Program-made: the position numbers and the translations under genes
The notes under the pieces: model-generated
The model's input: the letters and a program-made list of their open reading frames with translations, nothing else
The model's database searches: none
Told to the model about the DNA's origin: nothing
Origin: Candidatus Peribacteraceae bacterium
GTDB lineage: Bacteria; Patescibacteriota; Gracilibacteria; Peribacterales; Peribacteraceae
Assembly (NCBI GenBank): GCA_041666245.1
Contig: JBAYHG010000008.1
Location: forward strand, 16,049 to 80,048
Reading direction: 5' to 3'
Length of the DNA: 64,000 bases
Shown: in pieces, positions 1 to 64,000 of the stretch
Numbering within the stretch: the stretch's first letter is position 1
Layout of the letters: each line of letters opens with the position of its first letter

Positions 1-141
1 ATCGGTCCCGGCGAGAAACTTGTTCGCATTGTCGCAGTACGCCTGGTGATGCTTGTCATGGTGGATGTGCATCGTCACCTCATCGATGAAGGGCTCCAGC
101 GCGTCGTAGGGATAGGGAAGGTCGGGGAGGACGTATGCCAT
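1..141 (-). CDS. Fe/Mn superoxide dismutase, N-terminal 47 codons only (gene runs off the left edge)
   Basis: Reverse translation from ATG at 139-141: [47 protein letters not shown]. This is the conserved Fe/Mn-SOD N-terminus (LPxLPYxYDALEP, HHxKHH). Confidence 0.85.
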
Positions 142-253
142 AGGGAAGAATGGGAATGAATGAGGAACGGTATCGGTTTCTCCTCTTGTGGGCAATCAAC
201 AAGACCAAAGTCTTATCCTCTCAGAACCCCGAATTCCTTCTATACTGTCCCTG

Positions 254-1324
254 ATGGAAATCCGCCTCCTCACGACTCCCGGGGAACTGTCGGCCTACGA
301 CCTATGGGTGAAACATCACCCGCAGGGCAGCCTGTGGCAGTCCATTGAATGGAAAGGCTATCAGGAGGCATTCGGGCGGCAAACGCGCGTCTACGGGGCA
401 ATGGAGGGCTCTCAGATCCTCGCAAGCGCCCTGGTGATCATCGACCGGACGGCTGGGGGATTCTGCACGTGGGATATTCCCCGCGGACCCCTCGCCCTTG
501 GAATGGAAAATGAGAAATGGAAAATGGGAAATGAATGGAAACCATTCTTGGACCGCATCATCTTGAGTGCTCAAAGAGAAAAATGTCTCAGTCTGTTCCT
601 GTCTCCCCCTGCTCCATTTTCAATTTTCAATTTTCAATTTTCCATTCGCCCCTCAGGGCGCCACGAACAACCCGAAGCCACACGGATCTTGGATCTGACA
701 CAACCGGAAGAAGCCCTCCTGGCACAGATGCACCAGAAAGGCCGCTACAACATCAAAGTGGCTGAAAAACACGGCGTGCGCGTGGAGGAGTCCAAAGACA
801 TCGATGCCTTCTACGCGCTCCTGAAGGAGACCGGCGGTCGAGACGCTTTCGGCATCAAGCCGAAGACTCACTACGAGGCCTTCTTGAAGGAACTGCCGGG
901 GAGCTTTCTCCTGCTGGCGTACGCAGCGCAGAACGACAGCGTGCGCCCTTCTCCCGGAACGGGGGTGGGGATGGGGGCGAACAGCCCAGGCTACAAGGAA
1001 GCCCTCGCCGGCCTTCTCGGAATCATCTGGAATGGAACCGGAGTGTATTACTACGGGGCGAGTTCCTATGCCCACAGAGCCCTCATGGCGCCCTACCTGC
1101 TCCAATGGGAGGCGATGAAGCGCTGCAAGGCCCTCGGATGCGTTTCCTATGATCTCCTGGGCATCTCTCCCCCGGGAGCCCCCCAAAGCCATCCCTGGAC
1201 CGGAGTATCGGCCTTCAAGGAGAAATTCGGCGGGACAGTCGTCACATATCCCCCGGAGCAGCAGATCGTGCTACGGCCCGTATTGAATAGCCTCTTGGGG
1301 CTGAAGCGGAAATTCTTTGGATAA
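254..1324 (+). CDS. FemAB-family peptidoglycan interpeptide-bridge aminoacyltransferase (FemX-like)
   Basis: ORF 188..1324; first ATG at 254 (MEIRLLTTPGEL). Family-typical blocks: HQKGRYNIKVAEKHGV, YYYGASSYAHRALMAPYLLQWEAMKRCKALGCVSYDLLGI, FKEKFGG. A TATACT hexamer at 241-246 lies 7 nt before the ATG. Confidence 0.75.
   Translation: MEIRLLTTPGELSAYDLWVKHHPQGSLWQSIEWKGYQEAFGRQTRVYGAMEGSQILASALVIIDRTAGGFCTWDIPRGPLALGMENEKWKMGNEWKPFLDRIILSAQREKCLSLFLSPPAPFSIFNFQFSIRPSGRHEQPEATRILDLTQPEEALLAQMHQKGRYNIKVAEKHGVRVEESKDIDAFYALLKETGGRDAFGIKPKTHYEAFLKELPGSFLLLAYAAQNDSVRPSPGTGVGMGANSPGYKEALAGLLGIIWNGTGVYYYGASSYAHRALMAPYLLQWEAMKRCKALGCVSYDLLGISPPGAPQSHPWTGVSAFKEKFGGTVVTYPPEQQIVLRPVLNSLLGLKRKFFG
500..647. 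repeat. Tandem-word fold-back repeat inside the femAB reading frame (word GGAAAAT/GAAAATT)
   Basis: Left arm 500-541: ggaatggaaaatgagaaatggaaaatgggaaatgaatggaaa. Right arm 613-647: tccattttcaattttcaattttcaattttccattc, an imperfect reverse complement. The ~70 nt between the arms stays in frame. Confidence 0.6.
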
Positions 1325-1463
1325 TTTGCTTCCCCTTCCCCTCCCCCATGGGGAGGTCGGGTGGGGGATGAGTGCGGCGAAGCGCGGGTCTCGCGGGTTC
1401 CCGCGCTGGAGCCGCACCTTGAAGGAGGGTGTCCATGAGGGAACCTTGGTTCCCTCATGCATC

Positions 1464-1492
1464 AAAAAGAGCCCCCTCACTCTAGAGGGGGC
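1464..1492 (-). terminator. Intrinsic terminator downstream of the SLH-protein gene (hairpin could also act on femAB)
   Basis: Stem gccccctc (1471-1478) / gagggggc (1485-1492), 6-nt loop. The A-run at 1464-1468 gives a T-tract after the stem on the minus strand. Confidence 0.6.
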
Positions 1493-1529
1493 CCTTTCGT
1501 GCCTATTTTGGGCAAAGATCACACGATGA

Positions 1530-4500
1530 TCAGCTCTGGTAGTTCGTGGAGTTGACGGACGTGTCTGAGTACTCGACCCAGTTGAAGTCTTGTGCGACGG
1601 CTGTCTGATCCTCGTAGTCGGACCACTGCATGTGGCTCGTCGTGGAGGAGAACGTCGAGTTCGTGCTGGACGCGAAGTCCTGCAGAGACACAAGAATGTT
1701 CGATGTGTTGGTCGCAACGACATCGGGGTTCGTGACATTCGCCCTCAGGACGAAGGTCTTGTTCGAACCTGGATCGATCTTCGTGTCGACCGTTCCCGTG
1801 CGGATATTGTCGCATTGCACGAGGAATGCGCCGGAGTTCGACATGACGATCGGAGTACCGGCTGTCGTGAACGTGTTACACGCGTGGGTCGCCGATGTGT
1901 TGGCCTTGTTGTAGAAGACCCAAGAAGTGTAATCGATGGCAACGTTCGTGGCGGTGACGTTGAAGATCACGCCGGAGAGCGTGAACTTGTTGAGACCGTT
2001 CTTCGTGTTGTTGTTCGTGAGAGCGGAGAACTTGAAGACACCCAGCTCCTTCACGCCAGACGGCACGTTGGAACCGTTTGCATCCGCGTTCGCGTTCACG
2101 ATGGAATCAAGCTTCGAGAGAACGGTGATGTTCTGTGCTCCGGCAATGTACGTCCCGGACGACGTGACCGTCGATGTACCGATGAAGACTTCGCCATCAT
2201 CGGTCTGATCGTCATCGTTGCCCGCGAGGTTGTTGCTGGAATCCACGCCGCGTGCGCGGACCGCGCCCGTACCCGTGGCGCTGCTGTTTGCAGAGTTCAT
2301 ATCGATCCAGAATGACACACCGGTTCCGGAAGTGGCTCCGGACTCGTCGCCCTTCATGCTGGGCTTCACGAGCACATTGACCTCGTCAGCCTTCGGCACA
2401 ACGAGTTGCTGGCTCTGCATGCTGGCGCAGAAAGTCGTGACTTGCGCTTGAGCAGCACCGTTTACGAGACCGGGGTTGAAACCTGGGACATCATCCGATC
2501 CACAGTTGTTCGTCGTGGCGGAAGCGAAAGGTGTCGTCTGTCCGACCTTATAGAGATCGAGACGGTCGACCGACTTCGCCTTGGAACCGGAGGACGTGAG
2601 CTGGAGGTTCGTGATGTCGATCGGCTCGTTGATCGCGCGGAAGTTCAAGCTGAGGACGGATTCACCCAGCGCACCAGCGAGGAGCTGGCGGCTGCGGATG
2701 GTCTCCTTCTTCGTGACGAAGAGTGTTCCCTGCGAGACCAGGCTGTATGACGGGGAATTGGCTGTCGTGACCGTCACGTCGCATGTGCTTGCGCAGGTAC
2801 CGTTCGTCTTGATGCCGGAGAGGCTCGTGCCGCGATCGACGGTCTCCGCCTCAACGTAGGAGGTGGAACCCGTTGCGAAGCGCAACTGGAGCGTCGTGGC
2901 GGTCGTGAGGGACCCCGCGATGTCCGCGTGGACCTCGAACTTCACCGTCTGCTCTTTGCCGACGACGAAGCCGCCGTTTGTGATGCCGTCGAACGTGATG
3001 GTGTTGGCGGAGGCCGACTTCCCGCTGTCGAGGATCGTATCGACCGTGCCGTCGCCATCCGTGTCAACCCAGAGTCCGTAGTTCACGCCGTTCTGGAGGG
3101 CTGTTGCACCGCCCACCGCCTCGAAGATAGCCTTCGTGAGGAGAACGGACTTGGCCTCACCCGCGCGTGCCTCGAACTGGAGGAGACGGATGTTCTTGGC
3201 GTTCTTCACTGCGGTCTCCGTGCTCGTGAGAGACTTGACGGTGACCGTGAAGGACGCATCGGCGATGCGCTGCGCATTACCGACGATGGTGCCGCGAGGA
3301 CGAACATCCTGGACCTTGTCGCTCGTGGAGAGACCCTCGAGTTCCAGGTTCCAAGTCGTGGTCGTCGCGTTCGCCGTGATGCCGTTGAAACTGCATCCCA
3401 CCGTGTTCGTGGCGTTGCTGATTTGAGTGGGCTCACCGCAGATCAAAGCCCTGAATTGATCACCCTGTGTGGGGGAGACGCCTGTGCCGTTGTCGGTGAA
3501 GTCGACCTTCAACTGCCAGTTCTCCGTGCCATTCACGGTGAAGTCATCGAAGCGGTAGATCTGGAAGGTGGCTGTCGTCGCTCCGGCGTTGGTGCCGAAT
3601 TCCGTGGAACCCGTCAGTTGGACGCCCTCGATGGAGCGGCCCGTCGTGGCGTTGCGCAGAGTGACGCTGCTCATCACTTCACTGATATCGTCGAAACTCG
3701 TGCCATTACCATGGCCAACGGCCAAGGTCGCACCGGTAACGGTGTTGCCCTGAACCGCGATGTACATCTTCTTGACGTTCACTGTCTCACCGCCCGTCGT
3801 GAAGACGACGTTGGCGAGGACCGCATCCGTCTGGTCGCGTGTGAAGGTCTGCTGCGACGGTCCGTTGATGGCGATCGTGAACTGTCCCGCATCGACCGTG
3901 ATGGACGAAACGGTCCCCGTGGGCGTACCCACTGAGGAGCCATAGAGCTGTCCGTTGACGCCGTAGCCGTAGAGGGAACCGACCGCGAAGATGTCCGATG
4001 TTTCGTCGAAGTCGATCTGGACTGTCTTGGCTGCGCCGCCGACGAGATCACCGATCACTTCGAGGGTGATCCTGTCGCCCTCGAGAACGGTGAAGGGCGG
4101 GCTGAATGTGAGCGCTGCGAACTTGCTCCTGAATTGATCAACCGAGTTGGTGATGACGGTCTTGTCCGTGCGGCGGATGCGGATGTTCGTGACATCGCCG
4201 TCGGAAACCGTGCCCGCCTGATGGAGGGTCATGGCGTAGAGCGTCTGATCCTCGATGGAGTTCGTGGAAACCTCGAACTTACCGAGAACGACGTCCTTGT
4301 CGCCGACTTCCAAAGCGGAAGGCGTGACGGTGCGGTACGCCACAGAGAGCGTGCCGCTCGTGATTGCTCCCACGCGGAAGCTGTTACCCCGGAGGGGGAA
4401 GTTGCCCGAGAGCGACTTCGCGTTCGTCACGAGATCGGAAGCGAGCTCCACTGCGAAGTTGTGCTCCGCGGAAGCTGTAGCCGAAGTCGCGATGTCCGCA

Positions 4501-5768
4501 ACGACATCGACCGTGACGGTCTTGCAGGCCGGCACGACGAGGGGGGACACGAAGCGAACCTCAGCTGTCTGGTCCTTGGAATCGATGGTGCGCTCGCGGG
4601 AAACGCGACCGCCGTCGATCGTTGCGTACACGGCGTCGATATCTCCTTTGTCACCGAAGCCCTCATGGAGGACGGTGAGTGTCTCGACTGTCACGCTGTC
4701 ATCGCAGGAAGCCGTGAGGTCGAGGGAGAGCATCGGAACGGTGTGGGCACCCTTGGGTACCGTGTCACCGATCGGGTTGCTGGAGGAAACGGTCACTTCG
4801 AGGGTGCCGTTGCCCTGCGGGAGGGCGCTGTATCCCATGAAGGTGGCCGTGTCCGAGAAGGTGTCGCCATCGGCGGTCTTCATGTTGGAGACCGTGAGGG
4901 CGTACTCCTTATTGGCCGTCATCGCGGAGGAGAAGACGAGTTCGACGGTCTTCTCGCTCGTGAGCGTGGCGGACGTGATGGTCAGAGCCGGAGAGACGGC
5001 GTAGTTGGCAATCGTCTCGGCGGCGGTCTTGTCGACAGCGACGTTGAAGTCAACCAGCACTTTCACGGTGGAAGCCGCGGAAGCATTGGAAACTGCCGGT
5101 GCAGCGGTCTGTCCGCCACCGCAGTCAGTGCCGTAGGCGAGGCCCTGATCAACGCGGTTGAGCATGACGACCATTTCTGCGCGGTTCATATTGTCCGTCG
5201 GGCGGACGCGGCCTGTGGCCCCGTCACCCTGGAGGACGCAGTGGTCCGCAGCGATCTGGATCGCGTCGGTGTACCACTGACCGGATGGGTTGTCGACGAA
5301 CGTCGGAGCGTCAGACGTCGACTCGAGCCCGAAGGCGCGAACGATGAGTGCTGCCGCCTCGGCGCGCGAGACGTTGGAGGTGGGCCGGGCGTAGCACGGG
5401 TGGCTGCCGTAGCAGTTACCGTCGCCCTTGACCCAGCCTTCCTTGCCGGCCTCCTCCATGTACCCGTAGAACCAAGCTGACGCCTTGACGTCGTCGAAGC
5501 TCGGAACTGCCGGAGCAGTGGAGAGGATTCCGCCGTTCAGCTCCACGACGAGTTTCGTGAACTCAGCGCGGTTGGCCGTATCGGTGGCCCGGAAATTTGG
5601 CTGTGAGGCATCGAGGTAGCCGGCGTCCGTAAAGGACTTCACGGCCTCCTCATACCACACGCCTGCGGGAACGTCCGCGTAGGCGGCGATTGCTGTCGAC
5701 ACAGTCGAGAGCATCATCGCTACGGCGGAGAACCCTGCGAGGACTTTCTTCAAACGAGAAATGTCCAT
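1530..5768 (-). CDS. S-layer-type surface protein: signal peptide, three SLH domains, long beta-rich repeat region, conserved C-terminal domain (1412 aa)
   Basis: ORF 1530..6092, with start placed at ATG 5768 (MDISRLKKVLAGFSAVAMMLSTVSTAIAAYA, a signal peptide). SLH-like segments: DVPAGVWYEEAVKSFTDAGY, FDDVKASAWFYGYMEEAGKEGW, FVDNPSGQWYTDAIQIAADHCV. The upstream 108 codons of the ORF are Arg/Pro-rich and look like junk. Confidence 0.85.
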   Translation of the reverse strand: MDISRLKKVLAGFSAVAMMLSTVSTAIAAYADVPAGVWYEEAVKSFTDAGYLDASQPNFRATDTANRAEFTKLVVELNGGILSTAPAVPSFDDVKASAWFYGYMEEAGKEGWVKGDGNCYGSHPCYARPTSNVSRAEAAALIVRAFGLESTSDAPTFVDNPSGQWYTDAIQIAADHCVLQGDGATGRVRPTDNMNRAEMVVMLNRVDQGLAYGTDCGGGQTAAPAVSNASAASTVKVLVDFNVAVDKTAAETIANYAVSPALTITSATLTSEKTVELVFSSAMTANKEYALTVSNMKTADGDTFSDTATFMGYSALPQGNGTLEVTVSSSNPIGDTVPKGAHTVPMLSLDLTASCDDSVTVETLTVLHEGFGDKGDIDAVYATIDGGRVSRERTIDSKDQTAEVRFVSPLVVPACKTVTVDVVADIATSATASAEHNFAVELASDLVTNAKSLSGNFPLRGNSFRVGAITSGTLSVAYRTVTPSALEVGDKDVVLGKFEVSTNSIEDQTLYAMTLHQAGTVSDGDVTNIRIRRTDKTVITNSVDQFRSKFAALTFSPPFTVLEGDRITLEVIGDLVGGAAKTVQIDFDETSDIFAVGSLYGYGVNGQLYGSSVGTPTGTVSSITVDAGQFTIAINGPSQQTFTRDQTDAVLANVVFTTGGETVNVKKMYIAVQGNTVTGATLAVGHGNGTSFDDISEVMSSVTLRNATTGRSIEGVQLTGSTEFGTNAGATTATFQIYRFDDFTVNGTENWQLKVDFTDNGTGVSPTQGDQFRALICGEPTQISNATNTVGCSFNGITANATTTTWNLELEGLSTSDKVQDVRPRGTIVGNAQRIADASFTVTVKSLTSTETAVKNAKNIRLLQFEARAGEAKSVLLTKAIFEAVGGATALQNGVNYGLWVDTDGDGTVDTILDSGKSASANTITFDGITNGGFVVGKEQTVKFEVHADIAGSLTTATTLQLRFATGSTSYVEAETVDRGTSLSGIKTNGTCASTCDVTVTTANSPSYSLVSQGTLFVTKKETIRSRQLLAGALGESVLSLNFRAINEPIDITNLQLTSSGSKAKSVDRLDLYKVGQTTPFASATTNNCGSDDVPGFNPGLVNGAAQAQVTTFCASMQSQQLVVPKADEVNVLVKPSMKGDESGATSGTGVSFWIDMNSANSSATGTGAVRARGVDSSNNLAGNDDDQTDDGEVFIGTSTVTSSGTYIAGAQNITVLSKLDSIVNANADANGSNVPSGVKELGVFKFSALTNNNTKNGLNKFTLSGVIFNVTATNVAIDYTSWVFYNKANTSATHACNTFTTAGTPIVMSNSGAFLVQCDNIRTGTVDTKIDPGSNKTFVLRANVTNPDVVATNTSNILVSLQDFASSTNSTFSSTTSHMQWSDYEDQTAVAQDFNWVEYSDTSVNSTNYQS

Positions 5769-5949
5769 AAGGTAGGGAAGAAAAAGGAAATAAAAACGAA
5801 GGGAGATGAAGATGGGTATTCGTGAGGAAGGGGAGTGCGACTCCCTGGCGTCTTTCGCCTCGTGTCGTGAGATGAGCGCCCGCCGCCGGAAATGTCCGGG
5901 GAATAGGGGCACTCTTCTCCTTAAATATAAAGAGCACACACCAAGTGAA

Positions 5950-5966
5950 GACACCTTATATATAGG
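5950..5966 (-). promoter_or_regulatory. 17-nt motif CCTATATATAAGGTGTC (minus strand), ~180 nt upstream of the SLH-protein start; candidate promoter or operator
   Basis: Exact 17-mer gacaccttatatatagg on the plus strand, repeated at 6575-6591. It has a near-palindromic TATA-like core. A second TATTTAAGG box lies ~30 nt downstream on the minus strand. Confidence 0.35.
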
Positions 5967-6346
5967 GAATCGTAATCGTCCCCTGAGAAGAGGACAGATC
6001 AGCACTCTGGATACGAGACACGACCCTGCCCGTCTCGCAGCACAAAGGAAGCGAACGGGAGGATGTGATTCTTGTCCTGTTGGACAGGGCAAGCTGCCGA
6101 ATTGTCAAGGAACACGTACGTATGATCCTGCCCACCTTCTGCTGAGCAGATCAGCGGGATACTAGCGAAACGGCTCCATTTGAAGCAAGCCTCGCAGTCT
6201 CAAAGGTGGCAGGACAGAGAACGCAATGGATCCATGTGCGTTACGCACGCTCAGGAGCCATGTGGGGCTTTAAATCAATAATTTTTGCAGCAAATGCGAT
6301 TTTCTCCGATGATTTCACACGCGAAATGGCTGCTCTCCTCGAAATT

Positions 6347-6505
6347 TCATCTCATGTAATTGTTGTTGCATTTGATGGCTTTTCGTTCAAAGAATAATTT
6401 TTGTGCACGGTTATTTGTACAATCAGTCAACCCCATTTCACATATTCCCCGCTTGTTGAGCTCCACAACTTCAGCTTTTGCTCTTCTATAAGCCATTCTC
6501 TTCAT
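6347..6505 (-). CDS. Candidate small basic protein (52 aa) in the AT-rich island
   Basis: My own translation: MKRMAYRRAKAEVVELNKRGICEMGLTDCTNNRAQKLFFERKAIKCNNNYMR. It lies ~70 nt downstream of the second copy of the 17-mer motif. No homolog recognised and no SD. Confidence 0.2.
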   Translation of the reverse strand: MKRMAYRRAKAEVVELNKRGICEMGLTDCTNNRAQKLFFERKAIKCNNNYMR

Positions 6506-6574
6506 TTCAATGTTCTTAATCTCAGAAACGAGTCACAGGGGGCAAAGGAACGATGTTCATTTCCCTTCACCTCC

Positions 6575-6591
6575 GACACCTTATATATAGG
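6575..6591 (-). promoter_or_regulatory. Second exact copy of the 17-nt motif CCTATATATAAGGTGTC
   Basis: Identical to 5950-5966 in the same orientation, at the edge of the AT-rich stretch 6200-6620. Confidence 0.35.
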
Positions 6592-6654
6592 AAGAGGTGC
6601 TAGATGGACCTTATGTAAAAGAAGATTTACAAAATATGCAGACCGTTCGTGACG

Positions 6655-6700
6655 AGTTGGAGGATTCCGAAGAGTCCGATGAAGCCGAAGAATCCGAGGG
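6655..6700. repeat. Solo arm of the GAATCCGAG word repeat
   Basis: Sequence: gaggattccgaagagtccgatgaagccgaagaatccgagggat. It shares the 15-mer ccgaagaatccgagg with the reverse complement of the right arm at 21031-21074. No complementary arm is nearby. Confidence 0.4.
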
Positions 6701-6763
6701 ATACAACAAACAGAGAACAGTACATGGCGAGGCTCCGCGCGCCACCCTTCGACTCGCTTCGCT

Positions 6764-6801
6764 CGCTCAGGGCAGGCGGATCGCGCGGCTTGCCCTGAGC
6801 G
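6764..6801. repeat. GC-rich palindromic (REP-like) hairpin
   Basis: Perfect 11-bp stem cgctcagggca (6764-6774) / tgccctgagcg (6791-6801). The gccctgagc/cgaaggg vocabulary recurs at 44997-45036 and 63190-63262. Confidence 0.5.
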
Positions 6802-6850
6802 GCTCCCCTAGAATGCGAGAGGGAGGAGACGAAGTGGAGAGTTTTCATTG

Positions 6851-6883
6851 CTACTTTCTCTGTCGAGCAGACAGAGAAAGTAG
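6851..6883 (-). terminator. Stem-loop 15 nt downstream of the cysS stop (no U-tract)
   Basis: Perfect 13-bp stem ctactttctctgt (6851-6863) / acagagaaagtag (6871-6883) with a 7-nt loop. Confidence 0.4.
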
Positions 6884-6897
6884 GGAGGTTCATTCGA

Positions 6898-8370
6898 TCA
6901 CTTCTTTCTAACCTTCGTCCCCTCTTTCGTGTCTCTCACTTCGAATCCCCTGCTCTGCAATTCATCGCGCAAACGGTCTGATTCCTTGAAGTCCTTGCGA
7001 AGACGCGCGGCATCGCGTTCCTTCGCGAGATCCTGAACCTCCTCCGGAACGGTCTCCTCCTCCGGCTCGAAGCAGCCAAAGGTTTTACGAACCATCGCGA
7101 TGAATTTTAATGTCTCATTCAAGCCCTGCGCATCGAAATATTTTCCAACGCGCGTCGCGTTCATTGCTTCAAATATGATGGCAAGAGCTGCGGGTGTATT
7201 GAGATCCGCATTCATTGCATCTGCGAATTGATCAGACCATGACGACACTGTTTCAGCCGGAAGAAGATCGTCCACTGACGTCACAGGCTTCATTAATGTC
7301 ATCCAACTCATCCACTCCACGATCTTCCGTCTCGCCTTCCGCGCATCTTCCAACCCTTTCTCCATAAACTTGAGCTGCGTGCGGTAATGGACCGAAAGAA
7401 ACAGGTACCGGAGGTCCAGGGGGCTGAATCCCTTGGCAACAATGTCCGGTACGCTTAGCACGTTGCCAAGACTCTTGGACATTTTGAGCTCGCCCATGTC
7501 GATACGCCTTTTGTGCAGCCAGAAGCGGGAAAATGGCGCTTTGCCACTACACTCGCTCTGCGCGATCTCGCACTCGTGATGCGGAAAGATGTTGTCCTCG
7601 CCGCCCGTGTGGATGTCCAATTGCTCACCCAGGAACTTGCGTGACATGGCGGTGCATTCGATGTGCCAACCGGGGAAGCCCGCCTTCGCATCCTCACCCT
7701 CCGTGTAGATCCGCTCGCCTTCGGGATACGTCCACCGGAGCAGGTGCTTGCTATTGTCACCGACACACTTCTTCCAGAGCGCGAAATCCGCGGGGTGGCG
7801 CTTCTCCTCATTCACCTCCACGCGTGATCCCGCTTCGAGAGCGTCCAGCGTGTTGCCGGAAAGTTTCCCGTACTCCTTGAACGTGTGCACGTCGAAGTAG
7901 ATGCCGTCGCCGGTCTCGTACGCGTTTCCGTTCTTCATCAATGTCTGGATCGTCGCGATCATCTCCTTGATCGTCTCGGTGGCTCGGGGGCGCGCGAAGG
8001 GTTCCTTGATGCGCAGCGCCGCCTCGTCGGCGAGGAACTCCGCCTCGTACTTTTTGGCTACATCAAGCGGATCTTTCTTCTCCTTCTTCGCCTGTTTTTC
8101 GATCTTGTCCTCGCCTTCATCGGCATCGGCAACAAGGTGGCCAACGTCCGTAATGTTCTTCACGTGCTTCACGGAGTAGCCCTTCACCTCCAACCACCGT
8201 CGCAGCAAATCCGCCATGAGGAACGACGAATAATTTCCGATGTGTGGCCGTCCGTAGACTGTCGGCCCGCAGGTATACATCCGGACTTTCTTCGGCTCGA
8301 GCGTCGTAAACTCCTCCTCACGCTTCATGAGCGTGTTGTAGAGACGGAGATTTGAAGAGATGCCGGACAT
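6898..8370 (-). CDS. cysS: Cysteinyl-tRNA synthetase
   Basis: Class I aaRS signatures: [15 protein letters not shown] (HIGH-type) and KMSKSLGN (KMSKS). 490 aa, full-length architecture. Confidence 0.95.
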
Positions 8371-8494
8371 CGGGACCAGTATAAGGATGGAAGGACTTGC
8401 CGCATATGAAATTGCCAGGCGTTCGAGTGAACGCCTGGCGGGAGCCGCAAGAGTTGCGACCCCTGAATCGCCAGAGTGGCGATTCTAGACCGCC

Positions 8495-8848
8495 CTAATT
8501 GAGGGCGACGACTTTGGCTCCTTGTGTTGGCCACAGAGGGACATCTCTGGGAGCCAGCACCTCAACATGAGCCGTACGGTCCTCGATCCAGGTCAGCTTC
8601 ACCGTGATGAAGCCCGCAATGATCACCGTTTGATCAAGCTTGCGAGTGAAGACCAATGGACCCTTGCGACAGTTCTTCCCTGCGGCGGGAACTTCCCCCC
8701 GGCAAACGGGGAGATAGGGAGCACGGATCAACACTTTGATCCTCGTCGCTCCGACTGAAGCAACAGTCACTCTGGACTTTCGACCGATCCGGATTTCGGA
8801 GCCCGCAGGACATGTGAATGTGCTGGGCAAGAAATCAGATGTGACCAT
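8495..8848 (-). CDS. Two-domain (fused tandem) CsrA-like protein, 117 aa
   Basis: ORF 8495..8908. Start placed at ATG 8848, which is preceded by GGAGG (8858-8862) in a string paralogous to the csrA leader. Half 1 (SEIRIGRKSRVTVASVGATRIKVLIRAPYLPVCRGEV) and half 2 (PLVFTRKLDQTVIIAGFITVKLTWIEDRTAHVEVLAPRDVPLW) both align to the neighbouring CsrA. Confidence 0.55.
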   Translation of the reverse strand: MVTSDFLPSTFTCPAGSEIRIGRKSRVTVASVGATRIKVLIRAPYLPVCRGEVPAAGKNCRKGPLVFTRKLDQTVIIAGFITVKLTWIEDRTAHVEVLAPRDVPLWPTQGAKVVALN

Positions 8849-8970
8849 GTCGCAAATCCTCCATGAAAGGAGCAGGATCCTTCTCTCCCCTTCCATGCGT
8901 GCAAGCACGCCGCGTCTTCATGACGCTACTGAGGAGATACGGACTGCGAGAATACTAGAGGACTAATGCT

Positions 8971-8999
8971 AAATAATCAAGTTTTATTATATTTGTCAA
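8971..8999 (-). promoter_or_regulatory. Sigma70-like promoter candidate for the CsrA-like gene
   Basis: Minus strand reads TTGACA (8994-8999), a 17-nt spacer, then TTATTT (8971-8976), within an AT-rich gap. Confidence 0.3.
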
Positions 9000-9024
9000 A
9001 TATAGAGATTATGGCTATTTAAAA

Positions 9025-9054
9025 GAAAAAAACCGGCGGGATGAGCCGCCGGTT
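9025..9054 (-). terminator. Intrinsic terminator of csrA
   Basis: 8-bp stem accggcgg (9032-9039) / ccgccggt (9046-9053), loop gatgag. On the minus strand the stem is followed by a run of 7-8 T. Confidence 0.75.
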
Positions 9055-9105
9055 TCCTCAGGCCTAGGCCTGAAATTCGTTTTCTCTTCTCGCCCATCCG
9101 GACCG

Positions 9106-9324
9106 TCAATCCACGGGCTCTCCGGAGGACGCGGAATCAGGCGGAGATTGGGGTGCTCGAGGAAGTCCGGCAGACGTGCCTATGAGCTCGCTACGTACGA
9201 TGGGCACTTCAACTGGAGCCTCGATGCCGAGGCGCACGTGGCGACCCTTCACCTCGAGGACCGTGACAGTAATGCCTGAGCCGATCTGAATCTTTTGATC
9301 GGCTTTCCGTGTGAGGACCAGCAT
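9106..9324 (-). CDS. csrA: Carbon storage regulator CsrA (RNA-binding translational regulator), 72 aa
   Basis: MLVLTRKADQKIQIGSGITVTVLEVKGRHVRLGIEAPVEVPIVRSELIG matches the CsrA consensus (MLxLTRK ... GIxAPxxVxxxRxE). ATG 9324 is preceded by GGAGGG (9331-9336). Confidence 0.85.
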   Translation of the reverse strand: MLVLTRKADQKIQIGSGITVTVLEVKGRHVRLGIEAPVEVPIVRSELIGTSAGLPRAPQSPPDSASSGEPVD

Positions 9325-9357
9325 TGCAAACCCTCCATTGTTGGGACCAGACCGAGT

Positions 9358-9406
9358 ATAACTCACGGCACAGGCAAGGTATCTCCTTGCGTCCGCCGTG
9401 AGTTAT
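9358..9406 (-). promoter_or_regulatory. csrA leader hairpin carrying GGA motifs (candidate CsrA binding/autoregulation site)
   Basis: Minus strand: ATAACTCACGGC-GGAC-GCAAGG-AGATA-CCTTGC-CTGT-GCCGTGAGTTAT. There is a 12-bp outer stem and a 6-bp inner stem. GGA occurs in the internal loop and at the apical stem/loop junction, ~20 nt upstream of the SD. Confidence 0.4.
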
Positions 9407-9564
9407 CGGGCAAGTGTGAGAGAACGGCTCCCAAACAGAGTCTGGGAGGCCGGCATTCTAAAGCGAGAACAAAAGGAGTAAAGCCAAATACAGTGAAATC
9501 GCTGCATCGCTAGAGAGTCAGGAAACGTCGTGGTAGGATTTTGCCACTCTTCCCCTTCACTCTC

Positions 9565-10629
9565 ATGGATCTTGCCGGCATCAAGAAACTCCTCGGTGAC
9601 GAGGCACACAATCTCCTCTCCCACAAATGCACGACAATTTCCAAGGAGCGACTGCACCTCCCCGGCCCCAAGCATATGGAGGATACGTTTAAAATATCGG
9701 ACCGCTCCGCGACCGTGCAGAAGAATCTGAAGACACTCTACGGGCACGGACGGCTCGGCGGCACGGGTTACCTCAGCATCCTCCCGGTGGATCAGGGCAT
9801 CGAACACTCCGCCGGAGCATCATTCTCGAAGAATCCCGACTACTTCGACCCGGAGAACATCGTGAAACTGGCACTGGAAGGCGGCTGCAACGCCGTTGCT
9901 TCGACCTACGGAGTTCTTGGTGCAGTAGCCAAAAAGTACGCATCGAAGATCCCCTTCATCGTGAAGATCAACCACAACGAGCTCATGACGTGTCCGAACA
10001 AATTCGACCAGATCATGTTCGGCACAGTGCAGGAGGCGAAGGACATGGGAGCACTGGGCGTCGGCGCCACGATCTACTTCGGGTCGGCGGAATCTGGCAG
10101 GCAGATCGTGGAGGTGGCGCAGGCCTTCGCGCAGGCGCACAAGCTCGGCTTGTTCACCGTGCTCTGGTGCTACCTGCGAAACAAGGAATTCAAGAAGGAC
10201 AAGGACTACCACGTCTCCGCGGATCTCACGGGGCAGGCCAACCACCTGGGCGTCACGATGCAGGCGGACATCATCAAGCAGAAGCTCCCGGAGAATAACG
10301 GCGGGTTCAAGGCCGTGAGTCCGGAGGGCAAGTACGGCAAATTCGACGAGCGCATGTACACAGACCTCATCACCGATCATCCCATCGATCTCGCGCGCTG
10401 GCAGGTGGCCAATTGCTACATGGGCAGGATCGGCCTCATCAATTCCGGCGGCGCCAGCGGCAAGAATGACCTCGCGCAGGCCGTGAAGACGGCCGTAATC
10501 AATAAGCGCGCAGGCGGCACGGGTCTCATCTGCGGCCGCAAAGCATTCCAGAAGCCCATGGACCAGGGGGTGGAGCTGCTCCATGCCATTCAGGACGTCT
10601 ACCTGTGCAAAGACGTTACTGTCGCGTGA
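9565..10629 (+). CDS. fbaB: Class I fructose-bisphosphate aldolase (FbaB/DhnA type)
   Basis: Near-colinear with E. coli FbaB as I recall it: [69 protein letters not shown] at 9565; TGA stop at the conserved C-terminus. Confidence 0.9.
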
Positions 10630-10718
10630 GCTACGACTTTTTTGCTTGAACTAGGGCTCTATGGGATTTGACACACAAATCATTTCAATTTTTAGTATAT
10701 TATGACAAGCTGATCGCG

Positions 10719-11072
10719 ATGAACTTCAACCGTGTCAGTGTCATAGGGATCATCAATACGAATGGAGAAGAAAATAAACCAGTGTGGAGATACCGTCAGG
10801 AAGCTGCGGATCTTTTGAAAGGGAGACTGAAACTGCTGGGGGTAGAGGATGTGTTCGTCGACGATTATAACGGAAAAGTGGATGAGGACACGGGAGAAGG
10901 GGGAACCTCGATCTGCGTCATCGGCATCCTTTGCTCGCGAGAGCAGGTTCGACGAGTCGTGGAGATTGCGAGAGACATGTGCGATGGTCTGTTCGCCGAG
11001 GTCGTCCCGACTGATCTGGTGGATACCGCGCAACCCGAAGAACCTCCGGCATTCGCCTTCGGAATGCCTTGA
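10719..11072 (+). CDS. Hypothetical protein (117 aa)
   Basis: ORF 10668..11072 with ATG at 10719 (MNFNRVSVIGIINTNGEE). TTGACA at 10668-10673 and TAGTAT at 10693-10698 lie upstream. No family recognised. Confidence 0.45.
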   Translation: MNFNRVSVIGIINTNGEENKPVWRYRQEAADLLKGRLKLLGVEDVFVDDYNGKVDEDTGEGGTSICVIGILCSREQVRRVVEIARDMCDGLFAEVVPTDLVDTAQPEEPPAFAFGMP

Positions 11073-11227
11073 AAAATCTCCGCCTCCAAGCTGCTGGAGT
11101 GAATGCGAGGGGAGATAATACCGCAGTTTTCCGCAGGGGGAAGGTAAACACCGGTACAAAAGCAAGGATGCATTTGACCGTGGAGACACAGACGGTATCG
11201 TACCGGCCTTCATTCTTTCCCTTCTCC

Positions 11228-11668
11228 ATGCCACCACTCAACGAGGCACAGAAACCTTGGTACTACTCCGCCAACTCGTACAGCGCGAAAATCGCCGGTC
11301 GTCCCAAGGAAATCGAGAGAGAAGATATTCCCGGTAACGTACAGCAGAGGCTTGATACTGCCGGTCTCCTGGCCGTGGCCCGCCCTTTTGATAATCAGTC
11401 GCGCACCTTCCGCATCGAAACCCACCGAGAGGTGACCTGCGACCAACTTGCTCAGGCACTCAAAGGTCTCCCCGTGCATCTCCAACTGACCCCCACCGCC
11501 CTATCGATGTGCTCCGGAGATCCTAAGGTGCTGGCAGGACTTGCGGCGGGGAGGCAATCCGAAGCGTCTGCTGTCGCAACTGAAGGGCCGGTGATCATCC
11601 CATTTGCACAGCCGAACACAACGGAAGAAGCAGGAACGACGGAAGAAGCCGCGGAGGGTGGAGCCTGA
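11228..11668 (+). CDS. Hypothetical protein; start uncertain (11168 or 11228)
   Basis: ORF 11069..11668. The N-terminal part of the ORF is Arg/Gly-rich. MPPLNEAQKPWYYSANSY begins at 11228. No family recognised. Confidence 0.35.
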   Translation: MPPLNEAQKPWYYSANSYSAKIAGRPKEIEREDIPGNVQQRLDTAGLLAVARPFDNQSRTFRIETHREVTCDQLAQALKGLPVHLQLTPTALSMCSGDPKVLAGLAAGRQSEASAVATEGPVIIPFAQPNTTEEAGTTEEAAEGGA

Positions 11669-11718
11669 GCACACGTCGAACTCCTCGGGTTCTTCAGTAT
11701 TCCTCTCTCCGGGCAGCC

Positions 11719-13017
11719 TCAAACCCTCAGGTGTTCTCGGTTCACATACCACTGCTGCCCGATGCCGAAGAGCGTGGAAACGCCCCAGTAGAGCGAGACG
11801 GCGGCGGGGAACTTGATGGCAAAGAAACCGATCATGAGCGGCATCATGTAGAGCATCACCTTCTGTTGCGTCTGCATGGCGGAAGCGGGCGCAGGCGGCT
11901 TGCCACTCGCAGCAGCCTTCTTCGCCTGCTTCTTGTCCGAGATGGAGAAGGCCATCTTCATCTGGAGGAACTGCAGAATGACGAGCGTGACGGGGAAGAT
12001 GATGACTTCCGGCTGCAGGAGATTGAGACCGAAGAAATTGGTGCCGAAACGCCACGGCAGATCCTGGTACATCGGATAAATGAGGTGTCGTGAGAGTTCC
12101 AGCACCGACCCGTCGCGGATGACGTAGAAGAGACCGATGAGGATCGGCAGCTGCACGAGCGTCGGCAGGCAGGTCTGGAACGGATTGATCTTGTGCTCCT
12201 TCCAGAGCTTCATCGTCTCCTCCTGCTGGCGCTTGGCATCATTCGGAAATTGCTTCTTCAGCTCGTCGAGCTTCGGCTGCAGCATCTGCATCTTCCGCTG
12301 TCCCTCCAACGCGTGCTGCGTGGGGAAGAAGAGGAGAAACTTCACGAAGAGCGTGAGGATGACGATGGCGACGGCAAGGTTGTGATTGGGAACGATGGAC
12401 GCGATGAAGATGAGAAGATTCAGGAACGGCTTCGTGACGAACGTGCGGAAGAGCTTCGTCATGGCTCCCGGCTCACTCAGCGTGAACCGCGCTGAGAGCG
12501 TCTGTTGAGGTTGGATCTTTTCTCCTGTGGGTGACACGAGTGTCCGATCCAGCCCCACACCGGCGAGAGCCCCTGTCTGGCCGTAGACCGGCAGGCGAAC
12601 CTCATAGATGCCCGTTCGCGAGAAAACGGAGAACTGCCACGGTGAGAGGGGAAGCTGTGCCTGCTTATGGGCCGCGACACTTGCAGCGGGAGGAACGCAG
12701 GGGACGGCATTCTGCGACGACGTGATGGAGGAGAGCTTCTCTCCGCTGCCGGACCCCTCCACGAAGAAGATATCAGCGGGCGGGTTAGGACAGCGGTCTA
12801 TCAAGAACACCCCTGTCTGGGTACCGTTCTTAAGGGTGAGAATGGGATGATGACCCACAGTAATGCCTGGCACCGTGAGCGTGAGCGATCCGGGACCTTG
12901 CTGCTGCGTCTGCGGAAAGAAGGTGCGCAGGATGAGCTGGCTCCCCAGGTACACGATGGCGAAAATCAGCGCGAACTGGAAGAGCGAGGACGATCGTTTG
13001 GGGGCAGGGGCGGCCAT
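11719..13017 (-). CDS. yidC: YidC/Oxa1-family membrane protein insertase
   Basis: Conserved core: LAVAIVILTLFVKFLLFFPTQHALEGQRKMQMLQPKLDELKKQF, KEHKINPFQTCLPTLVQLPILIGLFYVI, YMMPLMIGFFAIKFPAAVSLYWGVSTLFGIGQQ. Confidence 0.9.
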   Translation of the reverse strand: MAAPAPKRSSSLFQFALIFAIVYLGSQLILRTFFPQTQQQGPGSLTLTVPGITVGHHPILTLKNGTQTGVFLIDRCPNPPADIFFVEGSGSGEKLSSITSSQNAVPCVPPAASVAAHKQAQLPLSPWQFSVFSRTGIYEVRLPVYGQTGALAGVGLDRTLVSPTGEKIQPQQTLSARFTLSEPGAMTKLFRTFVTKPFLNLLIFIASIVPNHNLAVAIVILTLFVKFLLFFPTQHALEGQRKMQMLQPKLDELKKQFPNDAKRQQEETMKLWKEHKINPFQTCLPTLVQLPILIGLFYVIRDGSVLELSRHLIYPMYQDLPWRFGTNFFGLNLLQPEVIIFPVTLVILQFLQMKMAFSISDKKQAKKAAASGKPPAPASAMQTQQKVMLYMMPLMIGFFAIKFPAAVSLYWGVSTLFGIGQQWYVNREHLRV

Positions 13018-13379
13018 GAAGACGGAAGGGAAGAAAGGAACGTACGGACGTCGTGCTGGATGTCTGCAAAAGGCGCTTCCAGACTAGAGGAACGCGGGGA
13101 GATCAACAACTGGACAGTGGCGACACTTTGAACTCCCTGTAGCTCGGTGCGCCAAGCCTCCCTGCAGCGCCTGCGCATGCGGTTTCGCACGACGGCGGAC
13201 TTGTGAAGCTTCGTCGAGGCCAACAGGCCGATATACACCGCGGAAACGTCCGGATTGACCCGCGGGTCGCGCGGAGCTCCGGGGACGAAGCGGATGAGCA
13301 TCGTACGACCCTTCCAGACCCTGCCGAGTCGGAGAACACGATCACAGACTTTCCTGCCGCGGAGTCGGGAGAGTTTCAC
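12966..13379 (-). CDS. rnpA: RNase P protein component
   Basis: GTG start. KLSRLRGRKVCDRVLRLG and KSAVVRNRMRRRCREA match the RnpA RNR-type basic motif. It lies directly upstream of yidC, overlapping its start by 52 nt. Confidence 0.7.
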   Translation of the reverse strand: MKLSRLRGRKVCDRVLRLGRVWKGRTMLIRFVPGAPRDPRVNPDVSAVYIGLLASTKLHKSAVVRNRMRRRCREAWRTELQGVQSVATVQLLISPRSSSLEAPFADIQHDVRTFLSSLPSSWPPLPPNDRPRSSSSR

Positions 13380-13389
13380 AGAGGATAGT

Positions 13390-13490
13390 ATGGAGTACGT
13401 AGTACAAAGTACAAAGTTCGCAGTATGATATATATATAACTCTGGGCTACATACTGCGTACTACGTACTATATACTTCGCTCCGCTCCAT
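13390..13490. repeat. Tandem-word fold-back repeat (7-nt words AGTACNN) in the divergent rnpA/gatC gap
   Basis: Left arm: atggag tacgt agtacaa agtacaa agttcgc agtatg. Right arm: catactg cgtacta cgtacta tatactt cgctccgctccat. Outer 6 bp and inner 8 bp are perfectly complementary; the loop contains atatatatataac. Confidence 0.55.
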
Positions 13491-13510
13491 ATCTTCACTC
13501 TCACAATGAA

Positions 13511-13807
13511 ATGTCCCATCTGAATCCCGAACAAGTCCGGCATATCGCGAAGCTCGCACGACTCCGTCTCTCGGACGAAGAAGTGGCGAAGTTCGCCCCC
13601 GAGCTGAGCTCTATCCTCGGTTACGTGGACAAGCTCTCAGAGGTGAATACGGAAGGTGTGGAGCCGACCGCACAGATCACAGGACTCTGCAATCGTTCCC
13701 GCGCCGATGACATCCGGAATGACATCGCGACACCGGATGCACTCCTCGCGACGAGCCCCCTGCCGATCGCAGACCATCAAATCGTCACGCCTTCCGCCCA
13801 TGGATAA
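13511..13807 (+). CDS. gatC: Asp/Glu-tRNA(Asn/Gln) amidotransferase subunit C
   Basis: MSHLNPEQVRHIAKLARLRLSDEEVAKFAPELSSILGYVDKLSEVNTEGVEPT is a typical GatC. The stop overlaps the gatA start (ATGGATAA). Confidence 0.9.
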   Translation: MSHLNPEQVRHIAKLARLRLSDEEVAKFAPELSSILGYVDKLSEVNTEGVEPTAQITGLCNRSRADDIRNDIATPDALLATSPLPIADHQIVTPSAHG

Positions 13808-15260
13808 GCTCTCGACCCTCACGATCGCACAGGCTCATGACAAACTCCGCACGAAGGAGATCTCCGCCGTTGAGTTGCTGCAATCCTGCATCGAACGCGT
13901 CGAGAAAATAGACAAAACACTCAATGCTGTCGTGCATCGAAATTTTGAGAGAGCCCTGACCGAAGCCAAGAAGATCGACGCGAAAGGGGATTTTTCGAAG
14001 CCCCTCATGGGTATCCCCTACCTCGCCAAAGACGTCTTCTGCGAAGAGGGCGTACCCACGACTGCCTGCTCGAACATCCTCAGGAATAAAGACTACATCC
14101 CGCCCTTCGACTCGACGACGACGAAGCGTCTGAAGGCCGCTGGCGCCATCAGCTTCGGCAAGACGAACACGGATGAATTCACCTGCGGGGGCAGCACCGA
14201 ATGGAGCTGCTTCGGTCCCTCGAAGTGTCCCTGGGATGCGACGCGCGTTGCCGGAGGTTCTTCCGGAGGCTCAGCGGCGGCCACGGCCGCGGACGAGTGC
14301 CTCTTCGCGCTCGGCACGGACACCGGCGGTTCGATTCGCCAGCCCGCGAGCTACTGCGGATGCACCGGCATCAAGGTGACGTACGGCCGCACGAGCCGCT
14401 CCGGGGTGATGAGCTTCGCGAGTTCGCTCGACTCCATCGGAACCCTCGCGAAGACCGCAGAAGACGCCGCGCTCATTTTGAAGGCGATCGCCGGCCGGGA
14501 TCCGCTGGACGCCACGACGGGCGACGCGTCCGTTCCCGACTACGCCTCGACCCTCGCGAAGGGCGTGAAAGGCATGAAGATCGGACTGCCGAAGGAATAC
14601 TTCATCGAGGGGATGAGCACGGACGTGGAGAAGGCCGTTCGTGAGGCGGCGAAGACGTACGAACGCTTGGGAGCGACGATCGTCGACATCAGCCTCCCCT
14701 TCTCCCCGTACGCGCTGGCGACGTACTACATCATCGCCCCCTGCGAACTCTCGTCGAACATGGCCCGCTATGACGGCGTGCGCTACGGCCACACCGTGAA
14801 AGCGCCCGGGAGCCTCCTGGAGTATTACGAGCGCGTTCGCAGCGAAGGATTCGGTCCGGAGGTGAAGCGCCGCATCATGATCGGCACCTACGCGCTCTCG
14901 GCGGGCTACTTCGACCAGTACTATCGCAAGGCACAGAAAGTCCGCACGCTCATCAAACAGGACTTCGAGGAAGCCTTCAAACGCGTGGACGTCATCCTCG
15001 CCCCCACCGCCCCGACTCCTGCATTCAAGGTCGGCGCCCACACGAATGATCCCGTGCAGATGTACCTGGAAGACATCTTCACTGTCCCCATGAACATGGC
15101 TGGCATTCCCGGCCTCGCGATCCCCTGCGGACAGTCCAAGGAAGGCCTGCCCATCGGCCTACAGCTCGTCGGGCCGCACTGGGGCGAGGAACGGCTCTTC
15201 CAGGCCGGTCACGCGTTCCAGAAGGCAACGGAGTGGCATGCGAGGAAGCCACGTCTCTGA
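13800..15260 (+). CDS. gatA: Asp/Glu-tRNA(Asn/Gln) amidotransferase subunit A
   Basis: Amidase signature region GGSSGGSAAATAA; MDKLSTLTIAQAHDKLRTKEISAVELLQ N-terminus; 486 aa. ATG 13800 overlaps the gatC stop by 8 nt. Confidence 0.95.
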   Translation: MDKLSTLTIAQAHDKLRTKEISAVELLQSCIERVEKIDKTLNAVVHRNFERALTEAKKIDAKGDFSKPLMGIPYLAKDVFCEEGVPTTACSNILRNKDYIPPFDSTTTKRLKAAGAISFGKTNTDEFTCGGSTEWSCFGPSKCPWDATRVAGGSSGGSAAATAADECLFALGTDTGGSIRQPASYCGCTGIKVTYGRTSRSGVMSFASSLDSIGTLAKTAEDAALILKAIAGRDPLDATTGDASVPDYASTLAKGVKGMKIGLPKEYFIEGMSTDVEKAVREAAKTYERLGATIVDISLPFSPYALATYYIIAPCELSSNMARYDGVRYGHTVKAPGSLLEYYERVRSEGFGPEVKRRIMIGTYALSAGYFDQYYRKAQKVRTLIKQDFEEAFKRVDVILAPTAPTPAFKVGAHTNDPVQMYLEDIFTVPMNMAGIPGLAIPCGQSKEGLPIGLQLVGPHWGEERLFQAGHAFQKATEWHARKPRL

Positions 15261-15282
15261 TCGGTGGACGTACATCTATGCC

Positions 15283-15376
15283 GGAGTGAGGAAAGAAAAG
15301 GAAGAAAGGAAAGATAGGGCAGAATAGTCTTCTTCGAGAAAATCCTTTCTTTCCTTTCTCCCCTCTCTCACTTCTC
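15283..15376. repeat. Tandem-word fold-back repeat (word GGAAAGA) in the convergent gap after gatA
   Basis: Left arm: ggagtgaggaaagaaaaggaagaaaggaaaga. Right arm: tcctttctttcctttctcccctctctcacttctc. It shares the 15-mer gagaaaggaaagaaa (as reverse complement) with 24229-24327. Confidence 0.6.
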
Positions 15377-15448
15377 ATTTTCCTTCGATCGCCTCCACCA
15401 GATCAACAGGCTCCATTTTCACCCTTCGACAGCGCTCAGGGTGACACC

Positions 15449-16396
15449 CTACTTTCCTTCGACTGCTTGAAGAAGTTCCTTGGGCTTCATTCGTAACTCT
15501 CGGACGGATTTCCAGAAGAAGTACCCGATGACGCCGAACGTCATGACCGGTGAAACCCACGCGGGAATGTGCACCCCAAAAGAGTCCGCCAGCATGATGA
15601 CGCCGAGGAAGAGGATGGAATACATGGCACCGTTCTTCAGGTAGAAATACTTCCGCACGCGTTCGATATTGCTCACCGTGATCTGCCGCACCACGATGGC
15701 ACCGAGACCGTTGCCGAGGAGAATGAGCGGCACGCTGAGCGTGAAGGCGAAGGCGCCAAGCACGCCGTCGATACTGAACGTCGCATCGATGACCTCGAGG
15801 TAGAAAATCTTGCTGATATCCGAGAGGCCTTCCTTCATCAGTTCCTTCTCGCCCTTCTCCGCGTTCTCCTTGAATCCGTGCGTGATGAAGAATGCGGTGG
15901 AACCAACGACGGCACCAAAGGCCATAATGGGATTTTGCTGTATCGCAAACCAGACGATGCCCGCGAGGATCACCGACACGACGGCAAAGAACCACACACC
16001 CTGCGTGAAGAAGAATTTCTCCCCGATGAGCCCGAACTTCTTCGGCTCAAGGAAGAGCCAATGGAAGAAGAGGAAGACGAGGAACGTGCCGCCGCCCGCG
16101 AGCAGGATCGGCGCGGAGGATTCGATGGCCTCAAGGACGTGGGGATCATTGGAAAATGTCGCCGTCAGCGAACCGAGGAAACCGAGCGACGGCACCGTCG
16201 CCCACACGATGAGCCACGGGAGGAATCCGCGGATGACGAACACGGCGAAGAGGATCCCCCAAAAGAGAAACCACTTCCGCGCGCGCTTGCCCATGGTCGA
16301 GAGCACCTCAGCATTGATGATGGCGTTGTCGACGGAACTGATGGTCTCGAAGAGGCAGAGACCTGCTACGGTGAGGATCATCGAAAAGACATTCAT
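15449..16396 (-). CDS. TerC/DUF475-type integral membrane protein
   Basis: ATG 16396 (MNVFSMILTVAGLCLFETISSVDNAIINAEVL). The ExxxSxDNAxxNA motif is typical of the TerC/DUF475 superfamily, and there are multiple TM segments. Confidence 0.65.
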   Translation of the reverse strand: MNVFSMILTVAGLCLFETISSVDNAIINAEVLSTMGKRARKWFLFWGILFAVFVIRGFLPWLIVWATVPSLGFLGSLTATFSNDPHVLEAIESSAPILLAGGGTFLVFLFFHWLFLEPKKFGLIGEKFFFTQGVWFFAVVSVILAGIVWFAIQQNPIMAFGAVVGSTAFFITHGFKENAEKGEKELMKEGLSDISKIFYLEVIDATFSIDGVLGAFAFTLSVPLILLGNGLGAIVVRQITVSNIERVRKYFYLKNGAMYSILFLGVIMLADSFGVHIPAWVSPVMTFGVIGYFFWKSVRELRMKPKELLQAVEGK

Positions 16397-16584
16397 CGCT
16401 CTCACTGTATCAGCCACGCGAAAAAGCCCGAAATTTGCACAAGTTCTTTGACACGAAGTGCGGTTTCCCCGTCGTCTGAGCGCCCATACGAAGCCACACT
16501 TGTAGTGCAAATTGCACTTGTATCCCCTCCCCTTGCCCCATACCGTCCCGTGTTACGAATGGAGATGGGGAACCTCATGAATCC

Positions 16585-16613
16585 TTGACATATTAGTAAT
16601 TGTAGTGTAGTAC
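16585..16613 (+). promoter_or_regulatory. Sigma70-like promoter placed for a leaderless or near-leaderless transcript
   Basis: TTGACA (16585-16590), 17-nt spacer, TAGTAC (16608-16613). The ATG at 16620 is 7 nt after the -10 hexamer. Confidence 0.35.
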
Positions 16614-16619
16614 AGATAC

Positions 16620-17210
16620 ATGCCAGGAGACGTTCTCGCCTTCGCCGGAATGGTCCGAGTTACCGGGATCGAGGATCCCGACAATCCGACGGCTGTTCTG
16701 GGCGCACAGGATTTCCCAGCGGAAATGAACCGTCCAGGGTGCCCCGATTGTCCCCATTTAAAGGGAGGAGGCCTTCTGAACGTCTTCAGAACGAGGGAGG
16801 GTTTGTACGCTCTATGCGGGGAAACGGACACCATCGCGAATGGCATGAATGTTGGATGTAAACACCGTCCTCTGAAAGCGTGTGGTCTTCAGCGGGCAAC
16901 AGCCGTCGTCGATGGTATGGCGGAGGAAGTCCGTGTGCTCAATGATGATGTCGTGCGAACGAACGTTACGTTTCACAAGCTGAAACGACCCGTACGCGAA
17001 GAGGAACTGGACGAGATCCTGGAGGAAGAACTGGTTCCCATCGCCCTTCACATCGCCCGAAAAACGACAGAGCTTCTCGATGATGAGCCGACAGGAACAG
17101 CCCGAGTCCAGGACATCATAAAGAAGATGCAGCTTGAACGGGCGACACCCCAGCAGCGCCGCTGGCTCCTGCGACAACTCCTCGAACTGTACAGAACTGT
17201 CGCGCAGTGA
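16620..17210 (+). CDS. Hypothetical protein with N-terminal Cys cluster (CPDCPH...C...C...C) and acidic/helical C-terminus
   Basis: 196-aa ORF with a promoter-like element directly upstream. No family recognised. Confidence 0.45.
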   Translation: MPGDVLAFAGMVRVTGIEDPDNPTAVLGAQDFPAEMNRPGCPDCPHLKGGGLLNVFRTREGLYALCGETDTIANGMNVGCKHRPLKACGLQRATAVVDGMAEEVRVLNDDVVRTNVTFHKLKRPVREEELDEILEEELVPIALHIARKTTELLDDEPTGTARVQDIIKKMQLERATPQQRRWLLRQLLELYRTVAQ

Positions 17211-17220
17211 ATCCATTCCG

Positions 17221-19221
17221 TTATCCGTCGATGAGCTTCTTCAGCCAGAGCCGGATGGAGCCGAGATCGATGAAGTGATTGTCCTTCGCCATCATGTGGA
17301 AGACCATCCTGAATGTCTCCCCCTCCGTCCATGTCCCGTCCGTGAACTCCACGTACTTCGTCGTCCAGTCGGACGAGGCGATGTTGGCCACGGATCCCGA
17401 GAGCGTCACGGCAGCATCCGCCGTATCGTAGACACTGACCGTGAAGGCATTGTCCGCAGTGTCGGCCGTGTCCGTCTTGTAGCGCAACTGCATAGCCGAA
17501 TCCCGCCAGCTCAGGAAGGAGTAGGGGACGGTCGTCCGCAGGGTGATGTCGTAATCTTGGAGCGTTGAGATCGTGGAAGTCCATTTGTAGTAATTGGTGG
17601 TGACTCCGTCCTCGTCCGTGACGAAGAGTCTGCCGACGTTGCTCGTCCCATCACCAAGGTACGATGCGCCTTCGAAGGTGGGATTGAAGTCTATGTACTC
17701 GCTCTGCTCCCGGTCATCGACGTTCATGGACCGCCGGTCTGTGACGGTCGTCACACCAGCTTCAGAAGTGACAACAGTGGCGAGGGGAATGAAGCTGCGA
17801 TCTGTGGGGAATGTAGCTCCGACATTGGCACCCGTCGCAGTCATGAAAATATAGTTCGTCGTACTCGGTTGAACCACAATGTTACTGCCTCCGTCGTAGC
17901 GGATGAGTGTGCCATTGATACGGTAATCTCCCGCCGCCACGGATATCGTGAGCCCGGCGCCGCTACTCACCTTCAGGTGCGTTGCGTCACTCGCGAGGTT
18001 CGAGATATCCACGCCGTTGATGGTGCCGCTGACGGTCAAATTCCCCTGCACGTTCACATCCGTGGAGAATTGGAACATCTGGGCGGTATTGAGGAATTCC
18101 AATGTCTGTACGCCGCTCGCATTGCCGAACGTCAGGACGGCATCGACGGCCCCGTTGTCACCGTTCAGCGTGAGATTGTCCTCTGTGAGGATCGCCCCCG
18201 ACGTGCTGAGCGAGCTGTCCACCCCGCTGAGCGTCATGGCGCCACTGCCGGTGAGGGAGAAGATTTCCTCATCCGCGTTCCAGAAGTTCATGAGCTGTCC
18301 CGTCCCCACCTGCTGTCCCCAGAGGAGGGGATCGTCCGTGCTGTACACGGACTGCGTGCCCGTCTCGAAGTAACTCTTGGACGGGACGCACGTACATGCG
18401 CTGTACGTGCCACTTACCCCCTGCCCCGTCGTACACGCATCACCTGTGTGGATCTCACAACCATTCCCTGCCCCCAGAAGTGCCAGGTCGCTGTTGCAAT
18501 CGTTGTATCCGGAGGAACACTGGCAAACACCGTTCCCGGCACTGCAACCGTTATAGACGGCGTGCGAGGCACACGTCCCACCGTTCAGGATCTCGCACCC
18601 GTCGGTCGCATCCGCCCCCTCCCCGTCGCAGTCGAGGTAGTTGGTGTCACACTCCACACCGCATGCTGCGATGTAGTGGTTGTTCGCCCCCGTGGGGTAG
18701 TTCGTGGAGTTCGTCAGCACCTCGCAGTCCGCAGCGTTGCCGTCGCAGGTCTGGTACCCCGAACGGCAGTTGCCGCAGGAGAACGTTCCTGCCCCCGTGC
18801 AGACCGTCAACTTGTTCACGGGATTGGCGTAGCAGGTGGCGTCTCTGTTGCAGAGCCAGTTGCCGCTGTTGTCACAGAAAGGCTCGGCGGCGTCTTCCGG
18901 CTGGGCGAAGCAATCGATGATGTAGCCACCGGTAAGGCTGGCGGTGTACTGCGTCGTGGACGTCTGTCCCGATGCGGGGGCGGACATGCCTGACACCTCG
19001 TAGCAATCAATATTGTTACTTCCATTCACACCGCAAATCCTCTTGGTCCCCGAGCATTGCTGGCCCGGGAACTGCGTATCATCTGACGCAGGACAATCCG
19101 CAGGATCATCGACGTAGTGAGGTGTGATGGTGAGAGACGCTGTCCCTGAACCTGCGAACAGCAGGAGGACCACGATGGCCGTCCTGATGATGCCGTTGCG
19201 GATGGCACTTGTGCGTTCCAT
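17221..19221 (-). CDS. Secreted Cys-rich / beta-helix-like surface protein (666 aa)
   Basis: Signal peptide MERTSAIRNGIIRTAIVVLLLFAGSGTASL, then a Cys-rich N-terminal third. The module DAVLTFGNASGVQTLEFLNTAQMFQFSTDVNVQGNLTVSG is shared with the adjacent gene. Confidence 0.7.
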   Translation of the reverse strand: MERTSAIRNGIIRTAIVVLLLFAGSGTASLTITPHYVDDPADCPASDDTQFPGQQCSGTKRICGVNGSNNIDCYEVSGMSAPASGQTSTTQYTASLTGGYIIDCFAQPEDAAEPFCDNSGNWLCNRDATCYANPVNKLTVCTGAGTFSCGNCRSGYQTCDGNAADCEVLTNSTNYPTGANNHYIAACGVECDTNYLDCDGEGADATDGCEILNGGTCASHAVYNGCSAGNGVCQCSSGYNDCNSDLALLGAGNGCEIHTGDACTTGQGVSGTYSACTCVPSKSYFETGTQSVYSTDDPLLWGQQVGTGQLMNFWNADEEIFSLTGSGAMTLSGVDSSLSTSGAILTEDNLTLNGDNGAVDAVLTFGNASGVQTLEFLNTAQMFQFSTDVNVQGNLTVSGTINGVDISNLASDATHLKVSSGAGLTISVAAGDYRINGTLIRYDGGSNIVVQPSTTNYIFMTATGANVGATFPTDRSFIPLATVVTSEAGVTTVTDRRSMNVDDREQSEYIDFNPTFEGASYLGDGTSNVGRLFVTDEDGVTTNYYKWTSTISTLQDYDITLRTTVPYSFLSWRDSAMQLRYKTDTADTADNAFTVSVYDTADAAVTLSGSVANIASSDWTTKYVEFTDGTWTEGETFRMVFHMMAKDNHFIDLGSIRLWLKKLIDG

Positions 19222-19224
19222 GGT

Positions 19225-20274
19225 TTACCGGCAACAGGAAATGGGCTGCGGAACGGAGCAATTCACGAGGAATCCCTTGCCTCCACCAGTGGCGATCGTC
19301 GCGCCATTGTCCGTGCTGTACTCCCACCACGCACCAAGGTACGTAGAGCTCGCCGTGGTCCAGCCGTTGCAGTCATTGGAATTTGACGTGTATCCCGGGG
19401 GACCCTGCGCCGCCCAGCCGAATGCCGCCCCCGCGAAGGCATTAATATTCTGATCGATGGTGGAAATGATCTCCGCCGAACGACACATATGGCTGCCGGC
19501 AAATGCCTCCGTGCAGAGCTCGTTCGCCGCCTGATAGCCGACCAAACTCCCCGTGCTGAATGATCCCGTCGTGGAACCGCTGGTGAGGCCCACGAATGCA
19601 CCCCCCTTGGAGAGACTGGTCCAACCGTTCCCGTCGTAGGCTTGCATGTCCGTTCCCGTCCACCGGATGGTCCCTGCGCCTGTTCCCGTTCCGGGCGCGT
19701 AGTTTCCCACCACGATGGCGCCGGACACGCTCACCGTATCGGAGAACTGAAACTGCTGCGCGGCATTGGAGAAAGTAAGCGTCTGGTTGCCACTCGCGTT
19801 TCCAAATGTGAGAACAGCGTCCGAAGCTCCGGCATCATGATTGATTGTGATGCCTTCATCGGTGGTGAAAGCGCCCGTCGTGTCGAGCGTGCTGTTGATC
19901 GTGGTGGCGCCGTCCAACACCGTCGCGCCGCTCACGGAAAGAGACCCCGTGGCCGTCACGTTGCCCTGGATGTAGACGCTGCGCGTGAAGTCGAAGCGTG
20001 TCTCCGAGATGTCGTAGATGAGCTTCTGATTGCCCGTAGATCCGAACCGCAACTCCACATCAGTCGTCCCGTCTCCCTCGTCGATCGTGTTGAAGGACTC
20101 AGTATTGACAAGGAGGGTCGGATTCCAGATTGAGGTCGCTTGCGCAGTTGGTATCGTTCCCATTGTAAACGTAGTTGCCAGGATCACAGAGAGAACTCCT
20201 GCAAGAATGCGTGTTGGGAGCGAGCGGAGAGTGGATGTGTGTGTATGCGGCATATGGATGATACTTCCACACAT
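19225..20274 (-). CDS. Secreted protein paralogous to 17221..19221 in its central module, with a distinct Cys-containing C-terminal domain (349 aa)
   Basis: Signal peptide ending TAQA. Shared module: DAVLTFGNASGNQTLTFSNAAQQFQFSDTVSVSG. An alternative start exists at 20253 (MPHTHTS). Confidence 0.7.
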   Translation of the reverse strand: MCGSIIHMPHTHTSTLRSLPTRILAGVLSVILATTFTMGTIPTAQATSIWNPTLLVNTESFNTIDEGDGTTDVELRFGSTGNQKLIYDISETRFDFTRSVYIQGNVTATGSLSVSGATVLDGATTINSTLDTTGAFTTDEGITINHDAGASDAVLTFGNASGNQTLTFSNAAQQFQFSDTVSVSGAIVVGNYAPGTGTGAGTIRWTGTDMQAYDGNGWTSLSKGGAFVGLTSGSTTGSFSTGSLVGYQAANELCTEAFAGSHMCRSAEIISTIDQNINAFAGAAFGWAAQGPPGYTSNSNDCNGWTTASSTYLGAWWEYSTDNGATIATGGGKGFLVNCSVPQPISCCR

Positions 20275-20479
20275 TATAGATTTTTTTTGAGAATCTGTCC
20301 TACATGTGTAATTGACTAATTACTATAATCTTATTGTTAAATACTAATGTATATTTACAACAACATATAGCTATACCACATGCAACATCAACAGAAGCAT
20401 TTCTCACCCGCTTTCATTCTTCATGTAAATGATCTTTCGCAAGAAAAAGCATCTGACGCAAAGGATTCATCTGGAATCT

Positions 20480-20496
20480 ATGGCGGAGCCGACGGG
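20480..20496. repeat. 17-nt direct copy of the tRNA-Asp 3' end, 111 bp downstream of the tRNA
   Basis: atggcggagccgacggg at 20480-20496 is identical to 20591-20607; 16 of the 17 nt are the tRNA 3' terminus including CCA. Confidence 0.7.
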
Positions 20497-20591
20497 TCTT
20501 CTTCGCGAGCTACGAAGACCGATATGAAACTGAGTCATTCTGCGAAGCTCTCTGCTTTGCGTAGCTTCGCAGAGCAAAGTGCGAAGCAGAA

Positions 20592-20668
20592 TGGCGGAGC
20601 CGACGGGATTCGAACCCGCGACCTCTTCCGTGACAGGGAAGCGCTCTAACCAGCTGAGCTACGGCTCC
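20592..20668 (-). tRNA. tRNA-Asp (GTC), CCA encoded
   Basis: Reverse complement: GGAGCCGTAGCTCAGCTGGTTAGAGCGCTTCCCTGTCACGGAAGAGGTCGCGGGTTCGAATCCCGTCGGCTCCGCCA. It folds as a cloverleaf with anticodon loop CTGTCAC. Confidence 0.9.
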
Positions 20669-20757
20669 TGGAACTTACGTATAGAAAGACCAAGGTCACT
20701 TCCCTGAGCGTATCAATTCCTTCCCTTGAGCACAATGCTTTGCCTCCTTCCCTGGTG

Positions 20758-20898
20758 TTACAGCGTCGCAGCCAGCACGTTCGCCACGAGCACGCAAAGT
20801 CCCGCGATCATGAGCCAGACGAAAATCCCGGTCCACAACTCATTGGTATGCAGATAGGCTCGCAGTGTCCCGCCGTTGCTCTTGAAGATTCTGAACAT
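20758..20898 (-). CDS. Candidate small membrane protein (46 aa), below the ORF-track size cutoff
   Basis: My own translation: MFRIFKSNGGTLRAYLHTNELWTGIFVWLMIAGLCVLVANVLAATL. It has one clear TM helix and a strong promoter directly upstream. Confidence 0.4.
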   Translation of the reverse strand: MFRIFKSNGGTLRAYLHTNELWTGIFVWLMIAGLCVLVANVLAATL

Positions 20899-20915
20899 GG
20901 GTGTTTGTTAGAAGT

Positions 20916-20944
20916 ATTATAACATAATTATGTAAGGAGTACAA
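20916..20944 (-). promoter_or_regulatory. Sigma70-type promoter with extended -10
   Basis: Minus strand reads TTGTAC (20939-20944), a 17-nt spacer ending in TGT, then TATAAT (20916-20921), 17 nt before ATG 20898. Confidence 0.5.
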
Positions 20945-20975
20945 CTCCCAAATCGGCCCCTGGATTCACCACGGG

Positions 20976-21074
20976 GGAAACCGAAGAAACCAAGGAATCC
21001 AAGGAAAACGATGAGAAGCCGATCGAAGCACTCCTCGGATTCTTCGGTCTCTTCGGATGCCTCGGATTCCTTTT
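20976..21074. repeat. Tandem-word fold-back repeat (8-nt words GAAACCGA / GGAATCCA)
   Basis: Left arm: ggaaaccgaagaaaccaaggaatccaaggaaaacg. Right arm: ctcctcggattcttcggtctcttcggatgcctcggattcctttt. It sits just downstream of the LysM-M23 gene stop. Confidence 0.6.
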
Positions 21075-21082
21075 CTGCAGAA

Positions 21083-22144
21083 CTACTCCAGATATAACAA
21101 CGGATTCTTCTTCACTCCATTGACCCTGACTTCGAAGTGAATGTGGATACCGGTCGGTCCGTACACGAGACCTGAGTTCCCCATGAATCCAATCTGCTGC
21201 CCGCGAGAGACACGTTCCCCGTTCTTCACGAAGATCTGCTTGTTGTGCGCATAGAGCGTCACGAGGCCGTTGCCGTGGTCCACTTCGATCACGTTGCCGT
21301 AACCGCCGTTCCAGCCCATGTCCGCACGAATGACGACACCGTCCTCGGAGGCGAAGATGGGGCCGCCACCCTTCGTCTGCATATCGATAGCGAAGTGCCG
21401 CGCATTGAAGTACTGCGTGATGAGACAGCTGGAGCAGGGTGTCTGCAGGACTGTCTGTGTGATGACCGCACTCACGATGGGTGCCAGCGGCCTCTCCGGC
21501 GTCTCGGTCTTGCCGCTGTTCGGCACAGTGAGACGCAGGTCTATGTCTTTGCCCGTCAACTTCTGCCCGAAACTGAGATTGCCGGTGTCTGCCGCGGCGA
21601 TGGTGCGGTCGCCGAGAACGGGCTTGCCTCCGGGGATGATGAGCTGCTGACCGATGGCGATGAATCCGTCACGGATGTGATTCTGACGGGCGATGTCCGC
21701 CTGCGGAATACTGTAGAGATCTGCGATACGCGCGAGTGTCTGCCCCTTACGCACCGCATGGAGCACACCATCCACCGGGAGGATCACCAGTTCCTGTCCG
21801 GGCTTGAGCGTGGAGGTATCCGGGAGATCATTGGCCCAACGGACAGTCTGAGCAGAGATGCTGTAGCGCTTCGCAATGCCCTCCAGACTCTCACCATCCT
21901 TCACCTTGTGAATGATGCCCTCACCGTACGCGAGACGCGATCCCTGCTGCCCCAGGGACGACGTCTTCATGAGGAAACCCTCCTCAACGAAGAGGAACTG
22001 CTGCGCCGCCAACGGCGTGTCATCTTCGAAGGCCTGCGCAGTCCGGGGCACATACGGGGGCAGGAACATCCCGAGCACGAAGAACGCGACGCAGAGCAGC
22101 TTCACCCGCACGGAGAGCCAGTGGACGAGAGGGGAGCGGACCAT
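21083..22144 (-). CDS. LysM-domain M23 family metallopeptidase
   Basis: Two LysM repeats (HKVKDGESLEGIAKRYSISAQTVRWANDL; HAVRKGQTLARIADLYSIPQADIARQNHI). M23 core: HFAIDM ... GNVIEVDHGNGLVTLYAHN ... GNSG ... GIHIHFEV. Confidence 0.9.
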   Translation of the reverse strand: MVRSPLVHWLSVRVKLLCVAFFVLGMFLPPYVPRTAQAFEDDTPLAAQQFLFVEEGFLMKTSSLGQQGSRLAYGEGIIHKVKDGESLEGIAKRYSISAQTVRWANDLPDTSTLKPGQELVILPVDGVLHAVRKGQTLARIADLYSIPQADIARQNHIRDGFIAIGQQLIIPGGKPVLGDRTIAAADTGNLSFGQKLTGKDIDLRLTVPNSGKTETPERPLAPIVSAVITQTVLQTPCSSCLITQYFNARHFAIDMQTKGGGPIFASEDGVVIRADMGWNGGYGNVIEVDHGNGLVTLYAHNKQIFVKNGERVSRGQQIGFMGNSGLVYGPTGIHIHFEVRVNGVKKNPLLYLE

Positions 22145-22150
22145 GATCGG

Positions 22151-23026
22151 TTAGAGCACCGGAAGAGCGGCGAGCAGCGAACGCATATCGGCCCAGCGCT
22201 CGCGGGACCCGAGCAGTACGGCAACAAATTCCCTCTGCCCCTCACGCACGATCGTGAGCAGGCACTGCCCCGCATCATCCGTGGTACCGGTCTTGCCCGC
22301 AACCACGGGGCCATTGGACCGAAGGAGCAGATTGGTCGTCTGCAATGCAATCTCACGCCCTCCCAGAGACTGGATGACAGCGGAGGAGAGGGAGAGGCGC
22401 CGCTCGAGCTCGGGACGACGCAGGACGAAGGAGGCGAGCCACGTGAGATCCTGCGGCGTGGACCACTGCGCAGGATCATCCAGTCCTTCCGGATTGGCGT
22501 ACGACGTGTCGCGCAATCCCAATTCCCCCGCCCGTTCGTTCATGGCTTCGACGAACGCGGACCGTGAACCGCTATGGAACACGGCGAGCGCTGCGGCGGC
22601 ATCGTTGGCGGAAGGGACGAGGAGCGCCGTGAGGAGATCTCCGACGGTGTAGCGCTCTCCGGGTACGAGGTGCACCACGCTCCCCTGCGTCAGCGCGACG
22701 TCCGCAGGCACGGTGACGACCTCTGAGAGCTCGTGATGCTCAGCGATGAGGAGTGCCGTCATCAGTTTCGTGAGGCTGCCTGTGGGACGACGGTGCCGGG
22801 CATTGACGGAGAAGAGCGCCTGTCCGCTCCCGAGATCTGTGAGGAGAATCCCCGACGCCGAGAGGGGGGAGGGGAGACGCATGAGCACCGAGGCGCTGGC
22901 CAGGAGCGGCAGCGGCGCGGAAACAGCAAGCCGACTCAGTGCGACCTGATCGCCGGAGGAGATACCCCCCACCGGCAGCAAGCCCATCAGGAGCACCGAC
23001 AGGATCGTTGCGAACATCCGGGACAT
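22151..23026 (-). CDS. Serine-type D-Ala-D-Ala carboxypeptidase (S11, PBP5-like)
   Basis: SxxK (GSLTK), SxN (PSANDAA) and KTG (GKTGTT) motifs in the correct order, plus a signal peptide. Confidence 0.85.
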   Translation of the reverse strand: MSRMFATILSVLLMGLLPVGGISSGDQVALSRLAVSAPLPLLASASVLMRLPSPLSASGILLTDLGSGQALFSVNARHRRPTGSLTKLMTALLIAEHHELSEVVTVPADVALTQGSVVHLVPGERYTVGDLLTALLVPSANDAAAALAVFHSGSRSAFVEAMNERAGELGLRDTSYANPEGLDDPAQWSTPQDLTWLASFVLRRPELERRLSLSSAVIQSLGGREIALQTTNLLLRSNGPVVAGKTGTTDDAGQCLLTIVREGQREFVAVLLGSRERWADMRSLLAALPVL

Positions 23027-23223
23027 TCTAGGGAGATTCCACAGCTTTCGGAAGGGTCAGAAGGAGCGGCAAGCGCCACTGATGCCTCTCTGTCAATTCC
23101 TTAAAATGGCGGAGGAGTATGCATCAAAAACGATGCTGGGGTCACACGGACGATGTTTCAGGAACTACGGAAACTTCAGCTGGGCCTCCTGTCAATTTCT
23201 CTAGGCAATGATCCCCCCACTCA

Positions 23224-24177
23224 TCACTTGTAGATGACCCTGTCCGCGAGGCGGAGATCGACGTACTGACGGACGTCTTTCCCCTGTACTGATTTGAGGA
23301 ATATCCGGTAACGGGCGAGTTGTTCTTCGAGAGTGCTCTTCATGTCGAGCCAGAGTGTATAGGCCGAAGATGAGAGGTGGATTTCCCGCGCCCGCAGATA
23401 GGCAGTGCGACCTGTGATGGAGAATCCAAACTGTTCATGGAGCTGCTCACTGGCATTGTTCATGCGCTTGAGGAAATCAACCGGGAGCAGAGGAGCCGAG
23501 GGTGAGGGACGCACCGCCCAGTCAACGATCCGAATGAGCGGCAGCGATGTATCACCGGCAGCCGCGAAGGGGAGCGAGACGAAGAGGCCGTTGTCCGTCA
23601 GGTAATCGTGCGTTGCTGTCTCCTGAATACTCCCGCTCCCCGCCGCCGGTCGGGTCACTGCATCCGCTTTGGCATCTCCCACTGCATCCGGCTCCCCGAT
23701 CTCGAGACGCGCAACGAGCGGATGGAGTTCGATCGACACCTGCAGTTGTGACGGATAGCGCTTCCCGATGGAGACGGATTGCACATCCGGCAGCGCACGC
23801 ATGACAAGCGTCTCCACTTCGTGGGACGTGAGGAAAAAGAGGTGACGTCCGAACATCGGGCGCAGCGCCTTCTGAATACGCTCGCTGTCGATGCGGGGAT
23901 CGGTGCGCCGTACGCGGATCTCGCGAATGTGAACGAGCGGAGAGAAGAGGAGCGCGGAGAAGCCGATGATCGCCATCGCAAGCAGCGCAATCCACACCCA
24001 CCGGCGCAGGAAGAGGATACTCTGCGCGGTCGTGCGCTCCGCACGGCGGAAGAACCGTGTCCAGCGCTCGCGGGTGTACTGCCGATGGCGCTTGTGCCGC
24101 TGCCGGACGAACGCGCTCGTGCGTTTGCTTGCAGGACGACTGAACCGCCGCGGGAGGTGGCGGGGAGGGAGGAGCAT
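23224..24177 (-). CDS. ftsQ: FtsQ/DivIB-like cell division protein (basic N-terminus, one TM, POTRA-like domain)
   Basis: TM segment WIALLAMAIIGFSALLF followed by VHIREIRVRRTDPRIDSERIQKALRPMFGRHLFFLTSHEVETLVMRALPDVQSVSIGKRYPSQLQVSI, a typical POTRA pattern. Confidence 0.6.
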   Translation of the reverse strand: MLLPPRHLPRRFSRPASKRTSAFVRQRHKRHRQYTRERWTRFFRRAERTTAQSILFLRRWVWIALLAMAIIGFSALLFSPLVHIREIRVRRTDPRIDSERIQKALRPMFGRHLFFLTSHEVETLVMRALPDVQSVSIGKRYPSQLQVSIELHPLVARLEIGEPDAVGDAKADAVTRPAAGSGSIQETATHDYLTDNGLFVSLPFAAAGDTSLPLIRIVDWAVRPSPSAPLLPVDFLKRMNNASEQLHEQFGFSITGRTAYLRAREIHLSSSAYTLWLDMKSTLEEQLARYRIFLKSVQGKDVRQYVDLRLADRVIYK

Positions 24178-24228
24178 CGGGAGCCATGATAGAGATCGAC
24201 CGTGACGGGAGGAAGCAACGCCCCTTGC

Positions 24229-24327
24229 GGGAGAGAAGAAAGAAATGGGAGAAAGGAAAGAAAAGAAAGAAATGCTGATTCCCTTCCTCTTTCTCTCCTT
24301 CCTTTCATTTCTTTCCTTTCTGCCCTC
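24229..24327. repeat. Tandem-word fold-back repeat (word GGAAAGAAA) in the divergent ftsQ/glycosyltransferase gap
   Basis: Left arm: gggagagaagaaagaaatgggagaaaggaaagaaaagaaagaaatg. Right arm: cccttcctctttctctccttcctttcatttctttcctttctgccctc. Confidence 0.6.
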
Positions 24328-24352
24328 TGCGAACCGGGGCTATCATCCCTTC

Positions 24353-25435
24353 ATGAAACTGGCTCTCGTCGCAGACTGGCTGACAGTATTCGGTGGCGCC
24401 GAACACGCCGTCGCGGAGTTCCATCGCCTGTGGCCGGAAGCGCCGATCTTCACGACCGTCGCCAACCGGGGGAACATCGGCCCGCTCGCAGACGCCGATA
24501 TCCGGACCTCACGGCTCCAGCCGTGGTACCGGATCGTCCGCCGCCATCAGCTCCTCCTCCCGTGGATGCCGCGCGCCGTGGAAGACATCGATCTGCGCGG
24601 CTACGACGTCATTTTGAGTTCCTCGCACGCCGTCGGAAAAGGCATCATCCCTCCGCAAACGGCTCGCCACATCTGCTACTGCCACACGCCGATGCGCTAC
24701 GCGTGGGAGATGGAGGAGACGTACCTGGAGGATTTCGGCGTGCCGCGGATCCTGCGCCCGAAGATCAAGCGCATGCTGGCACAGCTTCGACGGTGGGATC
24801 TTCAGACGGCCAAGCGCGTGGACCGTTTCATCGCCAACTCGACGGAAACGCAGCGACGCATTCAAAGAATCTACGCGCGGGATTCGGTCGTCATTCCTCC
24901 GCCAGTCGAGGACAGATTCTTCGCATCGGTGATGCAACCCGCGCAGGGACGCGCGGGCTACCTTGCCATCGGCCGGCTCGTGCCGTACAAGAAATTCGAT
25001 CTCCTCATCGCACTGGCCAACGAGCTGAAGCTGCCGCTGACGATCGCGGGAAGAGGGCAGGAGGAAGCCATGCTGCGCAGGATGGCCGGACCGACCGTGA
25101 CATTCCTCGGCTTCGTGCCGGACGAAAAACTTCCCGAGCTGTACGCTTCCGCGAAAGCCGTCCTCTTCCCCCCGCATGAGGACGCAGGGATCGTGCCGCT
25201 GGAAGCGCAGGCTTGCGGGACACCGGTGATCGCCTTCGGATCAGGAGGCGCACTGGATACGGTGAAGGACGGCGAAACCGGCGTGTTCTTCAAGGAACAA
25301 ACCGTCGCTTCGATGGCAGACGCGATCCAACGCTTCGGGTCGCTCGCATTCGATCCGGAGAAGATCCGCGATCATGCGCGGCAGTTCTCGGCGGAGAGGT
25401 TCCGGGAACGAATTCGAAGCGAGGTGGAACGCTAG
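24353..25435 (+). CDS. GT4-family (GT-B fold) glycosyltransferase
   Basis: ATG 24353 (MKLALVADWLTVFGGAEHAV). C-terminal EX7E-type motif: EDAGIVPLEAQACGTPVIAFGSGGALDTVKDGETGVFF. Confidence 0.85.
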   Translation: MKLALVADWLTVFGGAEHAVAEFHRLWPEAPIFTTVANRGNIGPLADADIRTSRLQPWYRIVRRHQLLLPWMPRAVEDIDLRGYDVILSSSHAVGKGIIPPQTARHICYCHTPMRYAWEMEETYLEDFGVPRILRPKIKRMLAQLRRWDLQTAKRVDRFIANSTETQRRIQRIYARDSVVIPPPVEDRFFASVMQPAQGRAGYLAIGRLVPYKKFDLLIALANELKLPLTIAGRGQEEAMLRRMAGPTVTFLGFVPDEKLPELYASAKAVLFPPHEDAGIVPLEAQACGTPVIAFGSGGALDTVKDGETGVFFKEQTVASMADAIQRFGSLAFDPEKIRDHARQFSAERFRERIRSEVER

Positions 25436-26397
25436 ATACGGCGCTCATCCCGCATCTCTCCGACCAACTCCTCGAGAACATCTTTCAGCGTGACGACCCC
25501 CAGCACCTTCCCGCCATCCGCGACAATCGCGAGGTGCAGACGCTTCTCCTGGAGCTGTGCGAGCGTATGGTCGAGGCGCATGGAGGGGGAAATGAGGAGC
25601 GGCTCGTGGAGAATGGTCGTAACGGAATCCGCTCCGCGTCCGGCGACCAGAGACTTCAGGAGATCGTGGCTCATGACGAAACCGACGGCATGACCGGAAG
25701 CGTCCAGCACCGGGTAGCGGTGGTGCGGCCATTGCCCCGCATAGTCTGCCGCCTCGGCGATCGTTGCCGCGTCCGGAATCTGTGCGAAGACTCCCGCACG
25801 CACCATGATGTCCTTCGCGGTCTTGTCATTGAGGACGAACGTGCGACGGATCATGCGCATTTCGTCCTCCTCGATGTACCCCTGCATCGCCCCGATGCGC
25901 ACGAGCGCCCGTATCTGCTCCTCGGTCCCCGTGGGACGCGGCCCCCCTTTGCGAAACGGTTTCACGGCCAGCTCCAGGAGCGTCACGATCGGGGAGAGGA
26001 GGATCGTGAGCGCGAGGAGGAAGGGTGAAGCATATCGCGCAATGGCAGGCGCATGCCGCGAACCGAGCGCCTTGGGGATGATCTCGGAGAAGAGGATGGT
26101 GAGCGCGGTGAGGACCGCCGTGAGGATTCCCAGCACCTGACTGCCGAAGAGCTCAGCGGCACGGACGCCGATGAGCACCGGGCCGAGGATGTTCACGGCG
26201 TTCGTGAGAATGACAACGACGATCACCGCACGGGTGAAGCGCGGGAACAGGCGCCGGAGCGCCGCGGCGCCCCACAGATTATGGGCGACCACCTCCCCCA
26301 CCTCCGCCGCGGAGACGCTGAGGAGCGCGGCATCGAGGAGCGAGAGTGTCCCCGAGAGAGCGACGAAGAGAACGATGAGAATGAGGAGCGCAAGCAT
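25432..26397 (-). CDS. CNNM/DUF21 plus CBS-pair membrane protein (HlyC/CorC-family transporter-like)
   Basis: N-terminal DUF21-type TM region (MLALLILIVLFVALSGTLSLLDAALLSVS) followed by a tandem CBS region. No CorC_HlyC C-terminal domain is visible. Confidence 0.8.
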   Translation of the reverse strand: MLALLILIVLFVALSGTLSLLDAALLSVSAAEVGEVVAHNLWGAAALRRLFPRFTRAVIVVVILTNAVNILGPVLIGVRAAELFGSQVLGILTAVLTALTILFSEIIPKALGSRHAPAIARYASPFLLALTILLSPIVTLLELAVKPFRKGGPRPTGTEEQIRALVRIGAMQGYIEEDEMRMIRRTFVLNDKTAKDIMVRAGVFAQIPDAATIAEAADYAGQWPHHRYPVLDASGHAVGFVMSHDLLKSLVAGRGADSVTTILHEPLLISPSMRLDHTLAQLQEKRLHLAIVADGGKVLGVVTLKDVLEELVGEMRDERRI

Positions 26398-26513
26398 TGA
26401 AACTGCATACTACCAGATCGCACTTCATCCGATCGACAGGATGATGGAAAGGAGACCGGCACCGAAGTGCCAGTCCCCATTTTCCAATCTTCACAATAAT
26501 CTCCCCCTCGTGC

Positions 26514-26849
26514 TTAATCGCGTTCGATGTCCGATACGCGGATGGCCAAGTCGTAGTACCTCCGGGTGGTCCGGACGTCCTGTTCCTGCTCGGCCAACCG
26601 CACAAGCTTCTCCTTGGCATGGATGTGGACCAGAGCATTTCGCAAGCATACACGTCGCCAGAAGCTCTTAGCCTGATCCAGATGCTGCTCCACGGCCGCG
26701 GCAAACGCAGCCGGGTCGCGCTCGACCCGGATGAGGTCTCTCTCCATCCCATCCGTCACATCATAATGATGGGCCTGAAGGGCAACGGCTCCAATAACTA
26801 CAACAATAACCACCACAACGCAGCCCCCCACAAACATGCGATCCATCAT
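26514..26849 (-). CDS. Hypothetical membrane-anchored protein (111 aa)
   Basis: N-terminal TM segment GGCVVVVIVVVIGAVAL followed by a helical soluble part. No family recognised. Confidence 0.4.
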   Translation of the reverse strand: MMDRMFVGGCVVVVIVVVIGAVALQAHHYDVTDGMERDLIRVERDPAAFAAAVEQHLDQAKSFWRRVCLRNALVHIHAKEKLVRLAEQEQDVRTTRRYYDLAIRVSDIERD

Positions 26850-26978
26850 GATTCACCACCTCACCGAAGATTGGAATGATCGAAGGGTGCGACAGTGGCA
26901 CCCTTTCTTTTATGAGAATCCCCCTTTTTTCTGTTTTTGGCAACTACCCCACTCATTCCTTTTCTCTATCCTGTTCTC

Positions 26979-27755
26979 ATGGCACGCGATCCCCTGTCGC
27001 ACAAGGGCGAGAACGGCAAGGTGGCTGTGATCGGCGGCTCCGCCCTGATCCACGGTGCCCCGCTCCTCTCGGCGCTGGCCGCGGAAGCGAGCGGCGCGGA
27101 TTTGCTCTACGTCTTCGTCCCGCGGCTCCATCAGGAAGTTGCGCGCATGACGTCGCTGAATTTTCAGGTGCATCCCTTCGCCGGGGACGACATCGCGGAC
27201 AGGGACGTGGAACCGCTACTGGAGTTCCTCGCGACGATGGACGCCGCCATCATCGGACCGGGGCTGGCGAGAACTCCGGCAGCATTGAAGACGATCCGCA
27301 CACTGATCGCCGAAGCGCCCTGTTCGCTCGTCCTGGATGCCTCGGCACTCCAGCCGTGGACGCTCGAGGCTGTGAGAGGGAAAATCGCCGTCCTCACGCC
27401 GCATTTGGGAGAACTGGAACGCATGGAAATCGAGGTGGAGGAGATCGGAGCGACGGCGAAGGACGCTGGCGTCACGATGCTCGTGAAAGGCCATGAAGAC
27501 CTGATCGCCGGACCGGACGGGAACGTCGTCACTGTGACCGGTGGGAACGCGGGGCTGACCGTCGGCGGCACCGGCGATGCGCTGGCAGGATTGATCGGAG
27601 GACTGCTCGCACAGAAGATGGCTCCGATTGAGGCGTGCCGTGTGGCAAGCGAGGTCATCAAGAAATCTGGTGACAGACTCGCCTTGAAACAGAGCGCTTT
27701 CACTGCCAGAGAAGTAATCGCCCTCATTCCGGTGCTGCTGCAGGAACTCGGATAG
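26979..27755 (+). CDS. nnrD: ADP/ATP-dependent NAD(P)H-hydrate dehydratase (YjeF C-terminal type)
   Basis: HKGENGKVAVIGGSALIHGAPLLSALAAEASGADL and GGTGDALAGLIGGLLAQ are hallmark motifs. ATG at 26979. Confidence 0.8.
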   Translation: MARDPLSHKGENGKVAVIGGSALIHGAPLLSALAAEASGADLLYVFVPRLHQEVARMTSLNFQVHPFAGDDIADRDVEPLLEFLATMDAAIIGPGLARTPAALKTIRTLIAEAPCSLVLDASALQPWTLEAVRGKIAVLTPHLGELERMEIEVEEIGATAKDAGVTMLVKGHEDLIAGPDGNVVTVTGGNAGLTVGGTGDALAGLIGGLLAQKMAPIEACRVASEVIKKSGDRLALKQSAFTAREVIALIPVLLQELG

Positions 27756-27911
27756 CCTGCTCTCCTCGCCCGTTTGCGGGAGAGGGCAGAAAAAAATGCC
27801 TCAGTGGTCTTGGGGGAACCACCGAGGCGATGCTTCTTCGTACACAGGTTGATCTTCCAGATAGGGAGTGGGCTATGCCAGTTTGCCAACCAATTAGCCC
27901 ATACTCCTCAG

Positions 27912-28676
27912 ATGGCGAGGAGGATCCGACCCGCATTGTCGAAGAAGCGGCCGAGGAGTGTATTCCTGAGAAGCCCCGAAAGCCAGTACCATAGAGAGGT
28001 GTTCCTCTCGCCGTTCCCTTTCCTCCGGTCGCATCACAAGAGATTCTCCGTCGGGCTCTTCACCAAGGAAGACTTCTCCGTGAGCAATGAAGAAATCGGC
28101 CAACTCCTGAAGGCAAACGGTGTTGCCGCACTTTCGCAGGTACATGGGAACAAGGCCGTGATCGTCCGGGAACCGGTGGCACGAACAGTGGAAGCGGACG
28201 CACTGGCCACGGACATGCCCGGCCTCGCACTCACGATCCGCACCGCCGACTGCCAGTCATTCCTCGTCTTCGCGCCGGAGAAGAACATCATCGGGTTGAT
28301 CCACGCAGGATGGAAAGGACTTCAGGCCGGCATCATTTCGTCGTTCTTCGATCTGCTCTGGGAAGAGTGGGGGATCCGGGCCGAGGAAACGATCGTGGCC
28401 GCAGGGCCTTCCCTCTGCAAAGTGCACGGAGAATTCACTGATCCGAAGACGGAATTGAAGGGTATCAATCCCCGCTTCTTCGAAGGTCGCCTGGTCGATC
28501 TTCGCACCATCGCCGAGGACCAGCTTTTCGCCGTCGGCGTGGATCCCGGCCGTTTCGAGCGCCATCCCGACTGCACGCAGTGTCATCCGGAGAAGTACTG
28601 GACGTATCGGGGAGGCCACCGCGAGGAAGTAATCGCGGGCAGCACGAATGTGCTCGCATGCGTGCTCCTTCCATAA
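27912..28676 (+). CDS. pgeF: YfiH/PgeF-family laccase-domain protein (peptidoglycan editing factor / purine nucleoside phosphorylase)
   Basis: QVHGNKAVIV, TADCQSFLVF, HAGWKGL and CTQCHPEKYWTYRG match the conserved His/Cys/His family pattern. The start at 27912 is uncertain. Confidence 0.8.
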   Translation: MARRIRPALSKKRPRSVFLRSPESQYHREVFLSPFPFLRSHHKRFSVGLFTKEDFSVSNEEIGQLLKANGVAALSQVHGNKAVIVREPVARTVEADALATDMPGLALTIRTADCQSFLVFAPEKNIIGLIHAGWKGLQAGIISSFFDLLWEEWGIRAEETIVAAGPSLCKVHGEFTDPKTELKGINPRFFEGRLVDLRTIAEDQLFAVGVDPGRFERHPDCTQCHPEKYWTYRGGHREEVIAGSTNVLACVLLP

Positions 28677-28911
28677 TTCAGAGATTTCAGACAATCCCAA
28701 CAGGCCGTTGTGCGATAACGCTTGTCCCTGGAATGTCCAGGTGGGTGACCGCATCTCCGGACCACGGTCCGAAGTGATTAAGTCTCCCTATACAAGTGTC
28801 AGAGAAGAAACGTACACGCACTGACGAGCCGTCGAGACTGTCTGTCATGCTACGCACGCCCTCGGGGGGCCGCCAGCAAATTGAACAGACTTAAAGTACA
28901 CTTTCCCTCCT

Positions 28912-29643
28912 ATGTCTCTGGAAATTGATTCCTGTCTCGCGCAAAAAAAGGTCATCCGCGCATACGAGTTCCGCAGGAAGCTCGAGGGGCCGAAGCTCTG
29001 GCAACTTCGTGCCCTCGCACTCGAGAGAGGCGGGATGCCATCGACCGTGCAGAAGATTCTCCGGAGGATTTCGTACGCATCGCCGGAGACGGTGCGAATC
29101 CTCGATATCGGCTGTGGAAGGGGATTCAAGAACGATCTGATCGTCAAATCCCTCGTCACGCCTTCGGCAAAATCCATCATGATCGAAGGGTGTGATCTGC
29201 TGGAACAACCCGATCCCGTCCTGCCCTCGGATGCGCGGGCGTCCTTTTCGTTCAGAAGGTTACCCGCGGAAAATATTCTCGAAACGTTCGGACCGGAGAG
29301 CTTCGACGTCGTCACCGGCATCGCGATGCATCACCACCTCGGAAACCTGGTGGACGTCGCAGCTCAAGTGAATGCCGTCCTCGTGCCCGGGGGGATCCAT
29401 CTCATTGCTGATAATTTCTGTTGGCAGGGAAATGCGCTTGCCAGTGCGCTTTCCCGATCGTGGATTCAGGTCTACCGCTGGTGCGAAGGGAACGGTTTCT
29501 ACAACGAAGCGACATGCGATGATGTCCTTCACGCTCAAAGGAATGCCGGCCTGGAAATCGTCGGAACGTTCCGGGCGCCGCTCTTCGTTGAGGGGATCAT
29601 TGCACGGAAAATTTCGCAACCAGCTCACGAGCTAACAACATAA
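28912..29643 (+). CDS. Class I SAM-dependent methyltransferase
   Basis: Motif I VRILDIGCGRGF; overall Rossmann-type pattern. Substrate unknown. Confidence 0.7.
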   Translation: MSLEIDSCLAQKKVIRAYEFRRKLEGPKLWQLRALALERGGMPSTVQKILRRISYASPETVRILDIGCGRGFKNDLIVKSLVTPSAKSIMIEGCDLLEQPDPVLPSDARASFSFRRLPAENILETFGPESFDVVTGIAMHHHLGNLVDVAAQVNAVLVPGGIHLIADNFCWQGNALASALSRSWIQVYRWCEGNGFYNEATCDDVLHAQRNAGLEIVGTFRAPLFVEGIIARKISQPAHELTT

Positions 29644-29664
29644 CGAGCTGACGGAGTAGACTGT
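29627..29664. repeat. Solo copy of the CAACCAGCTAACGAGCTAAC word repeat
   Basis: caaccagctcacgagctaacaacataacgagctgacgg resembles the right arm at 43994-44049 (caaccagctaacgagctaac). It overlaps the methyltransferase stop. Confidence 0.45.
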
Positions 29665-29671
29665 GTCATCC

Positions 29672-30760
29672 ATGAATCTCTCCGAACGCATGAAGGCATC
29701 ATCGACTCTCCTCGCTCCCTACGCCGTGCCGCACGAGGGGAAACTCGGACGTGAAAATCCGGAACCACCCGACGAAACACGCTTCCCCTTCCAGCGCGAT
29801 CGCGACCGCATCATCCACACGCAGGCGTTTCGACGGCTCCAAGGGAAAACGCAGGTCTTCGTCTCCGGAGAAGAAAGCGACCATGTCCGCACGCGTCTGA
29901 CGCACACCATGGAAGTGGCGCAGATCGCCCGTGACGTCGCGCGGACGCTTCGGCTCAATGAAGACCTCACCGAGTGCATCGCGCTCGCCCACGATCTCGG
30001 CCACCCGCCCTTCGGTCACCGCGGAGAGGAGGCGTTGCACACGTGGATGACGGGGCAGGGGATGGCCTTCGAGCACAATGACCAGACGCTGCGCGTCGTG
30101 ACGGTGCTGGAATCCAGATCTCCGCAGAGGAAAGGGCTGAACCTCAATCGGGAGGTTCTGGAAGGACTGCGAAAACACCGCCGTGCGAGCGCTTCTCACC
30201 TGCCCTTCCCGCGGTCCATGAGCCTCGAGGCGCAGGTCACGGACAAGAGTGATGAAACCGCCTACCTCGGACACGACACGGACGACGGACTGCGCGCCGG
30301 ACTTTTCACACTCGACGAAGCGCTGACCATTCCTATCGTAAAGAGGGCACAGATGATCGCAGCGAAACGCGGAACGCTCCTCCGGAGTGCTCTCATCCAC
30401 CTGATGATCCTCGATCTGCAGACCGAAACCGAGCGCCTCCTCGCGGAGCAGAACATCCGCACGCTCGATGATGTCTATGTGTGTACCACGCCGCTCGTTT
30501 CCTTCTCCGAAACAATGCGGGAAGATCTGAAGACGCTCCGGTCATTCCTGCACCAACGCATGTACGAGCACCCGCGGGTCACGGTGAAGAGCGAGGAGGG
30601 GCAGCGCATCATCACGGAACTCTGCGAGCGATACCTGAAGAATCCGCCGGAGAAAGTCCTCGCACTGCAACAATCGTCCGGATCAACACTCCCCGAAGCG
30701 GTGAAGGATTACGTGGCGGGGATGACGGACGGGTATGCGATCGAGAAGGCAGGAACGTAA
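29672..30760 (+). CDS. dgt: dGTPase-like HD-domain triphosphohydrolase
   Basis: FQRDRDRIIHTQAFRRLQGKTQVF, TRLTHTMEVAQIARDVAR and AHDLGHPPFGHRGE are canonical Dgt-family motifs. Confidence 0.85.
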   Translation: MNLSERMKASSTLLAPYAVPHEGKLGRENPEPPDETRFPFQRDRDRIIHTQAFRRLQGKTQVFVSGEESDHVRTRLTHTMEVAQIARDVARTLRLNEDLTECIALAHDLGHPPFGHRGEEALHTWMTGQGMAFEHNDQTLRVVTVLESRSPQRKGLNLNREVLEGLRKHRRASASHLPFPRSMSLEAQVTDKSDETAYLGHDTDDGLRAGLFTLDEALTIPIVKRAQMIAAKRGTLLRSALIHLMILDLQTETERLLAEQNIRTLDDVYVCTTPLVSFSETMREDLKTLRSFLHQRMYEHPRVTVKSEEGQRIITELCERYLKNPPEKVLALQQSSGSTLPEAVKDYVAGMTDGYAIEKAGT

Positions 30761-30838
30761 GGAAAGGCAGAAAAGGCAGGGAGGTTTCGTTGAAAGAACA
30801 TCTCTGCCCTCTCTGCCCTTTCTTACTTCTCTGCCCTC
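30745..30838. repeat. Tandem-word fold-back repeat (word AAGGCAG) in the convergent gap dgt/M23
   Basis: Left arm: gaaggcaggaacgtaaggaaaggcagaaaaggcagggagg, identical at 37 of 40 positions to 41724-41763. Right arm: tctctgccctctctgccctttcttacttctctgccctc. Confidence 0.65.
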
Positions 30839-31835
30839 ACTCCCCTTCCTGTGTTTCCGAGGAACGGGCGGCTTCGAGAATATTTGGCAGCAACGGCTGC
30901 GGATTCACCGCCTCGCCCGCCGTGTAGACACCGAAGTGGAGGTGCGGGCCCGTGGAGAGGCCGGCGCCGGGCGTGCCGGGGCGTCCGCCCGAGAGACCGA
31001 TGACCTCGCCCGCGGAGACATGCTGCCCAACGGCGACGGAGAACTTCTCGATGTGTCCGTAGAGCGTCACGAGGCCGCCTGCGTGCTTGATGGTGATCGA
31101 GTTGAAGCCGAGACCGTGATCCGAGACGTCCTTCACGATACCGTCAGCCGCCGCGAGCACGGGCGTTCCCTGCGCCGTCGGAATATCCAGCGCATCGTGA
31201 CGGAAGCCGAAGCGCTCTTCGTACGATGCATCATGGAACGTTGCTGAAACTCCGAGGAGCGGTGTGACAGGCCAGAGGAGCTGCGGCGCTGTCTCGCCCT
31301 CTCCATCGACGGCAAGCTCCCCTGCGGCCTTCTGTGCCGCACTCATCTGCTCGAACGCGGCCCTCAGGAAATCCTCGGCCCGCTGTTGGTCCTGAAGCAA
31401 AGATTGGAGGATCCGTTCGCTCGCCTTGAACTGGTTCGCAAGCTCCGGCGTCAGCTCACCCCCCAGCGACTGCTGTTCGGCCTCGAGCACACGGATCTGT
31501 CCGCGGAGAATGTCTGCCTTGCGGGAGAGCATCTCCTGCTCGGCACGCCCGATCCGGATGTCCTCCTCCGCACGTGCGATCGATGACACTCGTCCTGACT
31601 CTTCATCCGAAACAACCTGCTGCTCTTCATCACCGCCCGTGTGCTGCGCGATGATCGCCCGCACGGCAGTGTCGTACGCCGCGGGCGCAGACACAGACGA
31701 GGACGATGAAGAAGGCGGCACAGTCTGCGCGGTGAGTGCATTGCCGAAGCCCGTGAAGTGAACGACGGCCCACCCGATGCCGACGATCCAGGCAAGGGTA
31801 AGGTACGGCCGGGGGATATCGATCTCGATTTGCAT
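30837..31835 (-). CDS. M23 family metallopeptidase with N-terminal TM and coiled-coil region
   Basis: HDALDIPTAQGTPVLAAADG ... SITIKHAGGLVTLYGHI ... GLSGG ... GPHLHFGVY. Confidence 0.85.
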   Translation of the reverse strand: MQIEIDIPRPYLTLAWIVGIGWAVVHFTGFGNALTAQTVPPSSSSSSVSAPAAYDTAVRAIIAQHTGGDEEQQVVSDEESGRVSSIARAEEDIRIGRAEQEMLSRKADILRGQIRVLEAEQQSLGGELTPELANQFKASERILQSLLQDQQRAEDFLRAAFEQMSAAQKAAGELAVDGEGETAPQLLWPVTPLLGVSATFHDASYEERFGFRHDALDIPTAQGTPVLAAADGIVKDVSDHGLGFNSITIKHAGGLVTLYGHIEKFSVAVGQHVSAGEVIGLSGGRPGTPGAGLSTGPHLHFGVYTAGEAVNPQPLLPNILEAARSSETQEGE

Positions 31836-31914
31836 TTTCTCAACAGTATACCAAAATTTTGATGTTCCATCTAGGCCGCGGGATTGCCAAGGTTGCTGTC
31901 TGTCAAGGATGGAT

Positions 31915-32000
31915 CAGAGTAACAGAATAACAGAGTAACAGGGATTATCCTGAGAAAGGCCCTTCTCGAAGAGCCCTGTTATTCTGTTACTCTAATATTC
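31915..32000. repeat. Tandem-word fold-back repeat (word TAACAGAG/TAACAGAA)
   Basis: Left arm: cagagtaacagaataacagagtaacaggg. Right arm: ccctgttattctgttactctaatattc. It shares the 14-mer cctgttattctgtt with 61713-61749. Confidence 0.6.
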
Positions 32001-32038
32001 TTTCTCCGAGGAAAAGAAACGAGAAGCTCGGTTCCCAT

Positions 32039-33022
32039 CTATTCGATCCTCCCCCTCCGCATATCCATCTTCTGGGAAGAAGCAATCTCTTTGCCTCCCC
32101 GGAACACCTGCGCCTCCCACGTAACATTGATGCCAACCTCATAGCGGGAGTCCGACGTGACGGAGAGGAGCAGCGCATCGCCTGATTGCACGACGAGCGG
32201 CGAAGGAAGCGGGAGGAAGATCTGCTCCCAGTGTGTGGGCGGCGCGAGCGGGCTCGTCGAGAGCGAAACCCCGGGAACGAGCAGCGCCTCCCACCAGACA
32301 GCAAAACCGAAGACGGAGTGATCAGCTGTAATCTTCCACTGCACCGACAATTCGCGCTGGCTCTCATTGGGTTTCTTGAAATCAATGGAGTCCAGCGTCT
32401 GCACTGCATCGTCTCCGCCGAGAAGATCAGCCTGCGTGATGCGACGGACATAGACATTGTGGAACGTTCTGTCGCGCAGGAGCGAGAGATCGAGACCGAA
32501 TCCGATGCCGCCCCACGTATCGATGGAACGTGTGAGGCGATCCGTGACGACGGGTGCGACGAACTGCGTGAGCGCGCAGGGAATGAGCGTGCCGCCGGGC
32601 TTCAGAAATCTCTCGCGCGCGTCATGCATGTTCTCGATGATGTGTTCCTCCAGCGCGAAATTCCCGAGCGTCTCCGAGACGACGACGTCCGCTTTCACCG
32701 GATTCTTCACCTGCGCCGAATGCTTGTGGATGAACTTGCAGTTCTTGATCCCGTTCTTCTCGGCGAGCGCTTTCCCCACGGCGAACATACCGCCCTGCTC
32801 ATAGCCAATGCATTCTTTTGCCCCCAATTTGCTCGCGAGGAAGCTCAGGAATCCCGTACCGGAGCCGATGTCCGCGACCACGGTCTCTCCGGGAACTATC
32901 ACTTTCTTCAAAGCTTTCTCAAACGCCTGATTGCGTGCGTTGTCCGCCAACATGAGACGGTGAAACTCGAGCATGCAGGAAGTGTGGCACATTTCTTCCC
33001 GGGCTTCACCTCCGACATTCAC
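32039..33022 (-). CDS. Protein arginine N-methyltransferase (PRMT)-like SAM-dependent methyltransferase
   Basis: HRLMLADNARNQAFEKAL; motif I VVADIGSGTGFLSFLASKLGA; double-E-like SETLGNFALEEH; THW-loop-like PPTHWEQIF. GTG 33022 overlaps the upstream stop (GTGA); an alternative ATG is at 32974. Confidence 0.7.
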   Translation of the reverse strand: MNVGGEAREEMCHTSCMLEFHRLMLADNARNQAFEKALKKVIVPGETVVADIGSGTGFLSFLASKLGAKECIGYEQGGMFAVGKALAEKNGIKNCKFIHKHSAQVKNPVKADVVVSETLGNFALEEHIIENMHDARERFLKPGGTLIPCALTQFVAPVVTDRLTRSIDTWGGIGFGLDLSLLRDRTFHNVYVRRITQADLLGGDDAVQTLDSIDFKKPNESQRELSVQWKITADHSVFGFAVWWEALLVPGVSLSTSPLAPPTHWEQIFLPLPSPLVVQSGDALLLSVTSDSRYEVGINVTWEAQVFRGGKEIASSQKMDMRRGRIE

Positions 33023-33405
33023 GCCACAGCCTTTGGCTCACTGTCCGGAAGCTTACCGGACTTCACGATGATTTCGAATTCATCCTGACAGATGTCTTCG
33101 CCGATGCATCTTCTGGCGATGTTCAACACATCATCGAGTCGCGTTCTGATACGGCCCATCTCCGCATCGATCTCTTGTCGTTCTTTGCTCTTCTCTCTTT
33201 TCTCCATCAGCTCACGGTACAGTTGTACCAAACGTGTGCGCTCGTCGACGAACGACTGTGCTTCACGCCCCAGAGACACATGTGATTTTTTCATAGACAA
33301 CGCTCCTCCATTGATTTCTTCGGCAAATGCAGTACACATACCTCTATCAACTGTTGCCATACTCGGAAGTTTAGAGAATAGCTCTGTACGATCAACAAGT
33401 TTCAT
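33019..33405 (-). CDS. Hypothetical coiled-coil protein (128 aa), translationally coupled to the PRMT-like gene
   Basis: Helical, charged sequence (LVQLYRELMEKREKSKERQEIDAEMGRIRTRLDD). Its stop overlaps the next start by 4 nt. Confidence 0.45.
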   Translation of the reverse strand: MKLVDRTELFSKLPSMATVDRGMCTAFAEEINGGALSMKKSHVSLGREAQSFVDERTRLVQLYRELMEKREKSKERQEIDAEMGRIRTRLDDVLNIARRCIGEDICQDEFEIIVKSGKLPDSEPKAVA

Positions 33406-33595
33406 CCACCCTCCATTCTTCTCGGCTCTCTGCAGAGAAAAGATCGTGAGGTCACTTCGATTTTTGCCGAATGTAAGCGAAAGTTAACAACTTTTCCATT
33501 TGTTTCATGGTATTGATTGTAGACAACACTTTTCGACGGACCAAAGACGGGAGCGGCGAGGCCGTCATGAGAAGAGCTTCTGCTAGGATGCCGCC

Positions 33596-34912
33596 ATGAA
33601 GACGAAGACAGCACGCCTCTACGGTGCGCAGACGGAACGCGCGATCACGAACTTCCCCATCTCGGGCATCCCCATGCCGGAAGAACTCATTTCGGCTCTC
33701 GCGCTCATCAAAGAATATGCGGCGATCGTGAATGGCGAACTCGGGGAAATTCCCGCCGGGAAGGCACATGCCATTGCCTCCGCTGCACGCTCGATTTGCG
33801 AAGGGAAACACCGCGATCAGTTTCCCGTCGATGTCTTCCAGACGGGCTCCGGGACCTCGACGAACATGAACATGAATGAGGTGCTCGCGGCTCTCGCCAA
33901 CGCCCATCCGCATGATGAAGTGAACCGGTGCCAGTCGAGCAACGACGTGATCCCCTCGGCGATTCAGATCGCCTGCGCGATCGGTGTCCGTGACCGCCTG
34001 CTCCCTTCACTCGCGTCCCTCCGCGCGACATTCAACGCGAAAGCCAGAGCCTTCCGCTCTGTTGTGAAGACGGGGCGAACGCACCTCATGGATGCCGTGC
34101 CGGTGTCGCTGGGCGCGGAATTCGCCTCCTACGCCGCACTCCTCGCACATGCCGAGCGCCGCCTGCGGGATGCCACCGAAGAACTCTGTGTGCTGCCGCT
34201 CGGCGGGACGGCGGCGGGAACCGGCCTCAACGCTCACCCCTCCTTCGCGCCGAAGACGATCGCACGCATGCGAACCGCGACGAAGCTCCCGCTGAAGGAA
34301 GCAGATGATCACATCGCAGCGCAGTCCTGCCCCCTCGCGCTCCAGACACTCGCCGCCGCGCTCAAGGAGACGTCGCTCGCGCTCACGAAGGCGGCCAACG
34401 ACATCCGTCTCATGGCCTCGGGACCGGTCGCAGGCCTCGCGGAGATCATCCTTTCCCCGCTCCAGGCGGGCTCCTCCATCATGCCGGGGAAGGTGAATCC
34501 CGTCCTCTGCGAGAGCGTGCTGCAGGTGGGCATGGAGACGGTGGGGATGGACGCGACGGTGACAGCCGCCCTCGCGCAGGTGAGCAACTTCGAGCTCAAT
34601 GTCGCACTCCCCGTGATGGCGCACGTCCTGCTCTCCTCCGTCAGGCACCTCGCCAATGTCACATCCCGCTTCGACGAGAAGTGCGTCTCACACATCCAGG
34701 TGAACCGAAAGCTCCTCGAAGAGCGCGCGGCGCGGAACCCCATGCTCGCCACGGCGCTCAATGCGGCCATCGGGTACGACAAGGCGGCGGAGATCGTGCA
34801 GGAAGCGGTGCGAACGGGGGAGACGATCTTCTCTGTCGCACAACGGAGGACGAAGATTCCCAGGAAGGAACTGAAGGAAATGTTGGATCCAAAGAGGATG
34901 CTCTCCAAGTAA
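33596..34912 (+). CDS. fumC: Class II fumarate hydratase (fumarase/aspartase family)
   Basis: Signature GSSIMPGKVNP; QTGSGTSTNMNMNEVLA and SSNDV blocks. QTGSGT favours fumarase over aspartase. At 438 aa it is slightly short. Confidence 0.8.
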   Translation: MKTKTARLYGAQTERAITNFPISGIPMPEELISALALIKEYAAIVNGELGEIPAGKAHAIASAARSICEGKHRDQFPVDVFQTGSGTSTNMNMNEVLAALANAHPHDEVNRCQSSNDVIPSAIQIACAIGVRDRLLPSLASLRATFNAKARAFRSVVKTGRTHLMDAVPVSLGAEFASYAALLAHAERRLRDATEELCVLPLGGTAAGTGLNAHPSFAPKTIARMRTATKLPLKEADDHIAAQSCPLALQTLAAALKETSLALTKAANDIRLMASGPVAGLAEIILSPLQAGSSIMPGKVNPVLCESVLQVGMETVGMDATVTAALAQVSNFELNVALPVMAHVLLSSVRHLANVTSRFDEKCVSHIQVNRKLLEERAARNPMLATALNAAIGYDKAAEIVQEAVRTGETIFSVAQRRTKIPRKELKEMLDPKRMLSK

Positions 34913-34930
34913 TTTGGCAGGCGCGGTAGG
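34912..34930. repeat. 19-nt direct copy of the tRNA-Trp 3' end, 125 bp downstream of the tRNA
   Basis: atttggcaggcgcggtagg at 34912-34930 is identical to 35037-35055; 16 nt are the tRNA 3' terminus including CCA. This copy abuts the fumC stop codon. Confidence 0.7.
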
Positions 34931-35039
34931 ACTTCCCTCGGCTCGTTCCACTCGCTCGGGATAAACTTCTCGCCCTACTGCTTCGAGCGTGAAGTGCAAC
35001 AGAACCTCATGTGTGTTTTGTAAAGTATGACCATCTATT

Positions 35040-35115
35040 TGGCAGGCGCGGTAGGGCTCGAACCTACGACCCCAGGTTTTGGAGACCTGTGCTCTACCAG
35101 CTGAGCTACGCGCCT
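35040..35115 (-). tRNA. tRNA-Trp (CCA anticodon), CCA end encoded
   Basis: Reverse complement: AGGCGCGTAGCTCAGCTGGTAGAGCACAGGTCTCCAAAACCTGGGGTCGTAGGTTCGAGCCCTACCGCGCCTGCCA. Cloverleaf with anticodon loop CTCCAAA. Confidence 0.9.
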
Positions 35116-35147
35116 ACGTGATAAGGAACTTCCTCTATTGTAGCTTT

Positions 35148-37496
35148 TTATCCTCGTCTCCTCCACTTACTCGGCCCGCGCGCACGCCTCTTGGCGAGCA
35201 ACTCCGCGGCCTGATCCAGCGTGATGGTGCCGGGGGAGAGTTTCTTGCCGAGTGAGGCATTCGTCTTTCCGTCGCTCACATAGGGACCGTATCGGCCATC
35301 CTTCACCGCAATCGGACTCCCGGTGGCGGGGTCGGTGCCGAGCGTCCGGAGCGACTCGGCAGCTTTCTTTTTCTGCTCTTTGGAGGCGTGCATCAGCTCT
35401 TTCGCCTGCTCGAACGTGACGGTCAGCGGATCGATGCCTTTCAAGCTCACCGATGCCTCGCCGCACTTGAGGTACGGACCGAAACGCCCGATGGCGAGCA
35501 CGACCGGCTCGCCGTCCAGGAGCCCCAGATCCTTCGGGAAGGAAAGCAGCGCCAGCGCCTGCTCGAAGGTGACATCATCGACGGAAATGTGCTTCGGGAT
35601 TGATGCACTCTTGAGCTTGATCTTCTTCTTTCCTTTCCCCTTGGCCTCCGGAAGATCCTCCGGCCGGCCGAGTTGAACATACGGACCGAAGCGTCCTGTG
35701 CGTGCCACCACCGCCATGCCGGACTTCTCGTCCGTGCCGAGAATGCGCTCCTTGAGGACATCTTTCTTGGAGATCTCCTTCGTCTTGTCCTTCACGAGCT
35801 GCTCGAAGGGGCCGAAGAACGCGCGGAGGAACGCCGAGCCTTTCATTCCGCCCTCGGCGATGTCATCCAGGGACTGCTCCATCTTGGCCGTGAACGTGAG
35901 GTCCACGATATCGGTGAAGTGCTCCGCGAGGAGATCGGTGACGGTCATCGCGATGTCCTCCGGGATCAGTTGCTTGTTCTCCTTCTTGATGTATCCGCGC
36001 TGCTGAATGGTGGAGATGGTGGGAGCGTACGTGCTCGGCCGCCCGATGCCCTCCTCTTCCAGCTTCTTCACCAGACTCGCCTCGGTGTAGCGCGGGGGCG
36101 GCTTCGTGAAGTGCTGCTCGGGCTTCAGCTCCTCCAGATCCAGCGGGTCGCCTTCGTGCAACGGCGGCAGCAACTTCGCTCCCTCTTCAATGTCCTCTTC
36201 GGTACGGGCGTCTCCCTCATCCCGATCCTCGCGGTACACGCGGAGGAAGCCGTCGAAGAGGATGGTCTGGCCCGTAGCGCGGAAGGTGTAGCGGCCGGCG
36301 GTGATGTCCGCGCCGACGCGCTTCAGCTCCGCCTGCGCCATCTGCGTGGCCATCGTGCGATTCCAGATGAGCGTGTAGAGCTTGAGCTGCTGGTGATCGA
36401 GGATGCTTCCGAGGGACTCCGGCGTGCGCGAGACTTCCGTGGGGCGGATGGCTTCGTGCGCCTCCTGCGCGCCCTTGCTCTTCGTCTTGTAGCGACGCGG
36501 CTCGGCGAGAACGTACTCACGACCGTACTGTTTCTCGATCGTTGCCTTGCAGTCCTGGAGCGCCTTGTCACTCAGGTTCACCGAGTCCGTGCGCATGTAC
36601 GTGATGAGACCCATCATCCCCTCGCCCTTGCCGAGACTGACGCCCTCGTAGAGTTGCTGCGCCACGGCCATCGTCTGCTTCACGGAGAAACCGAGCTTGC
36701 GAGAGCCCTCCTGCTGGAGCGTGGAAGTGGTGAAGGGCGGCGGCGGCGTCTTCTTCAGCTCCTTCTCGTCCGTGGACCCGACGCTGTAGGACGCGTTCTT
36801 GAGCTCCGTGAGAACCGCATCCGTTTCGTCCTGCGTTCCCGGAACGAATTTCTTGCCGTCACGCTTGCTGAGTCCGGCAGTGAAGGATTCTTTCTTGGCG
36901 GTGTCGAGCAGCGCTTCGACCGTCCAGTACTCCTCCGGTTTGAACGCTTTGATCTCGCGCTCACGGTCCACGATAATCTTCACCGCGACGGATTGGACGC
37001 GCCCCGCGCTGAGCCCACGGTACACCTTCTTCCAGAGGAACGGCGAGAGCGTGTAGCCGACGAGCCGGTCCAGAACGCGGCGCGCCTGCTGCGCGTCGAC
37101 GAGCTTCATGTCGAGCGTGCGCGGATGCGCGACGGCTTCTTTGATGGCTGTCTCCGTAATCTCATGGAAGACGATGCGCTTGATCGTCTTGGGATCTTTC
37201 TTCAGAACCTGTGTGAGGTGCCAGCCGATAGCTTCCCCCTCGCGGTCCTCATCAGTCGCGATCCAGAGCTCCTCCGCCTCCTTCGCCGCGGCTTTCAATT
37301 TCTTCACGACGGATTTCTTCTCGTCGGGGACCTCGTACTCGGGCTCAAAGTCGCCTTCCGTATCCACGGCGAGAGAGCTCGAAGGCAAATCGCGGATGTG
37401 TCCCATGCTCGCCTCCACCGCGAAGTCCTTCCCGAGGAAGCGCTTGATGGTCTTGGCCTTGGCCGGTGACTCGACGATGACGAGATTTTGAGGCAT
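35148..37496 (-). CDS. topA: DNA topoisomerase I
   Basis: Toprim N-terminus MPQNLVIVESPAKAKTIKRFLGKDFAVEASMGHIRDLP; 782 aa with C-terminal repeats of GRFGPY-type zinc-ribbon-derived modules. Confidence 0.95.
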   Translation of the reverse strand: MPQNLVIVESPAKAKTIKRFLGKDFAVEASMGHIRDLPSSSLAVDTEGDFEPEYEVPDEKKSVVKKLKAAAKEAEELWIATDEDREGEAIGWHLTQVLKKDPKTIKRIVFHEITETAIKEAVAHPRTLDMKLVDAQQARRVLDRLVGYTLSPFLWKKVYRGLSAGRVQSVAVKIIVDREREIKAFKPEEYWTVEALLDTAKKESFTAGLSKRDGKKFVPGTQDETDAVLTELKNASYSVGSTDEKELKKTPPPPFTTSTLQQEGSRKLGFSVKQTMAVAQQLYEGVSLGKGEGMMGLITYMRTDSVNLSDKALQDCKATIEKQYGREYVLAEPRRYKTKSKGAQEAHEAIRPTEVSRTPESLGSILDHQQLKLYTLIWNRTMATQMAQAELKRVGADITAGRYTFRATGQTILFDGFLRVYREDRDEGDARTEEDIEEGAKLLPPLHEGDPLDLEELKPEQHFTKPPPRYTEASLVKKLEEEGIGRPSTYAPTISTIQQRGYIKKENKQLIPEDIAMTVTDLLAEHFTDIVDLTFTAKMEQSLDDIAEGGMKGSAFLRAFFGPFEQLVKDKTKEISKKDVLKERILGTDEKSGMAVVARTGRFGPYVQLGRPEDLPEAKGKGKKKIKLKSASIPKHISVDDVTFEQALALLSFPKDLGLLDGEPVVLAIGRFGPYLKCGEASVSLKGIDPLTVTFEQAKELMHASKEQKKKAAESLRTLGTDPATGSPIAVKDGRYGPYVSDGKTNASLGKKLSPGTITLDQAAELLAKRRARGPSKWRRRG

Positions 37497-37876
37497 GAAG
37501 AAAAGTGTTGGGATGCGATGGGGGAGACTAGTCGTGCAGCACGGATGCTGTCAAAAGGAAGAGAACGTGTGATGCCCGGAACCTGCGCGCATCGAACATG
37601 CATCTCCGAGATGCAGCGTTGTGTCAGAGAAATGGAAGCTGGAAATTTCGCTTCGTGAAGCCGATTGACAAACATAGTTTACAGGACACGATGCAAGATT
37701 TTGGCTAACTGTAGCCATCCCTCCGACTCACGTTTGTATTCAATCTTTTTGGCTTCCGGAAGCCAGTGTTATGTCTGATTGCCTTGTGTAAGCCAAAAGA
37801 TCGCTCAGGTGGCCTTGCGACGCAATATTCACAGCGTAAACTTCCAATCGTCATATTTCCTTCCCCCTTCCCTTCT

Positions 37877-38152
37877 ATGTCCAAGCAGGAACTGATCGCC
37901 GCGATCGCGGACGCCGCTGGCATCACCAAGCGCGCCGCCGGTGACGCCTTGCAGGCGATCATCAATATCGTCATCAAGAACCTGAAGAAGGGCCAGCCGG
38001 TCACGGTCACGGGCTTCGGGACGTTCAAGCTCAGCCATCGCGCTGCACGCATGGGCGTCAACCCCCGCAACCCGACCCAGAAGATCTCCATCCCGGCGAT
38101 GAAGGTCCCCTCCTTCAAGGCAGGCAAGACCCTCAAGGACGCCGTCCGGTAA
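37877..38152 (+). CDS. hup: HU-family DNA-binding protein
   Basis: MSKQELIAAIADAAGITKRAAGDALQAIINIVIKNLKKGQPVTVTGFGTFKLSHRAARMGVNPRNPTQKISIPAMKVPSFKAGKTLKDAV is a canonical HU. Confidence 0.9.
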   Translation: MSKQELIAAIADAAGITKRAAGDALQAIINIVIKNLKKGQPVTVTGFGTFKLSHRAARMGVNPRNPTQKISIPAMKVPSFKAGKTLKDAVR

Positions 38153-38176
38153 TCAGTATCGCGTCAGTTGGAAAAG

Positions 38177-38201
38177 GCCTCCGTAATCCGGAGGCTTTTT
38201 T
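38177..38201 (+). terminator. Intrinsic terminator of hup
   Basis: Stem gcctccg (38177-38183) / cggaggc (38189-38195), loop taatc, followed by TTTTTT (38196-38201). Confidence 0.8.
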
Positions 38202-38214
38202 CGTTTCCGGAGTT

Positions 38215-38327
38215 TTTGAATATTTGAGTATTAGAATATTAGAGTATTCGGGTTTGCTGATAAGCGCTCGCTGTAGAGAGACGCATCTCGAAGATCTCAA
38301 ATATTCGAATATTCTAGTACTCTAATC
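38215..38327. repeat. Tandem-word fold-back repeat (words GAGTATT/GAATATT)
   Basis: Left arm: tttgaatatttgagtattagaatattagagtattcg. Right arm: caaatattcgaatattctagtactctaatc. It shares the 15-mer gaatattagagtatt with the array at 61585-61600. Confidence 0.6.
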
Positions 38328-38381
38328 TCTTCTCCGCCTAGAAAAGGAACTTCGTTATTCCCAAGCGTCCCTGTCCCCGGT

Positions 38382-38927
38382 ATGATGCCGCTACTCACCA
38401 TGGATGCTTCGATGATCAAAGACATTCTCGGCTCGCTCCTCAAGAATCTCCCTTTCACCGTCACGGAGATCGTCGTGACGGAGGAGAAGGATGTGACGCG
38501 CGTGGACCTGAAGTCCGACGACGCCAGCCGCATCATCGGGTGGCACGGCGAGACGCTGAACGCCGTCCAGCACCTGCTCAAGTCCATCATCCGGTCGAAG
38601 GAGAATCTGGAGAAGAGCCCCTTCATCGTGGTGGATATCGACGGCTACCGCCGCAGTCAAGAAGAGAAAGTCTGCCGCATTGCCGACCAAAAAGCTGACT
38701 TCGTCCGCCGCACGGGCAACCGCATCGCGCTGGCGCCGATGTCGCCTTATTTCCGCCGCATCGTGCACATGTACGTGGCCAACGCGCCGCAGCTTCAGGA
38801 CCTCACGACGGAGAGCGTGGGCGAGGGCGAGTACCGCCAGATCGTCCTGCGCATGAAAGAAGAACAGAGCGAAGAATTGTCACCTGTGATGAGTGAGGAT
38901 GCGGGGTTGGAGAATTTGGACGTTTAG
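38382..38927 (+). CDS. jag: Jag/KhpB-like RNA-binding protein (KH plus R3H domains)
   Basis: KH-type ASRIIGWHGETLNAVQHLLKSII and R3H-type MSPYFRRIVHMYVAN. No Jag_N domain is visible. Confidence 0.75.
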   Translation: MMPLLTMDASMIKDILGSLLKNLPFTVTEIVVTEEKDVTRVDLKSDDASRIIGWHGETLNAVQHLLKSIIRSKENLEKSPFIVVDIDGYRRSQEEKVCRIADQKADFVRRTGNRIALAPMSPYFRRIVHMYVANAPQLQDLTTESVGEGEYRQIVLRMKEEQSEELSPVMSEDAGLENLDV

Positions 38928-38929
38928 TA

Positions 38930-38994
38930 CAATTGATAATTGATAATGGATAATTGAAAATTTCGGATAATTATCAATTTTCCATTTTCCATTC
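38930..38994. repeat. Tandem-word repeat (TGATAAT/GGATAAT then complement GGAAAAT words), weaker fold-back
   Basis: Sequence: caattgataattgataatggataattgaaaatttcggataattatcaattttccattttccattc. It shares the 13-mer tcaattttccatt with the right arm at 613-647. Confidence 0.45.
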
Positions 38995-39006
38995 GTGCGA
39001 GCGGCG

Positions 39007-40092
39007 TCACCCGCGAGCGCGCTTCCACTCCTCCAAAATCTTCCTCTCTTCCCGCGAAAGCTTGGTCGGCACTTTGACCTTCACCGTGACGAAGTGATCG
39101 CCGAAGCGGGACGTACTGAGGACGGGCAACCCCTTTCCTTTGATCCGGAGAATGGCGTCGGGCTGGGTGCCTTCGGGAATCTTGAATGAAACTTTTCCCT
39201 GCACCGTCTCGACGTCCACGGTTGTGCCGAGGGTGGCATCAAGGACACCGAGGTCAAGATTGGAACGGATGTCCGCACCCTCGCGCTGGAAACGCGGGTC
39301 GGGACGGACACGGACATGCACGTAGAGATCTCCCGCTTGAGCTCCCCTGCGTCCCGCCTCACCCTCGCCACGGAGCCTCAGCTGCTGCCCGTCATCGATG
39401 CCGGCGGGGATATCGACGGTGACTGTCTCGGTCTTCTGGATGCGACCCTCGCCGTCACACTCCTTGCACGGCTTCTCGGGAACCTTGCCGCTGCCGCGAC
39501 ACTTCGGGCAGACCGTGCGCTGCTGGATCGCACCAAAGAAGGACTGTGCCGTGCGCGTTACCTGGCCCGTGCCACCGCACTCGGAACATGTGATGACGGA
39601 CGAACCCGGTTCCGCTCCGCCGCCCTTGCACCGATCACACGCACGCAGCCGCCGGATTTTGAACTGGCGCCTCGCTCCGGTGACGACGTCTGAGAATTCG
39701 ATCAACACCTCCACCTCCGTGCTCTGTCCCTCCTGCTCCCGCGCGGCACGTCTCCCGCCGCCGCCGAAGAATCCCTCGAAGAGATCGGAGAACGATTCCG
39801 CCCCGCCGAAGTCGAATCCGCTGAAATCAAACCCCCCCTGTCCGCCGCCGAATCCGCCTCCCGCCTGCCCGTTCACTCCGGCCTCGCCGAACTGATCGTA
39901 CGCCTGCTTCTTCTGCGGATTGGAGAGGACCTCGTACGCCTCGTTGATCTCCTTGAACTTCCGCTCCGCTTCCTTATTCCCCTTATGTTTATCCGGGTGC
40001 AGCTCTTTGCTCAGGCGGCGGTACGCCTTCTTGATATCGTCGGGGGAAGCCCCCTTGGACAAGCCCAAAACACCGTAGAAATCCTTGGCCAT
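39007..40092 (-). CDS. dnaJ: Molecular chaperone DnaJ
   Basis: J-domain MAKDFYGVLGLSKGASPDDIKKAYRRLSKELHPDK, a G/F-rich region, and four CxxCxGxG zinc-finger motifs. Confidence 0.95.
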   Translation of the reverse strand: MAKDFYGVLGLSKGASPDDIKKAYRRLSKELHPDKHKGNKEAERKFKEINEAYEVLSNPQKKQAYDQFGEAGVNGQAGGGFGGGQGGFDFSGFDFGGAESFSDLFEGFFGGGGRRAAREQEGQSTEVEVLIEFSDVVTGARRQFKIRRLRACDRCKGGGAEPGSSVITCSECGGTGQVTRTAQSFFGAIQQRTVCPKCRGSGKVPEKPCKECDGEGRIQKTETVTVDIPAGIDDGQQLRLRGEGEAGRRGAQAGDLYVHVRVRPDPRFQREGADIRSNLDLGVLDATLGTTVDVETVQGKVSFKIPEGTQPDAILRIKGKGLPVLSTSRFGDHFVTVKVKVPTKLSREERKILEEWKRARG

Positions 40093-40155
40093 TTCCCTCT
40101 CAGCATAGCGAAAGTTGGGCTGTAAACGAAGCCCTGTTTATGGTAGAATGTTCTG

Positions 40156-41193
40156 ATGCCCTCACTGAAACAAACATCACGAATTCTCAGCCTTCTCACG
40201 CTCTCCTTTGCGGCTTGCGCAACCGGTCTCGGATGGTCACTCTGGAACGCCGGAATGCCTCCCGTTGCAGCACTCTCACTGCCGAAGATCGGATACGATC
40301 CATGGACCACACTCGATTATGAGGAACTGGAGGACGGGGCGACGGTCCCTGCCAACGTGAACGTGATCTTCCGCCTGCCCATCGACATGCCGCTGACCAG
40401 GAGGGATACGCTCTTGGGGAACCTCGGCGAAGACGTGCGATACTGGGGTTACTGCTTCTACAACAAAGATGATCCGGAGGACTCACGTCAGAGCAACGGG
40501 TTCCCCGGACGCATGTTCCTCTCTGAAGCGGAGCGCGATGTCCGCGAACGACAGGTCATGCAACAGGCGGGGCGCTACTCCATCTTCGATCCACCCACAC
40601 AAGCCGAGCTGGAACGGGATGATGCGATATTGCAGTTCCACAGCAATATCCGTCACCAGATCGAAGTCTTCCACGGCGGACAGAGCTGCTACATCCAGAC
40701 ATCTGCACCGTTGCCGATCGGCGTCGATCGCGACGACGACGGACTGAACACGGCGCTGGAGAAACAGTACGGGACGGATCCCACGACGCCTGACACGGAC
40801 CAGGACAATGCGTCGGACAGCGTGGAAGTGCTCTACCTCCACACCAACCCTCTCGATCCGGATTCCGATGGCGACAACCTGCTCGACGGCATTGAAGTGC
40901 ACGGACACTCACACATCACCGCCGAAGACACGAACCCCCTCAATCCGGATTCCGATGGCGACACGCTCTGTGACGGTTACTGCGTCGTGGACAGAAATCG
41001 TCGCTACTGTCCCGTGGATGATACGAGCAATTGCATCGAAACGGTCAATCGCTGGGCCGGCGAGGACAAGAACCTCAACGGCACCGTCGATGAAGGCGAG
41101 AGCAACCCGCTCCTGAAGGACAGCAACAGCGACGGAATCTACGATGAACAGGATTTCTACAACTGTCTCCTCAATGGAGGCACGGATTGCTAA
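40156..41193 (+). CDS. Secreted/lipo-protein with thrombospondin type-3-like calcium-binding repeats
   Basis: Signal/lipobox-like LLTLSFAAC. Repeated DxDxDGxxDxxE motifs: DPDSDGDNLLDGIE, NPDSDGDTLCDG, DRDDDGLNTALE, DSNSDGIYDEQD. Confidence 0.7.
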   Translation: MPSLKQTSRILSLLTLSFAACATGLGWSLWNAGMPPVAALSLPKIGYDPWTTLDYEELEDGATVPANVNVIFRLPIDMPLTRRDTLLGNLGEDVRYWGYCFYNKDDPEDSRQSNGFPGRMFLSEAERDVRERQVMQQAGRYSIFDPPTQAELERDDAILQFHSNIRHQIEVFHGGQSCYIQTSAPLPIGVDRDDDGLNTALEKQYGTDPTTPDTDQDNASDSVEVLYLHTNPLDPDSDGDNLLDGIEVHGHSHITAEDTNPLNPDSDGDTLCDGYCVVDRNRRYCPVDDTSNCIETVNRWAGEDKNLNGTVDEGESNPLLKDSNSDGIYDEQDFYNCLLNGGTDC

Positions 41194-41218
41194 GAAACGC
41201 GTTTTCCGCTACAATACT

Positions 41219-41725
41219 ATGATGCTCACGATCCTCACTGCCATCATTCTCGGACTCTCACAACCCCGGCAGGCACTGGCCTACCTGACGCCGGAGGAAG
41301 TACTGCTCCGTGAGCAGGCCAGTTTCTACTCGCTGCCGGACCCGTATCTGACTCCCAACTCCCGACGCGTACGCTCCATCGTCGATGAACGGGCGCAGGA
41401 ACGGACAGCGAAGTACCCGGACCCTTCGCCCGTTCTCCATGCAGCCGCAGAGGATTCCTCTTCGTCGGGAGCGATTGAAACGGAGGAGGCGAGTACTTCG
41501 TCCGAGGGCGGGTCGACCGGAGACAACACGGACCTGAGCGTGGTGGAACTGCGCCTCCTCGAACGCTACGAGCGTCGGGCCATCGCCGCCAACAGCGTCC
41601 TCTCGCACCAGAGCGCGCCGCTGACTCCCACGGGACCGGAAGCGTACGCAACGGTGGCGATCATGCTCGGATCCGTCGGATGGACGATGTATCGGGCGAA
41701 GAGAGCGAAGGGGTGGAAATTCTGA
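41219..41725 (+). CDS. Hypothetical protein with signal peptide and C-terminal TM anchor
   Basis: MMLTILTAIILGLSQPRQALA signal and AYATVAIMLGSVGWTMY near the C-terminus. No family recognised. Confidence 0.5.
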   Translation: MMLTILTAIILGLSQPRQALAYLTPEEVLLREQASFYSLPDPYLTPNSRRVRSIVDERAQERTAKYPDPSPVLHAAAEDSSSSGAIETEEASTSSEGGSTGDNTDLSVVELRLLERYERRAIAANSVLSHQSAPLTPTGPEAYATVAIMLGSVGWTMYRAKRAKGWKF

Positions 41726-41806
41726 AGGCAGAAACGTGAGGAAAGGCAGAAATGGCAGGGAGGTATTTTGCATAGGGAACGTTTCTGCCCTCCGTTCCCC
41801 GCCTCC
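41724..41806. repeat. Tandem-word fold-back repeat (word AAGGCAG), sister copy of 30745..30838
   Basis: Left arm: gaaggcagaaacgtgaggaaaggcagaaatggcagggagg. Right arm: gtttctgccctccgttccccgcctcc. Confidence 0.65.
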
Positions 41807-41913
41807 ATAGAACGCCTTTTTCTCTTTCTAAAAGCCAAAAAGTTGGTGTGCAAGAAATGGTTTGCATGCCGCGCACTCCGGAGAATACCGGGCCTCTGCT
41901 ACCGTGTGCACCG

Positions 41914-43587
41914 ATGACCAAAGTGTCGCTCACCGGCAGGGAATGGCGCTTCGAAGAAAGAGATGCCGAGGATCCCGGCATCCTTCTCTCCCGTCTTGCC
42001 GGGCTGCGTTCCATCGACCTCGGAGCGTCGGCCCCGCTTCCGTTCGAGAGCACGGATCACCAGCCGCCCGACCTCGCCCGGGCGATCGAGCGACTGAAGC
42101 TGGCCTTCTCACGTGACGAACGCATCGCCGTCTTCGGGGACTATGACTGTGACGGCATTACGGCAGCCGCGCTCATGGCGCGGTTTCTCGCACGTCACGG
42201 CACACACCCTCTGATCCGGCTTCCGCACAGGCTCCATGACGGTTACGGACTGAAAGAGGAGAACGTACGACACCTGAAGGACGAGGGAATCAGTCTCCTC
42301 ATCACCGTGGACACGGGTGTCTCCGCGGGACCCGCTCTGCACCTCGCGAAGGAATGCGGAATGGACGTGATCGTGATCGACCACCACCACCTGCCACAGC
42401 GCCTGCCGGACACGATAGCGATCCTGCACCCGCTCCTCGCAGGATACGACCAGAGCCCCCCCTCGGCCGCAGGACTCGCCTACGGCGTCATCGCAGCCTA
42501 CGAACGAGAGGAGGGGAGGGATGACTGGGAGGGAAAATCCGGGGACCTGGCACTCGCCGCCACGGGGACCGTCGCCGATCTTGTGGAACTCCGCGGGACG
42601 AACCGCTCCCTCGTGACGCAGGGTCTCGCCGCGTTCGGCTGCCTCTCGCCTGACGAACCGATCGGGAAGCTCGCACGACAGGCGGGTATCACGGGCGTCC
42701 CGACGAGCTCCGATATCGCCTACCGCATCGCCCCACGGCTGAATGCCGCCGGCCGCATGGCGGATCCATCGATCGCGCTGCGGGCAATTCTGGACGGAGA
42801 TGACGCGCTTGCGACGCTCGAACAGCTCAACCGCGACCGACAGAGTGAGACGCTGCGGCTGCTCAAAGATCTCGACCAATCGCCTCTCGATCTCTCGCTC
42901 CCGCTCCTCCTCCTCGCAGACGAGAAGTACCCCGCAGGCATCGTGGGACTCATCGCGGGGAGGCTGACGGAAGCGCACGGACGTCCAAGCTTCGTGGCAC
43001 AGATCCAGGGCGATGTCTGCACGGCATCGTTGCGCAGCATCCCCGGCTATCACATCACGGAAGCACTGCGCCACGCATCCGATCTCCTCCTCTCCTTCGG
43101 CGGACATGCGATGGCGGCGGGCTGCACCTTCCGGACCGAACTCCTTCCGCAACTCACCGATCGTCTCCTCGCACATGCTTCCGAACGTCTGAACGCGGCA
43201 GAGCTTCGCCCGATCCTCGAGATCGACGCCGCCCTCGACACCACGGGGGTCACGCTCGCACTCTGCGAAACACTCTCGAAGCTGGAGCCGTTCGGACAGG
43301 GAAACCGCGAGCCGCGCTTCATCCTCTCCAACGTGATGATCAGCAACATGAGGCGTGTCGGAAAGGACGGTGTACACCTCCAGGCACGCGTTGGCGGCCT
43401 CAAAGGAATTGGGTTTCGTCTGGGAACTCTCCTCCCACAAATCAACGATGCAGTGGATGTCGCCTGTCGTCTCTCCATTGACGCATGGGAAGGGAAGAGC
43501 CAACCGCAGCTCCTCATCGAGGACGTGAGAGCAGCAGAAGATGCTCCTATTCCTACGGCATCGAAACATTTCTCGTTAGCTGGTTAG
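41914..43587 (+). CDS. recJ: Single-stranded-DNA-specific exonuclease RecJ
   Basis: DHH-family motifs: IAVFGDYDCDGITAAALM, LLITVDTGV, VIVIDHHH. Start uncertain (41848 or 41914). Confidence 0.85.
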   Translation: MTKVSLTGREWRFEERDAEDPGILLSRLAGLRSIDLGASAPLPFESTDHQPPDLARAIERLKLAFSRDERIAVFGDYDCDGITAAALMARFLARHGTHPLIRLPHRLHDGYGLKEENVRHLKDEGISLLITVDTGVSAGPALHLAKECGMDVIVIDHHHLPQRLPDTIAILHPLLAGYDQSPPSAAGLAYGVIAAYEREEGRDDWEGKSGDLALAATGTVADLVELRGTNRSLVTQGLAAFGCLSPDEPIGKLARQAGITGVPTSSDIAYRIAPRLNAAGRMADPSIALRAILDGDDALATLEQLNRDRQSETLRLLKDLDQSPLDLSLPLLLLADEKYPAGIVGLIAGRLTEAHGRPSFVAQIQGDVCTASLRSIPGYHITEALRHASDLLLSFGGHAMAAGCTFRTELLPQLTDRLLAHASERLNAAELRPILEIDAALDTTGVTLALCETLSKLEPFGQGNREPRFILSNVMISNMRRVGKDGVHLQARVGGLKGIGFRLGTLLPQINDAVDVACRLSIDAWEGKSQPQLLIEDVRAAEDAPIPTASKHFSLAG

Positions 43588-44049
43588 CATGTTAGCTCGT
43601 TATGTACTTCAAGACGTTCGAAGAAATTGAGGTGTGGCAGGCAGCGAGGCTTCTCATGAGAAAAGTTAGAATATTCACACGTCGAGCGATGGAAAAGAAA
43701 GATTGGGGATGGGCAGATCAAGTGACACGCTCAACTCTCTCCATTATGGCGAACATCGCAGAGGGAAATGACGCTCAAACGAATGTGGAATTCATCATGT
43801 ACCTTGGATATGCAAAAAGATCGGGCGCAGAAACACGTTCACATTTGTATTACGGGTTGGATGAAGGATATGTCCTGAAAGAAGAATTTGAGGATACCAT
43901 TCAGTTGTGCAGGAAAATAACCGCACAGCTGGGGAAACTGATTCAATACTTGCAACAGCACAGAGCTGCAAAACATAGAGGCGTCTCTTCATGAACAACC
44001 AGCTAACGAGCTAACTCGTCAACGAGCTAACAAATTTGTGACGAGCTCC
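43574..44049. mobile_element. Cassette: four-helix-bundle gene bracketed by inverted GCTAAC-word arms (IVS-like architecture outside rRNA)
   Basis: Left arm 43574-43601: cgttagctggttagcatgttagctcgtt. Right arm 43994-44049: aacaaccagctaacgagctaactcgtcaacgagctaacaaatttgtgacgagctcc. The interior is visibly AT-richer than its flanks. Confidence 0.45.
43602..43994 (+). CDS. Four-helix-bundle protein (23S rRNA intervening-sequence protein / Avd-like family)
   Basis: FEEIEVWQAARLLMRKVRIFT, TRSTLSIMANIAEGN and YLGYAKRSGAETRSHLYYGLDEGYV match the TIGR02436-type pattern as I recall it. Confidence 0.8.
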   Translation: MYFKTFEEIEVWQAARLLMRKVRIFTRRAMEKKDWGWADQVTRSTLSIMANIAEGNDAQTNVEFIMYLGYAKRSGAETRSHLYYGLDEGYVLKEEFEDTIQLCRKITAQLGKLIQYLQQHRAAKHRGVSS

Positions 44050-44051
44050 TT

Positions 44052-44276
44052 TTAGACCGGGGCCAGTTTACCTTCCATGAAGAACACATCCGTAACCTCG
44101 GCGCTCAGTGCAGAGGCGATCTTGTAGGCGAGGAGAACGGACGGATTGGTGCGACCGCGCTCGATGGACATGATGGTCTGGCGACTCACACCTGTGCGCA
44201 GCGCAAGTTCCTCCTGTGTCATGCTCCGCTCGAAACGGAGGCGGCGGATGGCATTCTTCAGGAGGATGGCAGGCAT
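44052..44276 (-). CDS. XRE-family helix-turn-helix transcriptional regulator (74 aa)
   Basis: LRFERSMTQEELALRTGVSRQTIMSIERGRTNPSVLLAYKIASAL is a classical Cro/C1 HTH. ATG at 44276. Confidence 0.75.
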   Translation of the reverse strand: MPAILLKNAIRRLRFERSMTQEELALRTGVSRQTIMSIERGRTNPSVLLAYKIASALSAEVTDVFFMEGKLAPV

Positions 44277-44538
44277 GGGGAGGAGGGTGAGAGGATCCGG
44301 GGAGTTGTACCGTCTGGAAGCGCATTGTACTGATGCCAGCGAGAGGAGCAAGGGGTCACGACTCTCCCTGTTGTTCAACGACGAACCGGGACAGTGAAAC
44401 GAAACGATCGAACCGCATCATGGAGGAATCCATCCTGCCCTCTCTTCTGAGATCCCGCAATACCTCACAAGTTGCTTCGCTTGGCCACCCTGAGTTTTTG
44501 CAGGAAACAAGCCATCTTTGATACCATCACCCGCTGAG

Positions 44539-44979
44539 ATGAGCTCTTCTCCCTTCCACGGCATCTTCAGCGCACTCAGCCAGGGGGCTTTGAAGGGGAA
44601 ACTGTCTCTCGATGAAGAGGAATCTGCGACGGAGGAGAAGGGTGAGCGGAGCGTCGGACGCGTGGCCGTGGACATCTACGAACAGGACGATTACTACATT
44701 ATCAAAGCGCCCATCGCAGGCGTCCGGATGGCCGATCTGGACATTGAGGTGAACGAGAATGTTCTCACGATACGAGGGAACCGACGGCAGACCGACGACG
44801 TGGCGGCGGGGCAGTACTATTTGCAGGAATGTTTCTGGGGACCCTTCAAACGTTCCGTCACGCTCCCCTGTGTCATCGATCCCAAGCGGGTGAGAGCGAC
44901 ATTCAACAAGGAAGGCATTCTGAAAGTCCTGGTTCCGAAAGAAGAGAAGGTGAAAATCGTGAAAATCAACGAAGGTTGA
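44539..44979 (+). CDS. Hsp20/alpha-crystallin small heat-shock protein
   Basis: VDIYEQDDYYIIKAPIAGVRMADLDIEVNENVLTIRGNR ... FKRSVTLPCVIDPKRVRATFNKEGILKVLVPK is a typical ACD. Confidence 0.9.
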   Translation: MSSSPFHGIFSALSQGALKGKLSLDEEESATEEKGERSVGRVAVDIYEQDDYYIIKAPIAGVRMADLDIEVNENVLTIRGNRRQTDDVAAGQYYLQECFWGPFKRSVTLPCVIDPKRVRATFNKEGILKVLVPKEEKVKIVKINEG

Positions 44980-45054
44980 AACCGAGAGTGCCGCCTGCCC
45001 TGAGCGATCCCGCGCAAGCGGGAGAGTCGAAGGGTGAAGATCAACGAAGGGTGA
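44959..45054. repeat. Imperfect 21-nt direct repeat of the hsp20 3' end flanking a GC-rich palindromic insert
   Basis: gtgaaaatcaacgaaggttga (44959-44979) versus gtgaagatcaacgaagggtga (45034-45054) match at 19 of 21 positions. The insert carries gccctgagcg and hairpin tcccgc-gcaa-gcggga (45008-45023). Confidence 0.55.
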
Positions 45055-45057
45055 GCC

Positions 45058-45417
45058 TCACTTCCTCTTTGACTTTTTTGTCGTCTTCTTCTTCCTGCTC
45101 ATCCTGACGACCGCGGACCGTGCGGCACGGGCGGGCATTCTCTTCGCGAGACGCTTCCGCACGCTCCCCGCAACGGGTGATGTCCGGAGTTTCAGGATAA
45201 CTTCCGCCGGAAGTTTCACGAGTGAGTCGAACACATCCATGCCGCCCATGTAACGCCAGTCGACGACGTTCAGAAGCTTCTCGAACTCCCGCATGGCACT
45301 ACGAACCTCCTTCCGCGCATCCGGATCGCGCAGGTCGCTCTCGAGCGAGGTGAGCAGTTTCGTCTGGAGGAGGTACAAATTGTGCACGCGATCAAGGGCT
45401 CGGTCGGCGTTCGTCAT
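45058..45417 (-). CDS. Hypothetical helical protein with highly basic C-terminal tail
   Basis: MTNADRALDRVHNLYLLQTKLL ... SRKKKTTKKSKRK. Start uncertain (45417 or 45450). No family recognised. Confidence 0.4.
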   Translation of the reverse strand: MTNADRALDRVHNLYLLQTKLLTSLESDLRDPDARKEVRSAMREFEKLLNVVDWRYMGGMDVFDSLVKLPAEVILKLRTSPVAGSVRKRLAKRMPARAARSAVVRMSRKKKTTKKSKRK

Positions 45418-45679
45418 GGGGAGTGGTGGGAATGTGAATGTTCGAATCATTGTAGCGTTTTGAGACTGAAACGTCAAACCTGTCACGAATTCCCGAGCGG
45501 ATCGGCAGATAGATAAACGGGGCTTTAGCCCTTCTGTAAGCCAAAATTCGTATGTCAGCTCGAATGGACATTTGAGAATGGCTCCTGGATGCGAAAAGAT
45601 CATGTTACGCGCGAGAAGTCACTCACCCCACGCGCCAACGACAGACGGGCCGCCCATTCTCCGGAGTAACATGTCCGGC

Positions 45680-46252
45680 ATGAGCATCGTGACGAAGAAA
45701 GGCGACGGCGGCGAAACAGGCCTCCTCGGAAAGACACGTCTCCCGAAATCCGACGTGCGCTTCCATGCCATGGGGACGGTGGATGAATTGAATGCATTGG
45801 TGGGAGCGGCTCTTTCATCCCTCATCCCCAGCCCCTCTCCCGAGGGGAGAGGGGAGCACGTTTCACCACGAATTGAGTCTCAACTGATTCGACTCCAGCA
45901 CCTCCTCTCCCGTCTCGGCGCGGATCTGGCTTCTCCGGAGGGAACAAAGGATGTGATACGAATCGGGACGGAACACACGAAAGAGATTGAGGAGTGGATC
46001 GGGGCGTTGGAATCCTCCCTGCCGCCTCTCTCGGTCTTCATCCTGCCGGGAGGATCCGGCGGCGGGGCACGCCTCCATGTCGCCCGCGCCGTCTGCCGCC
46101 GCGCGGAGCGATGGACCGTGGCGCTCTCGGAATTCGAGGACATCAACCGCGAGGCGATCATCTTCCTGAACCGGCTCGGAGATTATTTGTTTCTGGCCGC
46201 GAGAGAGGTGAATCGTGCGGCGGGAGCAGCGGAAGTGAAGGCAGCGTACTGA
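45680..46252 (+). CDS. PduO-type ATP:cob(I)alamin adenosyltransferase (MMAB family)
   Basis: TKKGDGGETGL, GTVDELNALVG and LSVFILPGGSGGGARLHVARAVCRRAER match family motifs. Start at 45671 or 45680. Confidence 0.85.
   Translation: MSIVTKKGDGGETGLLGKTRLPKSDVRFHAMGTVDELNALVGAALSSLIPSPSPEGRGEHVSPRIESQLIRLQHLLSRLGADLASPEGTKDVIRIGTEHTKEIEEWIGALESSLPPLSVFILPGGSGGGARLHVARAVCRRAERWTVALSEFEDINREAIIFLNRLGDYLFLAAREVNRAAGAAEVKAAY
45832..45854. repeat. GC-rich perfect palindrome lying in frame inside the adenosyltransferase gene
   Basis: cccctctccc-gag-gggagagggg is a 10-bp stem. It is translated as PSPSPEGRGE between the conserved DELNALVG block and the IESQLIRLQ block. Confidence 0.6.
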
Positions 46253-46313
46253 AAGAACGCCGGCAACGGGGGTGAACCCGCTGCCGGACCGTCCTGTTTT
46301 TCTAAGACCATTA

Positions 46314-46562
46314 TCAGGTCTCGCTCACGAGGATGAAGTCGTTCTCTCCCTGACGGCGGAACCTCCGCTTGCTGACGTCTTCCCGGAGCTTCTCCATCGC
46401 CACACCGTTGAGCGAGGCAACATTGAGCCACGGGACTCTCTGTTCTTCGCGGGTGAAAGGACAGACGAGGAGGAGATCCTCATCAGACGGGGGATCGAGC
46501 AGTCTGGTCATCCAGAGATCCTTCCACTGTGCGCAGCTCTTCTCGCCGAAGGGAGCCGCCAA
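46314..46562 (-). CDS. Hypothetical protein, or 3' fragment of a disrupted gene
   Basis: 82-aa ORF (WKDLWMTRLLDPPSDEDLLLVCPFTREEQRVPWLNVASLNGVAMEKL). No family recognised. It lies 44 nt downstream of ORF 46607..46867 in another frame. Confidence 0.3.
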   Translation of the reverse strand: MAAPFGEKSCAQWKDLWMTRLLDPPSDEDLLLVCPFTREEQRVPWLNVASLNGVAMEKLREDVSKRRFRRQGENDFILVSET

Positions 46563-46606
46563 CCACTCCTCCGGAACACTGACGTGGCACGCTCTGACGA
46601 ACGAAT

Positions 46607-46867
46607 TCAGCCATTGCGTTCCCTGCTATGCCATCCAGACAGAGTAGAGAACTGGGGATTGGCATGTGGAGCGTAGAAGGCTCCCTGCGCGCACATGAGG
46701 GATCGCTCCCCTGTCATACGTGCCGTGTCTCCGCGCCGGAGTACCGGGTTCGTCGCATTCGCTGCCTTTGCGGCACTGTCCGGCACATACACGTCGCGCA
46801 GGAGAACCACAATGAACGGTTCGGAGGAAATCGGCTTCTGTCGATGTGCCACCAAGTGTCTTTTCAT
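46607..46867 (-). CDS. Hypothetical protein, or 5' fragment of a disrupted gene
   Basis: 86-aa ORF (MKRHLVAHRQKPISSEPFIVVLLRDVYVPDS). No family recognised. Confidence 0.3.
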   Translation of the reverse strand: MKRHLVAHRQKPISSEPFIVVLLRDVYVPDSAAKAANATNPVLRRGDTARMTGERSLMCAQGAFYAPHANPQFSTLSGWHSRERNG

Positions 46868-46963
46868 CGCTCACCTCAACTTTCTATGAGTGGACTGAAA
46901 CATGGCCGGAGAAAAAAAGAACGGAGGGTCAGAATACTGCATATTCTTGCATCCAACAACGCG

Positions 46964-47314
46964 TCACTTCGGCCAGAAATTCAACACGAGGAGGAGTACA
47001 AAGAAGACAATCAGCGGCGCGCCGATGCTCAGGGCGAGCCTCCATGAGTGCCGTTCGGAAGAGCGGAGACTCAGATACAAACTCATGCCTGCGTACAGCA
47101 GCGACGTGAGGACGAGCGGGAGATCGGCGACCTGCATCCACCACGCGGGCCACACCCCCAAGACACTCTTGGCGAGGAGCATGTACGCGATGAAGAACGT
47201 CGCACCGAGGACGTAGAAGAAGAACGCGGAGAGTTGATGGATGGTTCGGATCACAGCCGGAAGTATATCACACCGAATGAGGTGCCTGATTCTGCTGATC
47301 GGTGAGGAACGCAT
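46964..47314 (-). CDS. Hypothetical integral membrane protein (three predicted TM helices)
   Basis: LSAFFFYVLGATFFIAYMLLA, WWMQVADLPLVLTSLLYAGMSLYL, LALSIGAPLIVFFVLLLVLNF. Confidence 0.5.
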   Translation of the reverse strand: MRSSPISRIRHLIRCDILPAVIRTIHQLSAFFFYVLGATFFIAYMLLAKSVLGVWPAWWMQVADLPLVLTSLLYAGMSLYLSLRSSERHSWRLALSIGAPLIVFFVLLLVLNFWPK

Positions 47315-47560
47315 CTCTTCCTGATATCTTTGGATCTAATCCGTAGAGAAATGCTCTCGCCTGCTCAAACGTCATTCCCCTCATATCGACATCATCCTGC
47401 GTCTCCGGCGTGCCGGTTCCGCTTTCGGCTTTCACTCCTGGCTGTTCCGAAGATGGGGAATCCTGCTCCATTGGAGCGGGATGGTACTCCAACTGCTCTC
47501 AAGCACAAGAACAGAGCAGCAACTATCTGGAAAACGGCATCCAATTCAAGAAATATCGAG

Positions 47561-47600
47561 CAAACCAGCAAACGAGCTAACGAGAAATCGTTCGAGCAGC
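47561..47600. repeat. Third copy of the CAACCAGCTAACGAGCTAAC-type word repeat, just downstream of rpmH
   Basis: caaaccagcaaacgagctaacgagaaatcgttcgagcagc. Compare 43998-44017 and 29627-29646. Confidence 0.4.
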
Positions 47601-47602
47601 GT

Positions 47603-47758
47603 TCACAGTTGTCGCTTCTTCTTCCGATGCTGCACCGTGAGGATCTTGCGTCCCGTGCGGCGGCGGCGCGCAAGAACTTTGCGGCCGTTCGCCGTTTTGC
47701 TTCGCTTCAGGAACCCGTGGGTTCGAAGCCGCCGTCTCCATCTGAGCTTATTCAACAT
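47603..47758 (-). CDS. rpmH: 50S ribosomal protein L34
   Basis: MLNKLRWRRRLRTHGFLKRSKTANGRKVLARRRRTGRKILTVQHRKKKRQL matches the L34 consensus (RTHGF..R..T..GR.VL..RR.KGRK.LTV). It is the C-terminal 51 codons of the otherwise spurious ORF 47603..48451. Confidence 0.85.
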   Translation of the reverse strand: MLNKLRWRRRLRTHGFLKRSKTANGRKVLARRRRTGRKILTVQHRKKKRQL

Positions 47759-47926
47759 AGCCGCGAGAGAGTACAGGAGGGGCGGGATGAGGTAAAGGGA
47801 AGATCTGAGAGGAAACCGGGGCATCCGACGAAACCGAGGAGTATGAATCCTTGGATTCTCCGGGTTCCTCGGCTTCCCATCATCCTTTGCTGGTTCTAGC
47901 CCCGCTCTTTCAGTAGACTCCGCCCC

Positions 47927-49186
47927 ATGTACACCGTCTCCAACCTCAAAAGCGGCCTCCCCGTCCTCACGGCCGGCAGTGATGCCACGGCTTCCGTGAC
48001 CGTCCTCGTCTTCGCCGGCGCCGGCTCGCGTTACGAAACGCAGAAAGACCGCGGCATCAGCCACTTCCTGGAACACATGTTCTTCAAGGGCGGAAAGAAA
48101 TTCCGCAACACGAAGGAAGTGAGCGCCGCCATCGACGGCGTCGGCGGCGACTTCAACGCATTCACGGGCAAAGAGTATGCGGGCTACTACGTGAAAGTGG
48201 CGGCGGAGCACGTGCGTCTCGCGTGCGACGTCCTCGGCGACATGCTGCTCAATGCCTCCTTCCCCCCCGAGGAAATCGAGAAGGAGCGCGGCGTCATCAA
48301 AGAGGAAGAACGGATGTACCAGGACACGCCCATGTATCGGTCCGGCTGGGACTTCGAAGAACTCCTCTTCGGCGACCATCCGCTGGGTTGGGACACCATC
48401 GGCACGATGGAGGTGATCAATTCGGTGCAGCAGAAAGATTTTAGGAATCATCGCGACGTTCTCTACACGCCGAAGAATCTCGTGGCGGCGTTCGCGGGGA
48501 AGATCACGGCGAAGGATGCGGAATCGCTCTCGAAGGAGTACTTCGGCGAGCTCTCCGGCGAGAGCAAGCCGTCATTCCATCCTTTCACGAACTACAACAC
48601 GAAGAAAATCTTCCTCCGGACCAAGGCCACCGAGCAGGCGCACCTCGTCTTCGGGATGCCGGGCGTGTCCGCGCTCGATCCCGACCACTTCACACAGAAA
48701 CTCCTCGCCGTGATCCTGGGCGGCAACATGAGCTCGCGCATGTTTCTCAACATCCGCGAAGCGAAGGGGCTGTGCTACTACATCTCCACCGACATCGACA
48801 GCTACCTGGATGCCGGCTCCCTCTCCACCCGTGCGGGCGTGGATCAGGCACGGCTGGAGGAGGCGATCGTCGCCATCCGCAAGGAGTACGAGACCTGCGC
48901 GAAGGACGGTGTGACGACGGAAGAGCTGGCTCGGGCGAAATCCTTCATGAAGGGCAAGATCGCCCTCTCGCTCGAGGACTCCGAGGAGCTGGCGCACTTC
49001 CTCGGAAAGCAGCAGCTCCTGTATCCGACCGTGCGCGACGTCGCCGACTACTTTGCAGAGATCGAGAAGGTGACGCTCCCGGCAGTGAATGCGCTGGCGA
49101 AGCGGCTCCTCACCCCCGAGCAATTCAGGCTCTCGGTGATCGGGAAAGAGAGTGATGAGAAGAAGCTCCAGGCGCTGTTGGAGTGA
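47927..49186 (+). CDS. M16-family (pitrilysin/insulinase-like) zinc peptidase
   Basis: Inverted zinc motif HFLEHMFFKG (HxxEH) near the N-terminus; 419 aa, two-lobe length. Confidence 0.85.
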   Translation: MYTVSNLKSGLPVLTAGSDATASVTVLVFAGAGSRYETQKDRGISHFLEHMFFKGGKKFRNTKEVSAAIDGVGGDFNAFTGKEYAGYYVKVAAEHVRLACDVLGDMLLNASFPPEEIEKERGVIKEEERMYQDTPMYRSGWDFEELLFGDHPLGWDTIGTMEVINSVQQKDFRNHRDVLYTPKNLVAAFAGKITAKDAESLSKEYFGELSGESKPSFHPFTNYNTKKIFLRTKATEQAHLVFGMPGVSALDPDHFTQKLLAVILGGNMSSRMFLNIREAKGLCYYISTDIDSYLDAGSLSTRAGVDQARLEEAIVAIRKEYETCAKDGVTTEELARAKSFMKGKIALSLEDSEELAHFLGKQQLLYPTVRDVADYFAEIEKVTLPAVNALAKRLLTPEQFRLSVIGKESDEKKLQALLE

Positions 49187-49268
49187 CGCAGAAGCGGCTA
49201 CTCCCCGTCTACCGGAACACTGCCCGCGAAAACCGCCCCTTCCTTTCGCACGTACTTTCGGCTATACA

Positions 49269-49709
49269 ATGGCAACTTCCCCGTCTCCCATGCAGCAGAC
49301 CCTCATCCTCCTCAAACCGGACGCCATCCAGAAGCGACTCGTCGGCCGTGTCATCGCGCGGTTCGAGGAAGCGGGCTTCACGATCCGCGGATGCAAGATG
49401 CTGCACCTGCGCAAAGAGCTTCTGCGCGAGCACTACGCACACATCGCGGACAAACCTTTCTACCCCGACGTGGAGGCCTTCATGAGCTCAACACCGGTCA
49501 TCGCACTGGTACTGGAAGGCAAGGACGTCGTGACGAAGGTACGGGACATGCTGGGCGTCACCGACAGCAGGAAAGCGGCTCCGGGCACGATCCGCGCCGA
49601 GTTCGGTGTGGATCAGATGATCAATGTGGCACACGCGAGCGACTCGCCGGAGACGGCCGTGAAGGAGGTGAAGCGGTTCTTCGCCGAGGACGAGCTGCAC
49701 GACTACTGA
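49269..49709 (+). CDS. ndk: Nucleoside diphosphate kinase
   Basis: QQTLILLKPDAIQKRLVGRVIARFEEAGFTI ... NVAHASDSPETAVKEVKRFF (active-site NxxHxSD). Confidence 0.95.
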   Translation: MATSPSPMQQTLILLKPDAIQKRLVGRVIARFEEAGFTIRGCKMLHLRKELLREHYAHIADKPFYPDVEAFMSSTPVIALVLEGKDVVTKVRDMLGVTDSRKAAPGTIRAEFGVDQMINVAHASDSPETAVKEVKRFFAEDELHDY

Positions 49710-49739
49710 AAAAAGAAGCCCCTCTCTCGAAGGGCTTCT
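49708..49739 (-). terminator. Intrinsic terminator of the giant surface-protein gene (shared convergent gap with ndk)
   Basis: Stem agaagccc (49714-49721) / gggcttct (49732-49739). The A-run at 49709-49713 gives a T-tract after the stem on the minus strand. Confidence 0.7.
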
Positions 49740-49753
49740 CTCTGGTATCGCTC

Positions 49754-52700
49754 TCAGTTGAAGAAGTACCTGGTGGATTCCACGTACCCCAGTGAATCCT
49801 CCGCCCAACGGAAAGATGTCGCCGAGCCCTGATCTGCATCTTCCCAGAGCAAGTGACTTCCGGTCGTCCCGAAGGAGAGACCGGGCTTGTTGAACTGCCG
49901 GAGCGAAACGATGAGCTGCGATGATTTCGCATCATCCACTTTGGGATTCAGGATCGTGACACGGAGCTTGAAGGTGGAGGATGTCCCTTGCTCGATCTGC
50001 GTATCCAAGACGCCGTCCCGCAGGTTGCAGTATGCGAGGAAGGAACCGGAGATTTCACCCGTGAGCTGCGTACCCGTCTTCGAGTAGGCCCTGCAGGACC
50101 TCACCACGTCCGGAGCAGCGCTGTTGTAGAATTGAAGGCTGTCGGCGTTGACCGTGACGTTGGCCGTGACGACGTTGAAGTATGCGCCGGAGAGTGCGAT
50201 CACGTTGAGGCCGTCCTTGGTATTGACGTTCGCGGCGGCGGAGAATGTGAAGGCTGCGACATCCTTCGCTCCTGCAGAGAGCGCGGTATTGTCTGCATCC
50301 TCATTTGCATCCGTAATGGAGAGGACTTTCGCGTACACCGGATACTGAATCGTGCCGTAGACGGTTTTGTTCTTCGTCGCGGGATTCACCAGGCGGTCAC
50401 TGGGGAAGACGAGGATTTCGCCCGCCGCGGCGCCGTTGCCGTCGTTGATCGAGAGCGGAACTGAATTCCCGGCACGAACTTCCGACGCTTCGATGCCATC
50501 CGGCGGGAGTCCGAGCTGGAAGACCTGGTGCGAAGAAGTCTGTTCATCGGAATTCGCGAGGACCCGCACCGAGAGGATGTCTCCGGCCGTTTCCGTGAGG
50601 GAAAGTCCCGTCTGAGACAGATCTGCACAGAGCATGAAGTTCGAACCAGATCCGCAGGCGGCGGCTGTCGCGTGTGCGATCGGCTCCGTCCCGCCCTTGC
50701 GGAAGATTTGCGCTTCTGCGACGGACGGATGCGGCCGGCCGTCATTGGTGATCACGTTGAATCCGATCGTATCGATGCGCACCGTATTGCCGCTGTCACC
50801 CAGATTCCCCGCTTTCAGCTTCAGCTGGAGCGCGGCCTTGCCGAGCGTGCCGCCGAGGAGCTGCGTCTGCGTACTCGTGACTGCGGTGATCGTGAGCGTC
50901 GCTTCGGGCGGCGGTATGCACGCTCCATCTCCACAGACGGATTCTGTCGGACAGGATTGCTCCTCAAGCACGATGGTGGATCCGGAGCAGGAGTACTCGC
51001 CGATCATTCCGTCCTCTCCGCAGTAGTCCACCTGCGTGACGAAGCTCCCGCTGCCGTTCGGTCCTGTCACGGTCGTCCCCTTCACGGAGAGGACCTTGCC
51101 GCTGTCGGAATCTGTGCAGGTTTCGCTCCTGCAGGCGCTATTGCACCCATCACCGTCATCATTGTTATCGTCATCGCACTCTTCCGTGCCGACCTTGATG
51201 CCGTCACCGCATGTCGAGGTGCACAGGCTGGGCTCCACATCCGGTGCGCATTCGAAGCCCACTTCCCTGGCACAGGAAGACGAACAGCCATCCCCGTTCA
51301 CGGAATTACTGTCGTCACATTGCTCCTCACCGGCCTTCTTCCCGTCACCACACTCCGTGGCACAGATCGAGAGGCTACCGGACTCGGAACAGACCCATCC
51401 ATGCTCCTGCGAACAGGAGTTGCACCCGTCATTCTCAGTGTCATTGCCGTCATCACACTCCTCTCCCTCCTCTACGACACTGTTCCCGCATTCCGCCACC
51501 TGCGGGATCTCCGTGCACTCGCTCGGCTCACCCGCACACTCCCAACCGTCGTCAATCATGCCGAGAGTACAGCCGTCGCCGTCGGTCGTATTGGCATCAT
51601 CGCATTCCTCGGTCCCGGTGATGAGACCGTCGCCGAAGATGGAGGCGCACTCGCTCTGACCCGCCTCATCCGGATTGCACTCCCAGCCGTTCTCAATCAT
51701 GCAGTACACCGAGCAACCGTCGCCGTTTCCATCATTGCCGTCGTCGCACTCCTCGCTCACTTCCGTATCCACCCAACCGTCGCCGCAGGGCGCGATGGGC
51801 AGATTGAGACAATCATGAGGACAGTTACAGGCATTCTCCCCGAGACCGCAGACGCCGTCGCCGCAGAGCGTGCAGAGGAAGCTGCCGTCTTCGTTGACTG
51901 CACAGTCACCTTCGCTGTCCCGCTGTGCGTTGCTGACGGAGATCAGATCTTCGCAACAAGCATCGTTCGTGAGGCCGCTGCCTTCCTTCCCTTCCTCGAT
52001 ACAGGCAGAGGGAATTCCACAGTCCTCGGGGCAGGCGTAGCAGGACTCGTCACACGAGTCATTCGTGCCGTCGCACCGCGTACAGGAGGTATCCTCCACT
52101 GTCATGCAGAGGCCATCACCGCAGAACGGCGCACAGACGCTCCTGCACTGCTCCGGCTCGGTCGTGCTGCCGCTCCCGGTCAGCTGAGCCCGGACAAAGG
52201 AGAAGAGGGAAGCGAAGAATGACCGCAGAGAGGCGAGAGGACCTTCGGAGGAAGTGCCGGTCGTGCCGCATTCCACGTAACACATCCAGCCGGTTTCGAC
52301 GGTGCAGGTCGCGGAACAGCCGTCGCCGTCGATCACGTTACTGTCATCACACTCCTCACCAATGAGTGTGGGAACCTGCGGATCGAAGAGGTAACGGAGA
52401 GCGATTTCGCCGTCGTAGTCTGCTTCCAGGGAACCGTTGCCGTCGATGTCGTAGTAATCCTCAAGATGTGATCCGATGAAGGCGAGAATTTCTCCGGGAG
52501 TCGTCCTCGTCGCGCCGGACCCGATGACGCCATTGACGAGTGTCGCACCCGTCATACCGGACATGTAGCGATTGAGCAGGAGACCATCAGAGAGCGCTTC
52601 CTGCGTTCCGTTGCCATCGAGATCGAGATCGATCATACCGAGGTACTGACGCACCTCACTGGCCTTCACGCGCGTCGCGGAGGGGCCGACAGAGGTTGCC

Positions 52701-55700
52701 AGCAGACCGTCGCCGCAGGAATCAACGAGCGTGAATCCGTTGTCGCTCACGTCGAGGTTGCAGTCATCCTCTTGGGAATCAATGCATACAACCCCTGCTG
52801 CATTCCTCGAGACGACAATGACACGATATGGACCGGGGGAAAGCTCCTTCACTTTCCAGCAGGTTTTCATATCCGCTGCACATACCTCCTCTCCTCCCCA
52901 CGTAATGGAATCATCGGGAGAACTCTCGCGTGTAATCCATCCGAGGATCATGTTCCTGTCCGTGTCGAATTGGTGGTCTACGAGCCCGATCATCACCCAA
53001 CCGCTTCCGCCGGACCACCGGATGGTATTGGGCTGACCCAGCTTGAAACTCTCGCCGCCATTGGGCTCGAGCACTGTGACCGCGACCATGGGAGCGATGG
53101 AGGAGGAGGCTTCGGAAGAAGAACTTTCCTCAGAAGACGAGGATCCGGAACTGACGGAGGATGAGCTCTCCTCAGACGATGAAGAGGAACTGGAGGAGGA
53201 TATGTGGCAATCCTGCGGGCAATTGCAGAATCCTTCACCGAGATCGTCGTCACACACGCCATTGCCGCAGGGGAGACAGAGAGCGCCACTGGCGAGCGGG
53301 AGGCACACCCCATTGTCATCGGGTGTCTTGAAAGTTGTCGTTCCCGTGAGTCCATCACAACAGGTATGACCGAGAGCAACGGGCATGATGACCCCAGTGG
53401 AAGTGCAAGGAATGGAGGAGCTGGAAGAGGAAGCCGGATTCGGGCTGCAGATCGAAAGGCTTCCTGACTGCGTGCAGGTGAAACCTGTCTCGAACGTGCA
53501 CGTCGCGGAGCAGCCGTCTTCGTCCGCTGTATTGTGATCGTCACACTCTTCTGCTCCGGTCTTGATACCGTCTCCACAAATCGTGGCACAGACGGAGGGC
53601 GATCCGTCGCACACCCAACCAGTCTCGACAGTGCAGATCGCGGAGCAGCCGTCGCCGGCCTCCGTGCTGTCATCGTCGCATCCCTCGTCACCCGTGATCA
53701 CACCATCTCCGCACTCGGAGGCGGAACTGGAGGCGGAGCTGGAGGAAGGTGCATGCAGACAGGCCCCGCTGTCGCACCCGAATCCACAGGGGACAACCGT
53801 GCTATGCAACCTCCGTGTTCCTTCGGTGCAGACATACTCGGCAACAGCGCACCCTGTGCCGCTGCACTGGGAGACACTGTAGTAGAGCGTGCCTCCGGTG
53901 GAAGACTGGACCTGGAGGCAGGTATCCACGGTGTCTTCGCCATCGGCGGTCACCGTGCCGACTGTGAAGGAATCTTCGCCGTCGGAATCATGACAGGTGT
54001 GCGGCTGACAAAGTGAATTGCACGTACTGTCTTCCGTGCCGTTGCTCGTTCCTTCGTCGCACTCCTCGCCGGTCTCAAGCGTACCGTTACCGCATACGGG
54101 GGCTGCGGAACTGGAAGAAGAAGCTGGATTCGGGCTGCAGATCGAGAGGCTTCCGGACTGCGTGCAGGTGAAACCTGTCTCGACCGTGCAGGTCGCGGAG
54201 CAGCCGTCGCCGGAGTCCGTGTCATCGTCATCACAATCCTCCCCGATGAGCGACTCCGTGCTCTGCGGGTCGAAAAGGAAACGCATGATGATATGACCGT
54301 CGCGTTCGACGACGAGGAGATTGTCTCCATCGATATCATAGGTGCGTCCCTGATTCTGTCCGTAGATGAACGCCGCGACTTGCGCACCGGTCGTCCGGGT
54401 TGCACCGGATCCCGTGGCACCATTGACGAGCGTTGCACCCGTTTGGCCCAACATGTAGCGCTGGAAGAGGATGCCATCGGAGAGGGCGTCCTCTGTGCCG
54501 TTGCCATCGGCGTCCAGATCGATCGTGCCCAGGTACTGCCGGATGACCGCGTTCGTCGTGCGCATCGCGCTCGTTCCGACTGTCGTTTCCAGGAAACCAT
54601 TGCCACATTCCTCTTCAGCACACCGTTCCGAGCAGCCGTCACCGGAGATGATGTTGCCGTCATCGCACTCTTCGACCCCCTTCACCATTGAATCTCCACA
54701 GACCGCGGCACATTGACTGTGACAGTCCGTCGGGGGACCTGTCTGTGCGATCGGCCCCAGGACATCCCCGAGGAGCGAAGCGACGACGTTGCGGAAGAAG
54801 CCCCAGAACCCGCTCACCTGCGGATTGGGACAGATGGTGTTACAGACCCAGCCGGTCTCGACCGTGCAGGTACCGGAGCAGCCGTCGTTGGCAATCGTGT
54901 TTCCATCGTCGCAGAGTTCATCCGCCTGGATAGTGCCATCGCCACACTCGACGGCGATGGAGCTGGAGGAAGAAGAAGTCGGATTCGGGCTGCAGATCGA
55001 GAGGCTTCCGGACTGCGTGCAGGTGAAACCTGTCTCGACCGTGCATGCAGCGGAACAGCCGTCGCCCGGGGTCGTGTTGTGGTCGTCACACTGCTCGGTG
55101 CCTGTCGTGAAGACGGCGCCGTGGTTGGTCCCGTTGTTGCCATAGCCGCTGGCATCGTCGGCATTGCCGTCGAAAGCGTAGGAAGCGACGAGCTGGCTTC
55201 CAGCCGCGTCGGCAAAGATCTTCAGATCCTCGATCTCGCCGTTAAAGTTCTCATTGTACGGATCTCGCCACTTGCCGATGAGGAGACGCTCGTTGTTGGT
55301 CCGGATCCCGACGGTGGTGGCATTGGCGGTCGCGACGATGGCGCCGTCGATGAGGAGCTTCATATTCGGCGCAGGCGCCGTTTTCCCGTACGTGCCGACG
55401 ATGTGGTACCAGCGATTGGTCTGAATGACGCTGCTCCAGATGCCGTTGTCCGCTCCGTTCGCGTCGAAGAAACCGAAAGCCAGCCTGTTGCCTTCGGGGA
55501 ACTTGTGGCCAAGGATGCCGTACGCTCTGCTGGCATCGGCGGTGTCACTGCCCTTCAGGACGACGTAGGTCCAATCCTCACTGAAGTCGCCGTTGAGCTT
55601 GAGCCAGAGGTCAATGGTCATGCCTGAACTGAGGTCAAGACTGGCGCTGTCGGGAGCGTCGATGTAACTGGTGGAACCATTGAAACCGGCGTCTTGGCCA

Positions 55701-58700
55701 ATCCTAATGCCGTCACCACAGAGCGAGCCACAGACGGAGGGGGTGCCGTTACACACCCATCCGGTCTCGACCGTGCAGGTGGTTGAACAACCATCGCTCG
55801 CAGCGATATTGCCGTCGTCACACTGTTCATTCCCCTGGATAATGCCATTACCACATATGGGGGCTATGGAACTGGAGGAAGAACTGGAAGAGGAGGCTGG
55901 AAGAGAGGAGGAGCTGAGAGAGCTGGAGGAGGCTGGAAGAGAGGAGGAGCTGGAACAGGCGGCTGCGGCCATCTTGATATCACCGACGTTTACCTGCGCC
56001 GATCCCTTGGGGAAGCTTATGCCGTAGCGATCCTGCGCCGCCTGCGCGATATCCACGTACACCTCCGAACGTCCCGGGCCCGCATACACCCCGATATACA
56101 CCGCCCGGTGACAATCCTTGTTGAGGTACGCGAACACTTGCTGCGCCGTCGTGACAGAGGGATCAACGGTGAACTGAAATTTCCCGTCGTTATCCGTCTT
56201 CGCATCCGCCGGCATGAACGGCAAAGGACTCGTGACGAAGGCATTCACAATAGGAGCATTCGACACTGCATCCAGGAGCCGTCCCATCACCGTCACGGGG
56301 GGATTTTGAACGGAGGACGATGAGGAAGAAGCGGAACGGACACAAACGCTCGGCACTCCGCTGCAAACCCAGCCGCTCTCGATCACGCATGCGACGGAAC
56401 AACCGTCACCGGCTTTCATGTTCCCGTCGTCGCACTGCTCTGTTCCCTCCTTCTGGCTGTCGCCGCAGAGGATAGACTCACTCACGTCGAGCGGGGAGAC
56501 GCACTCAGGATCGGGAGTGGTTCTCACCCACGTTCCGGAGAGAGGCTGGAACGATCTGCCTGGGGATCCGAAGCCGAACGCGTAGTCCGCGTATCCCATC
56601 TTGTTGGTGTTTTCCAGATAGAAGACCGATGTCTTCGAGTCGTAGAGACCGACCGTATCCGTTCCGTCACTGTCCCAATCGCCCGCCGTCGGAGTCCATC
56701 CTGCTCCCGGATCACCGTAGCCGAACATGATGTCTGCATATCCGGTGGTGTTGGAGTTGCGCAGGTGGAACCAGGATGTGACGGGGTCGTAGACACCGAT
56801 CGTGTCCTTTCCGTCCTTGTCCCAATCACCCGCGATGGCGATGGCCCCGGGGAAACTGTACGGGAACTGGAGGTCCGCATTGCCGGACGAGTTGGTATTG
56901 CGCAGATAGAAGGTGAGAGCCTTCGGATCGAAGAGACCGATGGAATCCTTCCCGTCTCCGTCCCAGTCTCCCGCAAGGGGAGTCAGCCCCGTATTCGGAG
57001 TCCCGAACCCAAACGTCATGTTTGGATTTCCTCCTGCGAGGGAATCCCACAACGAGAAGGTGGATGTCGCAGGATCGTAGAGTCCCGGCGTTTCGAGTCC
57101 GTCGCCGTTCCAGTCACCCGCAATGGATCGCTGCCCGGTCCTCCCTAGGGGGAGCGTGACCGCACCCATTCCCCTGCTATACCCAAGGTAGAACACGCCC
57201 GCAGGATCGTAGACGCCGATCTTCCCCGCCCAGGCGTTCGCAGCGTCGATCTTGCCGTCACCATCGTTGTCGACGCCATCGGTGCACTGCATGAACGGTT
57301 TGCAGGAAGTCGCTGTGCTGCTGCTCTCGGTACAGAGCCAACCCCCCTCCACCACGCAGGTGGAGGAACAGCCGTCGCCGGAAGCGGTATTTTTGTCATC
57401 ACAGGACTCGTCGCCCATTCGAATGCCGTCACCGCATGTGGTTGTACATGCAGACGAGCAACCGTCATTTTCAACTGCATTCTTGTCATCACACTGCTCC
57501 GCCCCGACGACGATGCCGTCGCCGCAGGACGGCACACAGGTACTCGGTACTCCGGAACATGCCCAACCGGCTTCCGGCGCGCAGGCGGCGGAACAACCGT
57601 CACCGGAGATGATATTTCTGTCGTCGCACAACTCATTGGAATCGGGGACTCCATTGCCGCAGAGCTTCTGACAAACGCTCGGTGAGCCGCCGCATGTCCA
57701 GCCACTCTCCAGCGTGCACGTCGAGGAGCAACCGTCGCCGGAAATCACGTTCTTGTCATCACACTGCTCCGCCCCGACGACGATGCCGTCGCTGCAGGAC
57801 GACACACAGGTACTCGGTGCTCCGGGACATGCCCAACCGGCTTCCAGCACGCAAGTGGCGGAGCAACCATCATTGCCATTCTGGTTGCCATCGTCACACG
57901 CTTCCGGCGCTTCGATAACGCTGTCACCGCAGAACGGCGACTCACTCGTGTCCATCGCGGAGAGACACTGCGGATCTCTGTCCATGGTCCGCCACTTCCC
58001 CGACACAGGCAGCCAATTCGGGGCTCCGTATCCGAAGCTGATATCCGCGGTGCCGGACGTGTTGGAATTGCGCAGGTGGAACCAGGATGTGGCGGGGTCG
58101 TAGACACCGATCGTCGTTGTCCTGTTTCCATCCCAGTCACCCACGACCGGCAGCCAGCCGCTGTTTGCCGCACCGAAGGCGACCGTGAGATCCGCCTCTC
58201 CCGACGTGTTGGAATTGCGGAGGTAGAAGGTTGATTTCTTCGCGTTGTAGAGACCGATTGTTTCCGTGCCGTTACCATCCCAATCCCCGGCCACCGGAAG
58301 CCATCCCGCAAGAGGAGTGCCGAATCCGATTTCCAGATCCGCCGTTCCCGTCGTGTTGCTGTTCCTCAGGAAGAACTTGGAAGTTCTCGGGTTGTAGAGA
58401 CCGATTGTTTCCGTGCCGTTGCCATCCCAATCCCCGGCCACCGGAAGCCATCCCGCATTCGGTGTTCCGAAGGAAACCTCCTGATCCGCCACCCCTGTCG
58501 TGTTGGAATTGCGGAGATAGAATTTCGCCTCCGCCTGATTGTAGAGACCGATCGTCACCGCACCATCGCCGTCCCAGTCTCCGATAACGGGCTTCGCGCC
58601 GGCCATCCCGAACGACGCCATGCTGTTTGCCACGCCTGTCGACAGACTGTTGCGAAGGTAGAAGGTCATCGATGTCGGGTCGAGAAGACCGATGCCATCC

Positions 58701-58885
58701 GTACGCAAGACCGTTCCACGAACATCCGCAGTCTGGTCGCCGTCATTGTCGATGCCGTCATTGCACTGTGGTGCCGACGTCTGCGCCAGGAAGGACCGTG
58801 AGAGGGTTGCCGTGGCTCCGGTGAGAGCGACGACCGCAAGGGCGAGGAAGACTTTCCTCGACCAACCGAGAAGGGCGGTTTCCAT
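49754..58885 (-). CDS. Giant secreted multidomain surface protein (3043 aa): FG-GAP/VCBS-like repeats, ~19 Cys-rich CxxDDxNxxxGDGCSxxC repeats, LamG-like domain, dockerin-like EF-hand pairs, Ser-rich linkers, conserved C-terminal domain
   Basis: Uninterrupted 9.1-kb ORF with a signal peptide (KVFLALAVVALTGATA). Repeats: GDWDG(D/N)GxxTIGLY...FYLRNSNTxGxAD, EQCDDGNxxxGDGCSxTCxVExGWxC, a LamG-like block (FNGSTSYIDAPDSASLDL ... FNGEIEDLKIF) and dockerin-like DLDADGNGTEDALSDGILFQRYMLG. Confidence 0.9.
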   Translation of the reverse strand: METALLGWSRKVFLALAVVALTGATATLSRSFLAQTSAPQCNDGIDNDGDQTADVRGTVLRTDGIGLLDPTSMTFYLRNSLSTGVANSMASFGMAGAKPVIGDWDGDGAVTIGLYNQAEAKFYLRNSNTTGVADQEVSFGTPNAGWLPVAGDWDGNGTETIGLYNPRTSKFFLRNSNTTGTADLEIGFGTPLAGWLPVAGDWDGNGTETIGLYNAKKSTFYLRNSNTSGEADLTVAFGAANSGWLPVVGDWDGNRTTTIGVYDPATSWFHLRNSNTSGTADISFGYGAPNWLPVSGKWRTMDRDPQCLSAMDTSESPFCGDSVIEAPEACDDGNQNGNDGCSATCVLEAGWACPGAPSTCVSSCSDGIVVGAEQCDDKNVISGDGCSSTCTLESGWTCGGSPSVCQKLCGNGVPDSNELCDDRNIISGDGCSAACAPEAGWACSGVPSTCVPSCGDGIVVGAEQCDDKNAVENDGCSSACTTTCGDGIRMGDESCDDKNTASGDGCSSTCVVEGGWLCTESSSTATSCKPFMQCTDGVDNDGDGKIDAANAWAGKIGVYDPAGVFYLGYSRGMGAVTLPLGRTGQRSIAGDWNGDGLETPGLYDPATSTFSLWDSLAGGNPNMTFGFGTPNTGLTPLAGDWDGDGKDSIGLFDPKALTFYLRNTNSSGNADLQFPYSFPGAIAIAGDWDKDGKDTIGVYDPVTSWFHLRNSNTTGYADIMFGYGDPGAGWTPTAGDWDSDGTDTVGLYDSKTSVFYLENTNKMGYADYAFGFGSPGRSFQPLSGTWVRTTPDPECVSPLDVSESILCGDSQKEGTEQCDDGNMKAGDGCSVACVIESGWVCSGVPSVCVRSASSSSSSVQNPPVTVMGRLLDAVSNAPIVNAFVTSPLPFMPADAKTDNDGKFQFTVDPSVTTAQQVFAYLNKDCHRAVYIGVYAGPGRSEVYVDIAQAAQDRYGISFPKGSAQVNVGDIKMAAAACSSSSSLPASSSSLSSSSLPASSSSSSSSSIAPICGNGIIQGNEQCDDGNIAASDGCSTTCTVETGWVCNGTPSVCGSLCGDGIRIGQDAGFNGSTSYIDAPDSASLDLSSGMTIDLWLKLNGDFSEDWTYVVLKGSDTADASRAYGILGHKFPEGNRLAFGFFDANGADNGIWSSVIQTNRWYHIVGTYGKTAPAPNMKLLIDGAIVATANATTVGIRTNNERLLIGKWRDPYNENFNGEIEDLKIFADAAGSQLVASYAFDGNADDASGYGNNGTNHGAVFTTGTEQCDDHNTTPGDGCSAACTVETGFTCTQSGSLSICSPNPTSSSSSSIAVECGDGTIQADELCDDGNTIANDGCSGTCTVETGWVCNTICPNPQVSGFWGFFRNVVASLLGDVLGPIAQTGPPTDCHSQCAAVCGDSMVKGVEECDDGNIISGDGCSERCAEEECGNGFLETTVGTSAMRTTNAVIRQYLGTIDLDADGNGTEDALSDGILFQRYMLGQTGATLVNGATGSGATRTTGAQVAAFIYGQNQGRTYDIDGDNLLVVERDGHIIMRFLFDPQSTESLIGEDCDDDDTDSGDGCSATCTVETGFTCTQSGSLSICSPNPASSSSSAAPVCGNGTLETGEECDEGTSNGTEDSTCNSLCQPHTCHDSDGEDSFTVGTVTADGEDTVDTCLQVQSSTGGTLYYSVSQCSGTGCAVAEYVCTEGTRRLHSTVVPCGFGCDSGACLHAPSSSSASSSASECGDGVITGDEGCDDDSTEAGDGCSAICTVETGWVCDGSPSVCATICGDGIKTGAEECDDHNTADEDGCSATCTFETGFTCTQSGSLSICSPNPASSSSSSIPCTSTGVIMPVALGHTCCDGLTGTTTFKTPDDNGVCLPLASGALCLPCGNGVCDDDLGEGFCNCPQDCHISSSSSSSSSEESSSSVSSGSSSSEESSSSEASSSIAPMVAVTVLEPNGGESFKLGQPNTIRWSGGSGWVMIGLVDHQFDTDRNMILGWITRESSPDDSITWGGEEVCAADMKTCWKVKELSPGPYRVIVVSRNAAGVVCIDSQEDDCNLDVSDNGFTLVDSCGDGLLATSVGPSATRVKASEVRQYLGMIDLDLDGNGTQEALSDGLLLNRYMSGMTGATLVNGVIGSGATRTTPGEILAFIGSHLEDYYDIDGNGSLEADYDGEIALRYLFDPQVPTLIGEECDDSNVIDGDGCSATCTVETGWMCYVECGTTGTSSEGPLASLRSFFASLFSFVRAQLTGSGSTTEPEQCRSVCAPFCGDGLCMTVEDTSCTRCDGTNDSCDESCYACPEDCGIPSACIEEGKEGSGLTNDACCEDLISVSNAQRDSEGDCAVNEDGSFLCTLCGDGVCGLGENACNCPHDCLNLPIAPCGDGWVDTEVSEECDDGNDGNGDGCSVYCMIENGWECNPDEAGQSECASIFGDGLITGTEECDDANTTDGDGCTLGMIDDGWECAGEPSECTEIPQVAECGNSVVEEGEECDDGNDTENDGCNSCSQEHGWVCSESGSLSICATECGDGKKAGEEQCDDSNSVNGDGCSSSCAREVGFECAPDVEPSLCTSTCGDGIKVGTEECDDDNNDDGDGCNSACRSETCTDSDSGKVLSVKGTTVTGPNGSGSFVTQVDYCGEDGMIGEYSCSGSTIVLEEQSCPTESVCGDGACIPPPEATLTITAVTSTQTQLLGGTLGKAALQLKLKAGNLGDSGNTVRIDTIGFNVITNDGRPHPSVAEAQIFRKGGTEPIAHATAAACGSGSNFMLCADLSQTGLSLTETAGDILSVRVLANSDEQTSSHQVFQLGLPPDGIEASEVRAGNSVPLSINDGNGAAAGEILVFPSDRLVNPATKNKTVYGTIQYPVYAKVLSITDANEDADNTALSAGAKDVAAFTFSAAANVNTKDGLNVIALSGAYFNVVTANVTVNADSLQFYNSAAPDVVRSCRAYSKTGTQLTGEISGSFLAYCNLRDGVLDTQIEQGTSSTFKLRVTILNPKVDDAKSSQLIVSLRQFNKPGLSFGTTGSHLLWEDADQGSATSFRWAEDSLGYVESTRYFFN

Positions 58886-58922
58886 ATTTGGGATGGGTAG
58901 GGATATTTGTTTTTTTCATGAA

Positions 58923-58951
58923 ATTATAGCACTAACGGGCGTTTTGCTCAA
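58923..58951 (-). promoter_or_regulatory. Strong sigma70-type promoter of the giant gene (extended -10)
   Basis: Minus strand reads TTGAGC (58946-58951), a 17-nt spacer ending in TGC, then TATAAT (58923-58928), ~37 nt upstream of ATG 58885. Confidence 0.55.
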
Positions 58952-58979
58952 CTCCAAAGCCTTCCAGCGGATGGCGATG

Positions 58980-60209
58980 TCAGTTGTTCGCAGCGGGATG
59001 CAGCAAAGCCTCCAGCGCGGCCTGGAGCTGCGCATCTGAGCCATTCGCGGCATCGCCGGGTTTCGGCTCCACTTGTACATCCGGCGTCACGCCCGCCTTG
59101 CTCAGATCCTTCCCGTTAGGCGTGTGCCAGCGCGCGATGGTGACGCGCACGCTGCTGCCGTCCGGCAGATCAATCACTTCCTGCACCGTCCCCTTGCCGA
59201 AGCTCTGCATTCCCACGATCACCGCACGCTCATGATCCTGCAGCGCTCCCGCGAGGATCTCCGACGCACTGGCGGATGCCTGATTGATGAGAACGACCAT
59301 CGGGAGATCCGGAACGATGACCCTTCCCGAGACATCCTGATGCTCCGTCTGCTCACCCCGACTCACGACCGACACCACGCGCCCTTCCCGCAGGAACATC
59401 GAAGCGATGTCCACGGCACCGTTCAGGTAGCCGCCGCCGTTATTGCGCAAGTCGAGAATGAGCCCCTGCAGATTCTTGTCCTTGAAGGAGAGGAGCGCCT
59501 GTCGCACTTCGTCGGTGCTGTGATCGCCGAATTGGTTGAGCGTAATGTAGCCGATCTCTGCACCTGACTGCGTCAGGACCTTCGACTCCACGGAGGGGAC
59601 GGACACCGTCGCGCGCCGGATCGTGAATGTGAGGGGGCCGGGAGCGTCCGCTCGCCCGACGAGCAGCGCCACGTTCGTGCCCTTCGGGCCGCGAATGCGA
59701 TCCACAACGTCATCGAGCGTCAGTCCCTGAAGCGTCTCACCATCCACTTTCACGATCACGTCTCCCGGCAGGAGCCCCGCCTTCTCGGCAGGCGATCCTT
59801 TGAGCGGTGACACGACTGTCACGATCCCGTCTTTCATTGTCAGCTCCGCACCGATGCCCTCGAGCGTGCCGCTGAGCACTCCGCGGAACGCCTTGTTCTC
59901 CTTCGGCGGCATGAAGACCGTGTAGGGATCACCCACACCCCGCACCAACCCCTCGGTAGCCCCGAGGATCAGCTTCCCCGGCTGCAGAGCAGCGGGATCA
60001 ACGTACGTGCGCTGCAGCAGTGCCCACACGGAGAAGAGCGCGGACAGATCTGCTTTCTGCGGATCGATCATCGTGTCTCCGCTGCCCGATACGACGGAGT
60101 ACTCCACGCCCATCATCGACCGCTCGTACGACGCCCCCAGTTGCCAGCCTGCAGCGAGGAGGAGGGCGCTTGCCCCGAGAGCGAGAATTGTGGAGCGGAG
60201 GGACTTCAT
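58980..60209 (-). CDS. C-terminal processing (tail-specific) S41 peptidase with PDZ domain
   Basis: Start ATG 60209 (MKSLRSTILALGASALLLAAG). PDZ-type GSPAEKAGLLPGDVIVKVDG. S41 core: LILDLRNNGGGYL and SASASEILAGALQD ... SFGKGTVQ. Confidence 0.9.
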   Translation of the reverse strand: MKSLRSTILALGASALLLAAGWQLGASYERSMMGVEYSVVSGSGDTMIDPQKADLSALFSVWALLQRTYVDPAALQPGKLILGATEGLVRGVGDPYTVFMPPKENKAFRGVLSGTLEGIGAELTMKDGIVTVVSPLKGSPAEKAGLLPGDVIVKVDGETLQGLTLDDVVDRIRGPKGTNVALLVGRADAPGPLTFTIRRATVSVPSVESKVLTQSGAEIGYITLNQFGDHSTDEVRQALLSFKDKNLQGLILDLRNNGGGYLNGAVDIASMFLREGRVVSVVSRGEQTEHQDVSGRVIVPDLPMVVLINQASASASEILAGALQDHERAVIVGMQSFGKGTVQEVIDLPDGSSVRVTIARWHTPNGKDLSKAGVTPDVQVEPKPGDAANGSDAQLQAALEALLHPAANN

Positions 60210-60351
60210 GGAATTTCCGTGTGGAACCGGTTTCGAATCCGGGAACGGCCGGTTAGGATAGGACTCCATGGTATCCGCCCGCACCCGCGCGCACAAACGA
60301 CCGGCAAAGAAACAGGGAAAAGCGAAGACACAGACAGGCATCGTGCGCGAA

Positions 60352-60843
60352 ATGCGCGTCACGGATATTGTCGCGCTCTGCCCGGGAGCGGATCGGGTGT
60401 TCGAGGCGTATGGCATCTACTGTGCGGGGTGCAGCATGGGCGGCAGAGAATCGCTTCTGGAAGCGACACAGATCCATGGCTTCGGAGACGGTGACATCGT
60501 GGAACTGCTCGACGACCTCAATGTGCTCCTCAGGAAGCAACCGCAGCGGCCACAGACGTTGACCGTGACGGAAGCGGCGGCGAAGGCACTCGCGAAGGTG
60601 TTGAAAAACGAGGGGAAGACGGGCTCCGGCTTGCTCGTGATGCTCGATGCTGAGGGGGACTTCTGCATGGAATTCCGCAAGGAAAAACTGCGCGATGAAC
60701 TCTCCTTCTCCCATACGAACGTTCCGTCCGTGAAGATCTTCGCTTCACCGTTCACCCTCAGCCGGATCGGCGGCGCGACGATCGATTTCCGGGAGGGGAG
60801 ATTTAAGTTGGACCTTCCCGAAGCCACAAATCCCACATCCTGA
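60352..60843 (+). CDS. DUF1858 (redox-disulfide-type) domain fused to a HesB/IscA-like domain
   Basis: N-terminal part: VTDIVALCPGADRVFEAYGIYCAGCSMGGRESLLEATQIHGF. C-terminal part: LTVTEAAAKALAKVLKNEGKTGSGLLVMLDAEGDFCMEF ... GATIDF, HesB-like but without the C-terminal CGCG motif. Confidence 0.65.
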   Translation: MRVTDIVALCPGADRVFEAYGIYCAGCSMGGRESLLEATQIHGFGDGDIVELLDDLNVLLRKQPQRPQTLTVTEAAAKALAKVLKNEGKTGSGLLVMLDAEGDFCMEFRKEKLRDELSFSHTNVPSVKIFASPFTLSRIGGATIDFREGRFKLDLPEATNPTS

Positions 60844-60900
60844 TACCCAAGACCGTGCTCGGGATCGTCTTTGGGGTTTGGGACTTGGGACTTGGTGATT
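60824..60900. repeat. Weak candidate tandem-word fold-back (word TCCCAAG)
   Basis: Left arm: ccacaaatcccacatcctgatacccaagacc. Right arm: tctttggggtttgggacttgggacttggtgatt. Complementarity is only word-level. Confidence 0.3.
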
Positions 60901-60916
60901 CCTCCTGAGGAGGTGA

Positions 60917-61594
60917 ATGTCACTTTCTCCGAAGCGTGCTACTCTACCCTCTAAGATGGTCCGTCTCCCCGCCTCACTGGAACGAAAGCTCGCGGAGCTC
61001 TTCCCGCACATTCACGAACGCGAGCAGTGGGTGGCGGATACGCTGGAGGATGCCATGGAGAATGCGGAGCCGGCGGTACACGAGAAACTTCCGGAGCATG
61101 TGGGCGGGACGCTCCATCTCTTTTCCGACGGCGGATCGCGGGGCAACCCCGGTCAGGCCGCCATCGCGTGGATCATCGAGGATCCGGCACGCGGCGTGAT
61201 TCTCAAGCAGCATGCGGAATGCATCGGCGTCGAGACGAACAACATCGCGGAGTACCGAGCGCTCCTGGAAGGACTCAAGGTCGCCCAGCGCTACCGCCCC
61301 AATCGCCTCATCTGCCACCTCGATTCCGAGCTCGTCGTGCGGCAGCTTTCCGGAGAGTACCAGGTGAAGATGCAGACGCTGCAACCCTACGTGGAGGAAA
61401 TCCGCGCCATCACGATGGAACTCCCGGACGTCGTCTTCAAGCACATCCCGCGGAGCGACAACTACCGCGCGGACGCGCTGGTGAACAAAGTCCTGAACGA
61501 GCAGGAGAGAGGATCCAGACGGGCGATCCCGAACTCGCAGAAGCCGCCGCCTTACAGACCGCCGCAGCAGTTTTTCGGGAGGGGAGAATATTAG
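60917..61594 (+). CDS. rnhA: RNase H type 1 (RNase HI family) with ~60-aa N-terminal extension
   Basis: LHLFSDGGSRGNPGQAAIAW ... TNNIAEYRALLEGL ... DSELVVRQL ... NYRADALVN (DEDD catalytic pattern). ATG 60917 is preceded by GAGGAGGT at a 3-nt spacing. Confidence 0.8.
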   Translation: MSLSPKRATLPSKMVRLPASLERKLAELFPHIHEREQWVADTLEDAMENAEPAVHEKLPEHVGGTLHLFSDGGSRGNPGQAAIAWIIEDPARGVILKQHAECIGVETNNIAEYRALLEGLKVAQRYRPNRLICHLDSELVVRQLSGEYQVKMQTLQPYVEEIRAITMELPDVVFKHIPRSDNYRADALVNKVLNEQERGSRRAIPNSQKPPPYRPPQQFFGRGEY

Positions 61595-61692
61595 AGTATT
61601 AGAGTATTAGAGTATTAGAGTATTAGAGTATTAGAGTATTAGAGTATTAGAGTATTAGAGTACTAGAGTATTAGAGTAACAGAGTAACAGGA
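61589..61692. repeat. 8-bp microsatellite-like tandem array: 13 units, 10 of them exact TATTAGAG
   Basis: Nine consecutive perfect TATTAGAG units (61589-61660), then TACTAGAG, TATTAGAG, TAACAGAG, TAACAGGA. The array begins within the rnhA stop codon. Confidence 0.95.
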
Positions 61693-61749
61693 CGACCCCC
61701 ATCATTCTTTTTCCTGTTATTCTGTTCCTCTCATCCCTGTTATTCTGCG
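61677..61749. repeat. Fold-back part of the same element (TAACAGAG words versus CCTGTTATTCTG words)
   Basis: taacagagtaacagga (61677-61692) is complementary to tcctgttattctgtt and ccctgttattctg (61712-61747), immediately upstream of the vanW-family start. Confidence 0.55.
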
Positions 61750-61753
61750 TCTC

Positions 61754-63061
61754 GTGAAGAAGGCTCTCCTCCTCATCACTGCCTCGATGTTCCTGACGGG
61801 AACTCCTTCCGTCGTGAGCGCAGCGCAGCCGTCGTTGCTCTATCGCTACAAGCACTTCCTCTTCACTGCGAAGCCGTCGCCCGAATGGCGGACGCCCGAA
61901 CGCACCTGGACGTTCCGTGGTTCCCCCTTCGTTCCGCCGCCATCACTTCTCGTGGACGGAGACAACGTCCCCTCTCTCCCGGAAGGTGTTGAATTCCGCT
62001 TCACAGAGGGCTGGAACCGCAATGCCATCCGGGGCTCTCTCTCCACACTCGTGGATGAGAAGATCCGCCGCGACCCCGGGAGCGTCATCATCAGGAAATC
62101 CTCAACCGGCGCGATCACCTTCGACGGTGTGGGATTGCCGGGACGACGTGTGGACCTGGATCGCGCGACGGAGCTGACGGTCGAAGCATTGGAACAGGGT
62201 GTGACGGACATCGTCCTGCCGATGATCGAGACGCAGCCGAAGATCACCGTGGAAGATCCGGAGCTCCGCACTCTGGGTATCCGCGAAGTCGTGACGGTGG
62301 GGGAGTCGAATTTCAACAATTCTCCCGCAAATCGTCGGCACAATATCGGCGTGGGCCTGGCGAAGTTCAACGGACACCTGATCCCGCAAGGCACGGTCTT
62401 CTCCTTCGATAAAACGCTCGGCCGCGTGGATGGCACGACGGGCTACCGCAAGGAGCTGGTGATCAAGGGCGACCGGACCGAGCCGGACTACGGCGGCGGC
62501 CTGTGTCAGGTGAGCACCACGGCGTACCGCGGCGTGTGGGAGTACGGCTTCCCCATCGTGAAGCGCATCAATCACAGCTACCAGGTGAGCCACTACTTCC
62601 CGCAGGGCACCGACGCCACCGTCTACCCGCCGAATGTGGACATGCAATTCCTCAATGACTCCCCCGGCGCCCTCCTCATGCAGACGTACAAGGAGGGAGA
62701 CCTCGCCTACTTCATCTACTTCGGAACGGATGACGGTCGCCGAACGAACGTCCTCGGCCCGTTCCTGTGGGGTTCATCCGCTCCGCCTCCCGACCGCACG
62801 GAGTACACCGCGACGGATTTGAAACCGGGTGAGCGCAAGAAGATGGGCGAGCGCGTGCCGGGCGTGAAGGCGCTCTGGTACCGCTACGTGCAACGGACCG
62901 GAACGGGGGAGACCGTGGAATCCGTCTTCTCCAACTATGAAGCGCGCCCGCTCTACTACCTTGTGGGCGTGGAAGCCATGCCCGCGACCGGCACCGGCAG
63001 CGCCGCGCTGCCGACGCTGTTCATGGAAGATTCTCTCGCTCCCCCAACATCAGGACAGTAA
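61754..63061 (+). CDS. VanW-family protein (secreted)
   Basis: GTG start and signal peptide KKALLLITASMFLTGTPSVVSAA. VanW core: FSFDKTLGRVDGTTGYRKELVIKGDRTEPDYGGGLCQVSTTAYRGVWEYGFPIVKRINHSY. Confidence 0.85.
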   Translation: MKKALLLITASMFLTGTPSVVSAAQPSLLYRYKHFLFTAKPSPEWRTPERTWTFRGSPFVPPPSLLVDGDNVPSLPEGVEFRFTEGWNRNAIRGSLSTLVDEKIRRDPGSVIIRKSSTGAITFDGVGLPGRRVDLDRATELTVEALEQGVTDIVLPMIETQPKITVEDPELRTLGIREVVTVGESNFNNSPANRRHNIGVGLAKFNGHLIPQGTVFSFDKTLGRVDGTTGYRKELVIKGDRTEPDYGGGLCQVSTTAYRGVWEYGFPIVKRINHSYQVSHYFPQGTDATVYPPNVDMQFLNDSPGALLMQTYKEGDLAYFIYFGTDDGRRTNVLGPFLWGSSAPPPDRTEYTATDLKPGERKKMGERVPGVKALWYRYVQRTGTGETVESVFSNYEARPLYYLVGVEAMPATGTGSAALPTLFMEDSLAPPTSGQ

Positions 63062-63189
63062 ACAAAACAGGGACAACAAACGGCGAGGTCCCGCGCGCCA
63101 CAGGGGGTGAAAAGGAAAGCCCAACAAAATAACTAACAATATTTCCGGAAGGGGGGGAGCCGCGCGAGCCAATGGGGGTGGTGGGGCGG

Positions 63190-63262
63190 TTCGACAAGCT
63201 CACCGTAAACTCCAAGATTTCTTGCCCTGAGCTTGTCGAAGGGCTTTGTCGCCCTGACAAAG
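63190..63262. repeat. GC-rich REP-like double hairpin
   Basis: Perfect 13-bp inverted repeat ttcgacaagctca (63190-63202) / tgagcttgtcgaa (63228-63240), then ctttgtc (63244-63250) / gacaaag (63256-63262). It uses the gccctgagc/cgaaggg vocabulary. Confidence 0.5.
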
Positions 63263-63302
63263 AAAGGGTAGTCAGAGTTCTCTCAAGCAAATAGCGAATA
63301 AT

Positions 63303-63932
63303 TTAGAGGAAAGATCCTGCAACCCCCTCCGCCTTCAGCGGCGCCGAGAGATGTTCCGCAAGGAGCAGATGCCGCAGTTTCCGCAGTTCTTTCTGAACAG
63401 TTTCCGGAATCTCCAGAGCCTCCCGCCCCTCGCGCGCCGAGGCGATGAATGCGAGAGCTTCAGCCGGAAGTCTCGCCATCGTTTGTAGATGAAGCCCGTC
63501 CGGGAGGAACCCGAGCACTCCAAGTAGCCGGAATGTGAAGGCGTGGAGGGAGCACGGGGAATGGGAGGAGCGGAGGAAGGTGAGGAACGCGTCGAATACG
63601 GCAGAGTCCGGCTCCTCGTGGGAGACGAGAGCGAGGAGGAGCTCGCACCCCTGTTCGACCCGCGTGAAGGCCGCCATGTCTGCGTGGAGGGGAAGCTCCG
63701 AACGCGAGACAACGGAACGAATGAAGCATCCCGCGCTCCCCTCGCGCAGCTCCACCGAAAGATGACGGAAGGGAAGGACAAGCCCGCCGATACGACTGCC
63801 CGGCTTGCGCACGCCCGCAGCCCGCGCCGTCATGCGTCCTCGCTCCCGCGTGAGGAGCACGCAGAACCTGTCGGCTTCGCCGACGTCGTACGTCCGAAGA
63901 ACGATTGCCTCGCAGGGGAAGGATTTCGACAC
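63303..63932 (-). CDS. recO: DNA repair protein RecO
   Basis: AIVLRTYDVGEADRFCVLLTRERGRMTARAAGVRKPGSR is a typical RecO N-terminal OB-fold pattern; 209 aa. Confidence 0.8.
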   Translation of the reverse strand: MSKSFPCEAIVLRTYDVGEADRFCVLLTRERGRMTARAAGVRKPGSRIGGLVLPFRHLSVELREGSAGCFIRSVVSRSELPLHADMAAFTRVEQGCELLLALVSHEEPDSAVFDAFLTFLRSSHSPCSLHAFTFRLLGVLGFLPDGLHLQTMARLPAEALAFIASAREGREALEIPETVQKELRKLRHLLLAEHLSAPLKAEGVAGSFL

Positions 63933-64000
63933 AGGGGGAGTATAGCGATGAGACGTTGTTGAAGGTGAATTGCGGGGAGCAACAGAATATCCGAGTAACA

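Follow-up and report, generated by a model that had tools for sequence, protein, structure and literature searches.

To our knowledge, proteins of the PF05635/TIGR02436 family are very common, have been solved structurally and have no known function; we know of no enzymatic activity assigned to them, and we are not aware that they have been regarded as mobility proteins. Likewise, we know of no mechanism offered in the 30 years during which rRNA IVSs have been called 'selfish', and of no explanation for the tandem heptamer repeats of cyanobacteria, Beggiatoa and Bacteroidetes.

The IVS of the Coxiella burnetii 23S rRNA combines an S23p ORF with a 28-bp terminal stem and contains tandem heptamers (GACAGAT) in variable copy number, and it is cut by RNase III at the first repeat. 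The suspicion that IVSs are selfish or mobile is an old one, and rRNA insertions of CPR bacteria also bear 23S_rRNA_IVP ORFs. In the 5'-UTR of H. influenzae hmw1A, the heptamer array (ATCTTTC)n makes up one side of a long RNA hairpin, which RNase III processes. The heptamer repeats of cyanobacteria, Beggiatoaceae and Bacteroidetes (STRR; TAACTGA) are distributed patchily across phyla, which suggests horizontal spread by no known mechanism, and STRR have been reported inside the RNase P RNA gene.

Fold-back elements of the window

A preliminary description of the window (the whole stretch of 64,000 nucleotides analysed here, a chromosome segment of a Peribacteria-like CPR bacterium) had listed loci at which an arm of tandem words faces an arm of the reverse-complement word, and each of these loci contains what was described. 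Our scan combined periodicity with inverted repeats, a partner being a reverse complement at most 160 nt away. It detected 26 periodic segments (6-10 nt), of which 14 have such a partner, whereas 20 block-wise dinucleotide shuffles of the window gave 0-2 periodic segments and no partnered one; the same scan of 80 unrelated loci sets the background of partnered arms at 0.85 per 64 kb. In total, the window holds 11 fold-backs with tandem-word arms and four solo arrays, and the shuffles hold none. When 12 elements were folded against dinucleotide shuffles, 10 reached z <= -2 on at least one strand, the lowest value being -8. The pattern described earlier is real.

The arms are 21-49 nt long and 71-95% complementary, and the spacers of the 11 fold-backs other than the cassette at 43572-44049 measure 2-81 nt. 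Word periods are 7, 8 and 9, so that the lengths of 7-8 nt given initially are present and their upper limit does not hold. The elements are AT-rich islands, as first noted (23-55% GC in a window of about 59%). Shared strings link the loci pairwise, also as described: exact strings are 12-17 nt long, and the elements at 30745 and 41724 have about 41 nt in common with three mismatches. No full-length consensus was found among the copies; loci have arms or words in common, and spacers are not shared. The claim that the elements fill most intergenic gaps is not borne out, since only 13 of the 38 gaps of at least 40 nt are occupied (convergent 4/11, tandem 7/15, divergent 2/12).

Apart from the parts of the cassette, which lie on the forward strand, no strand is assigned to the elements. 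Two ORF-less fold-backs are located in divergent gaps: 13386-13490 (AGTACNN, period 7; fold z = -3.6/-4.7) between rnpA(-) and an amidase gene (+), and 24229-24327 (GGAAAGAAA, period 9) between FtsQ(-) and a glycosyltransferase gene (+). Convergent gaps hold 15283-15376 (AGGAAAGAA, period 9; amidase/DUF475), 30745-30846 (AAGGCAG(AA), period 9; HD/M23), which provides the stop codons of both neighbouring genes (z = -6.6/-5.5), and 38926-38996 (TGATAAT/GGAAAAT, period 7; KhpB/DnaJ), a weak folder (z = -1.9/-1.9). The element at 31910-32001 (CAGAGTAA, period 8; z = -6.3/-8.0) is located in the tandem gap between M23(-) and a PrmA-like gene (-), and the one at 38210-38327 (GAGTATTA, period 8) lies between the canonical HU terminator and khpB, in a gap that is tandem (HU+/KhpB+) and not divergent. 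In the tandem gap upstream of recJ, the weak fold-back 41724-41806 (z = -0.7 on the forward and -2.2 on the reverse strand) has a left arm that copies the left arm of the 30745 element (38/41) and a short, degenerate right arm. The fold-back 20974-21074 (GGAATCCAA/GAAACCAAA, period 9) lies 9 nt downstream of a LysM-M23 gene. Between the RNase H-like and VanW genes, 61580-61749 joins an array of 12.8 copies of AGAGTATT (61585-61686), inside which the stop codon of the RNase H-like gene falls, to a TAACAGAG fold-back (61670-61749; z = -6.7/-4.5).

Solo arrays are found at 6663-6697 (9-nt words of the GAATCCGAA family), in the 805-nt gap between an SLH gene and cysS, where 13 nt are in common with 20974-21074; at 29627-29664 (ACGAGCTAAC-type words), between methyltransferase and HD genes, with words of the family that also makes up the 3' arm of the window cassette; and at 47554-47600 (CAAACCAGCAAACGAGCTAACGAG), directly downstream of rpmH(-), where the words match those in the 3' arms of two cassettes, that of the window and that of relative L170.

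One element lies within a coding sequence. In the FemAB-family CDS (188-1324), the fold-back 500-647 consists of a GGAAAAT-type arm (500-538) and an ATTTTCA-type arm (612-647); the arms are 33 nt long and 82% complementary, the spacer is 81 nt and folding is weak (z = -1.6/-1.5). In the protein, two variable loops correspond to the arms, and the segment between them, encoded by the spacer, is conserved. The initial statement that elements occur in convergent, tandem and divergent gaps and once inside a CDS is thus correct overall, except that the CDS case is not a single inserted hairpin.

The PF05635 cassette and its relatives

The window contains one complete cassette (43572-44049), in which a PF05635 gene stands between inverted arrays. 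The 5' arm (43572-43601) consists of the 8-nt words CGTTAGCT GGTTAGCA TGTTAGCT followed by CGTT, and the TAG stop codon of recJ (43585-43587) lies inside it. The gene in the fold-back 'loop' (43602-43994) encodes a four-helix-bundle protein that is a full-length member of PF05635 (23S_rRNA_IVP; 2.5e-24, profile positions 1-105 of 106) and of TIGR02436 (7e-25, above the cut-off), with a profile match to PDB 2GSC (4.2e-18). The 3' arm (43994-44049; AACCAGCTAACGAGCTAACTCGTCAACGAGCTAAC) is the reverse complement of the 5' words and adjoins the stop codon of the convergent HTH gene. The arms at 43574-43601 and 43994-44049 had been described as one fold-back, which is right as to pairing; the pair is more than a wide fold-back in that it brackets the PF05635 gene. 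The ORF-bearing parent cassette was not recognised at that stage. The view that no repeat class of this kind has been described has to be abandoned, since the architecture matches the flanks of PF05635 genes and the Coxiella 23S rRNA IVS was already known.

Cassettes with a PF05635 gene are also present in the relatives L082, L170 and L181, and the architecture that brackets these genes spans many bacterial phyla. Among unrelated metagenomic PF05635 loci, 60 of 69 have a periodic array in at least one flank, compared with 10 of 228 controls (87% vs 4%); both flanks carry arrays at 30/69 loci (controls 0/228), and a flank-to-flank inverted-repeat score of at least 14 is reached at 46/69 (controls 3/228). 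The array periods at PF05635 loci are 7 (65 arrays), 8 (24) and 9 (7). The architecture is also found in complete genomes and plasmids of cultured bacteria; named hosts with inverted arrays around a PF05635-family gene are Riemerella and a Nostoc plasmid, on which the words are GGGAAAA. Our literature search found no paper on inverted word arrays around PF05635 genes and no general description of the layout. The ORF and the arms descend together: ORF similarity tracks arm similarity (Spearman 0.28, reached in 0 of 2000 permutations), a correlation that could partly reflect host relatedness. In the stems that flank PF05635 ORFs, G:U mismatches on the ORF strand (99) are not in excess over A:C mismatches (90), and therefore there is no direct sign of selection at the RNA level. 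A search of 18 PF05635 loci against Rfam gave no matches, and a search of viral contigs with the PF05635 profile found no relatives.

Gene-less copies have arms in common with ORF-bearing cassettes. Both arms of the window element 38210-38327 match those of the L082 cassette (28/31 and 19/19 nt), and L142 contains gene-less copies with an identical 33-nt arm. Moreover, gene-less hairpins occur close to cassettes at 5.6 per 64 kb, against the background of 0.85.

At orthologous sites, elements come and go; the junctions are clean, and no duplication of the target is visible. The HU/KhpB gap is empty in L180 and is filled in the window, in L176 and, with different hairpins at the same junction, in L179 and L181; in the comparison of empty L180 with filled L179 and L181, the one site that could be tested, no bases are duplicated. 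The L179 copy in this gap is near-identical to the window element 20974-21074, which occupies a different site. At the RecJ/HTH site, the PF05635 gene of the window and that of L181 have no BLASTP similarity to each other, with RecJ 52% and HTH 81% identical between the two; L179 has a gene-less hairpin at this site. The relative L081, about 90% identical in nucleotide sequence, lacks the 30745 element and has other sequence in its place. The gap orthologous to that of 24229-24327 contains hairpins with other words in L082 and L084, and the words of 31910-32001 form a hairpin in L082 at 17917-18036. At the KhpB/DnaJ site of L179 there are GAGAAAT-type words related to those of 38926-38996. Arrays also change by whole words: an indel of one 7-nt word is the sole difference between the strains L084 and L086 over 21 kb. 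Taken together, the empty and filled orthologous sites, the same-family copies at non-orthologous sites and the unrelated cassettes at one orthologous site support the earlier suggestion of copying between loci. In a scan of genome contigs with the fumarase-like protein, the matches listed are roughly 50%-identical proteins of other phyla, with no close relative among them, and an exact look-up of the VanW ORF gave no match, probably owing to which start codon had been chosen.

Mobile elements or host hairpins

We consider it likely that these loci belong to a single class of small fold-back elements, selfish and apparently mobile, that are gene-less copies of a PF05635-type cassette. The best reading is that they are MITE-like gene-less derivatives of an IVS-type selfish cassette, and of the three roles proposed at the outset the MITE-like non-autonomous element fits best. 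On this reading a single complete cassette in the window is accompanied by about 11 miniature copies without the gene and by four solo arms. Several points stand against it. Insertion of a simple hairpin does not account for the FemAB case, in which conserved sequence of the host lies between the arms; the window contains no mobility gene, the single clean comparison shows no target duplication and there is no full-length consensus.

The elements probably form RNA stems that RNase III can cleave. Arms transcribed within neighbouring mRNAs would pair into imperfect double-stranded stems of 25-35 bp and could then be cut by RNase III, cutting of this kind having been demonstrated for rRNA IVSs and for the hmw1A heptamer hairpin. 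If so, the inferred cutting would make the elements processing or insulation sites and not classical terminators. Because the arms consist of repeated words, a stem slid by one word still pairs at 70-71% (84% in register, a comparison biased by the choice of the best register and not decisive), so that the structure would tolerate slippage. Read from outside, the arms are rich in stop codons, which may let insertions survive at gene 3' ends.

A further-reaching proposal is speculative, and we think it unlikely to be correct: a PF05635 pentamer, bound to RNA or single-stranded DNA, might recognise the words of its own arms with about one subunit for each word, and so help the cassette to be copied or inserted, and gene-less copies with matching words likewise in trans. 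The cassettes would then be a previously unrecognised, transposase-less mobile class across bacterial phyla and the source of both rRNA IVSs and the heptamer repeats of cyanobacteria and Bacteroidetes; if true, this would also explain the recruitment of the same protein fold (Avd) by DGRs.

Alternatively, the elements could be RNA hairpins selected by the host (terminators, 3'-end stabilisers or processing sites) that stay at fixed positions and renew their words in place by slippage and compensatory change, without movement. In favour of this, the stems are stable and the elements prefer gaps with a gene 3' end (11/26 occupied, against 2/12 divergent gaps); the M23/HD, GT/FtsQ, HU/KhpB and KhpB/DnaJ gaps do keep a hairpin with different words in several genomes, and at KhpB/DnaJ the window and L179 have related GAAAAT-type words. 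However, near-identical arms at non-orthologous sites, in genomes whose orthologous proteins are about 52% identical, speak against it, as do the empty site in L180, the absence of the 30745 element from L081 and the non-homologous PF05635 cassettes at one site. The set includes two elements in divergent gaps and one within a CDS, U-tracts are mostly absent from the element tails, and behind HU a canonical terminator already precedes the hairpin position, in the window and in all four relatives that were compared. The terminator scan reported no ORF-less fold-back stem; its matches touching elements are the HU terminator at the edge of 38210-38327 and a short stem in the cassette 3' arm. The terminator or 3'-end role put forward earlier is thus weak, and we judge an origin as fixed host hairpins to be improbable.

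Even less probable, in our estimate, is that the arrays are primarily iteron-like protein-binding sites on DNA or RNA, whose words would be recognised one at a time by the four-helix-bundle pentamer or by a regulator of the host, with the hairpin secondary. The PF05635 relatives 2GSC and 2RLD crystallise with five chains per entry, XCC0516 has been described as a homopentameric toroid, and the median of 4-4.5 words per arm is compatible with binding of a pentamer and does not demonstrate it. The conserved word core with variable last positions and the correlation of ORF and arms also agree with word-wise recognition. On the other hand, at least eight different words occur within 64 kb that contain a single PF05635 gene, copy number varies widely (2 to 12), and the strict inverted arrangement with its in-register complementarity points to pairing.

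It is very improbable that the elements are a mutational by-product, in which an array arises by slippage and is then copied close by, in inverted form, through intrastrand template switching (fold-back repair), without function, mobility or a link to PF05635. The whole-word indel between strains, the solo arrays, the pairing of arms in several registers and the native coding sequence between the FemAB arms count in its favour. It leaves unexplained why PF05635 genes have arrays so much more often than controls, why ORF similarity tracks arm similarity and why identical arms of 19-33 nt recur at unrelated loci and in unrelated genomes. Of the slippage and fold-back repair suggested initially, slippage within arms is retained and a purely mutational origin is disfavoured.

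An assembly or chimera artefact from low-complexity reads has a negligible probability, even if many public PF05635 contigs are short and the L081 contig ends in an array (signs that arrays break assemblies), because 1.6-20.5 kb of the window, with nine elements among them, recur at 100% identity in four further contigs, which come from three other samples or runs (ENA ERZ27249449, Logan SRR6484324, JGI 3300037810). In addition, cultured bacteria have the same architecture in their complete genomes and plasmids.

If the elements are indeed gene-less derivatives of the cassette, a single architecture, inverted word arrays around a four-helix-bundle gene, ties together PF05635, IVSs and heptamer repeats. 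The cassette behaves as mobile DNA that spawns gene-less hairpins, and in a streamlined CPR genome about one intergenic gap in three is occupied by them. This provides a concrete model for the function of the protein and the repeats that can be addressed in cultivable Riemerella and Nostoc, and it yields a rule by which annotators can recognise the elements, which disrupt assemblies and give rise to spurious ORF extensions and stop codons.

Comparison with known repeat classes

The window contains no transposase, recombinase or RAYT genes and no Y1/HUH transposase, and no transposase domains were found in the ORFs tested. No rRNA is present in the window, and no rnc gene or RNase III signature was found in the sequence examined, a small part of the genome. 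At the Rfam gathering score, only tRNAs and 6S RNA pass in the window, and no family corresponds to the arms at that score or at E-value thresholds; the hairpins gave only sub-threshold matches to eukaryotic pre-miRNA models. Several candidate identities were rejected: the words lack the RYYYAAC/GTTRRRY cores of integron attC sites, there are no CRISPR spacers, GGA occurs in some words only and these are paired (CsrA sponge RNA), and there is neither an invertase nor an inverted variant in the four identical contigs (invertons).

Rickettsia palindromic elements (RPEs) are palindromic and insert in frame into protein genes, and their arms are not tandem words; Drosophila Foldback elements have long inverted termini of short tandem repeats and are eukaryotic and kilobases long. 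Neither is known to be related to the window elements in sequence or taxonomy. Intrinsic terminators are likewise stem-loops after genes, but the stems described here are 25-35 bp long, AT-rich, imperfect and usually without a U-tract, and they are also located in divergent gaps and a CDS, in one case after a canonical terminator. The hmw1A hairpin likewise has tandem heptamers in one arm and shifts its repeat number by slippage; it differs in being a single phase-variation locus whose other arm is G-rich in place of an inverse array, not dispersed and with no associated ORF. The STRR/TAACTGA repeats are intergenic tandem 7-nt words as well, but they are described as direct repeats (in the Beggiatoa genome only one inverted set was noted among 170), and the Beggiatoa heptamer paper does not report a link to PF05635 genes or hairpins.

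REPINs are REP doublets mobilised by RAYT transposases, and REPINs and IS200/IS605-type elements insert without target duplication. With MITEs and REPINs the window elements share small size, lack of genes, multiple copies, hairpin formation, intergenic location, presence/absence polymorphism and kinship to a larger element that has the same ends and carries an ORF; with MITEs in particular they share terminal inverted repeats, shortness and lack of a transposase. Unlike in MITEs, the same-armed partners (L082 for window element 38210; L142) encode PF05635 and not a transposase, and no target-site duplication is seen at the one site compared. Instead of a conserved terminal inverted repeat, the arms have tandem words of 7-9 nt, different ones in different subfamilies, and unlike REPs or REPINs the elements have no REP consensus (at least eight words) and no RAYT gene in the window.

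Compared with IVSs, the window elements are located between, and once within, protein-coding genes and not in rRNA helices, most of them are ORF-less, and both arms consist wholly of tandem words. They resemble the 23S rRNA IVSs of Coxiella burnetii, Leptospira and Salmonella in the long stem formed by terminal inverted repeats, and the cassette at 43572-44049, alone in the window, resembles the ORF-bearing IVS type also in the S23p/PF05635 ORF carried in its loop.

Reality and setting of the word fold-backs

The word fold-backs, in which a left arm of tandem words is followed by a right arm of reverse-complement words, are real, and there is more to them than a collection of odd hairpins, yet they have precedent. 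The content reported in the preliminary description is present at every locus it listed, and arms and internal periodicity were recovered by repeat tools. The window holds 26 periodic segments (6-10 nt), 14 of them with a reverse-complement partner at most 160 nt away, whereas twenty shuffles keeping local dinucleotide content gave 0-2 periodic segments and none partnered; the background in eighty unrelated loci is 0.85 partnered arms per 64 kb. Compared with dinucleotide shuffles, 10 of 12 elements reach a fold z ≤ -2 on one or both strands (extreme -8), the weak folders being 500-647, 38926-38996 and, on the plus strand, 41724-41806. Misassembly is excluded, because window stretches of 1.6-20.5 kb, nine elements included, recur at 100% identity in contigs of ENA, Logan and JGI assemblies. 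Words of 7 and 8 nt occur as first described, but the limit to these lengths was wrong, as period 9 also occurs. Nor do the elements fill most intergenic gaps: only 13 of the 38 gaps of at least 40 nt contain one (4/11 convergent, 7/15 tandem and 2/12 divergent). The gap type of 38210-38327 had to be corrected to tandem, since this element comes after the plus-strand HU gene.

The surrounding sequence is a gene-dense bacterial chromosome segment (~59% GC) with housekeeping genes (cysS, yidC, rnpA, topA, dnaJ, recJ, ftsQ, rpmH, 6S RNA and two tRNAs), whose closest protein relatives are Candidatus Peribacteraceae / Peregrinibacteria of the Candidate Phyla Radiation (CPR). No transposase or recombinase domains were detected among the window ORFs tested. 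The 6S/SsrS RNA gene (28689-28842, minus strand; Rfam 50.1 bits, gathering score 46.4) is flanked by Cu-oxidase_4 and methyltransferase genes. The usual rpmH-rnpA-yidC cluster is split, because rpmH (L34; 47603-47740, minus strand) lies ~34 kb from rnpA-yidC (11719-13379, minus strand); public gene calls (locus L173) place a 182-aa ORF over rpmH on the opposite strand. Two giant minus-strand ORFs of 3043 aa (49754-58885, with a 147-nt tandem repeat ×2.4 at 58173-58522) and 1520 aa (1530-6092) gave no match in Pfam searches beyond a weak SLH-domain match of the latter. A CsrA-like ORF is located at 8495-8740 (minus strand; PF02599, 2.1e-10). GGA occurs within several word families, but such words are base-paired in stems. 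A spacer-less palindrome at 20536-20593 (29-nt arms, 76% complementary), not built of tandem words, adjoins the 3' end of a tRNA gene (20595-20668, minus strand).

The ORF-bearing cassette and its gene-less counterparts

The wide GCTAACGA pair (43572-43601 and 43994-44049) is no empty fold-back: its arms bracket a 130-aa gene of the four-helix-bundle family PF05635 / TIGR02436, whose solved relatives are 2GSC and 2RLD (five chains per entry). The same layout with other words is present in three related genomes, namely GAGTATTA in L082, GTTGCTG/GTTTCTC in L170 and AAGCACC in L181.

Gene-less copies derive from such cassettes, or both share a common descent. The arms of gene-less 38210-38327 agree with those of the L082 cassette at 28/31 and 19/19 nt, while orthologous proteins share only ~52% identity between these genomes. 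In locus L142, a 33-nt arm of gene-less hairpins is identical to the arm of the adjacent cassette, and the solo arrays at 29627 and 47554 consist of the words of the window cassette's 3' arm. Near cassettes in other genomes, gene-less word hairpins number 5.6 per 64 kb, against 0.85.

The layout extends across bacteria. A metagenome scan with the PF05635-family profile yielded 80 diverse loci, and the 69 with both flanks were used for counts. A periodic array occurs in at least one flank of 60/69 loci (10/228 control segments) and in both flanks of 30/69 (0/228), and the flank-to-flank inverted repeat score is at least 14 in 46/69 (3/228). The main periods are 7 (65 arrays), 8 (24) and 9 (7), with GGTTCAN upstream and NTGAACC downstream as typical words. 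Cultured bacteria share the layout, with GGGAAAA words on a plasmid of Nostoc sp. ATCC 53789 and GGTTCAA/GGTTTAA words in Riemerella anatipestifer. Cassettes with more similar proteins also tend to have arms more similar in their 6-mers (Spearman 0.28, reached by 0/2000 permutations), so ORF and arms descend together; host relatedness may contribute to this correlation. In some cassettes of other phyla the ORF is flanked on both sides by a full word hairpin, or an arm runs to as many as ~13 words; examples are L095 (2330-2480, 2900-3060) and L102 (150-310, 690-800). The four arms of the double-hairpin cassettes could pair in alternative ways.

Turnover, arm polarity and probable role

In the HU|KhpB gap, relative L180 has an empty site, where the terminator is directly followed by TTTCCTCCGCC, whereas L179 and L181 carry differing word hairpins at this exact junction with no target duplication to be seen. 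Yet other hairpins stand in this gap in the window and in L176, and the L179 element is nearly identical to window 20974-21074, located at a different site. The RecJ|HTH gap holds a PF05635 cassette in both the window and L181, but BLASTP found no similarity between the two proteins (RecJ is 52% and HTH 81% identical); in L179 there is a gene-less hairpin of ACGTAAT words. In L081 (~90% nucleotide relative) the 30745 element is absent, with other sequence in its place, and both flanking genes have differing C-termini. On the smallest scale, one 7-nt word in a (GGGGGTA)n arm is the sole difference between two strains otherwise identical over 21,059 nt. L081 also has a CGCTTAC/CGCTTAT 7-mer array at its contig end (1125-1161), where the contig breaks; since the window HD gene is continuous at the corresponding point (~30218), the array is inside this gene or splits it.

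A second, small kind of element is a GC-rich palindromic motif (…GCTCAGGGCAGGC…, …CTCGCTCGGGA…, GTCATCCCGAGCGTAGCCGAGGGAC), found at window 6735-6810 and 34925-34965 and in L081 (reverse strand) at ~560-600. In the L081 HD|M23 gap it stands where the window has an AAGGCAG word hairpin.

The 5' arm is purine-rich and C-poor, on either strand, in 12/12 window elements. Reading frames entering from outside are closed by 5' arms in 43/72 cases, compared with 13/72 for 3' arms, and in several cases the neighbouring gene ends on a stop codon provided by an arm. The pattern resembles a filter on which insertions survive at the ends of genes, although the L181 cassette has the opposite polarity. In the FemAB-family gene, each of the two arms falls in a variable loop, with a conserved segment between the loops; therefore arms can bracket host sequence, and copying may act on single arms instead of whole hairpins. 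A similar peptide (NFQFSIFNSQF) occupies the same loop of a homologue with 51% identity. Homologue P0246 (alignment A3 columns ~170-195) has the repeat-like peptide STKVSKYESGKYESAKV in the loop of the window's left-arm-encoded peptide, which, as judged from the alignment, suggests independent array insertions into one loop.

The elements are not classical terminators. Their stems are long, AT-rich and imperfectly paired, and a U-tract is mostly missing; two elements are in divergent gaps and one is within a CDS. One comes after a canonical terminator that is conserved in 4/4 relatives compared, and one relative (L180) lacks the element at that site. If co-transcribed with their neighbours, the elements would form double-stranded stems of 25-35 bp, a potential RNase III substrate. 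Since RNase III cleavage of such stems has been shown experimentally for rRNA intervening sequences (IVSs) and the heptamer-repeat hairpin of hmw1A, processing of read-through transcripts would by analogy be expected here. Mismatch statistics gave no RNA-strand signal (G:U 99 vs A:C 90).

Relation to intervening sequences

No Rfam family covers word arrays around PF05635 genes. With relaxed thresholds, 15283, 20974, 24229 and 30745 matched only eukaryotic pre-miRNA families, far under gathering scores; they have the look of unspecific long stems with imperfect pairing, such as RNase III-family enzymes cut. We found no paper that generalises the placing of PF05635 genes between inverted arrays of words.

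The precedent is the 23S rRNA IVS of Coxiella burnetii, in which an S23p ORF lies within a 28-bp stem formed by inverted repeats at its ends, with tandem heptamers (GACAGAT) of strain-variable copy number, the first repeat being the RNase III cut site. 23S_rRNA_IVP genes are also known among unrelated genes, for example within cas operons, and from CPR rRNA insertions. The general architecture of the IVS-type cassette appears to have been undescribed so far, and the gene-less window elements are best read as a MITE-like offshoot of such a cassette.

Follow-up and report, generated by a model that had tools for sequence, protein, structure and literature searches.

A putative single-chain CsrA-like protein with a single predicted GGA-binding surface, encoded beside canonical csrA in a Candidatus Peribacteraceae genome

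The mechanism of CsrA, a post-transcriptional regulator that is widespread in bacteria, is usually explained by bivalency, i.e. its bridging of two GGA sites and its capture by sponge RNAs with multiple sites. To our knowledge, engineered heterodimers and fusions have been the only means of asking whether one CsrA surface is sufficient for useful regulation. This question is raised in a natural setting by the window, a stretch of 64,000 nucleotides (64 kb) from a Candidatus Peribacteraceae bacterium, in which an open reading frame (ORF) of 117 codons lies beside a normal csrA gene and, according to an earlier note made from the letters of the DNA, encodes two CsrA-like halves that have only one composite RNA-binding surface left. 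A single-chain CsrA that occurs in nature beside a normal csrA, one of its surfaces intact and the other remodelled, would represent an evolutionary experiment on the sufficiency of a single surface.

The fused gene and its surroundings

The fused ORF is located on the minus strand and adjoins a canonical, single-domain csrA, the fused ORF being found where the earlier note had placed it (Table 1). The NCBIfam csrA models score 61-62 bits with the canonical CsrA, which is under their equivalog cut-offs of 70-73. The fused ORF looks like a real gene because of its Shine-Dalgarno sequence, the terminator-like hairpins, its frame signal and the existence of a near-identical metagenome contig. The Shine-Dalgarno context (ATGGAGGaTTTGC) resembles that of canonical csrA (ATGGAGGgTTTGC, at 9337..9325). 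The codon-frame score of the fused ORF, +0.28 per codon, exceeds those of all 500 out-of-frame control windows, is similar to that of canonical csrA, both genes having the same atypical usage, and is lower than those of all 500 housekeeping in-frame windows, the coding signal being positive but weak and not taken as proof of coding. The independent metagenome contig (L002, 1174 bp) shows one synonymous difference with the window in 1174 nt and confirms the fused protein from residue 19 on (the 3' two-thirds of the gene), residues 1-18 being outside its support. As this contig represents the same population as the window, the single-site state is sampled in one lineage only.

Two other start codons were considered and rejected. 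A GTG at 8908 would give an ORF of 137 aa, lacks a Shine-Dalgarno sequence and disagrees with the N-termini of the relatives, and the public gene call (P0001, 91 aa, GTG start) also has no Shine-Dalgarno sequence, has an N-terminus unlike those of the relatives and would delete β1 and β2. A frameshift or assembly error behind the odd termini was rejected as well, as neither of the remaining frames holds an MLVLTRK- or VxRxE-like sequence at either end; it is further disfavoured by the confirmation of the 3' two-thirds of the gene on contig L002.

A terminator-like hairpin and an AT-rich region separate canonical csrA from the fused ORF, and based on the terminator downstream of canonical csrA the fused gene can be considered a separate transcription unit. 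The sequences TTGACA and CTTGAT(T/A), both found in the AT-rich region, are also present upstream of the orthologous genes in two other genomes (L001 and L004, see below); a consensus promoter scan did not call the region 8952..8999. The AGGA in the loop of the predicted leader hairpin and the GGA of the Shine-Dalgarno sequence hint at a candidate pair of CsrA-binding sites, the z-score of the hairpin fold being only -1.4. The leader RNA was rejected as a conserved CsrA target on account of this z-score and of the leader on L001, which has its GGA in a stem and does not keep the geometry. No further CsrA-like ORFs were found by a profile scan of the 64-kb window, and the window ORFs scanned included none that resembled FliW. 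The genes around the fused ORF have housekeeping functions, with no candidate partner gene nearby.

Table 1. Features of the two csrA genes and of the fused protein. Positions are those of the window; residue numbers are those of the fused protein, and sites X and Y are defined in the text.
Feature	Position	Strand	Remarks
Canonical single-domain csrA, 72 aa	9106..9324	minus	PF02599 76 bits, profile 1-48
Intrinsic terminator 3' of canonical csrA	9026..9059	minus	14-pair stem followed by T run
AT-rich promoter-like region	8952..8999	minus	TTGACA 8999..8994; TTGATT 8980..8975, 17 nt, TAGTAT 8957..8952; read in the sequence
Predicted leader hairpin, AGGA (8881..8878) in loop	8863..8896	minus	Minimum-free-energy fold; ~20 nt before GGA of Shine-Dalgarno sequence
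Shine-Dalgarno GGAGGA of fused gene	8857..8862 (read 8862..8857)	minus	Read in the sequence; spacer of 8 nt to ATG at 8848
Fused two-domain CsrA-like CDS	8495..8848	minus	117 codons + TAG; ORF list and sequence
Half 1, residues 1-53	8690..8848	minus	N-terminal extension of 7-8 residues, degenerate β1, β2-β5; without C-terminal helix
Degenerate β1 of half 1, residues 9-14	8807..8824	minus	STFTCP for LVLTRK; site X (lost surface)
Retained β5 of half 1, residues 46-53	8690..8713	minus	LPVCRGEV; site Y; Arg50 = Arg44, Glu52 = Glu46, Val53 = Ile47
Linker, residues 54-64	8657..8689	minus	PAAGKNCRKGP; replaces helix of first unit
Half 2, residues 65-117	8498..8656	minus	Intact β1', β2'-β4', degenerate β5', short extra C-terminal strand; without helix
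Retained β1' of half 2, residues 65-70	8639..8656	minus	LVFTRK; site Y
β4' of half 2, residues 92-98	8555..8575	minus	TAHVEVL; site X; H94 (Arg31 equivalent), E96 for invariant Gly
Degenerate β5' of half 2, residues 103-110	8519..8542	minus	VPLWPTQG; site X; Arg44->Pro107, Glu46->Gln109, Ile47->Gly110
Terminator-like hairpin 3' of fused gene	8414..8439	minus	11 pairs, 8 G-C; T tract weak (AATTTCATAT)

Two CsrA units and their RNA-binding surfaces

The CsrA profile PF02599 matches the whole fused protein with 41.5 bits (cut-off 27; E = 1.3e-10) in two collinear stretches, of which residues 16-53 correspond to profile positions 9-47 and residues 65-104 to positions 2-41. Scanned alone, these stretches are still recognised as CsrA-like (E = 1e-3 and 1.5e-5, respectively), and an independent HMM also finds two CsrA units, with per-half scores (17.5 and 30 bits) that are the lowest in the two-domain family described below. 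Since the NCBIfam csrA model gives 31 bits where 73 are needed, the fused protein is classified as a member of the CsrA family and not as an equivalog. The linker follows a pattern, R-x-E-x-P-x-x-G...G, which is common to the fused protein (R50, E52, P54, G57 and G63) and its relatives from Peregrinibacteria.

AlphaFold2 predicts the monomer as a compact, all-β and confident model (pLDDT 86.6 and 88.4, pTM 0.79 and 0.81), in which 5+5 strands are collinear with two CsrA units and are followed by one extra C-terminal strand; a helix is predicted in neither half. The strands comprise residues 6-14, 18-21, 25-32, 36-42 and 47/48-50 in half 1, and residues 65-70, 74-77, 81-89, 92-100, 105-107 and 112-114 in half 2, with a dip in confidence at the linker (block mean 66-75). 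The two halves are proposed to interleave within one chain like a CsrA dimer. A Foldseek search against the PDB returned no significant match; the CsrA entries in the PDB are single chains of the interleaved dimer, and Re-CsrA, an engineered fusion, is deposited as two chains. As CsrA units are thus stored as separate chains, this null result is uninformative on the fold.

The two RNA surfaces of CsrA are each formed by β1 and β5 of opposite protomers, with L4 and R44 as critical residues (PMC7652899), and the RNA site has also been defined as β1'/β4/β5 (PMC5864733). On the fused protein, we define site X as β1 of half 1 together with β4'/β5' of half 2, and site Y, which flanks the linker, as β4/β5 of half 1 together with β1' of half 2. 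Since the retained β1' and the retained β5 are contributed by opposite halves, they fall on the same composite surface, site Y, and the two degenerate elements fall on the other. Site Y keeps Leu2, Leu4 (as Phe), Thr5, Arg6, Lys7, Val42, Arg44, Glu46 and Ile47 (as Val), and site X has lost Arg6, Lys7, Arg31, Gly33, Arg44 and Glu46, the substitutions in β1 of half 1 being Arg6->Cys, Lys7->Pro and Leu2->Ser.

The same partition is found when the columns of the alignment with 33 relatives are considered. In β1 of half 1, the columns L, V, L and R, with a conservation of 97-100%, are occupied in the window protein by V2/S9 (alignment-dependent), T, F and C; in β5' of half 2, the Arg and Glu that every relative has (33/33) are replaced by Pro107 and Gln109; and in β4' the Gly equivalent to Gly33 (33/33) is replaced by E96, with Val93 conserved in 29/33. 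In site Y, the window protein carries the conserved residue at R50 (shared by 32/33 relatives), at E52 (31/33) and at L65 and R69 (31-32 of the 33); F67 is a conservative substitution, which the relative P0003 also has. Of the 21 columns conserved in the 33 relatives, the window protein matches 1/9 of those in site X and 11/12 of the others (p = 0.0004). Within the compact family, the conserved positions are identical in 0/9 cases for site X, 7/8 for site Y and 14/31 elsewhere (Fisher p = 0.0004, by hand).

Most of what the earlier note had described in the protein is borne out by these results: the profile matches support CsrA similarity in both halves, the motifs PVCRGEV (half 1) and LVFTRK (half 2) are present, as is VPLWPTQ in place of VxRxE in half 2, the losses are concentrated on one surface, and the predicted structure is consistent with two CsrA units. 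Its statement that half 1 lacks the N-terminal strand holds for the motif, which is lost (STFTCP), but not for the strand itself, which is present in the AlphaFold2 model.

Tandem relatives, origin and alternative explanations

An exhaustive HMMER search combined with a profile search yielded ~50 unannotated two-domain CsrA proteins, including a compact tandem subfamily of 103-116 aa in Candidatus Peregrinibacteria. Like the window, L001 (from a Peregrinibacteria bin) and L004 (CP013064, Ca. Peribacter riflensis) have the canonical and tandem csrA genes after fba and before cysS and a gene for an SLH protein. In all three, the tandem gene is located beside canonical csrA and between a class-I aldolase gene (fba/DeoC) and cysS; in Ca. 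Peribacter the two csrA genes have changed places. Within Candidatus Peregrinibacteria, canonical csrA and the fused gene are conserved as neighbours. Judged by sequence, the Peregrinibacteria-type tandem CsrA, with two PF02599 units in a chain of about 103-117 aa, a helix-less first unit and the linker pattern given above, is a family delineated in this analysis, previously unremarked in this part of the Candidate Phyla Radiation. The window protein has all these traits, and the fusion is not unique to the window.

The loss of site X has a different distribution. The N-terminal MLVLxR and the C-terminal Arg44 are kept in 50/50 two-domain relatives, whose two surfaces, with the N-terminal motif and the C-terminal VxRxE(L/V), are intact in the Peregrinibacteria type. 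Among the 51 two-domain proteins, that of the window alone has neither, and the single-site X-loss state occurs in none of the 50. The terminal extensions of the window protein are likewise absent from its relatives. Other natural variants lose the linker-flanking site, not the terminal site lost in the window protein. Two metagenome scans and a word-based protein search found no close relatives of the window protein except on contig L002. Open-literature searches turned up no natural CsrA fusion, tandem or single-chain, and no work on CsrA-type regulation in Peregrinibacteria. Regarding orthologs, the expectation of the earlier note thus holds for the gene, which is conserved and syntenic with canonical csrA on L001 and L004, but not for its single-site state. 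Its remark on the lack of a described single-chain, single-site CsrA is qualified by engineered counterparts (Re-CsrA and the R44A heterodimer) and by ~50 natural tandem proteins; the single-site state with site X lost is seen only in the window lineage.

We consider it probable, to a moderate degree, that the fused ORF encodes a single-chain CsrA pseudo-dimer with one GGA site, i.e. a monovalent paralog of canonical CsrA. In the mechanism that we propose, an ancestral csrA would have been duplicated in tandem and then fused, and the helix of the first copy would have been swapped for a short Pro/Gly linker, allowing two five-strand units to interdigitate in one polypeptide. In the window lineage, the terminal surface (site X) would then have been lost and terminal extensions would have been gained, while the linker-flanking surface was kept. 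The resulting protein would bind one GGA motif per molecule without bridging two GGA sites, and would hold multi-site leaders and sponge RNAs with less avidity than the bivalent canonical dimer does. For the fused protein we infer RNA binding, monovalency in practice and a physiological role, most likely that of a second, monovalent translational regulator at single GGA/Shine-Dalgarno sites, modulating or competing with canonical CsrA.

A paralog redundant with canonical csrA could also be under relaxed selection and en route to loss, its termini having drifted and its single site being a snapshot of decay without a distinct function. The single-site state being a singleton, the CsrA HMM scores that are the lowest among the relatives, the codon-frame score below that of every housekeeping window, the position of the changes at either end of the chain and a public gene call that shortens the ORF to 91 aa would all fit such a decay. 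Chain termini are generally the most erodible parts of proteins, and the loss of site X could represent two neutral terminal changes rather than selection. Neutral terminal erosion is less apt, however, because E96 and H94 are internal and because conservation is highest at the termini in all the relatives. The conserved positions outside site X, including all critical residues of site Y, are moreover kept almost completely, as opposed to those in site X. General decay is also disfavoured because the divergence of the window protein is ordinary for the tandem family: its overall identity is 42% with the L001 protein and 34% with that of L004, these two-site orthologs sharing 38% with each other. 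The ORF is intact and has a strong Shine-Dalgarno sequence and a terminator, the AlphaFold2 confidence is high, canonical csrA has the same atypical codon usage, and the other frames hold no frameshift remnants of MLVLTRK or VxRxE. Decay without function is therefore rather unlikely in our judgement.

The changes in site X can be read in yet another way, namely that the protein is a bifunctional adaptor, in which site Y binds GGA RNA and the remodelled site X offers a surface to another ligand, either a protein, in the way that FliW and CesT bind CsrA, or another kind of RNA motif. Site X is indeed replaced and not deleted: its strands (6-14, 105-107 and 112-114) are predicted to be ordered at high pLDDT, and it has an N-terminal extension and an extra C-terminal strand, has lost positive charge and has gained Trp and Phe, the terminal extensions being unique to the window protein. 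Known protein antagonists dock on the RNA-binding surface of CsrA (PMC5864733). This adaptor function is nonetheless unlikely, given the housekeeping neighbours without a candidate partner gene or, among the window ORFs scanned, a FliW-like gene, and the occurrence of the remodelled surface in no relative, hence no conservation support for a new function. Pairing of the halves between chains, either as a domain-swapped tandem dimer or with canonical CsrA monomers, would result in two retained sites in a new geometry instead of a monovalent protein. Interdigitation with a partner is obligatory for CsrA units (PMC7652899), swapping would not be prevented by a linker of 11-14 residues, and the AlphaFold2 model was computed for the monomer only; this model nevertheless puts both halves in one compact unit (pTM ~0.8), and Re-CsrA, with a similar linker, is a discrete 12.5-kDa unit of which two bind one CesT dimer (PMC5864733), which makes intermolecular assembly highly improbable.

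Beyond the reading as a monovalent pseudo-dimer, we can only tentatively suggest, as possible but doubtful, that the tandem fusion freed the two surfaces of CsrA to evolve independently, that monovalent CsrAs arose repeatedly, the window protein keeping only the linker-flanking surface and an unrelated partial-duplication class of 87-105 aa, plus P0038, only the terminal one, and that the window paralog is a non-bridging competitor or fine-tuner beside bivalent CsrA at GGA/Shine-Dalgarno sites. If this were true, a Csr regulatory layer would exist that needs neither sponge RNA nor FliW. The tandem CsrA proteins are small and amenable to synthesis and in vitro work.

Comparison with known CsrA systems

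Rearrangement within the CsrA family has a precedent in RsmN/RsmF of Pseudomonas, a variant with a rearranged topology, in which a helix is inserted between strands and the RNA-binding surface is preserved. Unlike the window protein, RsmN/RsmF is a homodimer with two equivalent sites and has no tandem fusion. With the CsrA/RsmA/RsmE homodimer (PF02599; 1Y00, 2BTI, 2JPP) the fused protein has in common that each half belongs to the same family and has the same five-strand order, that the critical residues are found on the retained surface, and that GGA motifs are the presumed ligand. It differs by consisting of one 117-aa chain instead of two of ~60-70 aa, by having no C-terminal helix in either half and by its non-identical surfaces. 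As one of these lacks Arg6, Arg44 and Glu46, the protein is predicted to be monovalent and non-bridging.

The closest architectural parallel among engineered proteins is Re-CsrA, constructed as CsrA(1-44)-GGGGSGGGGS-CsrA, which folds and was crystallised (PDB 5Z38; PMC5864733) and thereby makes the tandem architecture feasible. Both proteins combine a helix-less first unit, a linker (11 residues in the window protein, 10 in Re-CsrA) and a second unit in a single chain. Re-CsrA folds into a core resembling the CsrA dimer, the two surfaces of which are not equivalent, and the window protein is predicted to do likewise. In the artificial Re-CsrA, the linker-flanking site, which has no following helix, is the incomplete one for CesT binding (PMC5864733) and the terminal site is intact, whereas the window protein keeps the linker-flanking site and loses the terminal one. 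The site retained in the window protein is the one next to the linker, without a following helix, the counterpart of which is incomplete in Re-CsrA. This speaks against the proposed single-site reading, as does the loss of that site, and not of the terminal one, in other natural variants.

The R44A CsrA heterodimer (Mercante 2009) cannot bridge two sites, full repression of glgC taking both pockets (PMC7652899). Like the window protein, as judged from the residues of the latter, it combines a functional RNA surface with a disabled one on the scaffold of a CsrA dimer, and it sets the expectation that the window protein would bind RNA, would not bridge and would repress glgC incompletely. It differs in being artificial, in consisting of two chains and in being disabled by one point mutation. 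What appears to be new here is a natural single-chain CsrA with one surface kept, the counterparts of which have so far only been engineered.

The natural proteins most similar to that of the window are P0021, a Ca. Peribacter riflensis protein of 105 aa labelled 'carbon storage regulator', and P0003 from the Peregrinibacteria bin, which share with it the fusion, the linker motif and the genomic slot. Unlike the window protein, P0021 and P0003 have Arg6, Arg44 and Glu46 on both composite surfaces and no terminal extensions, and these two-site orthologs represent built-in controls for the single-surface protein.

The tandem CsrA protein and its gene

Profile matches place the 117-residue product of the fused csrA-like ORF in the CsrA family. 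The Pfam CsrA profile PF02599 matches the whole protein with 41.5 bits (cut-off 27) over two stretches, residues 16-53 (profile positions 9-47) and residues 65-104 (profile positions 2-41), and the two halves scanned singly are still detected (half 1, residues 1-53, E = 1e-3; half 2, residues 65-117, E = 1.5e-5). Our own CsrA HMM, built from 31 single-domain CsrA sequences and E. coli CsrA, recovers the identical two domains and, apart from the canonical csrA gene, no further CsrA-like ORF across the 64 kb. The two CsrA-like halves claimed in the earlier note are thereby borne out. The small-subunit homodimer, the helix at the C terminus and the pair of identical surfaces of canonical CsrA are features absent from the window protein.

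Because a strong terminator and a promoter-like stretch separate it from canonical csrA and a hairpin of its own follows it, the fused ORF is laid out as a separate transcription unit (see table). Its start context, ATGGAGGaTTTGC, as read from the sequence, resembles that of canonical csrA, ATGGAGGgTTTGC. Two GTG-started versions were rejected, namely the public 91-aa gene call (P0001) and a longer reading of 137 aa that extends to 8908, since both are without a ribosome-binding site and have an N-terminus at odds with the relatives. The leader of the fused gene has a predicted hairpin, without statistical support, whose loop contains AGGA some 20 nt ahead of the Shine-Dalgarno GGAGGA; this geometry resembles that of classical CsrA targets and, by fold comparison, is not kept in the leader of the Peregrinibacteria bin contig L001.

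Features of the window
Feature	Coordinates	Strand	Details
Fused csrA-like ORF	8495..8848	-	117 codons + TAG
Shine-Dalgarno GGAGGA	8862..8857	-	8 nt before ATG (8848)
Terminator-like hairpin	8439..8414	-	3' of fused ORF
Promoter-like AT-rich stretch	TTGACA 8999..8994; TTGATT-17 nt-TAGTAT 8980..8952	-	after csrA terminator
TTGACA...CTTGAT(T/A)	8975-8999	-	upstream of tandem csrA
Intrinsic terminator	9059..9026	-	strong; 3' of canonical csrA
Canonical csrA	9106..9324	-
Two adjacent ORFs	10668-11668	+	134 aa + 199 aa, 4-nt overlap, between fba and yidC
Very large ORF	1530-6092	-	adjoins cysS; N-terminal SLH-like repeats
6S RNA (SsrS) match	28689-28842	-	50.1 bits, barely above Rfam gathering 46.4
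Giant ORF	49754-58885	-	3043 aa; 13 DUF4215 repeats + Laminin_G_3 (concanavalin-like) domain

Tandem relatives and gene neighbourhood

When 1.84 billion representative proteins were scanned exhaustively with HMMER, only 11 matched, most of them over both halves within a single chain; many more relatives came from a profile search seeded with five compact members, and the domain table places two CsrA units in 51 proteins including that of the window. The compact group (103-116 aa) has members from Candidatus Peregrinibacteria, Peribacteraceae and Ca. Peribacter riflensis (P0013-P0022), which NCBI labels only as "carbon storage regulator". A helix-less unit 1 and the linker motif R-x-E-x-P-x-x-G...G are common to the whole group and the window protein. 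The open literature searched describes no natural tandem or single-chain CsrA and holds nothing on CsrA in Peregrinibacteria. The fusion family is undescribed, yet unremarkable in itself; the interest lies in its single-site derivative.

The ortholog search also found canonical csrA adjoining the tandem gene in both genomes compared. On L001 (CAIKAD010000005; 5380-6291 for the csrA pair) the order is that of the window (8495-9324), namely fba, canonical csrA, tandem csrA (P0003 on L001), cysS and the long adjoining ORF. Ca. Peribacter riflensis (L004, CP013064) carries the block rnpA, yidC, fba, two csrA genes, cysS and SLH, with the pair (5001-5945) in the order tandem, canonical, which indicates a local rearrangement or an independent placement. 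Judged by this gene order and by its best hits, the window most likely belongs to a Peregrinibacteria genome.

Several further observations concern these neighbourhoods and the rest of the window. The motif TTGACA...CTTGAT(T/A) lies upstream of tandem csrA in all three genomes (L001 5807-5840; Ca. Peribacter riflensis 4838-4860) and could represent a conserved promoter or operator; a simple sigma-70 scan made no call there. The very large ORF adjoining cysS is likewise a conserved neighbour in 3/3 genomes, and its product is presumably an S-layer protein, the SLH-like repeats being recognised by sequence pattern and a faint PF00395 match on the L003/L004 ortholog. The two ORFs between fba and yidC have no Pfam match, and their interval is missing in Ca. 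Peribacter riflensis, whose yidC and fba are directly adjacent, so that it may be a lineage-specific insertion. The 3043-aa ORF probably encodes a surface or adhesin-type protein.

Canonical CsrA of the window has no recognisable C-terminal helix sequence, VPIVRSEL being followed by the Pro- and Ser-rich IGTSAGLPRAPQSPPDSASSGEPVD; the usual EVYDAIKR-type helix is present in its orthologs on L001 and in Ca. Peribacter riflensis. Of the three, the window's copy has diverged furthest (identity 53% over 47 aa with L001 and 40% with Ca. Peribacter riflensis, the latter two sharing 73%). Judging from these sequences, both CsrA proteins of the window lineage appear to be evolving unusually fast.

Asymmetric loss of one RNA surface and predicted fold

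In CsrA, each sheet takes its central strands beta2-beta4 from one subunit and its peripheral beta1 and beta5 from the other, both RNA surfaces are built by beta1 and beta5 strands that lie parallel and belong to opposing monomers, and L4 and R44 are critical (PMC7652899); the RNA site has also been described as beta1'/beta4/beta5 (PMC5864733). Owing to this composite makeup, a fused chain has two distinct surfaces: site X, formed by beta1 of half 1 with beta4' and beta5' of half 2 (primes denoting half 2), i.e. by both chain ends, and site Y, formed by the linker-flanking beta4 and beta5 of half 1 and beta1' of half 2. N-terminal MLVLxR persists in 50/50 two-domain relatives, as does the C-terminal Arg44; both are missing in the window protein alone. 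Numbered by E. coli CsrA, the site X substitutions are Leu2 to Ser, Arg6 to Cys and Lys7 to Pro in beta1 (STFTCP), Arg31 to His and invariant Gly33 to Glu in beta4' (TAHVEVL), and Arg44 to Pro, Glu46 to Gln and Ile47 to Gly in beta5' (VPLWPTQG). Site Y (LPVCRGEV and LVFTRK) has all critical residues. The window protein also has an N-terminal extension of 7-8 residues and a C-terminal tail, which occur in no relative.

At positions at least 80% conserved among 15 compact relatives, the window protein has the identical residue at 0/9 site X positions, at 7/8 in site Y and at 14/31 of the rest (site X vs site Y, Fisher's test by hand, p = 0.0004, indicative only as relatives are non-independent). 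Of the 21 columns with 85% conservation or more in 33 tandem relatives, those it keeps number 1/9 for site X (only the initiator Met), 4/5 for site Y and 7/7 for the remainder (site X vs non-X, p = 0.0004, with the same non-independence making it indicative only). The earlier note was right that half 1 keeps a VxRxEV-type motif with its Arg and that half 2 keeps the beta1 motif and lacks VxRxE; the LxLTRK motif of half 1 is indeed gone, but the strand said to be lacking is still predicted there. With losses clustered in site X and site Y intact, the conserved-column counts support its claim of a single composite surface, a state found in one lineage only.

AlphaFold2 gave a mean pLDDT of 86.6 and a pTM of 0.79 with a 9-sequence alignment, and 88.4 and 0.81 with a 34-sequence alignment. 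Predicted strands at 6-14, 18-21, 25-32, 36-42 and 47/48-50 in half 1 and at 65-70, 74-77, 81-89, 92-100, 105-107 and 112-114 in half 2 make up two CsrA units of five strands each, in collinear order, with an additional strand at the C terminus; the second model adds linker residues 53-60 as strand, and no helix is predicted in either. A Foldseek search of PDB chains gave no significant match, which is no surprise, since each CsrA chain in the PDB is one half of an interleaved dimer. The prediction called for earlier thus gave a confident monomer model with 5+5 strands collinear with CsrA; the interleaving itself we infer from the obligate interdigitation of CsrA units (PMC7652899), the high monomer pTM and Re-CsrA, an engineered CsrA(1-44)-GGGGSGGGGS-CsrA that folds, binds RNA and CesT and has been crystallised (5Z38; PMC5864733), with a linker comparable in length to the natural one (residues 54-64). 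A putative single-chain pseudo-dimer with one site and predicted interleaving is supported by all computational tests available.

Elsewhere in the family, the tandem proteins P0038 (137 aa) and P0028 (134 aa) mirror the window protein: their linker-flanking surface is degenerate, with half 1 carrying Asn instead of Arg44 and, in P0038, no recognisable beta1' in half 2, and their terminal surface is intact. A class of 87-105 aa (P0042, P0044, P0045, P0046, P0050, P0051, P0052, P0059, P0060, P0064, P0072, P0081 and P0106), encoded on short contigs, resembles a partial internal duplication: beta1-beta4, a degenerate segment (e.g. GVTINLQE) with Leu or Gln at the Arg position, then beta2'-beta5' and the helix. 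Its site Y strands are lost or degenerate, and the N-terminal MLVLTRR and C-terminal VTINREEV are intact. By sequence, this class is possibly a second, independent route to a single-site, single-chain CsrA, and site loss seems to recur with opposite polarity.

Alternative readings and engineered counterparts

Relaxed selection or early decay of the tandem gene would be an alternative, as site X comprises both chain termini and two neutral terminal changes would mimic "site loss". We consider it unlikely, however. Compared three ways, the window, L001 and Ca. Peribacter riflensis share 63-66% identity in CysRS, 79-84% in aldolase and 42%, 34% and 38% in tandem CsrA, so the window copy is overall no more diverged than the two two-site orthologs are mutually. 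The codon signal of the fused frame is positive but weak (+0.28 per codon; in-frame housekeeping windows, 0.72 ± 0.18), a weakness common to canonical csrA (+0.34), and 0/500 out-of-frame windows (-0.59 ± 0.21) reach it. The near-identical JGI metagenome contig L002, which spans residue 19 into cysS and leaves residues 1-18 outside, has one synonymous difference in 1174 nt, and the other reading frames hold no remnant of the missing motifs. The gene does not look like one in general decay. That site X was remodelled into a surface for a new ligand or protein is rather improbable, and intermolecular swapping that restores bivalency is very doubtful.

On the preferred reading, the window protein would be a single-chain pseudo-dimer binding one GGA motif via site Y. 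The R44A heterodimer of CsrA binds RNA, fails to bridge two sites and represses glgC incompletely (summarised in PMC7652899); by analogy, the window protein would bind RNA without two-site bridging and give incomplete repression of dual-site leaders like glgC. Alongside bivalent canonical CsrA, it might act as a non-bridging regulator or as a competitor at single GGA/SD sites. Against binding at site Y stands the fact that this surface, which adjoins the linker and has no following helix, corresponds to the one degraded in other natural variants and, for CesT, incomplete in Re-CsrA (PMC5864733); the linker-side surface is thus compromised in Re-CsrA and kept in the window protein. The earlier statement that no single-chain, single-site CsrA had been described holds for natural proteins in the open literature searched, but engineered equivalents exist in Re-CsrA and the R44A heterodimer, of which the window protein would be a natural counterpart.

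Follow-up and report, generated by a model that had tools for sequence, protein, structure and literature searches.

An IVS-like hairpin cassette carrying a four-helix-bundle protein gene at the recJ/XRE junction of a Peribacteraceae genome

A cassette of ~460 nt, situated between recJ and an XRE regulator gene in a 64,000-nucleotide stretch of a Candidatus Peribacteraceae genome (the window), is best read as a free-standing member of the family of ORF-bearing elements known from 23S rRNA as intervening sequences (IVSs), an assignment made by analogy. Its cargo, on the best reading, is a gene for a four-helix-bundle (4HB) protein of the pentamer type, held in a loop closed by two ~30-nt arms of tandem 7-9-nt words; the pentamer is taken from the family type, only the monomer having been modelled. 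On balance, the element is more likely than not an IVS-type hairpin cassette that shares the recJ transcript and probably undergoes processing at its stem, both co-transcription and cleavage being inferred without transcript data.

Anatomy of the cassette

Upstream of the 4HB gene, and in the same orientation, lies recJ (41848-43587, + strand; identified by ORF call, profile matches and conserved synteny), at whose 3' end the cassette is found. The left (5') arm (43572-43602, + strand) comprises 3.5 tandem 8-nt words, GTTAGCNN, and directly adjoins the 4HB start codon; from 43572/43575 to 43602 it reads GTTAGCTG GTTAGCAT GTTAGCTC GTTA. As an earlier note, made from the letters alone, had recognised, this arm overlaps the recJ stop codon (TAG, 43585-43587), and the last five recJ codons are also arm-encoded. 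The loop cargo (43602-43994, + strand) is the 130-aa, ATG-initiated ORF that the note had described, matching PF05635 and TIGR02436, and the right (3') arm (43997-44031, + strand) begins 3 nt past its stop, with complementary words, NNGCTAAC, arranged as AACCAGCTAAC GAGCTAAC TCGTCAAC GAGCTAAC. Both proposed arms are therefore present, but the right word array covers ~35 nt rather than the ~50 nt first given, with weaker pairing continuing on that side to about 44046 in the fold. A repeat search found the arms complementary at 82% over 28 nt and at 77% over 30 nt, and they contain six of the window's nine GTTAGC hexamers. The ORF was rightly called AT-richer than its surroundings, with a GC content of 0.44-0.45 against 0.60-0.65 in recJ, ~15 GC points under the flanks. 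All neighbours within about +/-2.5 kb could be identified (recJ, XRE, Hsp20 and a cobalamin adenosyltransferase), the XRE gene being convergent with the 4HB gene.

Folding, which the earlier note had put forward as a check, recovered the stem: for positions 43560-44050 the arms pair in the MFE structure and again in the centroid (z = -3.2; none of 100 shuffles as stable), and the orthologous cassette of a related genome (L008) likewise forms a stem. Two anatomical traits of IVSs are present, namely terminal inverted repeats closing the element in a long stem (28-30 nt arms, 77-82% complementary), and, as in the Coxiella type, a 5' arm with short words in tandem beside the ORF start (GTTAGCNN x3.5, ending at the ATG). 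The strict criterion, location inside a 16S or 23S gene with replacement of a helix tip, is not met, as Rfam detected no rRNA in the window, in keeping with the placement outside any rRNA that had been claimed. Because there is no rRNA, and the flanks are recJ and XRE, the element is filed as IVS-like only, and not as an IVS proper.

The proposed course of events is as follows. The cassette would be transcribed together with recJ, since it sits at the recJ 3' end without a recognisable promoter of its own; no sigma-70-like promoter was found between 43000 and 44600 in a promoter/terminator scan that was otherwise uninformative. In the RNA, the arms would pair into a stem of ~24-27 bp that includes the start-codon region, and this stem may be an RNase III substrate, by analogy with rRNA-borne relatives for which cleavage has been shown experimentally; in the strict definition, an IVS is removed by RNase III from its precursor RNA with no re-ligation. 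Cleavage is predicted to free the 4HB message and to leave the recJ mRNA with a paired 3' end, and for this reason insertion may be harmless at gene ends and inside operons. No RNase III gene signature is present in the 64-kb window, which says little about the remaining genome.

The four-helix-bundle protein

Membership of the rRNA-IVS/four-helix-bundle family, as originally suggested, is borne out by profile matches to PF05635 (E 2.5e-24, 86 bits against a cutoff of 33.8) and TIGR02436 (E 7e-25, 87.4 bits against a cutoff of 24), and by the fold. An AF2 model, of the monomer only, has a pLDDT of 94.7 and helices at residues 10-31, 35-56, 61-88 and 93-119; its top Foldseek matches are 2GSC (TM 0.81/0.93) and 2RLD (TM 0.74/0.88), so that the up-down four-helix-bundle fold of Xcc0516 and BT_0352 is met. 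Strong purifying selection acts on the protein, for which dN/dS is about 0.1 in the comparison with the L008 orthologue and spans 0.04-0.10 overall, synonymous sites being saturated. Its function is unknown, and it is taken to be a factor that belongs to the element and not a gene of the host. The TIGR02436 family is large, with 4,939 representative clusters at E <= 1e-3, and a six-frame hmmsearch with the A1 profile found no second copy or remnant in the window, including the 288-nt spacer after rpmH. The only return of an exact-protein look-up was a 1.6-kb contig with the same sequence as the window.

The earlier note had also drawn a relationship to Avd, the accessory protein of diversity-generating retroelements (DGRs), which holds at the level of fold and no further. 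The model resembles bAvd (4DWL; rmsd 1.8 A at a TMq of 0.72), as well as chains of the DGR ribonucleoprotein 8UB7, and PF05635 is the Pfam family that matches Avd proteins (PMC10053308), giving a shared fold and a clan-level kinship. That the gene actually encodes the Avd of a DGR is nevertheless extremely improbable: identity to 4DWL is 12% with a Foldseek E of 0.3, 2GSC and 2RLD, which are not DGR structures, are nearer matches, the context is one of housekeeping genes with no reverse transcriptase among the neighbours, recJ/XRE synteny is conserved both with and without the 4HB gene, and there is no template/variable-type (TR/VR) direct repeat in 36000-52000. At this locus the DGR reading is effectively refuted.

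Adjacency in the window, in L008 and in a second relative, L090, could also suggest that the 4HB gene and the convergent XRE gene form a two-gene module, such as a toxin-antitoxin or defence pair. This is barely credible, and is contradicted by junctions at which XRE occupies the same place without a 4HB gene (L088, L089); moreover, 4HB cassettes of related genomes adjoin unrelated genes, PADLOC returned no defence-system match, and the two genes are convergent and not co-transcribed.

Arms, junctions and dispersal

The earlier note had looked to sister genomes for an empty recJ/XRE junction, and such junctions exist: L088 and L089 lack the ORF and hold only a short word fold-back. L008 carries an orthologous cassette with different words, whereas L090 has another PF05635 subfamily between AAGCACC/GGTGCTT arms. 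As judged by sequence comparison, the junction is polymorphic within conserved synteny, and the cassette has either arrived at it or been lost from it during Peribacteraceae evolution, by a mechanism of movement that has not been shown. Peribacteria cassettes at recJ/XRE, ftsZ/dut, rpsT/ruvX and tal/ROK are homologous from left arm to right arm and have unrelated flanks; they are scattered singly among housekeeping genes. Between L006 and L007 the arms remain about 82% identical (own count) although pS = 0.75. Arms and ORF are shown to be inherited and dispersed as one unit in which words drift and complementarity stays.

A survey extended the analysis to 81 4HB loci from many phyla, with significance set at z > 3 against shuffles and 73 neighbour genes serving as the control. 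A control of mismatched loci was replaced by these, its upper tail being inflated by word types common to unrelated loci; arm scores had a median of 27 in own-locus pairs and 15 in mismatched pairs. Significant inverted word arms flank 57 of the 81 4HB loci (median z 6.5), compared with four of the 73 neighbour ORFs, so that the absence of arms around other 4HB genes, named earlier as an outcome that would count against the proposal, was not observed. Arms have a median length of 28 nt (IQR 23-33), the left one ending a median of 20 nt before the ATG and the right one starting a median of 2 nt after the stop, with a word period of 7 more often than 8, and 8 more often than 9. Words vary between loci, and the two arms of each locus remain complementary. 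The upstream neighbour is co-oriented with the 4HB gene in 61 of 75 loci, at a median gap of 58 nt. As the 4HB gene is AT-rich at 79 of 83 loci, its AT-richness is a family trait and not a sign of recent transfer here.

Inverted arms did not reach significance at the remaining 24 loci, and five loci have direct arrays only, on both sides. The words conform loosely to the consensus GTYNAAN and keep one polarity with respect to the ORF (42 loci against 9), a regularity that a plain double-strand-RNA signal leaves unexplained.

Consensus, strict 7/8/9 spacing and polarity would suit an array of protein-binding sites, one protein per 7-8-nt word, with complementarity of the arms secondary. Candidate binders are a nucleoid protein or global regulator of the IHF/HU type, a single-strand binder of the cold-shock type, or the 4HB pentamer itself. 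Partnerless solo arrays, the five loci with direct arrays and a near-identical octamer, GTTGCTYN, shared by Geobacter and Peribacteria point the same way, and binding by a regulator or CSP has been proposed for such arrays by earlier authors (PMC2700814; PMC4679880). There are no binding data, and this explanation is thought distinctly unlikely: many arms are off-consensus, including GGGAATC in Xanthomonas, AAGCACC in L090 and GACAGAT in Coxiella, and complementarity is kept within each locus as the words change, something for which a simple array of sites has no need.

The solo arrays of the window number two, as the earlier note had reported, although their coordinates differ slightly from those given (29627-29664 and 47561-47600). 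One, at 29618-29652 (+ strand), is a homologue of the right arm, AACCAGCTCACGAGCTAAC...AACGAGCTGAC, that spans a methyltransferase stop (29641-29643) shortly before an HD-hydrolase start at 29663. The other, at 47555-47581 (- strand), is a left-arm homologue lying directly downstream of rpmH; it reads CTCGTTAGCTCGTTTGCTGGTTTGCTCG on the minus strand and, in the direction of rpmH, shares the outer boundary ATTTCTCGTTAGCT with the left edge of the cassette. By hand count, each is ~74% identical to a cassette arm over 39 nt, boundary included. A metagenome scan for AACCAGCTNACGAGCTAAC yielded 18 loci, all foreign, some five of them resembling chance matches; the window's own contig was not among the returns, and none of the 18 encodes a 4HB protein. 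The same scan exposed a dispersed family of ORF-less fold-backs of ~80 nt, positioned right after stop codons and sharp-edged, whose arms match those of the L008 cassette, the cassette ORF occupying the position of the fold-back loop. With this match, and with fold-backs at the empty junctions, the link that the earlier note had made between ORF-less word fold-backs (seven in the window) and an ORF-bearing member is upheld. Whether the former are deletion derivatives, or the ORF was inserted into fold-back loops, cannot be told from the loop sequences, which show no decisive remnant.

The sharp edges of homology at the outer arm ends, seen in cassettes and in the ~80-nt family alike, together with presence and absence at the recJ/XRE junction, raise the possibility that the arms act mainly at the level of DNA. 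The element would then be hairpin- or cruciform-forming mobile DNA (MITE-like, fold-back), with arms serving as substrates for insertion, excision or replication template switching, and the RNA stem a by-product; this is compatible with an IVS-like cassette, and differs over what selection maintains. Further points in its support are that GTTGCTYN array pairs in G. metallireducens enclose copies of IS110 and IS481 at a constant spacing (PMC2700814), and that heptamer copy number differs between Coxiella strains (PMC4990558), indicative of DNA slippage. Sense and antisense arm-pairing energies revealed no asymmetry (33 against 24 loci; p = 0.62; ~1.2 G-U pairs in each stem), which the DNA-level explanation accommodates; the sequences therefore give an RNA-level role no advantage over a DNA-level one, and the comparison does not separate the two kinds of selection. 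Of the features expected of a MITE or IS-type transposon, inverted ends and dispersed, sharp-edged copies are present. The cassette encodes no transposase or recombinase and identification of the neighbours found none adjoining it, and no target-site duplication was seen in flanks inspected by eye, with only the window of this genome covered. In addition, arm sequences diverge strongly while the protein is conserved, a poor fit to a sequence-specific transposase, and the arm length suits an RNase III substrate, rRNA members being demonstrably cleaved. A mainly DNA-level role is accordingly held as a serious but minority possibility. A further candidate, an integron gene cassette, would be a promoterless ORF with a single attC hairpin behind it, in an array beside an intI integrase. 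It was rejected: here there is an arm on each side of the ORF, copies occur singly among housekeeping genes, and no integrase lies near the cassette.

Known systems and wider reading

The closest parallel to the proposed IVS-type cassette is the 23S IVS of Coxiella burnetii (helix 45, S23p), an insertion of 428-444 nt with a 28-bp terminal stem and an ORF in the loop, carrying two to three tandem GACAGAT heptamers close ahead of the ATG in its 5' arm, and a GC content below that of the genome (PMC4990558, where the Leptospira and Haemophilus IVSs are also cited). The stem-plus-ORF layout attributed to the present locus matches this anatomy in size (~460 vs 428-444 nt), in a terminal inverted-repeat stem of ~28 bp, in tandem words before the start codon, in a single same-family ORF in the loop, in GC under that of the host, and in a scattered distribution with suspected mobility. 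It differs in lying between recJ and XRE instead of in an rRNA gene, and in its octamers (GTTAGCNN) in place of heptamers. RNase III cuts the Coxiella stem at the first repeat (PMC4990558), whereas cleavage of the present cassette is only inferred. The Coxiella ORF is seemingly untranslated and decaying (PMC4990558), unlike the ORF under purifying selection here, and the rRNA analogue is therefore no guide to the function of the 4HB protein. Insertions with PF05635 ORFs have also been reported in the 23S and 16S genes of CPR bacteria (PMC11270868).

Xcc0516 (PDB 2GSC) and BT_0352 (PDB 2RLD) share the protein family and fold, and in X. campestris the word-arm architecture is shared as well. The orthologue of Xcc0516 there lies between accB and accC, flanked by 30-nt arms of GGGAATC words that are complementary at 27 of 30 positions (own count), so that an independent prediction is met. 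Arm sequence encodes the N-terminal ten residues of Xcc0516. Genes of this type are annotated as uncharacterised, and in the literature searched neither flanking arms nor cassette behaviour is described for them.

Intergenic tandem heptamer and octamer arrays are a wider phenomenon, of which STRR is a further example. Others include Xanthomonas GGGAATC pairs, and TAACTGA arrays in Beggiatoaceae and cyanobacteria (PMC2700814, PMC4692102, PMC4679880 as a group), as well as the GTTGCTYN arrays of G. metallireducens, termed 'class 1 global regulator sites', for which IHF/HU was proposed as binder (PMC2700814). All resemble the cassette arms in having words of 7-8 nt in three to five tandem copies, as opposite-strand pairs at variable distance near gene ends; the Geobacter octamer is nearly the word of the Peribacteria arms, and the Xanthomonas words are those flanking Xcc0516. 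The reports differ in that they assign the arrays a role as regulator sites, as translational signals or in forming G-quadruplexes, and none of the three describes a cargo gene, or a link to rRNA IVSs or to 4HB proteins (PMC2700814, PMC4692102, PMC4679880).

A broader and doubtful hypothesis is that tandem-word hairpin elements form one widespread selfish or mobile class, in which rRNA IVSs are copies that landed in rRNA helices, the 4HB (Avd-like) protein is the sole dedicated factor, and ORF-less fold-backs and arrays are non-autonomous derivatives. The protein would then act, for example, as a nucleic-acid chaperone, either bringing in a polymerase or RT of the host or driving hairpin template switching, and the derivatives would include the Xanthomonas GGGAATC pairs, the Geobacter GTTGCTYN pairs and the seven fold-backs of the window, possibly also cyanobacterial STRR and the TAACTGA arrays.

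Knowledge of IVSs dates from about 1990, and both their origin and the role of the conserved ORF are still open (PMC4990558). TIGR02436 comprises thousands of clusters and has two crystal structures, with no known function. If the present reading is right, rRNA IVSs, dispersed 4HB genes and the unexplained intergenic heptamer and octamer arrays of several phyla would be one kind of element, and old questions about IVSs would become testable in tractable organisms, for instance at accB-Xcc0516-accC in Xanthomonas campestris. For the host, such arms can add codons to adjacent genes, as in the recJ tail and the start of Xcc0516, and may set mRNA processing sites within essential operons.

The recJ/XRE cassette and its protein

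An ORF of 130 aa is present in the window at 43602-43994 (+), and its proposed membership of the 23S-rRNA-IVS/four-helix-bundle (4HB) family is borne out by profile searches (PF05635, E 2.5e-24; TIGR02436, E 7e-25) and by an AlphaFold model built with 47 homologues, which has four long helices (pLDDT 94.7). The top structural matches are Xcc0516 (2GSC, TM 0.81/0.93) and BT_0352 (2RLD), while likeness to bAvd (4DWL), the accessory protein of a diversity-generating retroelement, is limited to the fold level (TM 0.72, 12% identity, E 0.3). Identity as such an Avd was rejected, as neither an RT nor a TR/VR pair was found at the locus, and a defence gene was rejected following the absence of any PADLOC match. 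Between cassettes dN/dS is 0.04-0.10 with synonymous sites saturated, and these substitution rates therefore indicate a functional protein under purifying selection, whose biochemical role is unknown. The closest homologues of both this protein and RecJ are found in Candidatus Peribacteria/Peribacteraceae, of the candidate phyla radiation (CPR), although there is no close relative to compare, the nearest RecJ being 57% identical.

The left arm (43572-43602) reads GTTAGCTG GTTAGCAT GTTAGCTC GTTA, followed by the ATG of the 4HB gene, and the end of the recJ ORF (41848-43587) falls within it. The right arm (43997-44031) reads AACCAGCTAAC GAGCTAAC TCGTCAAC GAGCTAAC; this confirms the word array described in the earlier note, but at ~35 nt rather than ~50 nt. 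An XRE-type HTH gene (44378 to 44052) is convergent toward the 4HB gene. The arms are 28-30 nt long with 77-82% complementarity, and account for six of the nine GTTAGC hexamers present across the 64 kb. GC is 0.44-0.45 across the ORF, versus 0.60-0.65 in recJ. Rfam identified two tRNAs (20595-20668 and 35043-35115, both minus strand) and one 6S RNA (28689-28842, minus strand; 50.1 bits against a gathering score of 46.4), but no rRNA anywhere in the 64 kb. The ORF, repeat, GC and Rfam data thus confirm an AT-rich ORF outside rRNA between complementary arms, the left one overlapping the recJ stop. In the predicted RNA fold of 43560-44050 (z = -3.2), an arm-arm stem closes both the minimum-energy and centroid structures.

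Elsewhere, the window contains two very long ORFs, at 49754-58885 (-; 3043 aa) and 1530-6092 (-; 1520 aa). The gene upstream of recJ contains a 49-nt direct repeat (40841-40976, 82% identity) that corresponds to repeated Asp-rich motifs, and its orthologue in relatives matches the TSP3_bac family.

Inverted arms across the 4HB family

Relatives were sampled at 80 loci from species-representative genomes, spanning Anaerolineae, Bipolaricaulota, Nitrospirae, Ignavibacteria, Acidobacteriota, Bacteroidota and others. Where full flanks were available (81 loci), the 100 nt upstream were aligned to the reverse complement of the stop-codon region and the score compared with shuffles. Inverted arms scored z > 3 in 57 of 81 (median z 6.5), versus 4 of 73 when each locus's longest neighbour ORF was tested in the same way, bearing out the expectation that other 4HB genes would be flanked in the same way. 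Twenty-four of the 81 had no significant inverted arms, and five loci had direct arrays only. A chance origin of the arms is excluded by the GTTAGC clustering, the shuffle test on family loci and the neighbour-ORF control. Judged from these alignments, the arms are a feature of the gene family rather than of the window locus, and the architecture is the rule for this large protein family.

The arms have a median length of 28 nt, with the right arm starting a median of 2 nt past the stop, and the left arm ending a median of 20 nt upstream of the ATG, leaving room for a Shine-Dalgarno sequence. The flanks are enriched in tandem periodicity, successive words being spaced by 7 nt (192 cases), 8 nt (80) or 9 nt (29), and the words vary by locus, including GTCAAAG, GTTCAAN, GTCCAAA, GGTAGCNN, CGTTGCA, TTGAATYT and more. 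Although words differ, arms pair much better with their own partners than with those of different loci (median match score 27 versus 15). This amounts to large-scale compensatory evolution, with pairing the conserved property. The arms of L006 and L007, two copies in one genome, are ~82% identical (hand count) despite a pS of 0.75, indicating that arms evolve slower than silent sites. That L006 contig, from Peregrinibacteria, carries two 4HB genes 4 kb apart (4001-4459 and 8370-8459), one after rpsT and the other after recA, with a third on L007, another contig of the same assembly.

The words of the 57 armed loci (among L002-L087) follow a loose consensus, GTYNAAN, with polarity fixed relative to the ORF; in 42 of 57 loci the left (5') arm carries GTY words on its sense strand, compared with nine in which they are on the antisense strand. 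Neither a plain double-stranded-RNA signal nor simple stem conservation explains this consensus and polarity, which may stem from shared ancestry or from a binder specific to one strand. In 79 of 83 loci the GC of the ORF is below that of its flanks (median -9.3 points). Low GC, as observed for the ORF in the window, is typical of the family and not a mark of recent transfer. The upstream neighbour is co-oriented with the 4HB gene in 61 of 75 loci (median gap 58 nt), which shows embedding in operons.

Dispersal, fold-backs and solo arms

The cassette layout recurs in three Peribacteria homologues whose junctions are unrelated (after ftsZ, rpsT and a transaldolase gene), the left side consisting of related GTT-rich words and the right side of their complement. 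When five cassettes from Peribacteria, occupying four different junctions, were aligned, homology spanned left arm to right arm while the flanks were unrelated, demonstrating, at the level of sequence, that arms and ORF disperse as a discrete unit. The order dnaJ - TSP3 gene - hypothetical - recJ - X - XRE - Hsp20 - hypothetical - cobalamin adenosyltransferase - hypothetical - rpmH is kept in four other Peribacteraceae contigs, with position X variable. In L008 it holds an orthologous cassette (protein 71% identical) with the words GGTTGCTG/GTTACTG instead of GTTAGCNN, the arms still being complementary and the stem still in the fold. In L090 (4643-5098) it is occupied by another PF05635 subfamily (127 aa, 36 bits), whose arms are AAGCACC/GGTGCTT heptamers, the left arm lying inside the recJ coding end and the ATG overlapping the recJ stop (ATGA). 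No ORF occurs there in L088 or L089, only a 60-90-nt fold-back of GTATTAC/GTAATAC words, which answers the earlier note's call to look for an empty junction in relatives. Comparison of these contigs establishes a polymorphic junction at which the cassette has been gained or lost, by an unknown mechanism of movement. A 4HB-XRE two-gene module was rejected, as L088 and L089 have the XRE gene without a 4HB gene.

Fold-backs without an ORF are also found in the window, with at least seven short hairpins (501-647, 13387-13479, 15284-15369, 20977-21072, 24229-24326, 31913-32001 and 38210-38326) whose arms consist of tandem 7-9-nt words of other sequences, including GGAAAATG, AGTACNN, GGAAAGA, AGAGTAAC and GAGTATTA, around loops of 22-81 nt. 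Their positions are at or close to long-ORF ends (gene models unchecked), except for 501-647, which is inside an uncharacterised ORF (188-1324). Similar fold-backs occur at syntenic junctions of relatives, among them L088 1110-1223 and L090 973-1068 with the same GCAGAGGAT words. A metagenome scan with a right-arm 19-mer yielded no further 4HB genes and revealed ORF-less fold-backs of ~80 nt, which form a dispersed family with sharp homology edges and are placed directly 3' of stop codons. The L008 cassette has arms matching those of this family (...GGTTGCTGGAT / ATCCAGCTAACC...), with its ORF in the place of the 16-18-nt fold-back loop, and from this correspondence fold-backs and cassettes are inferred to be two forms of one element, with the order of origin unresolved. 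The suggested link between word fold-backs and a protein-coding member therefore holds.

Both solo arms reported previously are present, at slightly shifted coordinates, and are homologous to the arms of the cassette. The right-arm homologue (29618-29652) spans a methyltransferase stop codon and ends 10 nt before an HD-domain hydrolase start, with no partner arm within reach. The left-arm homologue (47555-47581) begins an unassigned minus-strand stretch of ~288 nt (47315-47602) downstream of rpmH, where L089 has 13 nt before the next gene and L088 has a word fold-back (7552-7635). This stretch may be a decayed cassette, although no 4HB remnant was detected in it. Metagenome contig L092 (~960-1075) contains a long one-directional array of ~14 octamer units of type NNGCTAAC, the word used in the right arm of the window cassette; no inverted partner is visible.

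Relation to known elements and proposed mechanism

The 23S IVS of Coxiella burnetii has the same anatomy as the window cassette, being 428-444 nt long with lower GC than the genome, and having two or three tandem GACAGAT heptamers (number strain-variable) directly before the ATG, and a stem cut by RNase III at the first repeat (PMC4990558). ORFs of PF05635 have been described within rRNA insertions (16S and 23S) in CPR bacteria (PMC11270868), and also in cas operons, where they lie between genes (PMC3936711). As the window cassette does not sit in rRNA it is not an IVS in the strict sense, but a variant of that element type that stands free. The IVS-like interpretation of the earlier note is thus supported by the family arms, unit-like dispersal, polymorphic junction and Coxiella anatomy.

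Paired tandem-word arrays have been published without a link to the 4HB protein. In Geobacter metallireducens, 24 intergenic pairs of four GTTGCTYN octamers, nearly the Peribacteria word, were interpreted as IHF/HU sites and have IS110/IS481 copies inserted within them (PMC2700814); Xanthomonas has 70-75 convergent GGGAATC heptamer pairs, interpreted as G-quadruplex formers (PMC4692102); and TAACTGA arrays occur in Beggiatoaceae, cyanobacteria and Bacteroidetes (PMC4679880). The unifying idea was tested by fetching the Xanthomonas campestris orthologue of Xcc0516 (PDB 2GSC), the structural archetype (L109 2431-2873). This gene lies between accB and accC, flanked by 30-nt GGGAATC-word arms, GGGAATCGGGAGTGGAGAATCGGGAATCGG and CCCATTCCCCATTCTCGACTCCCTATTCCC, that are 27/30 complementary (hand count); the right arm terminates at the start codon (ATG) of accC, and the left arm encodes the ten N-terminal residues of the protein that was crystallised. 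A full-text literature search found no paper joining arms, free-standing 4HB genes and IVS.

The arms could have been selected primarily at the DNA level, for instance as a hairpin or cruciform recombination substrate; they pair equally well on both strands, so this role, which we consider rather unlikely, is not excluded. Under the favoured reading, in which they act in RNA, the cassette would have no promoter of its own and be transcribed from recJ, an inference made without transcript data. The arms would pair into a ~24-27-bp stem sequestering the start region, which RNase III may cut by analogy with the rRNA-borne relatives, releasing the 4HB message while the host mRNA keeps a paired end. 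Such cleavage would allow insertion to be tolerated even within essential operons.
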